Shown here one piece after another: positions 1 to 45,954 of a stretch of 45,954 nt of DNA (positions are counted from its first letter, which is position 1; every line of letters begins with the position of its first letter). The stretch is from an uncultured Rikenellaceae bacterium. Lineage in GTDB: Bacteria > Bacteroidota > Bacteroidia > Bacteroidales > Tenuifilaceae. The notes below the pieces were generated by a model. It saw only the letters and a program-made list of their open reading frames with translations, was not told the origin of the DNA and did no database searches. The position numbers and the translations under genes are program-made. The stretch lies in contig CAYZSD010000006.1 of NCBI GenBank assembly GCA_964481075.1, positions 1 through 45,954 on the forward strand, given 5' to 3'.

Positions 1-84
1 ACCAAGTACAAGCGATAGGATAAAGCCCACAATGGCTAACAGAATTGCAAGAGAAATCGCCTTTGAAGGCGAAATGTCGTTTCG

Positions 85-1197
85 TTGAAAAAAGTCCATA
101 TTCATATTTCTTTGATGGCAAAGATAGGTAAGCTTGCAAAAAATATCACATATCTGTCTATTTTTGTCGCAAAAAAGACTGTGAGGATAGGAACTTTAGA
201 TTTAGGAGAAAAGCCAATAATTCTGGCACCTATGGAGGATGTAACCGATCCTTCGTTTCGATATATGTGCAAGCGGTTCGGTGCCGATATGATGTTTACG
301 GAGTTTGTCAATTCTGATGGATTAATCAGAAATGCATCTACCTGCCAGGTTAAGCTGAACATTTTTGAAGAAGAACGACCAATAGGTATTCAGCTCTATG
401 GACACATCGTTGAAAGCATGGTTGAGGCTTGCAAGATTGCAACAGATGCCCGTCCTGATGTGATTGACATAAACTTTGGATGCCCTGTTAAGAAGATTGC
501 CAATCGTGGAGCAGGGTCGGGGATGATGAAGGATGTCCCCAAAATGGTGGAAATGACTCGTCAGATTGTAAATGCTACCCATATACCAGTAACAGTAAAA
601 ACCCGGTTGGGTTGGGACGAAGAGTCGAAATTCATTGTTGATATTGCTGAACGATTACAGGATGTTGGGATAAAGGCGTTAACCATTCACGGAAGAACCC
701 GTGCACAACTCTATAAAGGTTTGGCCGATTGGACACTAATCGGAGAGGTAAAGGCAAATCCAAGAATGACTATTCCAATTATTGGGAATGGGGATGTGGA
801 TAGTCCAGAAAGAGCGTTGGATAACTTTAATCGTTTTGGGGTCGATGGAATTATGATTGGCAGAGCCACATACGGAAGACCCTGGATTTTTAAAGAAATC
901 AAGCATTTCTTGCAATCAGGCGTTAGAATGTTACCCCTTTCGGTTGAAGAAAAAGTAGGTATAGCAAAGGAACATTTTTTGAAATCGATTGAAATAAAAC
1001 CCGATAAAAGGGGGATCCTGGAGATGCGCCGCCATTTCAGCTGTTACTTTAAGGGATTGCCAAATTTTAAGGACCTTCGTCTTAAACTGGTTACTTGTAA
1101 TGAGCCCCAAGAAATCTTAGGACTCCTTGATTTGGTTGCTGATAGATATGCAGGTTATGTTCAGGATGAGAGCATTAATCCCTCTCCCTGGCTATAG
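85..1197 (+). CDS. tRNA-dihydrouridine synthase (Dus family, TIM-barrel flavoenzyme)
   Basis: Translation contains the Dus hallmark N-terminus IILAPMEDVTDPSFRYMCKRFGADMMFTEF and the FMN-binding TIM-barrel pattern (DINFGCP, TVKTRLGWD, IGNGDV). The annotated ATG at 85 is probably too far upstream. An in-frame GTG at 181 (VRIGTLDLGEKPIILAPM) gives the canonical Dus N-terminus. Confidence 0.85.
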   Translation: MKKVHIHISLMAKIGKLAKNITYLSIFVAKKTVRIGTLDLGEKPIILAPMEDVTDPSFRYMCKRFGADMMFTEFVNSDGLIRNASTCQVKLNIFEEERPIGIQLYGHIVESMVEACKIATDARPDVIDINFGCPVKKIANRGAGSGMMKDVPKMVEMTRQIVNATHIPVTVKTRLGWDEESKFIVDIAERLQDVGIKALTIHGRTRAQLYKGLADWTLIGEVKANPRMTIPIIGNGDVDSPERALDNFNRFGVDGIMIGRATYGRPWIFKEIKHFLQSGVRMLPLSVEEKVGIAKEHFLKSIEIKPDKRGILEMRRHFSCYFKGLPNFKDLRLKLVTCNEPQEILGLLDLVADRYAGYVQDESINPSPWL

Positions 1198-2194
1198 AAT
1201 TCTTAGTAATTTTGAAGGATTAATAATACAAATAACGGGGTTATGTGTTAACAGAGCCCTAAGCACTCATAAAACCATACTATTGGAGACTAGCCCTTTC
1301 TATAAATCTACACCTTTTCTGTCCATAATTGCATGCATCCTTTGGTCAACTGCTTTTGTAGGAGTTAAGATTGGCCTTCAGTATAATCTCCCATTCCAAT
1401 TTGCGGGCATTCGTTTTATTATCTCAGGTTTACTCATTCTCCCTTTTATTCGAAATTTAGGCAGGGTGCTTAACGAAGTAACAGCAAACCTTGGAAAGAT
1501 ACTTGTGGTTGGGTTCATTCAAACCTTCCTTCAATACGCCCTTTTTTACAGTGGAATGGATAAAGTTCCAGGTGCTTTAGGTGCAATGATTATTGGATCA
1601 GCCCCTCTCTTTATCGCAATTGTTTCACATTTTTTCATGCCCGATGATGAAATGACCAGGAAGAAGTTATTTGTTATCCTTTTTGGTCTTTTGGGAGTTG
1701 CCGTTATAAGCTTCCAAAGAGATAGGATGGGAGCCTCTGGTGCATCTGCTCTGTGGGGCATTCTAATACTTGTTGCAAGTAATATCCTTTCAGGATTCGG
1801 CAATGTGTTGGTTGCAAGTGATAAAAGAAGAATTAGCCCATTAGTGCTAAGCTCATTTTCAATGATTTTTGGTGGGAGCCTGCTTTTCGTTTTGGGTTTA
1901 CTAACAGAAGGGTTAAAGGTAGGCCCTTTCCCTTTCGAATACTATGCATCGCTGGGATGGCTAAGCTTTCTTTCAGCGGCAGCTATTTCAATTTGGTACA
2001 CTCTTCTTAAACGGGTAAACGTTAAGGTTTCTGAACTGAATATTTGGAAGTTCATAATCCCGGTTCTAGGTGCAATTCTAAGCTGGATACTTCTTCCTAA
2101 CGAATACCCAACATTGATTGCTTTTATTGGAATGGCTCTGGTAGGTGTTGCCCTTGTCTCCTTGAATTTGTTCAGCAGGAAGAAGGGTTTATAA
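1127..2194 (+). CDS. EamA/DMT-family (drug/metabolite transporter) 10-TM permease
   Basis: Translation shows two EamA-like 5-TM halves (WSTAFVGVKIGLQY...; second half ILILVASNILSGFGNVLVAS...). It is hydrophobic throughout. The ORF-track start overlaps dus by 71 nt, and the N-terminal 50 aa are non-membrane-like. An in-frame TTG at 1283 is a plausible real start, so the start is uncertain. Confidence 0.7.
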   Translation: MIWLLIDMQVMFRMRALIPLPGYRILSNFEGLIIQITGLCVNRALSTHKTILLETSPFYKSTPFLSIIACILWSTAFVGVKIGLQYNLPFQFAGIRFIISGLLILPFIRNLGRVLNEVTANLGKILVVGFIQTFLQYALFYSGMDKVPGALGAMIIGSAPLFIAIVSHFFMPDDEMTRKKLFVILFGLLGVAVISFQRDRMGASGASALWGILILVASNILSGFGNVLVASDKRRISPLVLSSFSMIFGGSLLFVLGLLTEGLKVGPFPFEYYASLGWLSFLSAAAISIWYTLLKRVNVKVSELNIWKFIIPVLGAILSWILLPNEYPTLIAFIGMALVGVALVSLNLFSRKKGL

Positions 2195-2218
2195 AAAAAT
2201 CAAAAAAATTAAATGATT

Positions 2219-2252
2219 TTTGAATCAAATAAAGAAAAGTACTATATATTTG
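2219..2252 (+). promoter_or_regulatory. Bacteroidota-type sigma-A promoter (-33 TTTG / -7 TAnnTTTG) for the TetR-ABC exporter operon
   Basis: TTTG at 2219..2222 and TATATTTG at 2245..2252 are separated by 22 nt. This matches the Bacteroidetes consensus -33 TTTG and -7 TAnnTTTG. It lies 31 nt upstream of the ATG at 2283. Confidence 0.5.
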
Positions 2253-2253
2253 C

Positions 2254-2271
2254 ATACCGAACGGTCGGTAT
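2254..2271 (+). promoter_or_regulatory. Putative TetR operator: inverted repeat ATACCGA-N4-TCGGTAT
   Basis: A perfect 7-bp inverted repeat with a 4-bp spacer (ATACCGAACGGTCGGTAT) immediately abuts the -7 box, overlapping the predicted transcription start of the tetR gene. This is the classic autoregulatory TetR operator placement. Confidence 0.55.
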
Positions 2272-2282
2272 ATTATGAATAT

Positions 2283-2894
2283 ATGGAAACAAAGGATTAC
2301 ATTCTTTTCGAATCATTTAAGTTGTTCCTATCTAGAGGTTTCGATAAGGTTTCAATGAACGATCTTGTTAAAGCCTCTGGCCTTTCAAAGGGGGCTTTTT
2401 ACCATTACTTTAAAGGGAAGGAAGAAATTTTTAGGGAAGCAATACAAAATTACTTCTTTACGGGATTATCAGAAAATTCATTTTCACCGTCGAAGGAATT
2501 AGGGCTACTCGACAACCTATTAAACCTGATAGAATACAAATCGGAACTGTACAAGCAATTGCTTGAAACAACAGGTTTAACGAGTTTAAGTTCAGGCTAT
2601 TTTACGATGCTATTTCAAGCGCTGGAACTATTTCCCGATTTTAGAGAAGCCTTGGTTTTTGCTGGATCGAGCGAGGAAAGCATGCTAAGCGAAATATTTG
2701 AAATAGCACAAAAACAGGGCGAAATCGAAAAGGTGCTTAAGCCAATAGAGCTTGCCCGAATATATGCTACAATGCTCGATGGGATGGAACTGCACTCAGT
2801 AGTTTCGGGCGATTTTGATAAGCTTCATGCTAAAGAGAAAGAGGCAACAATTCATTTTACAATGTTACTTTTAAATAAAAAGAAAACAAATTAG
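2283..2894 (+). CDS. TetR/AcrR-family transcriptional repressor
   Basis: TetR HTH signature FDKVSMNDLVKASGLSKGAFYHYFKGKEEIF near the N-terminus. The ORF-track ATG at 2220 lies upstream of a predicted promoter/operator. The in-frame ATG at 2283 (METKDYILFESF...) is placed downstream of them and gives a typical TetR length of about 204 aa. Confidence 0.85.
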   Translation: METKDYILFESFKLFLSRGFDKVSMNDLVKASGLSKGAFYHYFKGKEEIFREAIQNYFFTGLSENSFSPSKELGLLDNLLNLIEYKSELYKQLLETTGLTSLSSGYFTMLFQALELFPDFREALVFAGSSEESMLSEIFEIAQKQGEIEKVLKPIELARIYATMLDGMELHSVVSGDFDKLHAKEKEATIHFTMLLLNKKKTN

Positions 2895-2897
2895 GGA

Positions 2898-3755
2898 ATG
2901 ATAAAAGTTGAAGAATTAACCTTTTCATACCCCAAATCGGGGGTTGAAGCTGTCAGGAAGATATCTTTCGAAGTTAAAGACGGAGAGGTTTTCGGATTTT
3001 TGGGTCCCAGCGGTGCAGGCAAAAGCACCACACAAAAGCTTCTGATTAAACTTCTCGATGGTTATTCGGGCAAAATAGAAGTCCTTAAACGGAGTCTAAA
3101 AGGTTGGAATGGAGATTACTATGCGAATATTGGAGTTGGATTTGAGCTGCCCAACCATTACCTTAAGCTTACTGGTGAGGAAAACCTAAAGTTCTTTTCT
3201 TCATTCTACCCAAGCGTTGCTTATAGTCCCAATGAACTTCTAAAAATGGTCGATTTGGGAGATCATGCTAGGAAAACAGTAGAAGGTTACTCCAAGGGAA
3301 TGAAGATGCGGCTAAACTTTGTTCGTGCACTCATACATGACCCAAAGCTTCTCTTCTTCGATGAACCCACATCGGGTTTGGATCCTGGGTACGCAAGAAT
3401 GATAAAGGACATAATAATAGATTTGAAGCGGAAAGGGAAAACCATTTTCCTTACCACACACAACATGCACGATGCCGATGAGCTATGCGATAGGGTTGCT
3501 TTTATGGTTGACGGAGAGCTTAAGCTAATTGGCTCTCCACGTGAGCTCAAGTTAAGCAATGGAAAGCGAAAAGTAAGGGTGGAGGCAAAAGTTGAAGGGG
3601 TTGTTGGTTGCAATGAATTTGATTTTGAGGGTTTATCGGAAAACAAGGCTTTTTTGAAGGCCATTGCTAACCCAAATCTAATGTCAATACATTCATGCGA
3701 AGAGAGCTTGGAGGATGTTTTCTTAAGAACAACCGGAAGAAGATTGCAAGGGTAA
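2898..3755 (+). CDS. ABC transporter ATP-binding protein
   Basis: Walker A GPSGAGKST, ABC signature YSKGMKMRL, Walker B LLFFDEPTSGLD and H-loop TTHNM. The start is 4 nt after the TetR stop, so it is likely co-transcribed. Confidence 0.9.
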   Translation: MIKVEELTFSYPKSGVEAVRKISFEVKDGEVFGFLGPSGAGKSTTQKLLIKLLDGYSGKIEVLKRSLKGWNGDYYANIGVGFELPNHYLKLTGEENLKFFSSFYPSVAYSPNELLKMVDLGDHARKTVEGYSKGMKMRLNFVRALIHDPKLLFFDEPTSGLDPGYARMIKDIIIDLKRKGKTIFLTTHNMHDADELCDRVAFMVDGELKLIGSPRELKLSNGKRKVRVEAKVEGVVGCNEFDFEGLSENKAFLKAIANPNLMSIHSCEESLEDVFLRTTGRRLQG

Positions 3756-3846
3756 AATCCTTCGGCATTCTTTCAATTTTTTGGGGTTGGTTTTTTATGG
3801 CGAATATTTATAGGTTGAAATAGAACGTGTTTGTAATCACAAAAGG

Positions 3847-4527
3847 ATGAAGAATTTGATAAAACTTATTGGGTGGGACATTGTGTTGCTTACCAAGTAC
3901 CAGATTCTACCTATTGCAGTTGGAATAGGCGTCTTATACATAGCCCTAATAAAATTATTAGATGTTCCCATCGACATTGTTATACTCCTAATATTTTCTG
4001 ACCCTTCAATGATGGGTTTTATCTTCGTTGGAGTGATGGTTCTTTACGAAAAACAAGCAGGAACAACGTCAGCACTAGCTGTAACTCCCTTACAACCGTG
4101 GCAATACCTTCTATCAAAGTCAATTTCACTTTCAATACCAGCAATCGTTGTGAGCATGATCATGGCCTTATCTGTTAATGCTTCGGTAAATTATTTCCTG
4201 GTTGGCTTAGCTGTAGTGTTAACCTCAACGCTATTCTTGATAATTGGTTTTGTTGGTGCCCAAAGGGTAAAAACCTTTAATCAGTATATACTTACAATTC
4301 CCATGTTTTTAGCACCTCTTTGTGTTCCATTTATCGATTTTTTTGGTTTTTGGGAATCACCAGTCATGTGGTTGATTCCAACGCATGCTTCGCTTACTCT
4401 TCTGAAGGCTGCATTCCTAAAAGTTTCAATCTGGAAAATTATTCCTTCCATTTTTATACTATTAATTTATAACGCATTATTTTGGAAGTGGGCTGTTTAC
4501 GAATATAAATCGGGGATGAAGGCTTAG
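3847..4527 (+). CDS. ABC-2 type exporter permease (6 TM)
   Basis: Hydrophobic 226-aa protein with about 6 predicted TM helices, located immediately downstream of the ABC ATPase. Confidence 0.65.
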   Translation: MKNLIKLIGWDIVLLTKYQILPIAVGIGVLYIALIKLLDVPIDIVILLIFSDPSMMGFIFVGVMVLYEKQAGTTSALAVTPLQPWQYLLSKSISLSIPAIVVSMIMALSVNASVNYFLVGLAVVLTSTLFLIIGFVGAQRVKTFNQYILTIPMFLAPLCVPFIDFFGFWESPVMWLIPTHASLTLLKAAFLKVSIWKIIPSIFILLIYNALFWKWAVYEYKSGMKA

Positions 4528-4547
4528 TGAAACCTAATTGATTTAAT

Positions 4548-5255
4548 ATGATAATTACATATAAAACTGTATTAGCATCAGATACTAAGAACATATTGAG
4601 GGATAGCGCACTGGTGTTGATGCTGGTTGTTCCGTTTTTTTTCATACCTCTGGTAAGGTTTGGGGCAGGGGCATTAGTTGATATTTTCCCTGAAATTGAA
4701 GTATATGTTCCTATGTCGGTAATGCTTTTTGGTGCAATGGTTGCAGTATTCCCTGCATTTGTAATGGGTTTTGTGATGATGGACGAGAAGGATGGTGGTA
4801 TTAATCAAATTCTCAGGGTATTACCATTTAGCCTGAACAGGTTGATAGGTTTAAGAGTCCTATTAATGGTTTCAGTAGGTTTCATCAACTGTTTTCTGTT
4901 CCTTGGTTTGAATGGTTTGGTGAAAATGAGTTTATCTCAATCCATAATGCTCTCCTTAAATGCTGCTTTATTTGCACCCATTTCTGCATTTCTAATGCTT
5001 TGTATTTCAGCAAATAAAATAGAAGCTGCGGCTGTTCTGAAGGGGATAAGTTTTGTTACTTTTTTTGCGTTCCTTCAATTCTTTATACCTGGGTGGTATA
5101 AGTACCTACTTAGTCCTTTACCAACATTTTGGCTGTATAGATCATTTGAAGAAATCGAGAACATGTTTATCTTCTCGGCCTTTAACCTAGTAGGTTTTTT
5201 TATCCAGCTAATATATCTTTATTTTTTATGGAAGTTTTTCCTGAAAAGATGGTAA
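4548..5255 (+). CDS. ABC-2 type exporter permease, second membrane subunit
   Basis: Hydrophobic 235-aa protein with about 6 TM helices, 20 nt after the previous permease. Same operon by position. Confidence 0.6.
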   Translation: MIITYKTVLASDTKNILRDSALVLMLVVPFFFIPLVRFGAGALVDIFPEIEVYVPMSVMLFGAMVAVFPAFVMGFVMMDEKDGGINQILRVLPFSLNRLIGLRVLLMVSVGFINCFLFLGLNGLVKMSLSQSIMLSLNAALFAPISAFLMLCISANKIEAAAVLKGISFVTFFAFLQFFIPGWYKYLLSPLPTFWLYRSFEEIENMFIFSAFNLVGFFIQLIYLYFLWKFFLKRW

Positions 5256-5311
5256 GCTGATTGAACCCACCACTTCAAACGTAAAATCAAGGATGAAGTA
5301 CAAATGCAACC

Positions 5312-7225
5312 CTAGCTTTGAATAAGCTTTTCTAGTGCCTCAACGTTTTTAGGGTTGAAAACATTTTTCCCTTCGGCTGAATAAAGATATTCGATTAAAT
5401 TGTTGTAAACCTTCTCAACATTTCCACGAACTACTTTAAGTGTGCTGTTAACCATACCATTCTGTTCTGAGAAGGGTTCGCTTAAAATGGCAAAAGTGGC
5501 TGGAAGCCAACGTTCGGGGAACAGGTCTTGGTATTCACCACCAGATTTAAACTTCGCTATATCGGCTTGAATTAATCCGATTGCATGGTTGATTGACTCT
5601 GGTGTTGGTTGGTTGTTTTGAAGTTCGGTTATTGCTCTCTTTATGGAATCCTTGGCAGGAAATATCAGGGCAGTTGTGTACGGGTTCTGGTTATTGTGCA
5701 GTACAATTTGTTCGATGTATTTTGAGTGTTGAATTAATGCTTCCTCAATTCCTTCGGGGCTATACTTTTCGCCATCGCTGGCAATAAGTAAGCTTTTGAA
5801 GCGTCCAAGCACATAAAGGAAACCGTCCTTATCCATGTATCCTAGATCACCAGTATGCAGCCAACCCTCTTTAATGGTTTCACTGGTTGCTCTTTCATTC
5901 TTCCAGTATCCTGCCATAATATTCTCCCCTTTCACAACTATTTCCCCTTTTTGCCCAACAGGCAATGGGTTACCATCCTCATCGCATATCTTAAGTTCAA
6001 GTGGTTTAACCAGATAGCCCGATGACCCCAGCTTATGTCTTTTAAGAGAGTTAGAGCTTATAATAGGTGTTGCCTCGGAAAGGCCATAGCCTTGAAACAT
6101 AGGGATTCCTATTGCATAAAAGAAACGTTGAAGTTCGATGTCGAGAAGTGCTCCACCTCCAATAAAGAACTGCATATTTCCTCCAAAAACCTGCCTAATC
6201 TTTGAGAAAAGAATCTTATCGTATAACCAAAGTAATGGTTTGTAAAGTTTTGCAAGACCCTTCCCTTTGTTAAAGCCTTCCTTGTTGTATGTGTATGAGA
6301 TTGAAAGCGCGTGGTTAAAGAGTTTTTCTGTTAGCTTTCCTTTGGCACGTATTCCAGCCTCAATATTTTTTTTGAAGTTTTTTGCAAGGGCTGGTACACT
6401 TAGCATTATGTGAGGCTTAAGTTCCTTAATATTAATTGGGATATTCTTTAGTGTGTCGAGCGGGGTTTTGCCAATTTGAACAGTTCCTAAGCTTGCTCCC
6501 ATAGCCATGAAAGAATAGATACCGGCTACATGAGCAAAGCAGTGGTCGAGGGGTAGGATGATTAGAGTTTTGTAGAACGAAGGCACATCCATTAGGGTTA
6601 GAGCCTGCTCAACATTGGCAGTATAGTTCCGATGTGTAAGTATTACCCCCTTTGGGTCGGCAGTGGTTCCAGATGTATAGCTGAAGGTAGCAAAATCGTT
6701 TGGTTTAACTTTCCTTGAGGCTTGTGCAACTGAGTCGGGAAATTCTTTAAGGTATTTAATGCCAAAATCAATCACTGATGAAATGAGTAGCTCGTTCTCC
6801 TCGTAGTAAACCTGCTCATCGAGAAAAATAATTGTCTTTACAAGAGGAAGCCTTTTCTTGATGCTATTTATTTTATGAGCCTGAGCCCCAGACACAATAA
6901 TCATTGTTGCCTCGGAATGCTCTATTCGGAAGTGAAGATCGTTCCCTTCAAGTTTTATGGAAAGAGGTACGTTGACTGCACCAGAGTAAAGAATTGCAAG
7001 TTCGGCAATAACCCATTGCTTTCTACCCTCGGAGAGTAAGGCAATTTTGTCGTCCTTTTTAATTCCCAAACTAATTAGTCCAGCAGTAAGTTGAAAGACA
7101 GTGCTTTGGGTTTCTTTATAGGTTGTTGGCTCAAATTGACCGTTGTTTTTTTCCCACAGAAAAGGGTTGTTGCTAAACTTTGCTACACTCTCCTCAAAGA
7201 GGTTTATTATTGTCTTCATTAACAA
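5312..7225 (-). CDS. Long-chain fatty acid--CoA ligase (AMP-dependent synthetase/ligase, FAA1-like)
   Basis: AMP-binding motif FSYTSGTTADPKGVILTHRNY, then GYGLSEATP, then TGDLGYMDKDGFLYVLGRFKSLLIASDGEKYSPEGIE. The 637-aa length is typical of long-chain acyl-CoA synthetases. Confidence 0.85.
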   Translation of the reverse strand: MLMKTIINLFEESVAKFSNNPFLWEKNNGQFEPTTYKETQSTVFQLTAGLISLGIKKDDKIALLSEGRKQWVIAELAILYSGAVNVPLSIKLEGNDLHFRIEHSEATMIIVSGAQAHKINSIKKRLPLVKTIIFLDEQVYYEENELLISSVIDFGIKYLKEFPDSVAQASRKVKPNDFATFSYTSGTTADPKGVILTHRNYTANVEQALTLMDVPSFYKTLIILPLDHCFAHVAGIYSFMAMGASLGTVQIGKTPLDTLKNIPINIKELKPHIMLSVPALAKNFKKNIEAGIRAKGKLTEKLFNHALSISYTYNKEGFNKGKGLAKLYKPLLWLYDKILFSKIRQVFGGNMQFFIGGGALLDIELQRFFYAIGIPMFQGYGLSEATPIISSNSLKRHKLGSSGYLVKPLELKICDEDGNPLPVGQKGEIVVKGENIMAGYWKNERATSETIKEGWLHTGDLGYMDKDGFLYVLGRFKSLLIASDGEKYSPEGIEEALIQHSKYIEQIVLHNNQNPYTTALIFPAKDSIKRAITELQNNQPTPESINHAIGLIQADIAKFKSGGEYQDLFPERWLPATFAILSEPFSEQNGMVNSTLKVVRGNVEKVYNNLIEYLYSAEGKNVFNPKNVEALEKLIQS

Positions 7226-7253
7226 ACAAATAGTAAAGGGTTAGAGAATTATT

Positions 7254-10022
7254 CTAGCTTCTGATTGATATGGCAATTATCTTTTCTACTTTTCCATTGC
7301 TATTAACAACTGGCGAATAGGTTTCATTCAGTGAAATTCTTGAGCTATTAATGGTTGCCTTAAAGAGCCTTTGCCTGATAATACCGTTTCGTAGGTCACT
7401 CCAGAAGTCGAGATAGCTAATGTCATCTTCAGACTTCATGCGGAAGAAGTCGGAGTGGTGTTTCCCTGCTATATCGGATGGTTGAAATCCTAATGCGGCT
7501 CTCATGGATTCGTTTATTCTGATAATGTATCCATCGGGGGTGAATTCAGTTACAAATGTTGAAGCATCGATTGCCTTAACAATAGCATGATATTCTCCAT
7601 CCTGCGAGTTAAGTTTAAGTTTAAGGGTCTCGAGTTCAGAGGCATTTTGCTGTGATTTAAGTTCAGCTCTCTTAAGGTCGGTGATAATTTTGCTTATCCC
7701 CCAAGTTCCTACAATAGATCCCCGTGTATCGAAAAGTGGCATTTTGGTTGTTGAAACCCATTGTTCCTTCCCGTCGTCGAACTTCTCGTGAACCACATGG
7801 TCGATAATTGGTGTGAGGGTCATCATGATGTTCTGCTCTTCCTGGTAAAACTTTTCAGCGTTTTCTTTCTTGTGGAAATCGAAGTCCGATTTTCCAACAA
7901 GATCATCAGGACTATTTGCATTGAAAAGCTTAACCATTGATTTGCTTATCCTTATGAAACGACTATTCTCGTCTTTGAAGTAGATAAAGTCTGGAATGTT
8001 TTCCATTAGGGCGTTAAGAAGCGTTAGCTCCCTTTGAAGTTCTTCTTGTAATGCTTCCTGCTCATTTCGTTTCCGCTCCATCTCTTCTTGGGTTGCCTGA
8101 AGTTCTTCCATGTTCTGACGCATCTCTTCTTCCTGAGCAAGCATCTCTTCGGCTTGTTGCTGCGATTTGGCCAGGAGTTCGGTTGTTCGAATGCTTATCC
8201 GGACACTAGAAACGGTTGAAGCGATGCTTTCGGCAATCTTTTCAATGAATTCAATCTGATACTTTTCGTAAGTGTTAAAGGTGGCAAGTTCAAGTACACC
8301 AAGCGTTTCGTCGTTGTTTTTAAGTGGAACAATAAGCAGACACCTAGGTCGTTCTTTCCCAAGGCCACTGCTAATGGTAATGTAATTGGGGGGAACTTGA
8401 TCCATGAAAATTGTTTTTCCTTCACGGAAGCAGCGACCAACCAAACCCTCATTTAGCTCAATCGATTTTTCAAGATGTCGTCGCCTATCATAAGCGTAAC
8501 AAGCAGTCATGTCAAGCATTATGTGCAGCTTATCATTGTCGTTAATAACAAAAAGCCCACCTTGATTAGAATTTGTGTAGCCAACAAGGTTCTTGACTAT
8601 GCTGAAAGACAACTCATTTAGATTATCGTTGTTTTGGCGGAGGATTTCTCCAAACATTGCTAAACCCTGAGTTGCCCAGTTCTGCTTTTGTTCTTCGTTT
8701 TTACGTTCAAGTTCGAATTCTTTGGCACTCTTGAGGCTTTTTTGCATTTCAATTAGCGATAGGCCAAGAATATCTTTTTCTCCTAGGAGTTTGAACTCAG
8801 CATCGAGATTTCCTTTGCCTATTTCCTTTGCGAAATTTTCAGTTAGATTTAGCCCATCAATAAGCTTATTGACCGACGTGGCCATTAACTCTATCTCATC
8901 GCCACTTGTGATGTTGAGTTTCTTGGCTTGGTCAATATCTCCCTGAGAAAGATCGTTGAGCAGATTAGTTGTTAACCTTATGGGTTGTGTAATGCTATTT
9001 GCCACGTAGTACAGAACTATTCCAAGGAAAATAATCCCAAGAAGAGCAACAAGAATTCCGCTAATCATAGCATTCCTTGCCTCAACAGTTATCTCAGATA
9101 CAGGAATTGATATTCCGATAGCCCAAAATGTAGAAGAATTCCCAATTTGAATAGGAGTTAGTATGTTAAGAAGTCCTTCATCACCAACTTTCCAATGGTA
9201 CATGAGGCTGGTTCCTCTTTTTATTTTTTCTGATATCTTATGAGTAACCTCCATCTCAGGGTAGATTTCCTGAAATGTTTTCCCAGCAATAAAATCGTTG
9301 GTATGTGCAATAATTGTGCTGTTATTTGAAAGGAGAAAGGCCTGTGTGTTGGGGTAAGGCTTAATTTGTTCAATAGTACTTTGAAATTTATCGAGAGCAA
9401 TATCAACTCCAGCCAAACCAACGTAGTCGCCATTTTGTCGTATAGGGACACATAGGCTGGTTACCATTATATCGTTTACACCATCATAACGATAAAAGTA
9501 TGGGTCGAGGAGAATCTCCTGATTTGAAATTTTGGCTTTATAGTACCCACTGGTTATAATATCCCCTGCTACATTTTTGTTTTCAACCAGTACGTGGCTT
9601 GCACCATGTTTTAGGTATGCTGAAACCGAACGCCTGCCATAGTTTTTATCGTAATTTGGTTTAATGGCATAGAATTCAAAGTTATACCAAACAGAAATGT
9701 AACGAGGGTTTTGCTCAACCTGATTCTTAATAATGTCGAAGTAAATTGAATCACGAAGTACAGAGTCGAGTTTATGGAACGAGTAAAAGGCATGTGCCAG
9801 AGATCGGGAAAACCCCAGATCAAGTTCTAACTCCGATTTTGCCTGATTGGCAACCTTTTCTGCGTAACTTTTTGCAATTACCTCTGCATTGTTCATTGCC
9901 ATCCGATACGTTCTATACTGAATATAAAATCCAATACCAGCAAGGATTATTGCAGAAGAAGCTAGAACGTAAACGAGCATTTTTGTCTGAATCCTCATCC
10001 TTAAGCGAATAGTCATAACCAT
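7254..10022 (-). CDS. Multidomain sensory protein: N-terminal TM + periplasmic double-Cache, TM, HAMP, GAF, coiled coil, two PAS domains; no recognisable output domain
   Basis: N-terminal hydrophobic segment (LVYVLASSAIILAGIGFYI), about 270-aa extracytoplasmic region, second TM (ISGILVALLGIIFLGIVLYYV) followed by a HAMP-like amphipathic segment. The GAF-like block (LSLIEMQKS...GVLELATFN) is followed by an E/Q-rich coiled coil. Two PAS-like blocks follow (PDFIYFKDENSRFIRISKSMVKLF; EYHAIVKAIDASTFVTEFTPDGYIIRINESMRAALGF). No H-box/HATPase, GGDEF, EAL or receiver motifs are seen. The real start is probably at one of the internal Met codons (MRIQTKMLVYVL). Confidence 0.7.
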   Translation of the reverse strand: MVMTIRLRMRIQTKMLVYVLASSAIILAGIGFYIQYRTYRMAMNNAEVIAKSYAEKVANQAKSELELDLGFSRSLAHAFYSFHKLDSVLRDSIYFDIIKNQVEQNPRYISVWYNFEFYAIKPNYDKNYGRRSVSAYLKHGASHVLVENKNVAGDIITSGYYKAKISNQEILLDPYFYRYDGVNDIMVTSLCVPIRQNGDYVGLAGVDIALDKFQSTIEQIKPYPNTQAFLLSNNSTIIAHTNDFIAGKTFQEIYPEMEVTHKISEKIKRGTSLMYHWKVGDEGLLNILTPIQIGNSSTFWAIGISIPVSEITVEARNAMISGILVALLGIIFLGIVLYYVANSITQPIRLTTNLLNDLSQGDIDQAKKLNITSGDEIELMATSVNKLIDGLNLTENFAKEIGKGNLDAEFKLLGEKDILGLSLIEMQKSLKSAKEFELERKNEEQKQNWATQGLAMFGEILRQNNDNLNELSFSIVKNLVGYTNSNQGGLFVINDNDKLHIMLDMTACYAYDRRRHLEKSIELNEGLVGRCFREGKTIFMDQVPPNYITISSGLGKERPRCLLIVPLKNNDETLGVLELATFNTYEKYQIEFIEKIAESIASTVSSVRISIRTTELLAKSQQQAEEMLAQEEEMRQNMEELQATQEEMERKRNEQEALQEELQRELTLLNALMENIPDFIYFKDENSRFIRISKSMVKLFNANSPDDLVGKSDFDFHKKENAEKFYQEEQNIMMTLTPIIDHVVHEKFDDGKEQWVSTTKMPLFDTRGSIVGTWGISKIITDLKRAELKSQQNASELETLKLKLNSQDGEYHAIVKAIDASTFVTEFTPDGYIIRINESMRAALGFQPSDIAGKHHSDFFRMKSEDDISYLDFWSDLRNGIIRQRLFKATINSSRISLNETYSPVVNSNGKVEKIIAISIRS

Positions 10023-10219
10023 AGTTTTTGTAGGGTATGAAAAATTGAAGCAGGCTTATTAAACCCCTATTAAAGCAACTTACCCACCCTTTTAGCACCG
10101 TTAAAAATACGAAATGTTTTTTTGATTTAGCAAACATATATTTATTTTGAATATTTCTAGTTTTTATATAAAAGGTTTACCTTAGCAAGATAATTGATTC
10201 CAAAAAAATTTCCTTCAGT

Positions 10220-12547
10220 ATGAAGAATACTACATTTCTGCTCTTATTCCTTCTTATGGTATATGTGATTGATGGAATAGGGCAAGATGCCGACAGGACA
10301 TCGGGCCTCAAACAATTAGCTGAGAGAATGCTAGATCAATCAAATAATGTTATGCAAGCCAACATTGATTCATCTTTAACGTTGGCCTATCAGGTTGATA
10401 GCCTTGCAACACTCCTGTCAGATTTCGAGTTAATGATGAAAGTGAAACATCATCTTGGATTTATTTACTATAACCAGAATAACTTTGAAAGGGCAATAGA
10501 CTATTTCGAAGAGTCAAGAAAACTTGCCGTTGAGCTCTCGAACCCGCATTTTGAGGCTTTAGCTTTGAACCGTTTAGGTAATTCTTATCAGCTTAGAACT
10601 AACTATCTGTTGGCTTTAGATTACTACCAGCAGGCATTAGCAATTAACGTAAATACAAAAAATCTGGGTGAAGTTGCCCGTACGAAGGTAAATTTGGCAA
10701 ATGTTTACAGCATCATTGGTCAGTACCAACGATCAATACAGCTTTTTCTGGAAGCGATGGAAATCCATGAGTCAATCGATGAACGAGAGGGTTTGGCTTG
10801 GACATCGCTTGGAATAGCACGTCTTTTCAAAAGGCTCGAAATACTCGATAAGGCCATGTATTATGCCGAGTCGGCATTGCACTTCTACAGGGAGATAGAA
10901 CATCGGACAGGGAATAGCACGGGGGTTACCCTTTGCTTGAACGAGATGGGAAGCATTTTTCATAAACTGGGTGATTTCGACAGAGCGCTTGACTACACGC
11001 TTCAGGTGCTTGAGATTAACATCAAAAGGGGCAATGTCCACGGTCAGGCATCGAATCATCTTAGCCTGGGCGTGATTGCTTTCGATAAAAAGGACAACTC
11101 TCTTGCCCTTTTACATCTCAATAGGGCATTAGCCCTAAAGGAGCAGGTTGGAGATAGTCTGGATCTTGCCCGCTTGTATCGTTTCTTGGGAGAGGTCTCG
11201 TTACGAACAAACGATAAAAACATGGCACTAGCTTATACAAAGCAAAGTTTGTTCTTCTCGGAAAAACATCGGCAGCTCCCTGAGATAAGCGAAGGCTACC
11301 ACCTCCTTGCAAGGATATATCAGACAATGAAGCAGTTCGATAAAGCCCTTGATGCTCATGTAAGCTTTACAGCTTATAGGGATAGCTTAAACTCAAGCGA
11401 TATCTCCAGGTTAGAAATGCAATATGAGTTTGAAAAACGAGAGAAGGAGCAAGAGCTTATTGTACGTCAGAGAGAGGCTCTGCAGGAAGCAAGGCTTGAA
11501 AGACAAAGGGTTGTAATAGTATTTTTTGTTGTAGCTTTTCTTCTTGTTGGCAGTTTAGCGGCTTTCATATTCTACGCCTTTAAAGAAAAGCAGAGGATAA
11601 ATAGTATATTGGTGAAGCAGAACGATGAGATTAGTCGCCAAAAACATGAAATTGAGAGTCAGAAGGAGGAAATTGAACAGCAACGTGATTTTGTTACCCG
11701 ACAACGCGATCAAATAGCAGAACAACAAAGGCTTATTACAGATAGCATTACTTATGCAAGCCGAATTCAGAATGCAGTTCTGCCAAGCGACTCAACCTTG
11801 AGGCGATTGCCTTGGGAATCGTTCGTGTTCTACAAACCGAAGAATATTGTGAGTGGCGATTTTTACTGGGTTTCGGAGTTGAGTAATGGAAAAATTATGG
11901 TTGCTGTTGCCGACTGCACAGGGCATGGAGTACCAGGCGCATTCATGAGCATGCTAGGTATTACCCTTTTAAGAGAGATTTCGGGGAAAGCACAGCACCT
12001 TTCACCAGCAGAAATACTTCAGGAGCTTAGAAGGATGGTTATACTCTCCCTAAACCAACAAACAGGTAGAGTTGATCAGGCCGATGGAATGGACATGGCA
12101 ATAACGCTCATCGACAAAAAAAGCCTGATGATGGAGTTTGCGGCCGCCTACCAATCGGTAATTGTGATAAGGGAGGGGGATGTTCATGTTCCCAAAGATC
12201 AAGAGAACCCAAGGGTGATGAAATTAAACGATTATTCATTGGTAGAGCTTAGAGGAAACAAGATGCCCATTGGGTATCATGTATCGGGCGATAAACCTTT
12301 CACAAACCTTGCATTTCAACTTTTACCCAACGATACCCTTTATCTTTTCTCCGATGGGTACATCGATCAGTTTGGAGGGCCAAACAACATTAAGTTCTTG
12401 ATGAACAACTTTAAAAACCTCCTTCTTGGAATTCAGAACAAATCATTGGACCACCAAAAAGAGATAATAAAAAGCACTATCACCGATTTTCAGGGCGAGA
12501 GAAAACAGGTGGACGATATGGTTGTTCTTGGAATAAAACTTACCTAA
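10220..12547 (+). CDS. TPR-repeat sensor / PP2C-family (SpoIIE-type) serine/threonine phosphatase, paralog 1
   Basis: N-terminal hydrophobic signal/anchor, about 380 aa of TPR repeats, a single TM (VVIVFFVVAFLLVGSLAAFIFYAF) and a coiled coil with QRD repeats (EEIEQQRDFVTRQRDQIAEQQ). The C-terminal PPM/SpoIIE domain carries the metal-binding motifs SGDFYW, VADCTGHGVPGAFMS, DGMDMA and FSDGYIDQFGG. Confidence 0.85.
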   Translation: MKNTTFLLLFLLMVYVIDGIGQDADRTSGLKQLAERMLDQSNNVMQANIDSSLTLAYQVDSLATLLSDFELMMKVKHHLGFIYYNQNNFERAIDYFEESRKLAVELSNPHFEALALNRLGNSYQLRTNYLLALDYYQQALAINVNTKNLGEVARTKVNLANVYSIIGQYQRSIQLFLEAMEIHESIDEREGLAWTSLGIARLFKRLEILDKAMYYAESALHFYREIEHRTGNSTGVTLCLNEMGSIFHKLGDFDRALDYTLQVLEINIKRGNVHGQASNHLSLGVIAFDKKDNSLALLHLNRALALKEQVGDSLDLARLYRFLGEVSLRTNDKNMALAYTKQSLFFSEKHRQLPEISEGYHLLARIYQTMKQFDKALDAHVSFTAYRDSLNSSDISRLEMQYEFEKREKEQELIVRQREALQEARLERQRVVIVFFVVAFLLVGSLAAFIFYAFKEKQRINSILVKQNDEISRQKHEIESQKEEIEQQRDFVTRQRDQIAEQQRLITDSITYASRIQNAVLPSDSTLRRLPWESFVFYKPKNIVSGDFYWVSELSNGKIMVAVADCTGHGVPGAFMSMLGITLLREISGKAQHLSPAEILQELRRMVILSLNQQTGRVDQADGMDMAITLIDKKSLMMEFAAAYQSVIVIREGDVHVPKDQENPRVMKLNDYSLVELRGNKMPIGYHVSGDKPFTNLAFQLLPNDTLYLFSDGYIDQFGGPNNIKFLMNNFKNLLLGIQNKSLDHQKEIIKSTITDFQGERKQVDDMVVLGIKLT

Positions 12548-12783
12548 AATTTCTTCGCGGTAATAATAATGCTTTCGGTGTGAACATAACCATTGCCATT
12601 GGCAAAACTTCCCGATGAAATGGGATTTATTGACAATACCGAGTATCCTTCAGAATGAAGCTTATTGCATTGTATTTCAATTTCTTTTGAAAGATCATCT
12701 GAGTCAACCACGCTATACTCCTCGTTTGTTTCTTTATGAGTCCAGTAAGTTGAACGGGTATGGATTACAATGGATTTATACAT
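12544..12783 (-). CDS. Small hypothetical protein (DUF4177-like pattern)
   Basis: 79-aa ORF convergent with paralog 1; the stop codons overlap. The central pattern LHSEGYSVLSINPISSG resembles the (E/K)GWELVSV.P core of DUF4177-type small proteins, a tentative match. Confidence 0.4.
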   Translation of the reverse strand: MYKSIVIHTRSTYWTHKETNEEYSVVDSDDLSKEIEIQCNKLHSEGYSVLSINPISSGSFANGNGYVHTESIIITAKKF

Positions 12784-12982
12784 TGTTTTGCTTGTTAAAT
12801 GTTTGATGAAAAATGATGCATATTTAAGTTCAAAATTATACGCTAAAAATAGAAATTAGTTCATAACAAATAATAAAAATGTTCGCAAGTTTGATGTTTG
12901 ATGATTTAGTAAACTTGCAATAAACTACTTGGTATAGTTTTTTGAGTTATTATCTTTGTCGAAAATATAAAAAAAGAGAATA

Positions 12983-13504
12983 GTGCTTGACCCCAAAAAA
13001 ACACAATGGTTTGCAGTTTATACTAGACCTAGATTCGAAAAAAAAGTGTTTGAGCGATTGGTGGAGGCAGGTATTGAAACCTTTTTGCCTCTTCAAACAC
13101 GTTTAAAACAATGGAGCGATAGGAAGAAACTGGTTGAAGAACCCCTTATTCGTTCCTATATCTTTGTGAAAATTGTATTGAAAGAATACAAAACAGTTAT
13201 TGAAACTGAGGGCATAGTCAGGTTCGTTCGCTTTGAGGGGCAACCAGCTCCGATCCCAGAAAAGCAAATTAATGTGCTTAAGATGCTTCTTGCCCAGCAA
13301 ATTGACATGGAACTGGCCGAGGAGGAGCTCAACCTTGGCGATAAGGTTGAGATAAGAATTGGGTCAATGACTGGTTTTGATGGCATTCTTGTTAACCATA
13401 AAGGGAAGGACAAGGCTATTATTCAAATCGATCATATTACCCACGCTCTTATGGTTACTCTTCCAAAAAACTATATTGCTAAGGCAATAAATGGTGATAG
13501 CTAG
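12983..13504 (+). CDS. UpxY-family transcription antiterminator (NusG paralog)
   Basis: NGN-domain signature WFAVYTRPRFEKKVFERLVEAGIETFLPL, typical of Bacteroidota UpxY/NusG-like proteins, followed by a KOW-like C-terminus. Length 173 aa. Confidence 0.7.
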   Translation: MLDPKKTQWFAVYTRPRFEKKVFERLVEAGIETFLPLQTRLKQWSDRKKLVEEPLIRSYIFVKIVLKEYKTVIETEGIVRFVRFEGQPAPIPEKQINVLKMLLAQQIDMELAEEELNLGDKVEIRIGSMTGFDGILVNHKGKDKAIIQIDHITHALMVTLPKNYIAKAINGDS

Positions 13505-13549
13505 TAGGAAGTTGTGTTTATTGTCAGGCTAGCAAGAAAAAACCGATTT

Positions 13550-13990
13550 CTAGATTGGTTCAATTTTATTAACCCTGTTTGAATGTCTCCCTCCCTCGAA
13601 TTCAGCCTCCAAAAAGGACAGTACGATTTTTTTTGCCAACTCAATATCAACAAAGCGGGCAGGAATTGCACAAATATTAGCATTGTTATGCTGTCTGGCA
13701 AGCGAGGCAATTTCTGGAAGCCAGCATAATGCAGATCTAACCCCTGAGTGTTTGTTGGCGGTAATGTTAACACCATTTCCACTACCACAAATAACAATAC
13801 CTAACTCGTATTCACCATTAGTAATTGCTTGTGCTACCAGATGAGCGTAGTCGGGGTAGTCAACGCTTTCGTCAGAAAAGGGGCCAAAATCCTTTACAAA
13901 GAAACCTTTTGCCATGAGAAGCAAAACAAGTTCCATTTTGGTTCGGTATCCTGCATGGTCGCTGCCTATCGCAATTCGTTTAGATGTCAT
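13550..13990 (-). CDS. rpiB: Ribose-5-phosphate isomerase B
   Basis: IAIGSDHAGY...GIVICGSGNGVNITANKHSGVRSALCW is the canonical RpiB/LacAB motif set. Length 146 aa. Confidence 0.9.
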   Translation of the reverse strand: MTSKRIAIGSDHAGYRTKMELVLLLMAKGFFVKDFGPFSDESVDYPDYAHLVAQAITNGEYELGIVICGSGNGVNITANKHSGVRSALCWLPEIASLARQHNNANICAIPARFVDIELAKKIVLSFLEAEFEGGRHSNRVNKIEPI

Positions 13991-14057
13991 TTTTATGTTA
14001 TTTTTGCAAATATAACAGCATTAAGCACAAATATACAAATTTTATCCTCGACCGAAG

Positions 14058-15185
14058 ATGAGCGGTATATATATCCATGTTCCTTACTGTAAGCGAAAAT
14101 GTGTTTACTGCGATTTCTACTCCGAATCGAGTGAAAATAGGATTCACGAATTCGATAAGCTTATTTCAAAGGAAATATCTCTTCGAAAAGAGTTTCTTTC
14201 GTCTAATAGGATCGAAACAATATACTTTGGTGGCGGTACACCTTCGTTGCTTAAATCACAACAACTTACAAATATTCTTTCAAAGATAAATGATGAGTTT
14301 TCACTTTCTCCTAATCCAGAAATAACCCTTGAGGCAAATCCCGATGACATAACGCGGGACTACTTAAAATCGCTTTTTCAAGCGGGTGTTAACAGACTTA
14401 GTATTGGCGTCCAGTCATTTATCGATGGTGATTTAGAAATGCTTGGACGAAGGCATAATTCCAACCAAGCAGTGATGTCAGTAGAACTTGCCGCTGAGGT
14501 AGGGTTTAGTAATATTAGTATTGATTTAATCTACGGCCTTCCATCGTCCAATTCAAATAAGTGGGAAGCTAATCTTCAAAAGGCTATTTTGTTACCAGTT
14601 AATCATTTGTCGTGTTACCATCTTATCTACGAGGATAATACCCCTTTGTTCAGGGATTATTCAAAGGGAATTGTTAGGGCTATTGATGAAGACGAAAGTG
14701 TTGAGCAGTTCAGAATACTTCAAAGCATTACAGAAAGGACTGGATTTTTGCATTACGAAATCTCCAACTTTGCAAAGGAAGGTTTTTTCTCAAAACATAA
14801 TTCATCGTATTGGAAACAAGTTCCTTACCTAGGACTAGGACCATCCGCACATTCATATAATAGAAAAATCAGGGAGTGGAATCCAAGATCGATTGTCGAA
14901 TGGTCAAAAGCAATCGATGAGGGAATTATTCGCATTGAAAAAGAGGTGCTTAGCGAACGAGACAAGCTGAATGAGTACATACTAACTTCTTTAAGAACCT
15001 CATGGGGTGTTTCAGTTGATGAGCTTGCTGTAAGATTTGGTAAGTCTGTTCTAGATGATTTTCAGATAACAGCAGAAAAGCATGTAAGTGCTGGGAGAAT
15101 GCAATTCGAAGGAAAAGCATATAGGATAAACCCTCAGCATTTTTTTATATCCGATGGAATTATATCCGATTTTTTAAAAGTATAG
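14058..15185 (+). CDS. hemW: Radical SAM family heme chaperone HemW (oxygen-independent coproporphyrinogen-III oxidase-like)
   Basis: Radical-SAM CxxxCxxC cluster in IYIHVPYCKRKCVYCDFYS, plus the GGGTPS motif and HemN C-terminal domain. Length 375 aa. Confidence 0.85.
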   Translation: MSGIYIHVPYCKRKCVYCDFYSESSENRIHEFDKLISKEISLRKEFLSSNRIETIYFGGGTPSLLKSQQLTNILSKINDEFSLSPNPEITLEANPDDITRDYLKSLFQAGVNRLSIGVQSFIDGDLEMLGRRHNSNQAVMSVELAAEVGFSNISIDLIYGLPSSNSNKWEANLQKAILLPVNHLSCYHLIYEDNTPLFRDYSKGIVRAIDEDESVEQFRILQSITERTGFLHYEISNFAKEGFFSKHNSSYWKQVPYLGLGPSAHSYNRKIREWNPRSIVEWSKAIDEGIIRIEKEVLSERDKLNEYILTSLRTSWGVSVDELAVRFGKSVLDDFQITAEKHVSAGRMQFEGKAYRINPQHFFISDGIISDFLKV

Positions 15186-15333
15186 GAACTAATATGTTTT
15201 TTCGAAAAAAAGCATTGGCGTTTCCTGTATTATCTATATATTGCTGGTTTTAATAAGGGCATAGAGAATCAATTGTTAGCCCTTTAATTTCAACTATTTT
15301 TTTAAGATTATAGTTGAGTAGTTTTCGATAGCT

Positions 15334-17556
15334 ATGAGAAAAATTATCTGTAGAAATTACTGGCTGTTCCTCATTTTTGTTTTGTTGCTTCATTGGCCAT
15401 CAGTCACATATTCAGACGATGAGAGGAAAATGCAGACCAACCTTGACAGTATAATTCTTGTCAAACCAATTGATGAGCTTTTACCCTGGTTAATTGAAGA
15501 AAGCCGAACAATTCTATACACCAATCCTGAGATTTCTCTTGAATACGCATCTAAAGCCCTTGAGATAGCGCAAGAGAAAAAAAATTCTAATGAGGCAATA
15601 GAGGCTGCAATTGCGGTTGCAAATGCATACATCAATTTAGGGTATTTTTCGCAAGCACATAATCACATACTAAATTCCATTGAACTGGCAAAAAGTATTA
15701 GCGATAAGTATTTATTGGCTACTGCCTGGCGGGTTTACGGTTTTTGGTTCGACATGCAAGGCGATATTAAGAGTGCCATTGAGCATTACCATAAGGCTCT
15801 TGCGCTATACGAAGAACTTGACCATAACGTTGGCAAAGCCGCCTGCTACAATAATATCGGAATAATGCTGTACGAGTTGGGCGACTACGAAGGTGCAATC
15901 AACTTCTATAACAAGTCAAAAGATTTATACTCAGGATCTAACAACCAACGAAATCTATCAAAATCATATTGTAATCTGGGAAATGTTTACGAGAAAATTG
16001 GGGATTACGATACTGCATTAAAATATCTACATGAGGCTTTAAGCATCGACGAAGAACTTGATGACAAACAAGGTAAAGCTGCAACGCTTCACAATATTGG
16101 TTTGGTTTATTATAGCAAGAAAGAATATGCGAAAGCCTTAGCAAATATTCGAAAATCGCTTGTACTATGTCAAGAACTCAATGATAACTATCGAATTATT
16201 ACTCGGTATATCACTTTGAGCGAGATTTATAATACAATTGAGAAGTTTAACGAAGGGCTTTATTATGCCCAAAAGGCACTAGAACTTTCTAGGGAGTTTG
16301 GCACAACAGGACAACAACCCGACATTTACAAAGAGCTTATAAATTCTTATAGCGGATTAAAAAACTATAAAGAGGCCTTTGATGCTCAAAAGTTATACTA
16401 TGCCATTAAAGACAGCCTGCTCGATATTCAAAAAACAAAGGAAATAGTTAAAATTCAAACTAGCTATGAAGTGAAACAGAGCCAACAAGAGCTTGAAAAG
16501 ACTAAATCCCTGGCGGCCAAAGATCGAAAAGTAAGGAATGCTTCTGTTGTGGCTTTCATCTTGGCAATAATTCTTACCCTTCTTATATATCATGCCTATA
16601 GAAATAAGATTAGAACTAACAGGTTGATTTTTGAGAAGAACGTTGAGCTGGAACAGGCGAATGCTGAAATTCTCGCCCAGCACGATGAGCTAGAAAACCA
16701 AAGGGATAGGTTGGTTAACCAAAACGATAAGCTCGAAGAGGTTAATAACCATATTACCCAAAGTTTGATTTACGCTCAGAGTATTCAAGCTGCAATTCTT
16801 CCTTCGGAAAAAATATTGGCTCAAATTAGTTCCCAGTATTTTGTGGTGATGAAACCGTGTGAAGTGGTTAGTGGGGATTTTTTCTGGGCTACATGCTTTG
16901 ATGAATACCAAGTTTTTTGTGTAGCCGATTGTACTGGTCATGGTGTACCCGGTGCGTTTATGAGTGTTTTGGGTATAACCCAACTCAACGATATTGTAGC
17001 AAGACACAGGATTACCAACCCAACCGATATCCTAAACTACCTTAGGCAGGGTGTAATTGAGGCACTTAGCCAAAACAACCCAGACCAACTTCATAAAGAT
17101 GGGATGGATATTGCTCTCTGTGTGTATAATAGTAAAACCCGAGAGTTAGGCTTCTCGGGGGCAGGGCTACCCCTTTGGTTGGTTACCAAAACACCAGAGT
17201 TGTTAGGCACACCAAAATCTGTTGAACCTTTCTCTCAGGATGGTAATTATTTGCTTGAAATAAAGGGTGATATAATGCCCGTAGGTTTTTCTCCTCGCAT
17301 GAAACCTTTTGCAAATCATAAAGTTATCCTTAATGCTAGTAGTGTGTCAGTTTATCTTTCAACCGATGGCTTTGCCGATCAGATTGGTGGGAGTGAGAGG
17401 ACAAAATTTGGAAACACCAGGCTAAAAAAACTAATCCTCGATAGTGTTAACTCAAATTTTTCAGCTCAAAAGAGTATGTTAGAGACAACATATAATGATT
17501 GGAAGGGTAGTAACTTTCAGGTAGATGATGTGTCTATCTTAGGTATAAGACTTTAA
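15334..17556 (+). CDS. TPR-repeat sensor / PP2C (SpoIIE-type) phosphatase, paralog 2
   Basis: Signal/anchor, TPR array, TM (VVAFILAIILTLLIY), coiled coil (AEILAQHDELENQRDRLVNQNDKLEE) and a PP2C domain (YAQSIQAAILPSEK, VSGDFFWAT, QVFCVADCTGHGVPGAFMSVLGIT, DGMDIALC, STDGFADQ, DDVSILGIRL). Confidence 0.85.
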   Translation: MRKIICRNYWLFLIFVLLLHWPSVTYSDDERKMQTNLDSIILVKPIDELLPWLIEESRTILYTNPEISLEYASKALEIAQEKKNSNEAIEAAIAVANAYINLGYFSQAHNHILNSIELAKSISDKYLLATAWRVYGFWFDMQGDIKSAIEHYHKALALYEELDHNVGKAACYNNIGIMLYELGDYEGAINFYNKSKDLYSGSNNQRNLSKSYCNLGNVYEKIGDYDTALKYLHEALSIDEELDDKQGKAATLHNIGLVYYSKKEYAKALANIRKSLVLCQELNDNYRIITRYITLSEIYNTIEKFNEGLYYAQKALELSREFGTTGQQPDIYKELINSYSGLKNYKEAFDAQKLYYAIKDSLLDIQKTKEIVKIQTSYEVKQSQQELEKTKSLAAKDRKVRNASVVAFILAIILTLLIYHAYRNKIRTNRLIFEKNVELEQANAEILAQHDELENQRDRLVNQNDKLEEVNNHITQSLIYAQSIQAAILPSEKILAQISSQYFVVMKPCEVVSGDFFWATCFDEYQVFCVADCTGHGVPGAFMSVLGITQLNDIVARHRITNPTDILNYLRQGVIEALSQNNPDQLHKDGMDIALCVYNSKTRELGFSGAGLPLWLVTKTPELLGTPKSVEPFSQDGNYLLEIKGDIMPVGFSPRMKPFANHKVILNASSVSVYLSTDGFADQIGGSERTKFGNTRLKKLILDSVNSNFSAQKSMLETTYNDWKGSNFQVDDVSILGIRL

Positions 17557-17576
17557 GTGTTTAAAACGATAATGCA

Positions 17577-19661
17577 ATGCAACCGGTAAAACGAGGTATT
17601 TTTTTTCTAATTTTTTTTTTGTGGCTGTTCGCATCTTCAAAGCTTTCGCTCGGAAATAGTGGTGATACAATTAGGTGCAATCAGTATCTTGAGATGGCTA
17701 GGAATAGTTTGAATAATCCTGAAGTTGCCACATTATATATCGACTCGTGCATTGCAATTGCAAAAGGATCAGGGAATAATATTTTCTTGGCTCGAGCATA
17801 CCTGTTGTTGGGAAATATACTTATCAGAAATGATGAGTACCCAACGGCACTAAAACACCTGCTTGAAGGTCTTAATTTGGCTGTAAATCAAAACGATGTA
17901 TTACTTACAAGTAAATTGTATAATAGCATAGGCTTAGCATACTACTTTCAAAACCCAGAGTATTTCTCACAAGCAATTGAATACCACAAGAAAGCGATTG
18001 AGATTCAGAGTAGGTTGAACGATTCTATTAGTTTGGATAGAAGCTATGTGTTTCTTGGAAACATTTACGGTGATCCAATTTCTTCTACAACTTACAACCC
18101 CGATGAAGCATTAAACTATTACTTAAAGGCACTTGCCATTCAAGAAAAGCTTGGTGATAAGGATAGGCTTGGTAGGATTCTAGGACATATAGGGTTTATT
18201 TACATATCTCAAGGTAAACTCGATGAAGCCCATGAAATTCTAACCCGATCACTTAGTATATTCGAAGAACTTGCTGATAGGAAGGGCTTAATGGTTACTT
18301 ACTACCGTCTAGGAGCCCTTAAGCGTCAGTTGGGAAGATATCAGGAATCGGCTGACTTTCTAGTCCGTGTTATTGAAATGGCCAACGAATTCAACGATAA
18401 GGATCTTGCAAATAACGCACACGAATCGCTTTCGAATACATACACTAGAATGGGAAATTATAAGAAGGCCTTACACCATTACAGACAATCGGTTGAGATT
18501 AAATTTGAACTACATAGTATTGAACGCCTGAATAGTATAACCGAATTTGAGAAAAAGTATGAAACTGCTCAGAAAGAAAAGGAGATTGAAATTCTAAAAC
18601 GGGAGTCTGAGCTAACTGAAATTCGCATGAAGAAGCAACAGACAGTAACGTTCTCTATCATAGGTGGTTCTTTGTTGTTAATTCTTGTAATAGTCCTACT
18701 ATACAGATCCAATGCCTTGAAAAACAGGGCAAATACTATTCTGCTACAGAAGAACGCTGAGATATCGTTACAAAAAGAGGAAATTGAAGCCCAACGAGAT
18801 GAAATTGAGGGCCAACGTGATTTGGTTGTTAAACAACGCGATGCTATTGAAAAGGTTAATAATCAGACTATTGAAAGCCTTCGTTACGCTCAAAGTATTC
18901 AGGCGGCATTGCTTCCTTCTGAAAAAGTTCTTCAGCAAATAAGCCGAGATTATTTCGTGCTAATGAAGCCTTGCGAACTGGTGAGCGGCGATTTCTTTTG
19001 GGCAACAACTTTCGATGAGTTTCAAGTTTTTTGCGTAACCGACTGCACTGGACATGGAGTACCCGGGGCTTTTATGAGTATTCTGGGAATAACTTCATTA
19101 AATGATATAGTAGCAAAACACCGTATAACCCGACCTTCCGAAATACTTGGGCATCTTAGGCAGAGCGTTGTTGAAGCGTTGAGTCAGAATGACTCCAGTG
19201 AGACACATAAGGATGGAATGGACATAGCCCTTTGTGTCTTCAACATAAAAACCCGAGAATTGCAGTTTGCAGGCGCAGGCATCCCTTTGTGGTTAGTTTT
19301 CGAAAAAAATACTATTAATGTAGAAGAATACTACGAGAAGATTGATAGAGAAGATTTTGTGTTTTGTGAGGTGAAAGGCGACATCATGCCTGTTGGTCGT
19401 TCGCCAAGAATGAAACCTTTTAGCAATCATACCTTTGCGCTGAAAAATAGTAGCCTATCCCTTTATATAGCTACCGATGGTTTTGCCGATCAGGTTGGCC
19501 AGGGCGGTAAGTATGGTAACCAGCGTTTGAAGTCGTTTATTCTTAGAAATACAACGAAATCTTTTGATTATCAAAAAAATCTCCTTTCTGAAGAGTTTGA
19601 GAATTGGATGGAAGAAAAATATCAGATTGATGATTACACAATTTTGGGAATTAAAATTTAA
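17577..19661 (+). CDS. TPR-repeat sensor / PP2C (SpoIIE-type) phosphatase, paralog 3
   Basis: Same architecture. The PP2C block is nearly identical to paralog 2 (YAQSIQAALLPSEKVL, VSGDFFWATTFDEFQVFCVTDCTGHGVPGAFMSILGIT) and the coiled coil reads EEIEAQRDEIEGQRDLVVKQRD. It starts 20 nt after paralog 2. Confidence 0.85.
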   Translation: MQPVKRGIFFLIFFLWLFASSKLSLGNSGDTIRCNQYLEMARNSLNNPEVATLYIDSCIAIAKGSGNNIFLARAYLLLGNILIRNDEYPTALKHLLEGLNLAVNQNDVLLTSKLYNSIGLAYYFQNPEYFSQAIEYHKKAIEIQSRLNDSISLDRSYVFLGNIYGDPISSTTYNPDEALNYYLKALAIQEKLGDKDRLGRILGHIGFIYISQGKLDEAHEILTRSLSIFEELADRKGLMVTYYRLGALKRQLGRYQESADFLVRVIEMANEFNDKDLANNAHESLSNTYTRMGNYKKALHHYRQSVEIKFELHSIERLNSITEFEKKYETAQKEKEIEILKRESELTEIRMKKQQTVTFSIIGGSLLLILVIVLLYRSNALKNRANTILLQKNAEISLQKEEIEAQRDEIEGQRDLVVKQRDAIEKVNNQTIESLRYAQSIQAALLPSEKVLQQISRDYFVLMKPCELVSGDFFWATTFDEFQVFCVTDCTGHGVPGAFMSILGITSLNDIVAKHRITRPSEILGHLRQSVVEALSQNDSSETHKDGMDIALCVFNIKTRELQFAGAGIPLWLVFEKNTINVEEYYEKIDREDFVFCEVKGDIMPVGRSPRMKPFSNHTFALKNSSLSLYIATDGFADQVGQGGKYGNQRLKSFILRNTTKSFDYQKNLLSEEFENWMEEKYQIDDYTILGIKI

Positions 19662-19730
19662 ATTGCTTTCTTTATAGTGTGCAAAATACTGATTAGTAAA
19701 CAAGAAGATAACCGTCAAACCTTCTGAATT

Positions 19731-21956
19731 GTGCAATCGAAGCTATCAATTTTTGATTTTAGGTGCAAACCAATTGCAAAAAAACGGATTGGCTTTTTGT
19801 TGCTTACTTTCATTTTTGTAACCATCCTCATTAATAATGCACTATCACAGTTAAACCCTTATGTTGATAGCCTAAACCATGTCTTAAAACAAGCTAACCA
19901 CGATACAATCCGAATCAAGACACTGCTCGATCTGGGTGATTTTTATGAAGTTACTCTTCCAGAAAAGGCAATAGAATACTTCGAACAAGCCTTAACTATT
20001 GCCGAACAAAATGCTGATAACGGGAGACGGTTTAAGGAACTAGCTGTTGTTTGTACAAGATATATTGGTACAGTGCATTACAATCAAAGTGCTTTCGATA
20101 AGGCTATGGGTTACTTTCTTCGTTCGCTCAGTTTGAGCGAGGAGCTAAGCATGAAATCGGCCATCTCAGCTGCACTAAACAACATTGGAAGAATTCACGA
20201 GTCTTTAAGAAATTTTGACCAGGCCATAAGCTATTTCAACCAATCCATCAAGGTCTCTCAGGAGATAAACGAGGATCTTGGTGTGGCACGTGGTTACAAT
20301 AATCTTGGAGCAACCTACTCACAATCAGGTGAAATACACCTCTCGATAACGTACTTTGAAAAGGCTGCCAAGCTATTTGATAAGCTAGGGCTTAAACGTT
20401 ATATGGCTACAACCTATAATAACATTGGAATATATTACTTAGGGCTCATTCATTCAAAAGAGGACTCCGATTCAACAGAAAGCTATTACTTTAGAGCTGC
20501 TAGTTTTTTTGAAAAAGCCGCCCCTGTTTACAGGGAAATGGAAGAACTTTACGATCTTTCTCTATGCCTTGCGAACATGGCACAGGTTTACGACCAGATA
20601 AATACCCTTTTGCACGATATGCATCCGAAAAAGGAATGGTACAGAAAGTCTGCCATTGAAACAGGTACGGAAGCTATTGATGTGGCACGTAGGATAAAAA
20701 ACTTTAGGGCTATCTACTATTCAGCACATGCCTTAAGAGAGCTGAATAAAAGACACAAGGATTACAAGGAAGCATTACGCTACGCTGAAATCATTATCGA
20801 TAACAATGATAGCATATTCAAACAAGAGAAACTCCGAAATACGGCTGAACTTGAGGCTAGATATAAAACCCAGAAAAAGGAGCAGGAGCTTGAGAACCAA
20901 ATGTTGGTTGCCAGTCGCCAACGCCTACTTCGAAACACTTTGGTAGTTGGGTTGGTACTAACTATTCTGCTAGCAGCATCGCTTTATCGGGGATACCTTA
21001 CCAACCGAAAGGCCAACGATTTAATTAGCAAGCAGAATCATACCCTCGAACAGGCAAATGCCGAAATTATGGCTCAAAGGGATGAGGTACAAAAGCAAAG
21101 GGATATGCTTATTAGCCAAAATGAGATTTTAGAGCAAGCCAAATCGCATATAACCAACAGCTTATTGTATGCCCAAAGTATTCAGGCAGCAATTCTTCCT
21201 TCGGAAAAGGTTCTAGAGAGCATAAGTTCAGACTATTTTGTTCTGGTAAAGCCCTGTGAACTAGTGAGTGGCGACTTTTTCTGGGCTACTCACTTCAATC
21301 ATTATCAAGTTTTTTGTGTGGCCGATTGTACTGGTCATGGTGTGCCTGGGGCATTTATGAGTATTTTGGGTATTACAGCACTAAATGAGATTATTGGGAA
21401 GCATAAGGTTGTAAAACCTAGTGAGGTACTAAACCAGCTTCGAGCCAGCGTTGTTGAAGCCCTAAGCCAGAATGCACCAATGAATCGTCATAAAGATGGC
21501 ATTGATATTGCTCTTTGTCTCTTTGATACAAATACAAGAGAGTTGCAATTTGCTGGGGCAGGGCTTCACCTTTGGATAGTATTCAAAAAGCAAGAAATGT
21601 GTAATGAGGAGAACAACCGAACGAGAGTAATAGAAAAGAACGGTTATTCACTTTGCGAAGTAAAAGGTGATACCATCCCCGTTGGCTACTCACATCGTTG
21701 TGAACCCTTCAAAAATAATGTTATCCAACTAAATAGCACTTCGGTTAGTATTTACCTTGCCACCGATGGATATGCTGATCAGTTTGGAGGTGAAAATTAC
21801 TATAAATATACCTCCAGAAAGTTACGTTCTCTAATACTAGAAAACTGTCATCTTCCGATGGAACTGCAAAAAAATATTTTACTAGATGAGCATAATCGCT
21901 GGAAGGCCAATTACGACCAAATTGATGATATAACAATCTTAGGGATAAAGGTATAG
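19731..21956 (+). CDS. TPR-repeat sensor / PP2C (SpoIIE-type) phosphatase, paralog 4
   Basis: Same architecture. TM is LVVGLVLTILLAASLY, coiled coil AEIMAQRDEVQKQRDMLISQNE, and the PP2C motifs are conserved (VSGDFFWATHFNHYQVFCVADCTGHGVPGAFMSILGIT). Confidence 0.85.
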   Translation: MQSKLSIFDFRCKPIAKKRIGFLLLTFIFVTILINNALSQLNPYVDSLNHVLKQANHDTIRIKTLLDLGDFYEVTLPEKAIEYFEQALTIAEQNADNGRRFKELAVVCTRYIGTVHYNQSAFDKAMGYFLRSLSLSEELSMKSAISAALNNIGRIHESLRNFDQAISYFNQSIKVSQEINEDLGVARGYNNLGATYSQSGEIHLSITYFEKAAKLFDKLGLKRYMATTYNNIGIYYLGLIHSKEDSDSTESYYFRAASFFEKAAPVYREMEELYDLSLCLANMAQVYDQINTLLHDMHPKKEWYRKSAIETGTEAIDVARRIKNFRAIYYSAHALRELNKRHKDYKEALRYAEIIIDNNDSIFKQEKLRNTAELEARYKTQKKEQELENQMLVASRQRLLRNTLVVGLVLTILLAASLYRGYLTNRKANDLISKQNHTLEQANAEIMAQRDEVQKQRDMLISQNEILEQAKSHITNSLLYAQSIQAAILPSEKVLESISSDYFVLVKPCELVSGDFFWATHFNHYQVFCVADCTGHGVPGAFMSILGITALNEIIGKHKVVKPSEVLNQLRASVVEALSQNAPMNRHKDGIDIALCLFDTNTRELQFAGAGLHLWIVFKKQEMCNEENNRTRVIEKNGYSLCEVKGDTIPVGYSHRCEPFKNNVIQLNSTSVSIYLATDGYADQFGGENYYKYTSRKLRSLILENCHLPMELQKNILLDEHNRWKANYDQIDDITILGIKV

Positions 21957-22020
21957 GTGTTTCTATACAATAAATTATTGATAATACTTTTATTAGTAAC
22001 CTAATCAAAACCTGATTATT

Positions 22021-23376
22021 ATGTCAATTCATCGATTATTTGTATTCTTTTCCCTAATTATTAATCTCTTAGGTTACTCATTTGCAGCTTCTACTGATAG
22101 CCTTTACCATCTTCTTGAGAAGACTAAGGACTATGAATCTAAGATTAAACTACATAAGCAGTTGGCTCAGGAGTTTTGGACAGCGAATCACGATTCTTGC
22201 AACTATCACCTTGATAAAGCTCAATATTATGCTTTGAAGGAGAAACTGACAGAAGAGGCGAAGGCAATTTCCTTTATTAGAGGGATTTTTTTAATTGAAA
22301 CAGGTCAGTTTGATAAGGCACTTGAAGTATTTCATTGGTTACTCGACCAAACAACCGACGAAACAGATCCTTCGGTAATGGCAAGAATTCTCGGGAATAT
22401 TGGGAACTGTTATAACCATAAAAATTACGTTTCAAAAGCAATAGAATACTACGAAAGAGCCATCACCTATTTTGAGGAACTCGATAGCAAGCAAGGCTTG
22501 GCAACTGCCTACAGCATGATAGCCAATCTTTTTTACCAAAACTCAAACTATCGGGAAGCTATTCAATATTTTTTTAAAGGCATTGATTATTTTAAGCAAG
22601 CTGAAAACGGTCAAGGTATTGCAATCAATACCATGAATATTGGTGTTTGCTACAAAGAGTTGAACTACCCCGATTCTTCAATTATTTACTATAAAAACGC
22701 TCTTTCAAGATTCGAAGAGATTGGCAATATGCCCTTTTATCAGGCACAGTGCTTAGCCAACATTGGTAATTACTACTACTACTTTGCTGAAAAAAAGAGT
22801 TTATTGGAGGCTGAAAAGTATTTACTGAAAGCAGAGGCAATTTTTAATCAAATGCATAATCCACTTTCAATAATTCAGATAAACCATGATATTGCTAGTC
22901 TTCAGCTTGAAGCAGGAAAGTTTGATGGAGTTCTGAAAAGAATTGATTTTAGCTTAGATCTGTCAAGGAGAAATCGATTCGACAATCTTATCCTTCATAG
23001 CTATCACATGAAATGGAAATATTATGATAAGATAAATGACTGTAATAATGCACATAAATGGCTTCGGGAATACATTAAACTAAAGGATTCAATTGACCTT
23101 TCAGAGAGGAAGCAAAATATCGACTTTATTCTTGCTCAGTTCGATACAGAGCGAAAAGAAAAGGAAATTGAATTACTCAAGCAATCTGAAATAATCAATC
23201 GCTTAGAATTAAAACGGAAAACCCAAGCCCAGTATATCACCCTAATCGGGTTACTGGGTGCGCTTGCGTTTGTTGCTTTTCTTTATATAAACAGCAGTAA
23301 GCGTAAGCGGATTAACCAATTGCTTTCAACACAAAACCAGGAGATTAACCAGCAAAAAGAGGAAATTATTGCATAG
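22021..23376 (+). CDS. N-terminal (TPR + TM + start of coiled coil) portion of TPR-PP2C paralog 5, terminated by an in-frame TAG
   Basis: Signal/anchor, TPR repeats and TM (ITLIGLLGALAFVAFLYI). The ORF ends ...QKEEIIA followed by TAG at 23374..23376, at the position where paralogs have Gln in the QRD helix. It is in the same reading frame as the following ORF. Likely an interrupted gene or pseudogene. Confidence 0.6.
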   Translation: MSIHRLFVFFSLIINLLGYSFAASTDSLYHLLEKTKDYESKIKLHKQLAQEFWTANHDSCNYHLDKAQYYALKEKLTEEAKAISFIRGIFLIETGQFDKALEVFHWLLDQTTDETDPSVMARILGNIGNCYNHKNYVSKAIEYYERAITYFEELDSKQGLATAYSMIANLFYQNSNYREAIQYFFKGIDYFKQAENGQGIAINTMNIGVCYKELNYPDSSIIYYKNALSRFEEIGNMPFYQAQCLANIGNYYYYFAEKKSLLEAEKYLLKAEAIFNQMHNPLSIIQINHDIASLQLEAGKFDGVLKRIDFSLDLSRRNRFDNLILHSYHMKWKYYDKINDCNNAHKWLREYIKLKDSIDLSERKQNIDFILAQFDTERKEKEIELLKQSEIINRLELKRKTQAQYITLIGLLGALAFVAFLYINSSKRKRINQLLSTQNQEINQQKEEIIA

Positions 23377-23406
23377 CGTGATGAGATTGAAAGGCATAGA
23401 GATGTT

Positions 23407-24255
23407 GTGCAGGAGCAGAACGTAAAGCTTGAGAAATTTCGTCAACACACCACCGAAAGTCTTCGCTATGCACAAAGCATTCAGGCCGCAATTTTACCCT
23501 CTGAGAAAGTAATTCATAGCATCAGCGAAGAGCATTTTGTGTTAATGAAACCATGCGAATTTGTGAGTGGAGATTTCTTTTGGGCTACAACGTTCAACGA
23601 GTTTCAAATTTTTTGTGTAGCCGATTGTACCGGGCATGGGGTGCCTGGTGCATTCATGAGCATTCTTGGAATCACTGCTCTTAACGATATTGTTATAAAA
23701 CACAGGATATCCAAACCATCCGATATCCTCGGTTACCTTCGTCAGAGTGTAATAGAAACCCTAAGCCAGAACGATGCCGAACAGCTACATAAGGATGGAA
23801 TGGATATTGCGCTTTGCACTTTCAATAGTAAAACCCGTGAGTTACAATTTGCAGGCGCAGGAATACCGATGTGGGTTGTAACAAATAATCCAGAGTGCAA
23901 ATTGCTTTTCGAGGCGAAAAGTGAGAAAGTAGAATATCAGAATTTGAATCTTTTCGAAGTAAAGGGTGATCCCATGCCAGTAGGGCTTTCGCCACGAATA
24001 AAGCCTTTCACTAATAGTGTTTATGCGCTGAATAATAATTCAGTAGCAATCTATCTCCTTACGGATGGCTATACTGATCAATTTGATGAAACAAGGCAAG
24101 CCAAGTACGGAAACCAAAAGCTTAAAAAGCAAATTATTGAAATAAACCACTTAGCTTTTACCGAGCAAAAAGTGCATCTTGAAAAAGAATTTGATGTTTG
24201 GAAGGGTTCTGGCTATCAACTTGATGATGTTGCAATACTAGGAATAAAAATTTAG
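23407..24255 (+). CDS. C-terminal PP2C/SpoIIE phosphatase-domain portion of TPR-PP2C paralog 5 (same frame as 22021..23376)
   Basis: Complete PP2C domain very similar to paralogs 2-4 (YAQSIQAAILPSEKV, VSGDFFWATTFNEFQIFCVADCTGHGVPGAFMSILGIT, DGMDIALC, LTDGYTDQF, DDVAILGIKI). The frame is continuous with the upstream ORF across a single TAG. Its own start would be a GTG at 23407. Confidence 0.6.
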   Translation: MQEQNVKLEKFRQHTTESLRYAQSIQAAILPSEKVIHSISEEHFVLMKPCEFVSGDFFWATTFNEFQIFCVADCTGHGVPGAFMSILGITALNDIVIKHRISKPSDILGYLRQSVIETLSQNDAEQLHKDGMDIALCTFNSKTRELQFAGAGIPMWVVTNNPECKLLFEAKSEKVEYQNLNLFEVKGDPMPVGLSPRIKPFTNSVYALNNNSVAIYLLTDGYTDQFDETRQAKYGNQKLKKQIIEINHLAFTEQKVHLEKEFDVWKGSGYQLDDVAILGIKI

Positions 24256-24303
24256 AACCATTGCAAAATAAAACTTACATTTGATGACTAATTAAATATT
24301 TTT

Positions 24304-26232
24304 TTGGAAGGTATGATGAAGAGGGGTTGGGTTTTAATTAGCTTTGCAGCTATATTACAGTCATTTTGCCTATGTTTTTGCTGTTTTATTTCGTCCTTTG
24401 CCCAAGACACCGTTGGTTCATTAAAGAATTCAATTAATCCATGTGACTCGGCCTATGTGGTTGAACTTAAGCTGCTATGCTGGGAGAATAGAAATAAAGA
24501 TGTTGCTGTAGCATTACATTTCGGGAATTTGGCTCTTGGATTGGCTCAGAAATGTAAAATGCCCTACGAAGAAGCCGATATCCTTACCCGAATAGGTATT
24601 GTTAAGCGAAACCAAAGCAGATTTTCTGAGGCTCTTGAGTATTACATCAAGGCTCTCGAAATCTCAAAGAAACATGGTTTTTTAAAGCTTCAAGGGTATT
24701 GCTATAATAACATTGCCGATATATACAATAGGTTGGGTTTATACGATAAAGCCCTAGAGTATGCGAAGGTTGGACTTGAAACTCTCTGTCAGGTAGATGA
24801 GAAGAATGCCCTCGGTTACGTTTTCAACATAAAGGGTTTGATATACAAAAACATGGGCATACTCGACTCTGCTTACTCAGTGTTCTCAAAATCCTTAGCT
24901 ATACGAAAAGAGATAAACTTCCAAGAGGGAGTTGCAACATCCTTTTTGAATATTGGAAGCATTTATTTTCTTAAGGAAGAATACGACAGTAGTATTTACT
25001 ACTACCAAAAAGCGGTTGAAATTTACAGTTTGAAAAATGATCAATTTGGTTTGGCCAACGCATTTAGGCATTTAGGCTCATACTTCTTAATACAAAAAGA
25101 TTATCTTGGAGCAATCAACTATTTTGAACAATCCCTCGAATTCAATAAAGGTTTCGGTAACATAGAACTTCAGATGGAAGCCGCCGAAGGACTAAGAGAC
25201 TCTTACTATGCCCTTGGTCGGATAAGTAAAGCATACAACTTCCAGAAGCTTACCTCAAAACTAAAGGATAGTATTAATACAACCATTTTTATTGAACGTA
25301 TAACCCATCTTACCGAAAACTTTAAATATGAACTTAGAAGAAAGGAGGAGGAACAAATACAAAAGGAGAATGAGACTTTGCTTTCAAACAGGATACGTAA
25401 CCAGCAGATTCTTATAAGATTCTACATTTCAATCATTTTTCTGGTTATAATGCTTGCTGTTATCGGAGTCTACCTATATTATTTAAAAAATAGAAGTTAT
25501 CTGCTTCTTAACAGGCAAAAGCGAGAAATCGAAGAGTTGAACTCAACAAAAGATAAACTATTTTCACTCATTGGGCACGACCTTAAGAACCCTATCCATT
25601 CAATTATGGGGATATCGGAATTGCTTCGTGATCATTTCGAGACCTTTGACAAGAAACAAATGCTAGAATTAGTTTCATCAGTTTACGATGCTGGTAGAGC
25701 TACTCATGAAATTCTTGAGAACCTTCTTTCTTGGGCAAGAGCTCAAACCGATAAAATTCAGCTAAACATTGAAGAATTGTCTATAGATAAGCTGATAGAT
25801 CATGTTGTTTCAGGTGTCAGACCTGGCGCGAATAGAAAAGAGATACAGATATTCTGGCATTTAGATGCTGATTTTGTTGTTGAAGCTGATGCAAACATTG
25901 TGTCAACTACTCTAAGAAATCTTCTTTCTAATGCTGTAAAATACTCGAGAAGAAACAGTCAGATTGTAATTTCTGTTACCGACAGGAACAGCTTTTTAGA
26001 AATATCTGTTAAAGATGAGGGGGTTGGAATGTCTCCAGAAGTGAAAGAAAAATTATTCTCATCAATTAACATCAATCCAGGTTATGGCACCGAGAACGAA
26101 AAAGGTACAGGCTTGGGTTTGAGTATTTCAAAAGGGTTCATTACCAAGTTGGGAGGTGATATTTGGTTTGAAAGTGAACAAGACGTTGGAAGTACCTTCC
26201 ATTTCTCAATACCAAAAAGATTTACTAAATGA
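24304..26232 (+). CDS. TPR-repeat sensor histidine kinase (signal peptide/anchor - TPR - TM - HisKA - HATPase_c)
   Basis: N-terminal hydrophobic segment, TPR repeats and TM (FYISIIFLVIMLAVIGVYLYY). H-box LFSLIGHDLKNPIHSI, N-box LRNLLSNAVKYS, G-boxes VKDEGVGM and GTGLGLSISKG. No receiver domain and no adjacent response regulator. Confidence 0.85.
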   Translation: MEGMMKRGWVLISFAAILQSFCLCFCCFISSFAQDTVGSLKNSINPCDSAYVVELKLLCWENRNKDVAVALHFGNLALGLAQKCKMPYEEADILTRIGIVKRNQSRFSEALEYYIKALEISKKHGFLKLQGYCYNNIADIYNRLGLYDKALEYAKVGLETLCQVDEKNALGYVFNIKGLIYKNMGILDSAYSVFSKSLAIRKEINFQEGVATSFLNIGSIYFLKEEYDSSIYYYQKAVEIYSLKNDQFGLANAFRHLGSYFLIQKDYLGAINYFEQSLEFNKGFGNIELQMEAAEGLRDSYYALGRISKAYNFQKLTSKLKDSINTTIFIERITHLTENFKYELRRKEEEQIQKENETLLSNRIRNQQILIRFYISIIFLVIMLAVIGVYLYYLKNRSYLLLNRQKREIEELNSTKDKLFSLIGHDLKNPIHSIMGISELLRDHFETFDKKQMLELVSSVYDAGRATHEILENLLSWARAQTDKIQLNIEELSIDKLIDHVVSGVRPGANRKEIQIFWHLDADFVVEADANIVSTTLRNLLSNAVKYSRRNSQIVISVTDRNSFLEISVKDEGVGMSPEVKEKLFSSININPGYGTENEKGTGLGLSISKGFITKLGGDIWFESEQDVGSTFHFSIPKRFTK

Positions 26233-26246
26233 AAGTAAGGTGTGTT

Positions 26247-27068
26247 CTACTTTAACTCCAAAACAAAGCAATCGTTGTAAATCTTTGCTACTTCGCTTTT
26301 GAACTTATCTGCTTCAGCACGAGTGCTGAATTCACCAACCATAAGTCGGTAAACCTTCTCGTTGTTTATGGTTGCAACCTGAACCCTAACCTCTTTTTTC
26401 AGAGCGCCTTTTAGGTCATCGGCAATACGAAGAAGATTCACCAGCTCCTTGTAGCTTCCAATTTGAACAGTAAATCCTCCGGGCTTCTGTTTAGTTACCT
26501 TAATCTCATAAAGCTCGTAGTCGGAACTTATAGGTGTTGTAAATGAGGGAGTCTCGATGGGAATAGATTTTTCGGGTTCAATCTTTGGTGGTGTCGATTC
26601 AGGCTTAGCCTCCACTACAGGAGTTTGCTGTGGAATTGGCTTTTCTTCAGCTATCGGTTGTTTCTCCTCAATTTTTGGGGTTACAGCTATTGGCTGTGTT
26701 AGGCTTGTATCGTCACTAACAACCTCAATTCTAACATCGGCTAAACCTTGCTCAATGAACCCTAACTTTTCTGCAGCAGAGCGGCTGAGGTCGATGATTC
26801 TATTGGGCACAAAGGGCCCTCTGTCGTTAACCCTTACAACAATGGAGAGGTTGTTGGCAAGGTTGGTTACCCTTAAAATTGTACCGAAGGGGAGCGAGAG
26901 ATGAGCACAGGTACTTTTATTATGGCTATACCTTTCGCCTGATGCTGTTACTCTCCCCTCAAACTTATCGGCATAAAAAGCCGCTTTCCCTTCCTGAACG
27001 TATCCTCCTTGCGAGAACACGCTAAGGGTAAACAAGCAAAAAGTTTGTAGTAGTATTATTTTTCGCAT
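26247..27068 (-). CDS. rlpA: Septal ring lytic transglycosylase RlpA-family protein with C-terminal SPOR domain
   Basis: Signal peptide, then the DPBB/RlpA core GKAAFYADKFEGRVTASGERYSHNKSTCAHLSLPFGTILRVTNLANNLSIVVRVNDRGPF. A Pro/Glu-rich linker leads to a C-terminal SPOR-like domain (FTVQIGSYKELVNLLRIADDL...YRLMVGEFSTRAEADKF). Confidence 0.85.
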   Translation of the reverse strand: MRKIILLQTFCLFTLSVFSQGGYVQEGKAAFYADKFEGRVTASGERYSHNKSTCAHLSLPFGTILRVTNLANNLSIVVRVNDRGPFVPNRIIDLSRSAAEKLGFIEQGLADVRIEVVSDDTSLTQPIAVTPKIEEKQPIAEEKPIPQQTPVVEAKPESTPPKIEPEKSIPIETPSFTTPISSDYELYEIKVTKQKPGGFTVQIGSYKELVNLLRIADDLKGALKKEVRVQVATINNEKVYRLMVGEFSTRAEADKFKSEVAKIYNDCFVLELK

Positions 27069-27097
27069 TTTTTCGATAGTTTATATTGTATTAAACA

Positions 27098-27772
27098 TTA
27101 TATATCGTTGAAAGTTAATTTATTGCCATTATTGGAGAGCTTTGTGAGATTCACGAAATAGCTTAATGAAGCTCCCAGCATCCTGGCAGGCGATTGTGTT
27201 GGATTACCCTTAAAATTATGCTTGTAGATATCGCCAAAACCTAAGGTAAACCGTGCATCTAACTGCAAAACTCCAAAACGAGTTTCAAACCCAAAACCCA
27301 AACCCCCAGCTAATCCATAATCGAAACGATTATCCTTAAGGATATTGAAATCGTATTCTTCCTTAATAAAAAAGCCGTATGTGTTGTTACCCTGATAGGT
27401 GGAAATGAGGTATGAGCTATAACACCCAACGTTTAGATGAATAAAAAAGCCTTTGTTCTCAATCCTCACCTGCATGAAGATAGGAATTTCAAGGTAATTG
27501 TTTATCCTTTTGTATTCCGAGGTGTCGGTTAGTGGAAGTACATAGCCACGCTGCGAAAAGTTTGCTTCACCATGAAAACCAACATATTGTAAATCGTAAT
27601 ACTTAACACCTAATCCGTAGTCAATCTCTTGGTCTAAAAGTGGCAGTTGTTTAAGAGTAGGGCTAAAAGTAACCCACGATACGCTTTTACCTCCGTGTAC
27701 CCCCAAATAGAGTTGACCAAGGCAAACCATTTGGTTAAGAAAGAAAAGAAGAAGTAATAACCTTGATTTCAA
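27098..27772 (-). CDS. Outer-membrane beta-barrel (porin-family/OmpA-like barrel) protein
   Basis: Signal peptide, alternating amphipathic beta-strand pattern with aromatic girdle residues and a C-terminal Phe-containing end. Length 224 aa, typical of small OM beta-barrels in Bacteroidota. Confidence 0.6.
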   Translation of the reverse strand: MKSRLLLLLFFLNQMVCLGQLYLGVHGGKSVSWVTFSPTLKQLPLLDQEIDYGLGVKYYDLQYVGFHGEANFSQRGYVLPLTDTSEYKRINNYLEIPIFMQVRIENKGFFIHLNVGCYSSYLISTYQGNNTYGFFIKEEYDFNILKDNRFDYGLAGGLGFGFETRFGVLQLDARFTLGFGDIYKHNFKGNPTQSPARMLGASLSYFVNLTKLSNNGNKLTFNDI

Positions 27773-27784
27773 GAATATTAATGT

Positions 27785-29533
27785 TTATTTTTGATTTAGG
27801 TTGAAGCTTATATCATACTCCCAGTTTGCTCTAATATTGAGAACCGTGGGTTCACCCTTCTCGGTGTACATAATCACTCTTTCAGGTTGAATGCCCTTAA
27901 GGTACTTCCCTGTATCCCATTTGCCATTCTTGTTCTCATCAATTATAAACCTAACGGTGTACTTACCGGGCTTAACGTAGTTGAACTTAACGATGCCATC
28001 TTTGCTTGCGATTTTCTTGTCAACAAGAGCTTTTCTTTCTGTAAGTAGTTCAACAATAACATCAGGTGTAACACTTGTCAGATTTAGATTAATAACCCCA
28101 AAGAAATCGGGATTTATCCCGTTGAAAGTTGTTACAAGGGTATCGTTTCTTAGGCTATCGAGGTCAATAAATGCACCTGGGAGAGCGGTAAAACGATATC
28201 TGGCGTTATACTGCCATTCCTTTTTTACCTCGTAAAGCCTTGGATTTAAAGTGTCTAGTGTAAAGTTAACATCAGCAACTGGAATGCTATCAGTAATATT
28301 AGTTATACTAATTAGTTCAGGGTTTATTTCACGTAATGGAAGATCGAATATGAGTTTGAAGGATTCGTGTGGTAAAATGTTGCCATTATTCAATGGAGAA
28401 AAACGTGCAGAAATGGTTTTCTCAACCTCCTCCTCATCGGAGTCTCGCCTTCTTAACCATGAGGTTTGTTTCTCCTTTTCGAAGTAGAAAAGCCTAAGTG
28501 TATCAATCGATTCAACAAGATTTAGGAGTGAGTCGGTCTTGAGGTAACGCATTTCTACCTGAAGTGAATCAATGAAATTAACATAATCGTCGGAGATCCA
28601 GAAAACTAGCGAGTCACCAGTCTGATTTTTCTCTCGTATAAACCAATCATTTGGTGGAGGTAAAGAAGTATTAATGGGCATAATTGAAATTTCTCCCTCT
28701 GGCTTTCTGGTGAAGCCGAGTTGGATTTTTCTTCGACTTTTTCTTGAGAAATCGGTAAGATTTACTGCTAGGTTTTCTTCAGCGAATAGCCTGAGAACAA
28801 TAACGTTATCTTTAAATGAAACAGTAGAATCGGTTGGCCAATAGAGCATATTGCTAAGGATTGTATCAGGATGGAATGCAATTTCTTCGCTAACCTGATC
28901 GAAAAGGTAATTGGAGTTGCCATCCTTCAGGGCAAATAGCTTGTAATCGCCTTCTTTAATGTTGCTTAGAGTAAAGTTCCCTTGTCTATTGGTTTTTGTT
29001 ACATATAATGGTCTATCTTTAATGGGAACAGAGTCGCGTATGTCGGAATAAAGCATCACAAGAATTCCATTTTGAGGTTCGAGTTTGAATGCATCAATGA
29101 TTCTTCCATGAAATTTTAATGAATCAATTACATCACCTGTTGAGAAGGCAAACTCGAAGTTAGGAATTGGATTTCCCTCGTTGAGATCGGAAATTGCGTC
29201 AGAAAAGTAAATGGTATATGTGGTATTCTCGTTAAGCGGCTCAAAAAAAGTGAGCTCAAGACTCTTTCCCTTCACCTTGAAGCTTGGAAGTTGCTCTTGG
29301 GGGGGAGAAAGAACCAACTTTTGGTTGATCTCCTTAAGCTGAAAATACTCATCAAAGGTTAGTACAATTTTCTTCTTGTAGAAATTTGTGGAGTTGATAG
29401 GAGGTATGCTCCTTATCATCTTTGGTGCAATAGTGTCCTTCAAACCACCAGTAGGAGGTACAATTATTGCGCACCTGGGAATTACCAGAATTATTACAAC
29501 CAGCAGCAGAATATAATAGAAAAACCACCTCAA
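27785..29533 (-). CDS. Ig-like (Big/SbsA-type) domain-containing envelope protein
   Basis: N-terminal TM/signal (FFYYILLLVVIILVI), then DTIAPKMIRSIPP, a motif typical of bacterial Ig-like (SbsA_Ig/Big_5) domains. The remainder is beta-rich. It lies first in a same-strand string with the OM barrel and rlpA. Confidence 0.5.
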   Translation of the reverse strand: MRWFFYYILLLVVIILVIPRCAIIVPPTGGLKDTIAPKMIRSIPPINSTNFYKKKIVLTFDEYFQLKEINQKLVLSPPQEQLPSFKVKGKSLELTFFEPLNENTTYTIYFSDAISDLNEGNPIPNFEFAFSTGDVIDSLKFHGRIIDAFKLEPQNGILVMLYSDIRDSVPIKDRPLYVTKTNRQGNFTLSNIKEGDYKLFALKDGNSNYLFDQVSEEIAFHPDTILSNMLYWPTDSTVSFKDNVIVLRLFAEENLAVNLTDFSRKSRRKIQLGFTRKPEGEISIMPINTSLPPPNDWFIREKNQTGDSLVFWISDDYVNFIDSLQVEMRYLKTDSLLNLVESIDTLRLFYFEKEKQTSWLRRRDSDEEEVEKTISARFSPLNNGNILPHESFKLIFDLPLREINPELISITNITDSIPVADVNFTLDTLNPRLYEVKKEWQYNARYRFTALPGAFIDLDSLRNDTLVTTFNGINPDFFGVINLNLTSVTPDVIVELLTERKALVDKKIASKDGIVKFNYVKPGKYTVRFIIDENKNGKWDTGKYLKGIQPERVIMYTEKGEPTVLNIRANWEYDISFNLNQK

Positions 29534-29690
29534 GATTACAAAGTATCAAGTTATGCAGCAAAATTACAAATCTTTGCGAGACTTTTCGAGTCAATTGTTT
29601 TTTTCAATTTTTTTGGCTTAAATAATTATCCAGTTTTTGTGCTAAAACGTGATATTATTTCATAACTTCACACGATTAAATCAATAGCTT

Positions 29691-30287
29691 ATGGTACTGT
29701 TAAGTATTAATGAATGGTGGGAAGGTCTTTCCACTTTTGCAATGATTTACTGGATAATAACCCTCCCTGCATCCCTTGTGTTTGTTCTTCAACTTATTTT
29801 GACATTCGTTGGTGCAGATGCCGATCACGATGGGCTTGATGCGATTGGCGATGCCGATTTAAGTGTTGAGTCTGATGCTGGAATAGGCTTTCAGTTTATT
29901 AGCATAAAGAATTTCGTCGCTTTTTTTACTGTTTTTGGTTGGTCTGGATTGGCCTGTATTTACGGTGAACTGCCAGTATTTACAACATTACTAGTTTCAA
30001 CCGCATCGGGATTACTCATGATGGTTTTAATGGCTTCAATTTACTACTTTATGGGTAAGCTCACTGAGTCGGGAACGCTTACAATGGACAAAGCCATTGG
30101 GAAAACCGCATCAGTTTACCTGTTCATCCCTCCTCGCAGGAAGGCACTAGGAAAAGTTCAAATTCAACTTCAAGGCTATCGAACTCTCGATGCCATGACC
30201 GATGAGGAAGAGCAGATTCCAACAGGTTCTATTGTTCAGGTTGTTGGCGTTATTAATAATGATATTCTACTTGTTAAGAAATTGTAG
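29691..30287 (+). CDS. NfeD-family (YuaF-like) membrane protein, flotillin partner
   Basis: Three N-terminal TM helices followed by a C-terminal beta-rich OB-fold-like segment (KVQIQLQGYRTLDAMTDEEEQIPTGSIVQVVGVINNDILLVKKL). It sits immediately upstream of a flotillin gene, matching the yuaF-floT arrangement. Confidence 0.7.
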   Translation: MVLLSINEWWEGLSTFAMIYWIITLPASLVFVLQLILTFVGADADHDGLDAIGDADLSVESDAGIGFQFISIKNFVAFFTVFGWSGLACIYGELPVFTTLLVSTASGLLMMVLMASIYYFMGKLTESGTLTMDKAIGKTASVYLFIPPRRKALGKVQIQLQGYRTLDAMTDEEEQIPTGSIVQVVGVINNDILLVKKL

Positions 30288-30365
30288 AGTACACTATACC
30301 TATTACTTTTACAACATTTCATTACTTTAACCTTGTTCACTTTAACCTTGTAATACTATACTGAT

Positions 30366-31790
30366 ATGGGCGAATACATCCTTTTAGGCATAATGGCCGT
30401 TGTAATCTTCACGTTTATCCTCATTGTTTCCCTGGTGAAACGATACAAAAGATGCCCTTCCGACAGGGTTCTGGTTGTATTTGGAAAAGTAGGGAAAGGC
30501 ACTTCCGATGAGGCACGATCAGCAAAGTGTATCCATGGTGGTGCGGCTTTCATTTGGCCAATCATTCAAGATTATGCTTTTCTTAACCTCACACCAATCT
30601 CAATCGAGATTAACCTTACAAATGCTCTGAGCCAGCAGAATATTCGTGTTGATGTTCCTTCACGTTTCACCGTTGGTATATCTACCGAGCCTGGCATTAT
30701 GGACAATGCTGCAGAACGTTTACTTGGATTAGCACAGGACGATATAAGCAATCTGGCAAAGGACATTATTTTTGGTCAGCTTCGTTTGGTTGTTGCTACC
30801 ATGGAGATAGAAGAGATTAACAATAACCGTGACAAATTTCTTGCTGCCGTTTCGGCAAACGTTGAGGCTGAGCTGAAAAAGATAGGCTTGAAGCTTATTA
30901 ACGTAAACGTTACCGACATAAACGATGAGTCGGGTTACATAGAGGCCCTTGGAAAAGAGGCTGCTGCAAAAGCTATTAACGATGCAAAGAAGAGTGTTGC
31001 AGAAAAGAATCGCGACGGTTCCATAGGTGAGGCAAATGCTCTTCGCGATCAACGCGTTCAGGTTTCTCAAGCCGATGCAACAGCGGTGGAGGGCGAGAAC
31101 CAGGCAAAGATAACCATTGCCAACTCCAATGCAACCCGTAGGGAGAATGAAGCAGAAGCAGAGAGAAAGGCTGTTGCTGCCGAAAAGGTTAGCCATGCTA
31201 AGGCAATGGAAGAAGCCTATGCTGCTGAGATGAAAGCAGAAACTGCACGTGCCGAAAGGGAAATGGCAACTCAAAAGGCTGATATTGTGGTGCCAGCGCA
31301 AATCAACAAGGAAAAAATAGAGATTGATGCCGAAGCCCTCGCCGAAAGAACGAGAAGGGAGGCTCGTGGTGAAGCTGATGCTATCTTCATGAAGATGGAA
31401 GCCGAAGCAAAGGGTATCCTTGAAATTCTTACTAAGCAAGCCGAGGGTTTTGAGCAGCTTAGCAAAGCCGCTGGTAATTCCCGCGATGCGGTCATGATGA
31501 TGATTGCAGATAAATTACCCGAACTCGTAAAAACTCAGGTTGAGGCAATTAAGAACCTTAAAATTGATAAGGTAACCGTTTGGGATAGCATGTCGGCAGG
31601 CAAGGACGGCAAAAGTCCTTCAACAGCAAATTTCCTTTCAGGAATGCTAGGTGCAATCCCACCTTTCGAGGAACTTTTTAAGATGGCTGGAATGGAATTG
31701 CCAAATTACCTCAAAGGGAATAGAATAGAAAAAGAAAAACCTGACGGGAAAGTAGAGAACAATATTGAGGATGTTGAACCAATCAAGTAA
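30366..31790 (+). CDS. Flotillin-like SPFH/Band-7 domain protein (FloT/YqiK family)
   Basis: N-terminal TM (ILLGIMAVVIFTFILIVSLV), SPFH domain, then a long Ala/Glu-rich coiled-coil 'flotillin' region (ENEAEAERKAVAAEKVSHAKAMEEAYAAEMKAETARAEREMATQKADI). Length 474 aa. Confidence 0.85.
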   Translation: MGEYILLGIMAVVIFTFILIVSLVKRYKRCPSDRVLVVFGKVGKGTSDEARSAKCIHGGAAFIWPIIQDYAFLNLTPISIEINLTNALSQQNIRVDVPSRFTVGISTEPGIMDNAAERLLGLAQDDISNLAKDIIFGQLRLVVATMEIEEINNNRDKFLAAVSANVEAELKKIGLKLINVNVTDINDESGYIEALGKEAAAKAINDAKKSVAEKNRDGSIGEANALRDQRVQVSQADATAVEGENQAKITIANSNATRRENEAEAERKAVAAEKVSHAKAMEEAYAAEMKAETARAEREMATQKADIVVPAQINKEKIEIDAEALAERTRREARGEADAIFMKMEAEAKGILEILTKQAEGFEQLSKAAGNSRDAVMMMIADKLPELVKTQVEAIKNLKIDKVTVWDSMSAGKDGKSPSTANFLSGMLGAIPPFEELFKMAGMELPNYLKGNRIEKEKPDGKVENNIEDVEPIK

Positions 31791-31800
31791 TTCAGGGTTT

Positions 31801-32061
31801 TCATTTTTTGCAGCAGCTCTTAAACCTTGGAACAGACGCATCATTTTTTAAGGGAAGGTATAGTAGTTCAAAGTAAGGTTCTGCAGTATCGCAAACTTTG
31901 AATCCTTGCATTGAAAAGAACTTCTTGTCAGAGAGAAAGGGTTGCTTTTTTGCTTCATAGCCCTCAACGCATTTCGTATCGGCAAAACCGCAACAGATAT
32001 GCTCGGTGGCAATGTTTTGTTTGGTTAGTGTGATGATCTTTGGTGTTTGCATATTGAACAC
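31801..32061 (-). CDS. Small Cys-rich hypothetical protein
   Basis: 86-aa ORF with a C-C-x-C-x-C-C arrangement of cysteines (ICCGF...KCVEG...KVCD...SCCKK) and no confident family assignment. It is convergent with the flotillin gene (11 nt gap) and co-directional with the downstream GyrI-like gene. Confidence 0.35.
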   Translation of the reverse strand: MFNMQTPKIITLTKQNIATEHICCGFADTKCVEGYEAKKQPFLSDKKFFSMQGFKVCDTAEPYFELLYLPLKNDASVPRFKSCCKK

Positions 32062-32106
32062 AGTCCCGAAGTATCGGGAACGCAGATTAGACGGATTTTA
32101 GCAGAT

Positions 32107-32730
32107 TTATTCTATTCTAAACCTCAATACAGTTTTCAATTTTTCAACTGCCACCTTACGAAAATCGGACATGTAAATCTCGCGGTGAGTTTTGCATAAC
32201 CGTTTGTAACCCTGTTCGGTGGCAAACTTTTCCATTTGCCTGAAGCTTTCGGGTTCGCTATCGTAGCTGCCGATATGGAGCATCTGAATGCACTTGCCGT
32301 CCTCAATCTCCTCAAACTTCGCTTTATTTAGGAGTTGATGGGGTTTCTTCGTTTTCACCCTTTCAATGGTTTCTAAAGCGTACTCTCTGGTTACGAAATT
32401 GGGTTGGCGGATCATCAGGTTGAATTTTAGATTATCCTTATCGAGCGGCGCACCTTCGACCCACTTCGAATGGTCGGCAATATCCCAAACACCTTCCAGG
32501 GGGAAAACGGTGTATTCGTAAAACCCTTCCGGTGCAAGGTTCTGGTTTGGGCTCATGCGGATGGCGTAAGCCAAAGAGTAAAGTACTCCAATGTATTCAC
32601 CAAAAGAGGGATCATTTGGATTGCCCTGCCCCTCGATGGTGAAGAACTTGAATTTTGGTACTTCAGTTACCTCGGGCTTTGCCTTTGGTAGGTAGAATCG
32701 TTTGTCGTTCTTTTTCCAGTCGAGTTTCAT
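32107..32730 (-). CDS. GyrI-like small-molecule-binding domain protein
   Basis: KFKFFTIEGQGNPNDPSFGEYIGVLYSLAYAIRMS...FPLEGVWDIAD matches the GyrI-like/AraC-effector-binding fold family (about 200 aa; a YxxPK..E..P..Y..G.G.P core). Confidence 0.75.
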   Translation of the reverse strand: MKLDWKKNDKRFYLPKAKPEVTEVPKFKFFTIEGQGNPNDPSFGEYIGVLYSLAYAIRMSPNQNLAPEGFYEYTVFPLEGVWDIADHSKWVEGAPLDKDNLKFNLMIRQPNFVTREYALETIERVKTKKPHQLLNKAKFEEIEDGKCIQMLHIGSYDSEPESFRQMEKFATEQGYKRLCKTHREIYMSDFRKVAVEKLKTVLRFRIE

Positions 32731-32757
32731 TTTTATAGTTTTTTGAGGTAGTCCACA

Positions 32758-32810
32758 GGTGCGACAACACTTCGACCCCGAGGCATCGGGGCCCAGTGTC
32801 CAGTCGCACC
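32758..32810 (-). other. GC-rich nested imperfect hairpin (about 19 bp paired over 53 nt) between the AraC-GyrI regulator gene and the GyrI-like gene
   Basis: GGTGCGAC-a-ACACT-tcga-CCCCGA-ggca-TCGGGG-ccc-AGTGT-cca-GTCGCACC. Three stacked stems are formed by exact reverse complements (GGTGCGAC/GTCGCACC, ACACT/AGTGT, CCCCGA/TCGGGG). Local GC is above 60% in an otherwise roughly 38% GC intergenic region. No U-tract follows on either strand. Confidence 0.5.
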
Positions 32811-32826
32811 CAGACTGATTAAAGGT

Positions 32827-33762
32827 TTACAACGGTTTTACCGGCACACAGATATCTACCGTAAACTTCCCGTTTTTCGGTTCTTCGGGATACATCTCGA
32901 AGCAGGGCTTGTCGTCGGGTTGGTGGCCGCTGTTGGGGAACCATACTCCATAGAGCCACTGCCACGCCTCGCCAAACTGAGTAGCATCGACCACAAAACG
33001 AGCTACAACATACTTTGCAGCCTCAAGTTCCATTTTACCCACCTCACCATCAACCTTGGTGGAAGGAGAAACAGTAATACAAACGCTCATACGTAGCTTA
33101 TCCTCAACGGTAACGTTGGGATCATCGTGGTAAATGATTAGCGATTTAAAATCGGGACCACCGATAAGGTTTCGTGGGCCAGCCCAAGCAAAGAGTTTGT
33201 TCCATAGCCTTTCGAACAGCTTCTCGTCGCCCTTGTAGGGACCAATGTGGCGGATGTACGCCACCGTCATTTTTGGGAGATCCTTAATCTCCACGCTTTT
33301 GTTTAGTTCCATATTCGCTTTCCATTTAATGGTTTTAGTTTCGAAACAAAAGTACGTGGATGGTCTCTCGTAGGGTTGCTTCCTGTTGCTATCAGCTTGA
33401 CTTAAATTGCTATCATTATTTTTCTTCTGTCGGTATTGACTTGCCGAAATACCATGGAAGTTTTTGAAGTTGCGTGAAAAGATGGAAATATCAGTGAAGC
33501 CACACTTAAAAGCGATTTCGGTAACACTTTCGTTGGCAAGCGAAAGGAGCAACGTGGCAGCACGCTCAATCCTAACCCGAGTAATGAATTGAAAGGGCGT
33601 TTCGCCAACTACGCCATAAAAAATTCGGTTGAAATGGTACTTCGAGAAGTTGGCTACCTCTGCAAGTTCTTGTAGGGTGAACTGGTTACCTAAATTTGAT
33701 TCGATGTAATCGAATGCCCTGTTTATCCGGGCAATGTACTCGTTTTGGGTGTTGTTTGGCAT
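32827..33762 (-). CDS. AraC-family transcriptional regulator with C-terminal GyrI-like effector-binding domain
   Basis: N-terminal double HTH_AraC (FTLQELAEVANFSKYHFNRIFYGVVGETPFQFITRVRIERAATLL; VTEIAFKCGFTDISIFSRNFKNFHGISASQYRQ), then a Ser/Asn-rich linker. The C-terminal GyrI-like domain reads KMTVAYIRHIGPYKGDEKLFERLWNKLFAW. Confidence 0.85.
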   Translation of the reverse strand: MPNNTQNEYIARINRAFDYIESNLGNQFTLQELAEVANFSKYHFNRIFYGVVGETPFQFITRVRIERAATLLLSLANESVTEIAFKCGFTDISIFSRNFKNFHGISASQYRQKKNNDSNLSQADSNRKQPYERPSTYFCFETKTIKWKANMELNKSVEIKDLPKMTVAYIRHIGPYKGDEKLFERLWNKLFAWAGPRNLIGGPDFKSLIIYHDDPNVTVEDKLRMSVCITVSPSTKVDGEVGKMELEAAKYVVARFVVDATQFGEAWQWLYGVWFPNSGHQPDDKPCFEMYPEEPKNGKFTVDICVPVKPL

Positions 33763-33842
33763 TGGAACGCAGATTATGCTGATTTTCGCAGATTTCTTTT
33801 AATAAGACTTCCTTTTTACTTACACAAAAATAGGGTTTTGTT

Positions 33843-34778
33843 TTACAAACCAACATCTATTCCATACCATTTCATCACCCTCAACGCTCTCAGCGTATTC
33901 CAGCGGCTGGGTTTGCCGGTTTGTTCCATATCGAAGTGAGTTTGGCCAGGATGTTTGGCCTGTATGGGCCAGGTGCCGTTGGGGCTTCGTTTATGGATTA
34001 AGACATCAATTGCTTCGGTCATTCGGGGGTCGAAAAGCGTTTTTGCATCGACAAAATAATTCAGTGCCCTTAAAGTGTCGTAACGCCAGCGTGAGGGGTA
34101 TGATAACATCAGAAATCTTTTGTCAATAATTTCGCCTGTTCTATGCGATTTGAATAGTCTGTGTCCCAAGATAAACTCCTCCGATTCAAGCTGCACTTTC
34201 TTCAGTTCATCTAGTCGATACTTGTAACCTCCTTTTTTATATTCCACAATTCCTTCCAGAACTGAAATTGTTGTATGCAACGAGCTATGCTTTGCTCCAC
34301 CCTGATTCGAGAAGCAGTTAAAACCCCCATCGGCCATCTGCTGCGAAATGAGAAAATCGACGATTGATATGAGATCGCTTTCTTTGGTTTCGAAATAGCA
34401 GGCATAATTGAGGAACATCCCGTTAACGCATACATCGCTGTTTGGAATGGTAATTGCAGGATTTATGCCACCATCAGCAGATTTTCGGGTTTTAATTATC
34501 AGGTTGATGGTTTCTTTTATCTCCCAAATATCCTTGGGAATAGATAAGTTTTTAAGGTCGAGTAGGGTGTAATGGCTCGATATCCACTTGGGCTGGTAGA
34601 AGCTTCTTCCCCAATGACCGTTGGCTTGACGATTTGCTAAAAACTTAGCTCCCCATCCTTCATGTCTAATTCTTTCTTGAAGTTCAGGCTGTTCAACACC
34701 AAGCAAATGGTGATAGGTTTGGTATTGAATGGATACATCTCCAGTAAGAAGCCAATCGATGATTGAACTTTCGGACAT
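33843..34778 (-). CDS. Hypothetical protein with QW-type repeats (alpha/alpha-toroid, prenyltransferase/terpene-cyclase-like fold)
   Basis: Repeated Q-x-x-x-G-x-W/F-like motifs (RQANGHWG, QQMADGGFNCF, RSPNGTWP) of the kind seen in squalene-cyclase/prenyltransferase beta-subunit alpha-alpha toroids. The 311-aa length is too small for a full cyclase. Assignment is tentative. Confidence 0.4.
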   Translation of the reverse strand: MSESSIIDWLLTGDVSIQYQTYHHLLGVEQPELQERIRHEGWGAKFLANRQANGHWGRSFYQPKWISSHYTLLDLKNLSIPKDIWEIKETINLIIKTRKSADGGINPAITIPNSDVCVNGMFLNYACYFETKESDLISIVDFLISQQMADGGFNCFSNQGGAKHSSLHTTISVLEGIVEYKKGGYKYRLDELKKVQLESEEFILGHRLFKSHRTGEIIDKRFLMLSYPSRWRYDTLRALNYFVDAKTLFDPRMTEAIDVLIHKRSPNGTWPIQAKHPGQTHFDMEQTGKPSRWNTLRALRVMKWYGIDVGL

Positions 34779-34811
34779 AATTATTGGATAAATATTATCC
34801 CTTATAATCGT

Positions 34812-37800
34812 TTATCTGCTCTGAAAGTAAAGGTTAATATAGTGATTCAATTCTAATTCAACATCTTCCTTAACTTCTTGTTGCCCAAACCTGTCTGCTA
34901 CAGCAACCAGTTCTTGAAGTATCTGAAGGTTAAGCTCTTTGTCGTACGAAACAAGTTGTGAAAACCTACTTTCGAGGCTATAGTAGTATGTAAGGTTTTC
35001 AATTGTAGATTCGGCATATCTCTTGAAAAGAGTGTTTGCCTTCTCGGTTTCGTTGGCTTTGTAGTAATTCTCGATATGTCCAATTACGAAGAAATCGTAG
35101 GGGAACTTTTCCTGTGGTAGCAGATCAACAATCCTGTCGAGCACTTTTAAGGCTGAGTCTGTACGTCCTGCCTCAAGAAGTTCTTCAGCAAGCCTGTTGA
35201 AGTTATTCCTTAGCCTGAGCACCATTGCAGTTCGTTGAACGTTATGATCGACGAATACATCAGGTTCGTTAATCCTACCCCATGAGAACTCGTCCATAAA
35301 TTTTGTGTAAAGCTTATCAATATTTAACCTTCCGACAGATAGGAAGTCCTTGGGTTCAGTTTTGATTGGCACCAACCTGTATGCAAAACCCTCGAGCTGA
35401 AGATACTTCGAAAGCCCTAAATCGGAATCACCACCTGTTGAAACGAAGTAAATGGGGCGTTCCCAATTGTTATTTGCAATTATTTCTAGAACCATCATTT
35501 CGTTCTTCTGTAGATACTCTTTTTCAATTGTCCATTCCAATTCATCAACTATTAGGTGTGCATCTTCGGGTTTCACTGTTCCATTGGCCAAAACTTTCTC
35601 TTTATCAACAGTCAGTTTAAGTTGTTTTGAAGGAAGAAAATCGATGTATTCCCCTCGTGGGGTTCTATGTCTTGTTTCGGGCTTATCGCTACCCACAAAA
35701 TCCATGGCTTGTTTAAGTTCAACTGGGCGATTTATCCTCTCAATAATGTAAACTATATCGCGAGTACCTTGAACAAACTTATCGAACGTCATGGTAATGG
35801 GAAGCGGCTCAGATTCATAGGTTTTCCATTTCATTTGCTCGCAGTACCAATCGGTTCCAAGAAGGCTTAGGTTTACAACCCTTACATCGGTTCTTATTCC
35901 TTCAACTTCCTGTGCGTACCATAGAGGGAAAGTGTCGTTATCGCCATTGGTGAAGATTATGGCATTTGGCTCACAGGTGTTTAGGTAGTTAGAGGCAAAA
36001 TCGCGGGCAACATACCTTCCCGAACGGTCGTGGTCGTCCCAATTTTGCGAAGCAAGTAGGGTTGGCACAGGGAAGGAAAGAAGAATGGCAAGGCCAGCAG
36101 CAACCAGATGCTTTGTATATTTTGAAAGAAACTCATATATTGCTATTACTCCAATTCCAAGCCAAATAGAAAAGGCATAGAACGATCCCACATAGGAATA
36201 ATCACGTTCGCGAGGTTGTAGCGGTGTTTGGTTGAGGTAAACAACTATAGCCATGCCCGTTAGAACGAACAGGAGGGTTACCACCCAAAAGTTTTTATGA
36301 TCCCTTATAAATTGGAAAGCTAAACCCAATATTCCTAGTATTAGAGGTAGCATGAAGTAGGTGTTTCTGGCAGGGTGATTAAGCATTTCGCTGGTTAGCT
36401 TATCCTGATTTCCAAGTCTTATGCCATCAAGAGATTTTATACCAGTTATCCAGTTGCCGTTGAAAAGGTCACCATGCCCTTGCGTGTCGTTTTGACGACC
36501 CACAAAGTTCCACATGAAGTAACGCCAGTACATGAAGCCAATCTGATATTTAAAGAAGAAACCAATGTTCTCGCTGAAGGTTGGAACATGCTTAATCTCC
36601 TGCTCACCCATGGAGTTAGTTGCCCGTATTGGGATACCTTTTACATTCCCCCACTTCTTGTACTCGTTAACATGATCGCTTCGCCAGCTCCACATTCTAG
36701 GGAAGAATGACATGAATCTTTCATCAAAATTGTAGGTTGTTTTTAGGTATGTCTTTTCGTAGCGGCCATTGCTCTTCATGTAGGTATAAGTATCCTTGCT
36801 GTCTGTTACAGGTGCATTGAAGTATTGTCCAGTAAATAAAGGCCTGTCGCCATACTGCTCCCTGTTTAGGTAGTGGAGCAAGGCAAAAACCGTTGAAGGA
36901 TTGTTTTGGTTCATTGGTGTATTTGCATTTGCTCTGATTACCAGTAAGGTATAGGATGAGTAGCCTATTGTAATAACTGCTACACCCAATATTAAGGTGT
37001 GAAGTAGTACTTTCTTTTTCTTAATGGTTATCCAAAGCCCGTAACCTAAAACGGAAGCAATAGTTAAAATAAAGATAATTACTCCTGAGTTGTATGCTAA
37101 TCCCAAACCATTGATGAAGAGGAGTTCAAATTTTGATGCTAGTGTAACAACACCTGGGATAATTACATACATTATTGCTCCCAGAAGTGCTACGGCAGTA
37201 GCAAGGGCAGCTACCACTCCCCATTTGGTAACCTTAAATTTGCGGAAGTAGAACACGAAAACTATGGCAGGTATTGTAAGCAAGTTGAGAAGATGTACAC
37301 CAATTGAAAGCCCCATAATATAAGCAATAAGCACAAGCCAACGGTTTGAGTACGGTTCATCGGCAACGTTTTCCCACTTGAGTATAGCCCAGAATACCAG
37401 TGCAGTAAACATTGATGAGGTTGCATAGGCTTCGGCTTCAACAGCTACAAACCAAAAACTATCGGTAAAGGTGTAGGCTAGAGCACCTATTACACCACTT
37501 CCAAGGATTGCAACAATTTGTCCCAAACTTGGCTCATCGCCATTCTTAACGAGTAACCTTCGCGATAGGTGGGTGATTGACCAAAAGAGGAAAAGGATGG
37601 TAAAGGCTGCTGCTAAAGCAGACATGGTGTTGACCATCACTGATACCATCTGAAGGTTACCTCCTGCAAATGTTGTGAAGAAGTTTCCCATTAGCATAAA
37701 GAAGGGAGCTCCAGGGGGATGTGGTATTTCGAGTTTATATGCAGCAACTATACGCTCACTGCAATCCCAAAAGCTTGCGGTCGATTCAATGGTGAGCAAA

Positions 37801-37904
37801 TAAACAGTGGCTGCAATGGCAAAAACTAGCCAGCCAGTTAGGTTGTTAAGTTGAGCGAACTTCTTCATAAGAAATGAGTTATGTGTGCTTTCAAAATGGT
37901 ACAA
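34812..37904 (-). CDS. DUF2723-domain large polytopic membrane protein (GT-C-fold glycosyltransferase-like, PMT/ArnT-related) with C-terminal TPR-like soluble domain
   Basis: 1030 aa, with more than 12 TM helices in the N-terminal 650 aa. The N-terminus contains FWDCSERIVAAYKLEIPHPPGAPFFML, a conserved DUF2723 block, and is followed by a large soluble loop. The C-terminal region is alpha-helical and repeat-like (AEELLEAGRTDSALKVLDRIVDLL). Confidence 0.65.
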   Translation of the reverse strand: MYHFESTHNSFLMKKFAQLNNLTGWLVFAIAATVYLLTIESTASFWDCSERIVAAYKLEIPHPPGAPFFMLMGNFFTTFAGGNLQMVSVMVNTMSALAAAFTILFLFWSITHLSRRLLVKNGDEPSLGQIVAILGSGVIGALAYTFTDSFWFVAVEAEAYATSSMFTALVFWAILKWENVADEPYSNRWLVLIAYIMGLSIGVHLLNLLTIPAIVFVFYFRKFKVTKWGVVAALATAVALLGAIMYVIIPGVVTLASKFELLFINGLGLAYNSGVIIFILTIASVLGYGLWITIKKKKVLLHTLILGVAVITIGYSSYTLLVIRANANTPMNQNNPSTVFALLHYLNREQYGDRPLFTGQYFNAPVTDSKDTYTYMKSNGRYEKTYLKTTYNFDERFMSFFPRMWSWRSDHVNEYKKWGNVKGIPIRATNSMGEQEIKHVPTFSENIGFFFKYQIGFMYWRYFMWNFVGRQNDTQGHGDLFNGNWITGIKSLDGIRLGNQDKLTSEMLNHPARNTYFMLPLILGILGLAFQFIRDHKNFWVVTLLFVLTGMAIVVYLNQTPLQPRERDYSYVGSFYAFSIWLGIGVIAIYEFLSKYTKHLVAAGLAILLSFPVPTLLASQNWDDHDRSGRYVARDFASNYLNTCEPNAIIFTNGDNDTFPLWYAQEVEGIRTDVRVVNLSLLGTDWYCEQMKWKTYESEPLPITMTFDKFVQGTRDIVYIIERINRPVELKQAMDFVGSDKPETRHRTPRGEYIDFLPSKQLKLTVDKEKVLANGTVKPEDAHLIVDELEWTIEKEYLQKNEMMVLEIIANNNWERPIYFVSTGGDSDLGLSKYLQLEGFAYRLVPIKTEPKDFLSVGRLNIDKLYTKFMDEFSWGRINEPDVFVDHNVQRTAMVLRLRNNFNRLAEELLEAGRTDSALKVLDRIVDLLPQEKFPYDFFVIGHIENYYKANETEKANTLFKRYAESTIENLTYYYSLESRFSQLVSYDKELNLQILQELVAVADRFGQQEVKEDVELELNHYINLYFQSR

Positions 37905-38000
37905 TGAAAAAACGTGCTAAATTAGGTTTTTTTTGCCCTATTCTAGCAAAATGAGATTTTTTTAACGCATACCTGTATGGTAAGAATTGAATTATTCGTT

Positions 38001-38540
38001 TCACGAACCTTTCTGGCCAACAAAATAGTCATCCTTGTCAGCAAAAAGAATATTGAAGGTTGTAAGACTACCATATATTCGAGTGATATACTGCTGAAGG
38101 TTAACCTTATCCTCGTCAGTGAGGATGGCATGTGAGTTAATATTCTGTTCTAAAACCCTTAGCCTATCCCTTAGCATCACAATTTTATGGAAAAAATTTT
38201 CAATGGGTACCTCTTTCGATTGATGGTCATTGTTTTGGGGTTTTAGAATCATTGTACCACCAATCCATTTACCGCCAAGTTCCACTTTTGCCTGAAGGGC
38301 ACCGTACTTATCGAGGACATAGGTAATTGCTTCTTCAATTTGTTTGAGGTTTACCGATTGTTCGCCCTTCGATTCGCATAGGCTTTCAATATACTCCAGG
38401 TCAGCGTTCGACGTGGAGAACTGCATTTTCCCCCTTGTTTCAAAAAAGATTTCATAGGTTGTCAGCGACTTACGAGAAATAATACCTTCACCATAGTTGT
38501 AGTGTTTAACCCTGTCGCCTACGTTCATCTCTTTGCTCAT
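38001..38540 (-). CDS. Hypothetical protein with N-terminal Tudor/SH3-like (DUF3553-like) motif
   Basis: The N-terminal VGDRVKHYNYGEGIIS resembles the GDRVxHxxFGxGxV motif of the UvrD/PcrA C-terminal Tudor-like domain and DUF3553. The remaining about 130 aa are helical with no recognised motif. Confidence 0.4.
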   Translation of the reverse strand: MSKEMNVGDRVKHYNYGEGIISRKSLTTYEIFFETRGKMQFSTSNADLEYIESLCESKGEQSVNLKQIEEAITYVLDKYGALQAKVELGGKWIGGTMILKPQNNDHQSKEVPIENFFHKIVMLRDRLRVLEQNINSHAILTDEDKVNLQQYITRIYGSLTTFNILFADKDDYFVGQKGS

Positions 38541-38672
38541 AGTCAGAAGTTTTTATTTAAAATAACGAGTGCTAAAATATGAAATTATTTTATTGGCAAA
38601 CTATTTCTAATCACCAACTTTTATTAGCAATCTTTGCATAGATTTGCGAATAAGCATAATACTTGAGGACTA

Positions 38673-39671
38673 ATGGATAGTGTTATTAAGTATTTTCCTT
38701 TTGTATTCATTTGTGTGTTTTGTTCAAATGCCGTTGTTGGACAGGTGATTAGCCCCATCATTCAGGGAAACCACAATGATAGTAGTTTTTATCATGTTGC
38801 TAGAATTGATGAAAACGAGTTTTGGGTTGGAGGAGAATCTGGAATACTCGTTAGTATCGATACTATTGGGAACATAAGTAATATCAAATACCCAAGCAAG
38901 GGTTTGGATTTGCTGAAAATTTTGCCTACTGAAAACTATATATTTCTTGCTGCTTCGAACGCAACTATTTATCGTTTTGATAGAGAAAAAGGAACATTTG
39001 ACGTAAAGTATTTTCAAGAGTTAGAAGGTAAATGCTTTTACGACCTAATTGTTACCAAGGATAACAAACTTTTAGTTTGCGGGGGCGATAATGATATAGC
39101 AAGAGGGAAGAAAAGTATCCCAAGAGGTTTCATTGGAACAATTGACATGGACTTGACAAACCTAATAATTGTGTGGAAGAGTTTCAGAAGGTTTGTATGG
39201 AAAATGGAAGCCATCAACGACAGAATTCTTGCAGTAACCTATAATGGATTTAGCACAACACTAATGTCTTCAGGCATCAATCAAAAGTGGAAGAAAAGAG
39301 AAAGAATTAAAGGGCTTGTACATAGCGTTTTCTTGCACAATAATGAAATCTGGTTTTCAGGAACAGTGAAAAATCGATATAAAGAGACAGGCATTTGGGG
39401 TACAATAAATAGCAATAGAAGAAAACCAAATATTGATAAAACAACGGGGTGTCTCTGGGGCATAACTAGTGCATCAAGCAAAATTCTTTTTCCGTCTTAC
39501 ACTGGTTCTATCTTAGCAATTGATTTAAAAACCAGAAATGAGCAAAAGATTGAAGTAAGAGAAGGATTTAGCCTTTACGAAGTCGAATCAATATCTAAGA
39601 CAAAGTTTTTCGTTGTTGGGCATGGTAAAAGTATCTACTTGCTTAGTATTGATTCATTATTGCATAATTAG
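38673..39671 (+). CDS. Hypothetical secreted protein, possibly beta-propeller-like
   Basis: N-terminal signal peptide (FPFVFICVFCSNAVVGQ). Beta-rich repeats with W/G-containing blades (FWVGGESGILVSID; LLVCGGDND; IWFSGTVKN; FFVVGHGKS) are suggestive of a Ycf48/BNR-like propeller. This is a tentative call. Confidence 0.4.
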   Translation: MDSVIKYFPFVFICVFCSNAVVGQVISPIIQGNHNDSSFYHVARIDENEFWVGGESGILVSIDTIGNISNIKYPSKGLDLLKILPTENYIFLAASNATIYRFDREKGTFDVKYFQELEGKCFYDLIVTKDNKLLVCGGDNDIARGKKSIPRGFIGTIDMDLTNLIIVWKSFRRFVWKMEAINDRILAVTYNGFSTTLMSSGINQKWKKRERIKGLVHSVFLHNNEIWFSGTVKNRYKETGIWGTINSNRRKPNIDKTTGCLWGITSASSKILFPSYTGSILAIDLKTRNEQKIEVREGFSLYEVESISKTKFFVVGHGKSIYLLSIDSLLHN

Positions 39672-39703
39672 CTTTTTTTCAGAATGATAGAGTGAGGACG
39701 GAT

Positions 39704-42397
39704 TTATTTACCACTCATTAAGAATCTAATGATGTTGACCCAAGCAATATCTTTGTTATAGCTACTTCTGCCCGTTTTATATTCGCTCGCAAGGTTATCA
39801 TCCGTGATTAAGTTAAGGTTCTTTTGTGCCAGGTAATGTTCGCGGAGGTTTTCCCATTTAACCGATGAGAATTGGTCGAGAATCACTGCTAGCTGCTCAT
39901 TACTCTCGTCAAAAATTTCCTTACCATTGCTGACAAATTTCTTGAGATTATGGCGAATTTGAACCGAGTCAGTAGGGAATGGGCTGTCGCTCCCTGCAAC
40001 AAAGCTCCCATAGGTGGTTACATATTGAAATTCGTGAGCCGCTGTATATACGATATCTTTAGAGAATGTGGTGTTGTAGTACAAAACCCCTCCTTCCTTC
40101 AGGTGGCGCTTGCATAGCTTGATGAATTCGCTTGAAACCAAATTGTTTATCTGATCGCGCCAATGAAAGCTCGTGTTCATCAAAATAAAGTCGAACTTCT
40201 TGTTATTCCTTAGCAACCACCTTCTTCCATCGTCAATGTGAATGGTAACCTTTGGATCGGTCAGCAGGGTATTGTGTTCATCGTAGTTTTTGATTACCTC
40301 AATATAGTCGGGGTCAATTTCAACAATATCCAAACTTTCAACACCCTGATGGTTAGCTACAATCCTTGACCACGAGCCTGTGCTTAGCCCAATCTCCAGT
40401 ACGCTAGTGGGTTCGAGTTTTAATGCTGCAAACATATAGGTTCTATCAACCTTGTTTGAGTTTATCAGAATGTCGGTATTGAATCTGCCATCATAAATCC
40501 CTCCGCCACACATTATATCTCCCTCGTCATCGCTTATCACTGATATTACACCTGTTCTTGATTGAATGTTATACTTAAACTTTTTGTCGATAGAATACTT
40601 TGTTTTGAAGTAAAGCTTCTCGAAAACATTGTGATATAGACTGTTGCTGAAAACAATAGCAATTAAAGCGATTGCAACAAGAATCGGTTTATAGGCGTAC
40701 TTAAACGAATACGATTGAATATTGATAATCCATAGTGTAATTCCAACAATCAGGGCAAACAAGCTGATTATTAAAACAATGTTTTCGAAGCTTAACCAAT
40801 TCAACAGAAAAAATCCTGTAAATAATGGGCCGGTGGTAGAACCTACGATATTGGCAAAGTAAATCCATGAAACCGAAAAGCCTACGGCTTTATAGGATCT
40901 TATAGCATAGTGGCTCAGTAGTGGGAAAATAGTCCCCATAAAAAATGCAACAATACCTGAAAACAAGTACATTAGGCTTACTGCAATACTTGTATCTATT
41001 ACAGTAATAAGATATGACAGAAGAGGAATACACAGGAAGAAGACTAGTGTTGAAATAACTAACAGAAGGGAGATGACAGAAAGTAGTCGATCTTTGTTCC
41101 TCTCACATATTTTATTTGCTGTTAATGAGCCCAATGCTATACCTATCAAAATAAAACCTAGCATAAAAGCAAACACGTTGGCCTTACCTCCAGTGGCAAA
41201 GGAAATATATCGCACCCAGAGTATCTCTTGACTCATTGATATAAAGCCAGTTAACCCTGCAAGGATGAGGATAATTATGTACTTAATTCTATCAGATTTT
41301 GAACTTTGGGTGTTGTCAGAGTAGCTATCGGATTGTAATGGCTGAAGTTTTTCTGATTTAAAACTGCTAGATTTTACGAAAAGATAGGTCATTACAGCAA
41401 TGAATATATTACAAGAGGCAGCTACTACGACTGATAGTTTCATGCCAAAATACAAGAACAAAACCTCAACAGTAAAAAAACATGCCATTGCAGAACCAAT
41501 CGTGTTAATAAAATATAGTATTGAAACGGTTTTCCCAACATTCTTAATTCTTCTATGGAAATGGGTAATTAGTATTGGCAATGTAGCTCCCATGCATGTG
41601 GTTGGTATTGCTAGTAAAGCATACACAGATATTGCAATTACAAGTAGCGAACTATTTAACGTTAAATTGATTACGGCATTAAAAAGGGGGATGCTAATGA
41701 TACCAAAAAGACCAATAATAAGCTCGCAGGCAATAAAAAGTTGAGGTAAATGGTTTGAAAACCTTTTCGATAAGTATCCACCGATTACTGACCCCACCCC
41801 AAGCCCGAACATAAATACCGATACAATTATTGTAACCGATTCAATATTGACCCCAAAAAATTGGAACAATACTCTCTGCCATACAACCTGATAAATTATA
41901 GCGGCAAATCCAGAAATAAAAAACAAGACAAATAGCAAATTGTGTTTTATGGGGGAAGAGTTATCAATCTCCTGCAAATCGTGTGAAGTTAATCTAAATA
42001 GCAGAAAGGCTTGAATTAGGATAAAAGTGAAAATTATTGCAAACATATTAATACTAATACCAAAATAACCGCTTGAAGTTAATAGAAACACCAAATAAGC
42101 AGCAGTGTCTATTTTATAGTATTTGTCCTTAATAACTTTTATTGCATCGAATTGTAAAAGAATACTGCGAATTGTACTTCTAATAGTAATTAATATGATA
42201 GGCATTAGAAAGGCTCCTAGCAAGAGTCGTAAATTCATTTGGTATTTAACCCATGCGCCATCTCTAATGAAATCAGCAATCGATTCACACGATTGGCTCG
42301 CACATATTTCAGAGAACCAATTAAGCTGAACATTTATTCCTGTTATAATCCCAATAATCACTAGGATAATACTCCAAGGGCTAGTTATTTTGCTCAT
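39704..42397 (-). CDS. Fused polytopic membrane (MFS-like) domain / spermidine-synthase-like aminopropyltransferase-fold protein
   Basis: The N-terminal about 600 aa hold 14 or more TM helices. The C-terminal about 280 aa have the spermidine-synthase/SAM-MTase fold (VLEIGLSTGSWSRIVANH...LDIVEIDPDYIEVIKNY...VTIHIDDGRRWLL...FDFILMNT). This matches the family commonly annotated as 'fused MFS/spermidine synthase'. Confidence 0.7.
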   Translation of the reverse strand: MSKITSPWSIILVIIGIITGINVQLNWFSEICASQSCESIADFIRDGAWVKYQMNLRLLLGAFLMPIILITIRSTIRSILLQFDAIKVIKDKYYKIDTAAYLVFLLTSSGYFGISINMFAIIFTFILIQAFLLFRLTSHDLQEIDNSSPIKHNLLFVLFFISGFAAIIYQVVWQRVLFQFFGVNIESVTIIVSVFMFGLGVGSVIGGYLSKRFSNHLPQLFIACELIIGLFGIISIPLFNAVINLTLNSSLLVIAISVYALLAIPTTCMGATLPILITHFHRRIKNVGKTVSILYFINTIGSAMACFFTVEVLFLYFGMKLSVVVAASCNIFIAVMTYLFVKSSSFKSEKLQPLQSDSYSDNTQSSKSDRIKYIIILILAGLTGFISMSQEILWVRYISFATGGKANVFAFMLGFILIGIALGSLTANKICERNKDRLLSVISLLLVISTLVFFLCIPLLSYLITVIDTSIAVSLMYLFSGIVAFFMGTIFPLLSHYAIRSYKAVGFSVSWIYFANIVGSTTGPLFTGFFLLNWLSFENIVLIISLFALIVGITLWIINIQSYSFKYAYKPILVAIALIAIVFSNSLYHNVFEKLYFKTKYSIDKKFKYNIQSRTGVISVISDDEGDIMCGGGIYDGRFNTDILINSNKVDRTYMFAALKLEPTSVLEIGLSTGSWSRIVANHQGVESLDIVEIDPDYIEVIKNYDEHNTLLTDPKVTIHIDDGRRWLLRNNKKFDFILMNTSFHWRDQINNLVSSEFIKLCKRHLKEGGVLYYNTTFSKDIVYTAAHEFQYVTTYGSFVAGSDSPFPTDSVQIRHNLKKFVSNGKEIFDESNEQLAVILDQFSSVKWENLREHYLAQKNLNLITDDNLASEYKTGRSSYNKDIAWVNIIRFLMSGK

Positions 42398-42654
42398 AAT
42401 GTGCTTGTTAGCAAATACAATAGATAATCATTAAGAAGGCAAAGTAACTGCTTTTTTAAAACAATTCTTTTTCTTATTCAGAAATATTCAAAGTTATTAT
42501 TCAGGAGGAAAATGTCAATCCGCCGTTTTTCGACCTAAAAACTGGTTTAGCAGGAGGAAATCTGAAGAAGTTATCGAACCATAGGATGCGCCTTGCTATT
42601 GTTGGCGATTTCAAAAAGGTCAAATAATTTCCCCGATAAAGACAATGCTATATC

Positions 42655-44208
42655 TTATTTAGATCTGTATGATGAATTCCCATCCATTATTTTCCCTCCA
42701 GTTATCATGTCCACAACCTGAAGCCCGGCCTGCATACTAGGCCATATTCCGTGGCTAAACTTTGGAACAAAAAGACCATTGATTGGTGTTCGGGTTGGTA
42801 ATCGATTTTTCCCAAAATTCTCGGGCACAGGCATCATATCGTACTGCGAACCACTGGGTGAGCCAATAAACCTTTTGTAGGTTGCAGGAGTTGAAATATC
42901 AGTAAACAAAATGTGTTCGGTAAGGTTAGGAATCATATATTGCTCTACCTTTTTTATGTAGAACTCAGCCACGCTAAGCTTTTCATTATTATACCTTTCC
43001 AAATCCTCTTCCTTTAGCCTTATCCAATAGTCGGCATGAACAGGAACTACATGGATTATCAGGGTTGGCTTTCCACCTGTCATAAGCGAAGGGCATATCA
43101 CCGCAAGGTGAAAGCAATCGTTGGACTGTAAAAGTTCTCCCCGTCCCCAGGCTTCGAACATTGACTCAAAAGCATCGGCTCCTGACGAAAGCACGTTATA
43201 ACCGCAGTTGAAGCCTAGACCATCCAAATCGAGAGCATCATCTAACCCAAGCTGAATTGAAAAACCTGATGGCGACATACGAGCTACCATCATCTTTTTC
43301 CAGTAGTTTTCATCAGATTCCTTCATGGTTTTATTTCCGACCAACCTTTCAAAAGTTATCTTGGTATCGGCTGTACAAACCACACAATCAGAATAGAGTG
43401 TATCACCGTTTGTAGTTATTACTCCCTCAACCTGATTATTATAGATTATTATCCTTTCTACTTCGCATTTGGTTCTTATTTCACCCCCAATTTCTTCAAA
43501 CTTCTTTCTTAATGCTGTTGGTAGCTGAATGAAACCCTTTTGGGGTCTGAAACTTCCTTTTAGTGTAGTTACCATAGCACAGGCAGTAAGCAAAGCTGCG
43601 CAACGATTACCCGATAATCCGCTAAAGGACGAAAAGGTATCGAGTATTTGGAAAACTTCAGGGTTATTAAACTTGAACCGTTTAAGAAATTGGTGGTAGG
43701 TCATGTTTGATGTTGCAAGTATTCTTGGACAATGGATAAGAATACCCAGAAGTTCGTACCATTTTGGTTCAGTTTTAAGGTAATGCAATTCTTTGTGCAT
43801 TGCTATGCAGTAGCGAAAGAATGATTTGATTGCTTTTCTGTCCTCTGGGTACTTATTAACCATCATCTCCTTAAAATCTTCATACAATGAAGGAATAGAT
43901 ACAATGCTTGTGTCGCCGCTTTTCGGGTTTGCCATAAAAAGGCGGGCATAGTAACCATCGAACTTCTTAAGTTGAATGTCAACCCCAAAGAAATCGAGCA
44001 AATCGGAAATATCTGGAATAATTTGAGTTGTATCGAATCGATATCCCTCTCTGGCAAAGGTTGTTACACAACCACCAACAACCGCATTTCGCTCAAGCAC
44101 AATAATCTTCGAGTCGGCCTTGGGGAACATCTTTTTCCATGCAAGTGCTGTGCTTAGACCTGTTATACCTGCACCAACAACAATCAATCCGTAAGAATTT
44201 GAGTTCAT
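42655..44208 (-). CDS. FAD/NAD(P)-dependent oxidoreductase, phytoene-desaturase (CrtI) / amine-oxidase superfamily
   Basis: N-terminal dinucleotide-binding motif LIVVGAGITGLSTALAW and ERNAVVGGC. The 517-aa length and overall layout fit the CrtI/retinol-saturase family. The substrate cannot be inferred. Confidence 0.7.
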   Translation of the reverse strand: MNSNSYGLIVVGAGITGLSTALAWKKMFPKADSKIIVLERNAVVGGCVTTFAREGYRFDTTQIIPDISDLLDFFGVDIQLKKFDGYYARLFMANPKSGDTSIVSIPSLYEDFKEMMVNKYPEDRKAIKSFFRYCIAMHKELHYLKTEPKWYELLGILIHCPRILATSNMTYHQFLKRFKFNNPEVFQILDTFSSFSGLSGNRCAALLTACAMVTTLKGSFRPQKGFIQLPTALRKKFEEIGGEIRTKCEVERIIIYNNQVEGVITTNGDTLYSDCVVCTADTKITFERLVGNKTMKESDENYWKKMMVARMSPSGFSIQLGLDDALDLDGLGFNCGYNVLSSGADAFESMFEAWGRGELLQSNDCFHLAVICPSLMTGGKPTLIIHVVPVHADYWIRLKEEDLERYNNEKLSVAEFYIKKVEQYMIPNLTEHILFTDISTPATYKRFIGSPSGSQYDMMPVPENFGKNRLPTRTPINGLFVPKFSHGIWPSMQAGLQVVDMITGGKIMDGNSSYRSK

Positions 44209-44358
44209 TTTGCAACTTTTTAAAACAGCAAAAATAGGTTGTGTAAGTCCAAAAAATAAAAAATTGAGGTTCGATTACCTTTATAGTAAAGAATTCAAAA
44301 TATGGATACTAACACTTCAACATCAAGTTTGTAAAGTTTCTTATCTATTGTTTATTGG

Positions 44359-44775
44359 TCAATTAAAATACCTTCTAATAAGTTCCTTTTGTTGATCAGT
44401 CAAATTCCCATTCCTTGATTTTAGCTCAAGTGCTGGAGCATTCCCATTAATATTCAATCTCTTAGACATTTTGCGGAACATGCTACCCGTAGCCAGCTTA
44501 TATGTTGTGAACAACCCCAACTTTTTACCACTTACATCAACTTTTTTGGCGAAATCAACCCATTGTTTATCAGGATGCTGAAGAAAGAGCATCAGTCCGC
44601 TTGTCCAACATCCAAGTAGCAAATAATCGGCATTCTGAAGGGCTGAAAAGTCAACGTTGTCGATTGAAAAAACATGGGTTTCATGGTTAAGCCCGCTGAT
44701 AAATAAGGCTATATCTTCAGCAAACTTTTTTGTTATTCCAGTCTTACTGTGGTAAACGATGCATGCATTTCTCAT
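44359..44775 (-). CDS. Flavodoxin-like domain protein
   Basis: CIVYHSKTGITKKFAEDIA matches the flavodoxin T/S-x-T-G-x-T phosphate-binding loop. The length is 138 aa, and LLGCWTSG is the FMN ring-binding region. Confidence 0.65.
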   Translation of the reverse strand: MRNACIVYHSKTGITKKFAEDIALFISGLNHETHVFSIDNVDFSALQNADYLLLGCWTSGLMLFLQHPDKQWVDFAKKVDVSGKKLGLFTTYKLATGSMFRKMSKRLNINGNAPALELKSRNGNLTDQQKELIRRYFN

Positions 44776-44811
44776 AATCGTAATTTAGTTAAATATTTTA
44801 TAGTTAGACAC

Positions 44812-45465
44812 TTAGTTGTTGTTAATTACCTCACCAAGGCCACTAATGTTTGATATAATGGTTGACGGATGACCCTTATAGTAAACACTTCCCACTCCCG
44901 AAATGCTAACTTCGAGCTTGGTGCTTACCGTAACCCTAACATTACCTGTTCCTGAAATTTTAATATTAGCATTCTGCACTAACATACCAAAAAGATTAAT
45001 ATTGCCAGCACCCGAAATGCTAACGTGCACATTGTTTCGCTCCCCTAAACAGGTTATTGAGCCCGAACCAGTGATGTTCAACTTTTCGATGGGCAATGCA
45101 GAGTTAATCTCTCCCGCTCCCACTAAAGAAAACTCATTCAGACTTGGTGTATAAATATAGATTGTAATGGTGCTATCGGTTCTAATGTTATTGTCGCCAA
45201 ACGAAATAATAAGTGTTCCGTTGCTAACCGATGTTTCAAGGTAGGTTAGAAGGTTTTCCTGAAGCGAAACGCTTACTCCAGGATAAGTTCCATGAATTAC
45301 TTCAACATTTCCACCAATTCTGCTTTCAACCTTACTGAACGATGGAAGGTTACGATCTTCACAAACCACATTACCTTTGCCCTCAACAATATTAAAGTTG
45401 TTAATTGTTTTTTCGCATGAAGCGAAAAGGATTAATGCAAGAGCTGCAATTAAAATTGATTTCAT
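44812..45465 (-). CDS. DUF2807 ('head GIN' / putative adhesin beta-helix) lipoprotein
   Basis: Lipoprotein signal (LILFASCEK) followed by repeated GxGxV/I beta-helix rungs (ITGSGSITC; ISGAGNINLFG; ISGTGNVRV; ISGVGSVYYKG), characteristic of DUF2807 proteins. Confidence 0.7.
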   Translation of the reverse strand: MKSILIAALALILFASCEKTINNFNIVEGKGNVVCEDRNLPSFSKVESRIGGNVEVIHGTYPGVSVSLQENLLTYLETSVSNGTLIISFGDNNIRTDSTITIYIYTPSLNEFSLVGAGEINSALPIEKLNITGSGSITCLGERNNVHVSISGAGNINLFGMLVQNANIKISGTGNVRVTVSTKLEVSISGVGSVYYKGHPSTIISNISGLGEVINNN

Positions 45466-45610
45466 TGTGTTTGATTTTGAAATATTCTATTAGGGTTTAC
45501 AATTTGAATTTGAACTCAAATTTAATTGTACTACAATAATGATTCCAATTATTAATAGGTGAGAGGCGAAAAAATGAGAGTGAAGGGCGGAATGGTGGGG
45601 ATGAAAGTTT

Positions 45611-45907
45611 TTAAATACTTTTAGAACTCATTAACCTACTGAGTCCGCTGTATGGATGTAGAGAAGTAACATCAAAACTAATCAAGCCCTTTTTAACCAA
45701 AGGACAATAATCGAGTATTGATTTTGCAACCTCAAGGCTATCGCATTCCATTAACAGCACTGCATTCTTTTTCTCGTTAAAGTAAATTTCTCTAATCACT
45801 CCATCGAGATAAAGTTTATAAACATACTCGGCTTCAGCCTTCAGGGTATCGCCATGCAAACTCCAATCGATCCCAGCTGCTTCCTTCTCTAATGCTAGTA
45901 TTTTCAT
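45611..45907 (-). CDS. Muconolactone delta-isomerase-family small protein
   Basis: 98 aa. LKAEAEYVYKLYLDGVIREIYF...MECDSLEVAKSILDYCPLVKKGLISFDVTSLHPYS parallels the MLI family pattern (KADEKELAQRLQKEGKW...FDVPSVEALHDTLMQLPLFPYMDIEV). Confidence 0.55.
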   Translation of the reverse strand: MKILALEKEAAGIDWSLHGDTLKAEAEYVYKLYLDGVIREIYFNEKKNAVLLMECDSLEVAKSILDYCPLVKKGLISFDVTSLHPYSGLSRLMSSKSI

Positions 45908-45954
45908 CTTATAATCCTGTAAAAAAACCTATTCTGCCAACTTTTTGAGAGTAC

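Follow-up and report, generated by a model that had tools for sequence, protein, structure and literature searches.

The 46-kb window, by which we mean the whole stretch of DNA analysed (45,954 nucleotides), contains six genes of one build on the same strand, five for phosphatases (P1-P5) and the last for a histidine kinase. ORF calls confirmed their positions and Pfam the three genes that interrupt the string, both as proposed in the initial annotation. The features are as follows.

7254-10022, minus strand: dCache-HAMP-GAF-PAS-PAS membrane sensor, 922 aa, without recognisable output domain, divergent from P1 (Pfam)
10220-12547, plus strand: P1, divergent TPR-TM-PP2C sensor phosphatase, 775 aa; TM aa 432-450 (nt 11513-11569), SpoIIE domain aa 556-773 (nt 11885-12538) (Pfam, hydropathy)
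12983-15185, mixed strands: synteny anchor of three genes (Pfam)
12983-13504, plus strand: UpxY/NusG-like gene of the anchor
13550-13990, minus strand: rpiB of the anchor
14058-15185, plus strand: hemW-like radical SAM gene of the anchor
15334-17556, plus strand: P2, TPR-TM-PP2C, 740 aa, conserved copy directly 3' of hemW; TM aa 403-421 (nt 16540-16596), SpoIIE domain aa 526-739 (nt 16909-17550) (Pfam, NCBIfam, hydropathy)
17577-19661, plus strand: P3, TPR-TM-PP2C, 694 aa (Pfam, NCBIfam, hydropathy, AlphaFold2); in the AlphaFold2 model, TPR solenoid aa 28-292 (nt 17658-18452), stalk and TM helix aa 295-374 (TM nt 18645-18701), linker helix of 65 residues aa 381-445 (nt 18717-18911), PPM domain aa 449-693 (nt 18921-19655)
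19731-21956, plus strand: P4, TPR-TM-PP2C, 741 aa with a GTG start at 19731 (start placed 22 codons further downstream in the ENA gene call); TM aa 399-417 (nt 20925-20981), SpoIIE domain aa 527-741 (nt 21309-21953) (Pfam, NCBIfam, hydropathy)
22021-24255, plus strand: P5, TPR-TM-PP2C frame with one in-frame stop (ORF calls, Pfam, hydropathy)
22021-23376, plus strand: P5 N-terminal fragment, TPR and TM, 451 aa; TM nt 23233-23289 (ORF call, hydropathy)
23374-23376, plus strand: in-frame TAG at P5 codon 452, within the linker motif EEI-x-A-Q-RDEIE (sequence, alignment)
23407-24255, plus strand: P5 C-terminal PP2C ORF, 282 aa; SpoIIE nt 23611-24249 (ORF call, Pfam)
24304-26232, plus strand: FimS-like TPR sensor histidine kinase, 642 aa with a TTG start; TM aa 369-387 (nt 25408-25464), HisKA aa 416-481 (nt 25549-25746), HATPase_c aa 529-638 (nt 25888-26217) (Pfam, NCBIfam, hydropathy)

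A common sensor scaffold with two kinds of output

Each protein comprises an N-terminal hydrophobic segment, a TPR solenoid of about 270-330 residues, one TM helix, a long linker helix and an output domain, which is PP2C in five cases and HisKA/HATPase in one. TPR matches were strong in all six (Pfam), and PF07228 SpoIIE was found in the C-termini of P1-P5 with 43-69 bits against a cutoff of 25; even the divergent P1 has TPR_12 at 7e-35 and SpoIIE at 5e-19. Every N-terminus combines positive charge with a hydrophobic segment, and hydropathy gave one strong internal TM segment per protein, at about residues 357-450. The AlphaFold2 model of P3 (mean pLDDT 88) consists of an N-terminal helix and a 14-helix TPR solenoid, followed by the elements listed above. 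The linker of P1-P5 has a constant length of 58-62 residues and a conserved EIxAQRDEIExQRD motif, and the PPM metal-binding motifs SGDF, DCTGHG, DGxD, DGxxDQ and QxDD are invariant in the paralogs and their relatives. Phosphatases and kinase have the stalk motif YExxKKExE in common along with the input module, and the genes from P2 to the kinase are separated by gaps of only 20-69 bp.

Pfam, hydropathy and the P3 model agree with the suggested shared TPR/TM/output architecture, i.e., one sensor scaffold with exchangeable outputs, the sixth gene having HisKA and HATPase_c instead of the phosphatase. Judged from hydropathy, charge, the model and the precedent of FimS, the TPR domain is predicted to be periplasmic, as had been supposed, and PP2C cytoplasmic. 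The charge bias flanking the internal TM helix is not decisive by itself for topology.

FimS of the Porphyromonas gingivalis FimS-FimR system has a periplasmic clustered-TPR sensor of ~340 residues between two hydrophobic segments, followed by cytoplasmic signalling domains (PMC11053733). Its model also aligns with the sensor and TM of P1-P5 (e.g., P3 residues 87-385, E 7e-34), although the FimS output is a kinase and theirs a PP2C phosphatase; FimS gives no lead on the signal sensed by the window proteins. Periplasmic TPR sensing, described as unusual in the initial annotation, is thus already documented, and the TPR-TM-PP2C architecture was matched by 4382 of the 8000 candidates scored and at least 599 times in reference genomes across Bacteroidota. 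By sequence, this is a very large and so far uncharacterised family with thousands of homologs across Bacteroidota. Other MAGs also have TPR-PP2C genes in tandem, from 5 to at least 6 per array, and the idea of a lineage-specific network was not supported.

The UpxY, rpiB and hemW genes precede TPR-PP2C genes elsewhere, three in L001 and one in each of L002-L004. Synteny thus showed a conserved three-gene anchor, but an array of variable size, with 1, 3 or 4 copies at this locus. The pair of divergent sensor and P1 is kept in L029, with 57 and 47% identity, respectively.

Age of the paralogs and the split of P5

Inputs are divergent and the output conserved, as first noted: P2-P5 are 22-27% identical in the TPR halves and 55-61% in the C-terminal halves, the latter far from the near identity assigned to their PP2C domains. 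P1 is 29-32% identical to P2-P5. At the DNA level the repeats are 62-80% identical, with a longest exact match of 23 nt. Between paralogs pS is saturated (0.71-0.91), and in the phosphatase halves pN is 0.24-0.30 against a pS of 0.71-0.84. For each of P2, P3 and P5, a one-to-one ortholog is present in another genome (51-54% identity against 38-42% between paralogs): P2 in L001_a (54%) and in the single L002 copy (51%), P3 in L001_c (53%) and P5 in the intact L001_b (745 aa, 52%). In these pairs, identity is 45-51% for the TPR halves and 58-64% for the C-terminal halves, P5/L001_b being highest in the latter (64%). No ortholog of P4 was found in L001 (identities 38-43%). With saturation at synonymous sites and orthologs of three paralogs in another genome, the duplications are, on sequence evidence, ancient, and not recent as previously suggested. 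The same comparisons show that the output domain is common to the paralogs, whereas the sensor is specific to each and is conserved among its orthologs.

P5 had been taken as one intact gene. Its metal motifs are indeed preserved, as in the other four, but the TAG at 23374-23376 splits the frame, at a position occupied by Gln in at least 90% of homologs (Q406 in P3 numbering). In an ENA assembly from the same population as the window, contig L005 has the same TAG and is 100% identical over 3690 nt; its sister contig L006 has 8 differing positions relative to the window. TAG serves as a normal stop codon in this DNA, ending 13 of 32 genes, and a search of the window for tRNA genes found none. 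A recent nonsense mutation would seem to split P5 at present.

SiaA likeness and partner genes in related loci

The best solved fold match of the P3 PPM domain is SiaA-PP2C of Pseudomonas aeruginosa (PA0172, 6K4E; TM 0.89, rmsd 2.5 Å, 27% identity), well above RssB (about 0.7), RsbX (0.70) and SpoIIE (0.5-0.6). The same entry was the only sequence match in PDB (E 5e-24), and the SiaA model was the top NCBIfam match of all five phosphatases (E 1e-40 to 1e-48). Their scores of 138-163 bits, with P1 highest (163 bits, positions 379-657 aligned), fall far short of the equivalog cutoff of 700, as the alignment covers no more than the C-terminal ~280 residues. Like P1-P5, SiaA is a membrane-anchored sensor phosphatase with a cytoplasmic PPM domain, and equivalents of its active-site residues D457, D474, G477, D600, G601 and D653 are conserved in the window proteins (PMC7647112). 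In contrast, SiaA has its own N-terminal region in place of the large periplasmic TPR solenoid, and a HAMP domain (PMC7647112) where P1-P5 have a conserved helix of about 60 residues. It is also single, whereas the window has several paralogs with no operon link to siaB or siaC.

The survey of neighbours covered 80 reference loci and 150 small ORFs lying no more than about 3 kb from a family gene. The commonest Pfam family was PF09345 SiaC (8 ORFs, best E 2e-41); STAS and HATPase_c_2 were absent from the 25 commonest families listed, and Pkinase from the commonest families. A SiaC gene lies 0-190 bp from a phosphatase gene at seven of the 80 loci, in about six independent lineages (L013, L016, L028, L015, L043, L054 and L084), and the SiaC-adjacent phosphatases are scattered across the family tree. 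They are true TPR-SpoIIE proteins in L013, L016, L028 and L084, a PAS-type and not TPR-type protein in L015, and a TPR-SpoIIE-receiver fusion in L054; L043 encodes a single TPR-SpoIIE-DUF6272(SiaB) protein of 949 aa, with the SiaC gene directly after it. A scan for SiaB in L013, L028 and L015 identified a double SiaB-family kinase as the next gene in all three (250-270 bits, cutoff 85), and at the corresponding place in L016 there is an equally long ORF (381 aa). L013 and L016 have TPR-PP2C genes in tandem (5 to at least 6), with a SiaC gene at the end of the array; in L013, the one of the two scanned, a SiaB kinase gene follows.

Bacteroidota SiaC keeps Ser/Thr at the position of T68, the phospho-site of P. 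aeruginosa SiaC (PMC7278518). Unlike in the P. aeruginosa system, the SiaB of Bacteroidota consists of two domains in tandem, about 380 aa in all, and the SiaD diguanylate cyclase of SiaABCD has no counterpart seen near Bacteroidota siaBC, so that the downstream step is without precedent.

No STAS, SiaC, SiaB, anti-sigma or receiver domain was found in window ORFs of at least 100 aa, nor SiaC in a six-frame HMM search (best E 0.68), which bears out the earlier statement that the 46 kb hold no partner gene. The five closest-clade loci (L001, L002, L007, L008 and the ENA contigs) also contain no siaB or siaC. Since Bacteroidales siaB-siaC operons standing alone, with no adjoining phosphatase, exist (L087-L089), dispersal of the phosphatases from siaBC is normal. 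The partner logic, initially called unexplained, has in SiaB/SiaC a concrete candidate from adjacency and fusion in relatives.

Possible signalling routes

Domains, motifs, predicted fold, orthology, synteny, and SiaB/SiaC adjacency and fusion in relatives make it reasonably likely, in our view, that several sensor phosphatases act via a SiaB/SiaC partner switch encoded elsewhere and that the kinase is a separate FimS-like orphan. All six proteins would be inner-membrane receptors with one input module, i.e., a signal peptide or N-terminal anchor, a periplasmic TPR domain, a stalk continuous with the single TM helix, and a cytoplasmic signalling helix, which in P1-P5 would lead into a PPM/PP2C phosphatase of the SiaA type that retains every metal ligand. 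A ligand in the TPR groove may signal through the stalk, TM and linker helices of what is most likely a dimer to the PP2C regulatory helices; a coiled-coil linker mechanism of PPM phosphatases, common to kinases, has been described (PMC12143880). By analogy, the substrate of the activated window phosphatases is most likely a SiaC-type (DUF1987, STAS-like) phosphoprotein, kept phosphorylated by a SiaB-family kinase, and many inputs would most likely converge on this one switch. Unphosphorylated SiaC would then bind an effector, in Bacteroidota apparently not a SiaD diguanylate cyclase, and the siaB-siaC pair would be located elsewhere in the genome.

It is unlikely that P1-P5 are instead classical RsbU/SpoIIE-type enzymes acting on a STAS anti-anti-sigma protein (RsbV/SpoIIAA-like) with an RsbW-type kinase, and with a sigma factor or other STAS-regulated output elsewhere. 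No use of σB/σF-type sigma factors is known in Bacteroidota. The Pfam family is SpoIIE, relatives carry the JGI name 'serine phosphatase RsbU', and three to four of the 150 neighbouring small ORFs have ECF-type sigma domains. RsbU and RsbP of Bacillus subtilis and SpoIIE resemble P1-P5 in having the PPM domain under an N-terminal module via a helical, probably dimeric, linker, and their input modules also occur in histidine kinases (PMC12143880, PMC3183031). RsbU and RsbP both act on RsbV, giving several input phosphatases and one switch protein, as proposed here, but they are soluble and activated by partner proteins, whereas P1-P5 are transmembrane receptors with a predicted periplasmic sensor. 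RsbX, SpoIIE and RssB are clearly poorer fold matches than SiaA and none was matched by sequence; SiaC led the listed neighbour families, without STAS or RsbW genes nearby, and the window holds no STAS gene. The SiaC fold is itself STAS-like (PMC7647112, PMC8457831), so that only the identity of the STAS-like protein sets the two models apart. General Ser/Thr phosphatases reversing Hanks-type kinase marks on several cytoplasmic targets, with no dedicated switch, would fit a window without partner genes and the 73 of 80 loci without SiaC nearby. We consider them improbable, as both fold and sequence place P1-P5 in the SpoIIE/SiaA branch of PPM phosphatases, in which STAS-like switch proteins are the targets of the members studied so far (PMC7647112, PMC12143880), the SiaB fusion in L043 points to a dedicated module, and Pkinase is not among the commonest neighbours.

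The nonsense codon of P5, seen in two assemblies, and the missing P4 ortholog in the one related array compared could also reflect a redundant array in decay, in which several copies are turning into pseudogenes and have little function at present. This seems very improbable with a single lesion in 11 kb, catalytic and linker motifs intact in every copy including both P5 halves, conserved orthologs of P2, P3 and P5 with paralog-specific sensors, and pN well under pS. Phosphatases and kinase might, lastly, form one mixed circuit, by reset of a Ser/Thr-phosphorylated two-component part or as hetero-oligomeric receptors joined via stalk and TM helices. The common strand, short gaps, shared stalk and input module, and the receiver fusion of L054 are consistent with such a circuit. 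We nevertheless think it quite doubtful, and the kinase was not upheld as an integral end of the array: its ortholog (54%) comes from the JGI sample that also yielded the L001 array, but from a separate contig, far from any array and with no response regulator, a TPR kinase adjoins a TPR phosphatase at none of the 80 related loci, and the kinase TPR half (23-27% identity) is no nearer to any one paralog. An independent FimS-like orphan sensor with the same input module, outside the phosphatase pathway, would agree with these results. FimS is paired with FimR, whereas the window kinase has no adjacent FimR-like regulator, and the window ORFs scanned contain no receiver domain, in line with the original remark on a missing response regulator. 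The kinase matches the FimS model over positions 140-617 with 224 bits, the cutoff of 600 not being reached. It is 639 aa long in the collection's version, and its relatives are named 'tetratricopeptide repeat-containing sensor histidine kinase'.

Architecture of the six sensor proteins

For the array itself the result is mainly clarifying: within a huge family this is an ordinary member, old and partly broken, of a kind that is widespread. Its interest is outweighed by a link at the level of the family; relatives tie these generically annotated TPR-PP2C proteins to the SiaB/SiaC partner switch, studied so far in Pseudomonas as a biofilm controller. The window is an entire MAG contig of 45,954 bp, and gene absences stated for the window apply to this contig. 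The ORF listing places the six proteins on the same strand:

10220-12547 (+): P1, TPR-TM-PP2C sensor phosphatase
15334-17556 (+): P2, TPR-TM-PP2C sensor phosphatase
17577-19661 (+): P3, TPR-TM-PP2C sensor phosphatase
19731-21956 (+): P4, TPR-TM-PP2C sensor phosphatase
22021-23376 and 23407-24255 (+): P5, TPR-TM-PP2C sensor phosphatase, as two ORFs and not one
24304-26232 (+): FimS-like TPR sensor histidine kinase

Strong Pfam matches to TPR repeats were found in all six. SpoIIE (PF07228) scored 43-69 bits against a cutoff of 25 in P1-P5, including the downstream ORF of P5, which bears out the PP2C/SpoIIE C-termini proposed in the initial annotation. The kinase has the FimS-type architecture, with a TPR domain between two hydrophobic segments (residues 11-29 and 369-387, by hydropathy), followed by HisKA (1e-8), with the H-box GHDLKNP present in the translation, and HATPase_c (7e-23). 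The PPM motifs SGDF, DCTGHG, DGxD, DGxxDQ and QxDD do not vary in alignments of 9 and 65 sequences. Aligned to 6K4E, the PP2C domain of P. aeruginosa SiaA, the Asp and Gly residues of the metal site are the equivalents of the SiaA metal-binding residues D457, D474, G477, D600, G601 and D653 (PMC7647112), leaving an intact catalytic domain of the SiaA type. Of the five phosphatases with complete metal motifs reported at first, the motifs thus stand, but gene 22021-24255 is not intact and carries an in-frame TAG.

All six N-termini consist of a short positive stretch and then a hydrophobic segment, and each protein has one strong internal hydrophobic segment within residues 357-450. The TPR domain probably lies outside the cytoplasm, because the histidine kinase core needs cytoplasmic ATP and a single internal TM segment precedes it; charge bias flanking the internal TM helix is by itself indecisive for topology. 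An AlphaFold2 model of P3 with 65 homologs as input (mean pLDDT 88) comprises a TPR solenoid of 14 helices (residues 28-292), an unbroken stalk and TM helix (295-374), a 65-residue helix (381-445) and an alpha/beta PPM domain (449-693), with pLDDT >90 over most. The predicted structure of the latter has the alpha-beta-beta-alpha PPM fold, and the TPR half resembles peptide-binding LGN/Pins superhelices in structure comparison; TPR grooves of the LGN type take up peptides in extended form. These are modular proteins. A membrane-proximal stalk motif, YExxKKExE, occurs in all six translations, and in the phosphatases the conserved linker from the TM helix to a YAQSIQ motif has a constant length of 58-62 residues.

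The remainder of the window holds housekeeping and transport genes. It encodes no STAS, SiaC, SiaB, anti-sigma or receiver domain, in line with the earlier remark that STAS, anti-sigma and receiver genes are missing from these 46 kb, and Rfam and tRNA scans returned no RNA families and no tRNA.

Age and distribution of the array and the interrupted P5 frame

The duplications within the array are old. Pairwise identity among P2-P5 is 55-61% for the C-terminal halves and 22-27% for the TPR halves; P1 shares 36-39% and 22-27%, respectively, with P2-P5. The PP2C domains of paralogs 2-5, initially described as nearly identical, are thus well short of that, while the divergence of the TPR region was correctly seen. 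The recent duplication that had been read from this pattern, or gene conversion in its place, is ruled out by a pS of 0.71-0.91 in both halves, by a longest exact nucleotide match between copies of 23 nt and by the 62-80% identity of the periodic DNA repeats. Synonymous sites are saturated, and therefore the dN/dS comparison that had been proposed is inestimable. Full-length identities between the window and the related loci L001 (JGI contig, copies _a to _c) and L002 (Tenuifilaceae MAG) define one-to-one orthologs: P2 corresponds to L001_a and to the sole L002 copy (51-54%), P3 to L001_c (53%) and P5 to L001_b (52%); P4 has no ortholog in L001. The order of genes in the array differs between the window and L001. 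These orthologs and their differing order therefore place the duplications before the split of the window and L001/L002 genomes. The TPR half is 45-51% identical between orthologs versus 22-27% between paralogs, and the C-terminal half 58-64% versus 55-61%; thus every paralog combines its own conserved sensor with a common output.

The TPR-TM-PP2C architecture, whose periplasmic placement of TPRs was considered unusual at first, is abundant. A search with P3 scored 8000 candidates, of which 4382 matched at E 0.001, and almost all of the best 120 contain TPR and SpoIIE; where named, these 120 belong to Bacteroidales, Tenuifilaceae and Williamwhitmania. With one genome per species, at least 599 matches were obtained across Bacteroidales, Flavobacteriales, Cytophagales and Chitinophagales. 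Relatives of P3 are annotated merely as 'tetratricopeptide repeat protein' or 'RsbU'. In a conserved order, UpxY-like NusG / rpiB / hemW / TPR-PP2C, the copies after hemW number one in L002-L004 (Tenuifilaceae MAG), three in L001 and four in the window, so that the array is not kept at a fixed copy number, a case the initial annotation had allowed for. Two or more copies within 10 kb occur in 23 of the 80 reference loci, with five in a row in L013 and L014 and at least six in L016; tandem arrays are a habit of the family.

P5 is interrupted by a single in-frame TAG at 23374-23376 (EEI-I-A-[TAG]-RDEIE), a position occupied by Gln in the paralogs and in at least 90% of 65 homologs. The same TAG is present in an ENA assembly, whose contig L005 matches the window with 100% identity along 3690 nt. 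L006, the sister contig, departs from the window sequence at 8 sites, and therefore the window and the ENA contigs are separate assemblies of one population. A sequencing artefact is thus an unlikely source of the codon. Recoding or suppression does not account for it either, since TAG terminates 13 of the 32 genes, and the window encodes no suppressor or other tRNA. The lesion looks recent, as the phosphatase half of P5 (64% identity to L001_b) is the best conserved among ortholog pairs. The nonsense codon would leave a sensor without output; translation restart at GTG 23407, if it occurred, might speculatively yield a free phosphatase with a shortened linker. The ENA assembly (~4.5x coverage) ends between P3 and P4, at window 19696-19716 (end of L006), and breaks again at 23405 (end of L005), 29 nt past the TAG. 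A population polymorphic for CAG and TAG could explain the latter break, as could low coverage alone.

Gaps of 20-69 bp from P2 to the kinase, the sole basis for an operon, suggest that these genes are co-transcribed; a scan for sigma-70 promoters and terminators gave counts equal to chance level. The kinase belongs to a class routinely annotated as 'tetratricopeptide repeat-containing sensor histidine kinase'. NCBIfam FimS (NF053520) aligns over positions 140-617 with 223.6 bits, under the equivalog cutoff of 600, and the kinase is not a FimS equivalog. The same model also aligns to the sensor and TM part of P1-P5. FimS is described as having eight TPR motifs in a periplasmic domain of ~338 residues that separates TM1 from TM2 (PMC11053733). 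As initially stated, the kinase has no cognate response regulator here: no Response_reg domain was found in the window, and no FimR-like regulator beside the kinase ortholog in L093. Its place at the end of the array might suggest a component of the array. This is ruled out by its ortholog (54%), found in the JGI sample that also yielded L001 and located on another contig, away from arrays, and by the 80 loci, in none of which a TPR kinase stands next to a TPR phosphatase; adjacency of kinase and array is therefore specific to the lineage of the window.

SiaA-type phosphatases and SiaB/SiaC in relatives

Among solved structures 6K4E was the only match by sequence (E 5e-24). It is also the best fold match of the P3 model (TM 0.89, rmsd 2.5 Å, 27% identity); RssB, RsbX and SpoIIE match less well. 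NCBIfam SiaA (NF038263) was the top model for P1-P5, aligning over just the C-terminal ~280 positions (about 380-657) with 138-163 bits, below the equivalog cutoff of 700. SiaA possesses a HAMP domain and two membrane segments (PMC7647112), whereas no HAMP was detected in P1-P5 (Pfam, E up to 0.01). It is encoded with siaB, siaC and siaD, none of which occurs in the window, where the phosphatases lie outside any sia operon. Because of the scores below cutoff, the missing HAMP and the lack of a sia operon in the window, P1-P5 are not SiaA equivalogs. They probably work most like SiaA, but with a FimS-type sensor. P. aeruginosa SiaA removes phosphate from Thr68 of SiaC, a STAS-like DUF1987 protein; SiaB is the SiaC kinase, and the cyclase SiaD is switched on by SiaC in its unphosphorylated form (PMC7647112, PMC7278518, PMC8457831). 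Neighbours of the RsbU/RsbV/RsbW type, i.e., genes for a STAS antagonist and a HATPase_c_2 kinase, are absent from the window.

For candidate partners, 150 ORFs of 90-240 aa located within ~3 kb of family genes in 80 loci were compared with Pfam. SiaC ranked first, with 8 ORFs and a best E of 2e-41. Fewer ORFs had a receiver domain (3) or an ECF sigma domain (3-4), and neither STAS nor HATPase_c_2 figured among the 25 commonest families listed. In seven of the 80 loci siaC lies 0-190 bp from the phosphatase gene.

Pfam architecture of SiaC-adjacent phosphatases in the seven loci
L013, L016, L028, L084: genuine TPR-SpoIIE
L015: DUF4154-PAS-SpoIIE
L043, 9887-12736: TPR-SpoIIE-DUF6272(SiaB), 949 aa, followed by the SiaC gene 12736-13134
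L054, 8901-11150: TPR-SpoIIE with a C-terminal receiver, followed by the SiaC gene 11156-11539

The gene that follows in L013, L028 and L015 codes for a kinase of the SiaB family, ~380 aa long with the domain doubled in tandem (250-270 bits against a cutoff of 85), and L016 has an ORF of equal size at that position, matched by position and size alone. Altogether, siaB is confirmed beside siaC in three loci. In a fourth, L043 from an uncultured Bacteroides MAG, it is joined to the phosphatase, so that one natural protein unites the phosphatase and the kinase of a single switch. The receiver fusion in L054 suggests that, in some Bacteroidota, two-component signalling and the SiaC switch communicate. 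In L013 and L016, siaC and the adjoining ~380-aa kinase gene (scanned in L013 only) end an array of five to at least six TPR-PP2C genes, the nearest analogue of the window array. SiaC-adjacent phosphatases are spread over a neighbour-joining tree of PP2C domains. The tree is long-branched and not robust, but the spread argues for a probable family-wide relationship with SiaC.

SiaC of Bacteroidota matches solved SiaC at E 2e-24 and keeps Ser/Thr at the position of T68 (YFN[S/T][S/A]S). In Bacteroidales the siaB(x2)-siaC operon is tightly conserved. No phosphatase adjoins it in L087-L089; siaBC stands next to a PAS-type phosphatase in L090 and L091, with a TPR-type one 8 kb off in L090. Phosphatases encoded far from siaBC are so a normal condition, and the five loci closest to the window contain no siaBC. 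No siaD or GGDEF cyclase was seen near the Bacteroidota siaBC loci examined. Our literature search found no paper on the TPR-PP2C architecture or on SiaBC in Bacteroidota: 'SiaC' in the Bacteroidetes literature is an unrelated sialidase, the single BT3442 paper concerns a MACPF protein, and work on SiaC notes DUF1987 as widespread, no more (PMC8457831).

A flavodoxin / siaB / siaC locus is conserved in Bacteroidales (L087-L092, e.g., L087 8832-10420), with no cyclase gene nearby. Two DUF6272 domains in tandem make up its SiaB, of ~380 aa versus ~180 aa in Pseudomonas, and its SiaC, 70-91% identical over many assemblies, has an acidic C-terminal tail. Four SiaC paralogs surround a single TPR-PP2C gene on the Microscillaceae contig L084 (3-6507), adjoining BatA/BatB-like VWA and TPR genes; here there are many switch proteins to one phosphatase, the reverse of the ratio in the window.

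Proposed switch and flanking genes

We infer that the window phosphatases would act as dimeric receptors, in which a periplasmic ligand bound in the TPR groove would change the stalk, TM and linker helices, and these in turn would control the regulatory helices of PP2C. Such a coiled-coil linker mechanism has been shown for RsbU and proposed as a toolkit common to kinases and cyclases (PMC12143880). All active paralogs would then dephosphorylate one SiaC-type protein, opposed by a SiaB kinase that is constitutive and encoded outside the window; SiaC in its free form would engage an effector. It is quite possible, if somewhat short of probable, that Bacteroidota possess a threonine-phosphorylation partner switch of the SiaB/SiaC type which dispenses with a diguanylate cyclase, takes its input from sets of periplasmic TPR receptor phosphatases, each having a conserved ligand specificity of its own (up to six in tandem, five here), and controls an as yet undescribed class of effectors. 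In that case the window array would serve as one bank of inputs to a hub for envelope or environment sensing that spans the phylum and is experimentally undescribed.

Bacteroidota are dominant in guts, sediments and digesters, and their signalling has been studied nearly wholly via hybrid two-component systems and ECF sigma/anti-sigma pairs. If the SiaB/SiaC link holds, thousands of orphan phosphatases gain a testable substrate, one sensor module with either kinase or phosphatase output becomes available as a natural case, and the question arises of what SiaC controls where SiaD is not found nearby.

Divergent from P1 (10220-12547, +), across a gap of 197 bp, lies a gene (7254-10022, -) for a dCache-HAMP-GAF-PAS-PAS membrane sensor of 922 aa with no recognisable output domain. 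An equivalent pair is found in the Bacteroidales MAG L029 (7234-9576, -, and 9815-12139, +; gap 238 bp), with 57% identity for the sensor and 47% for the P1 ortholog, and L008 has a homolog of the sensor 4 kb from a TPR-PP2C gene. The output-less protein may be a co-sensor for P1, and conservation of the pair gives a hint of an additional layer of co-sensors. In the interval from P1 to the UpxY-like gene, a 79-aa ORF (12544-12783, -) without Pfam matches overlaps the P1 stop by 4 nt; it is a gene call in the ENA assembly as well (L006, 4968-5207). Elsewhere in the window, ORFs 33843-34778 and 38001-38540, with zero Pfam matches, lie beside a gene (34812-37904, -) for a 1030-aa protein with a TMEM260-like protein O-mannosyltransferase domain (E 2e-73), and 39704-42397 (-) encodes an unusual fusion of 897 aa that joins MFS transporter and spermidine-synthase-like methyltransferase domains.
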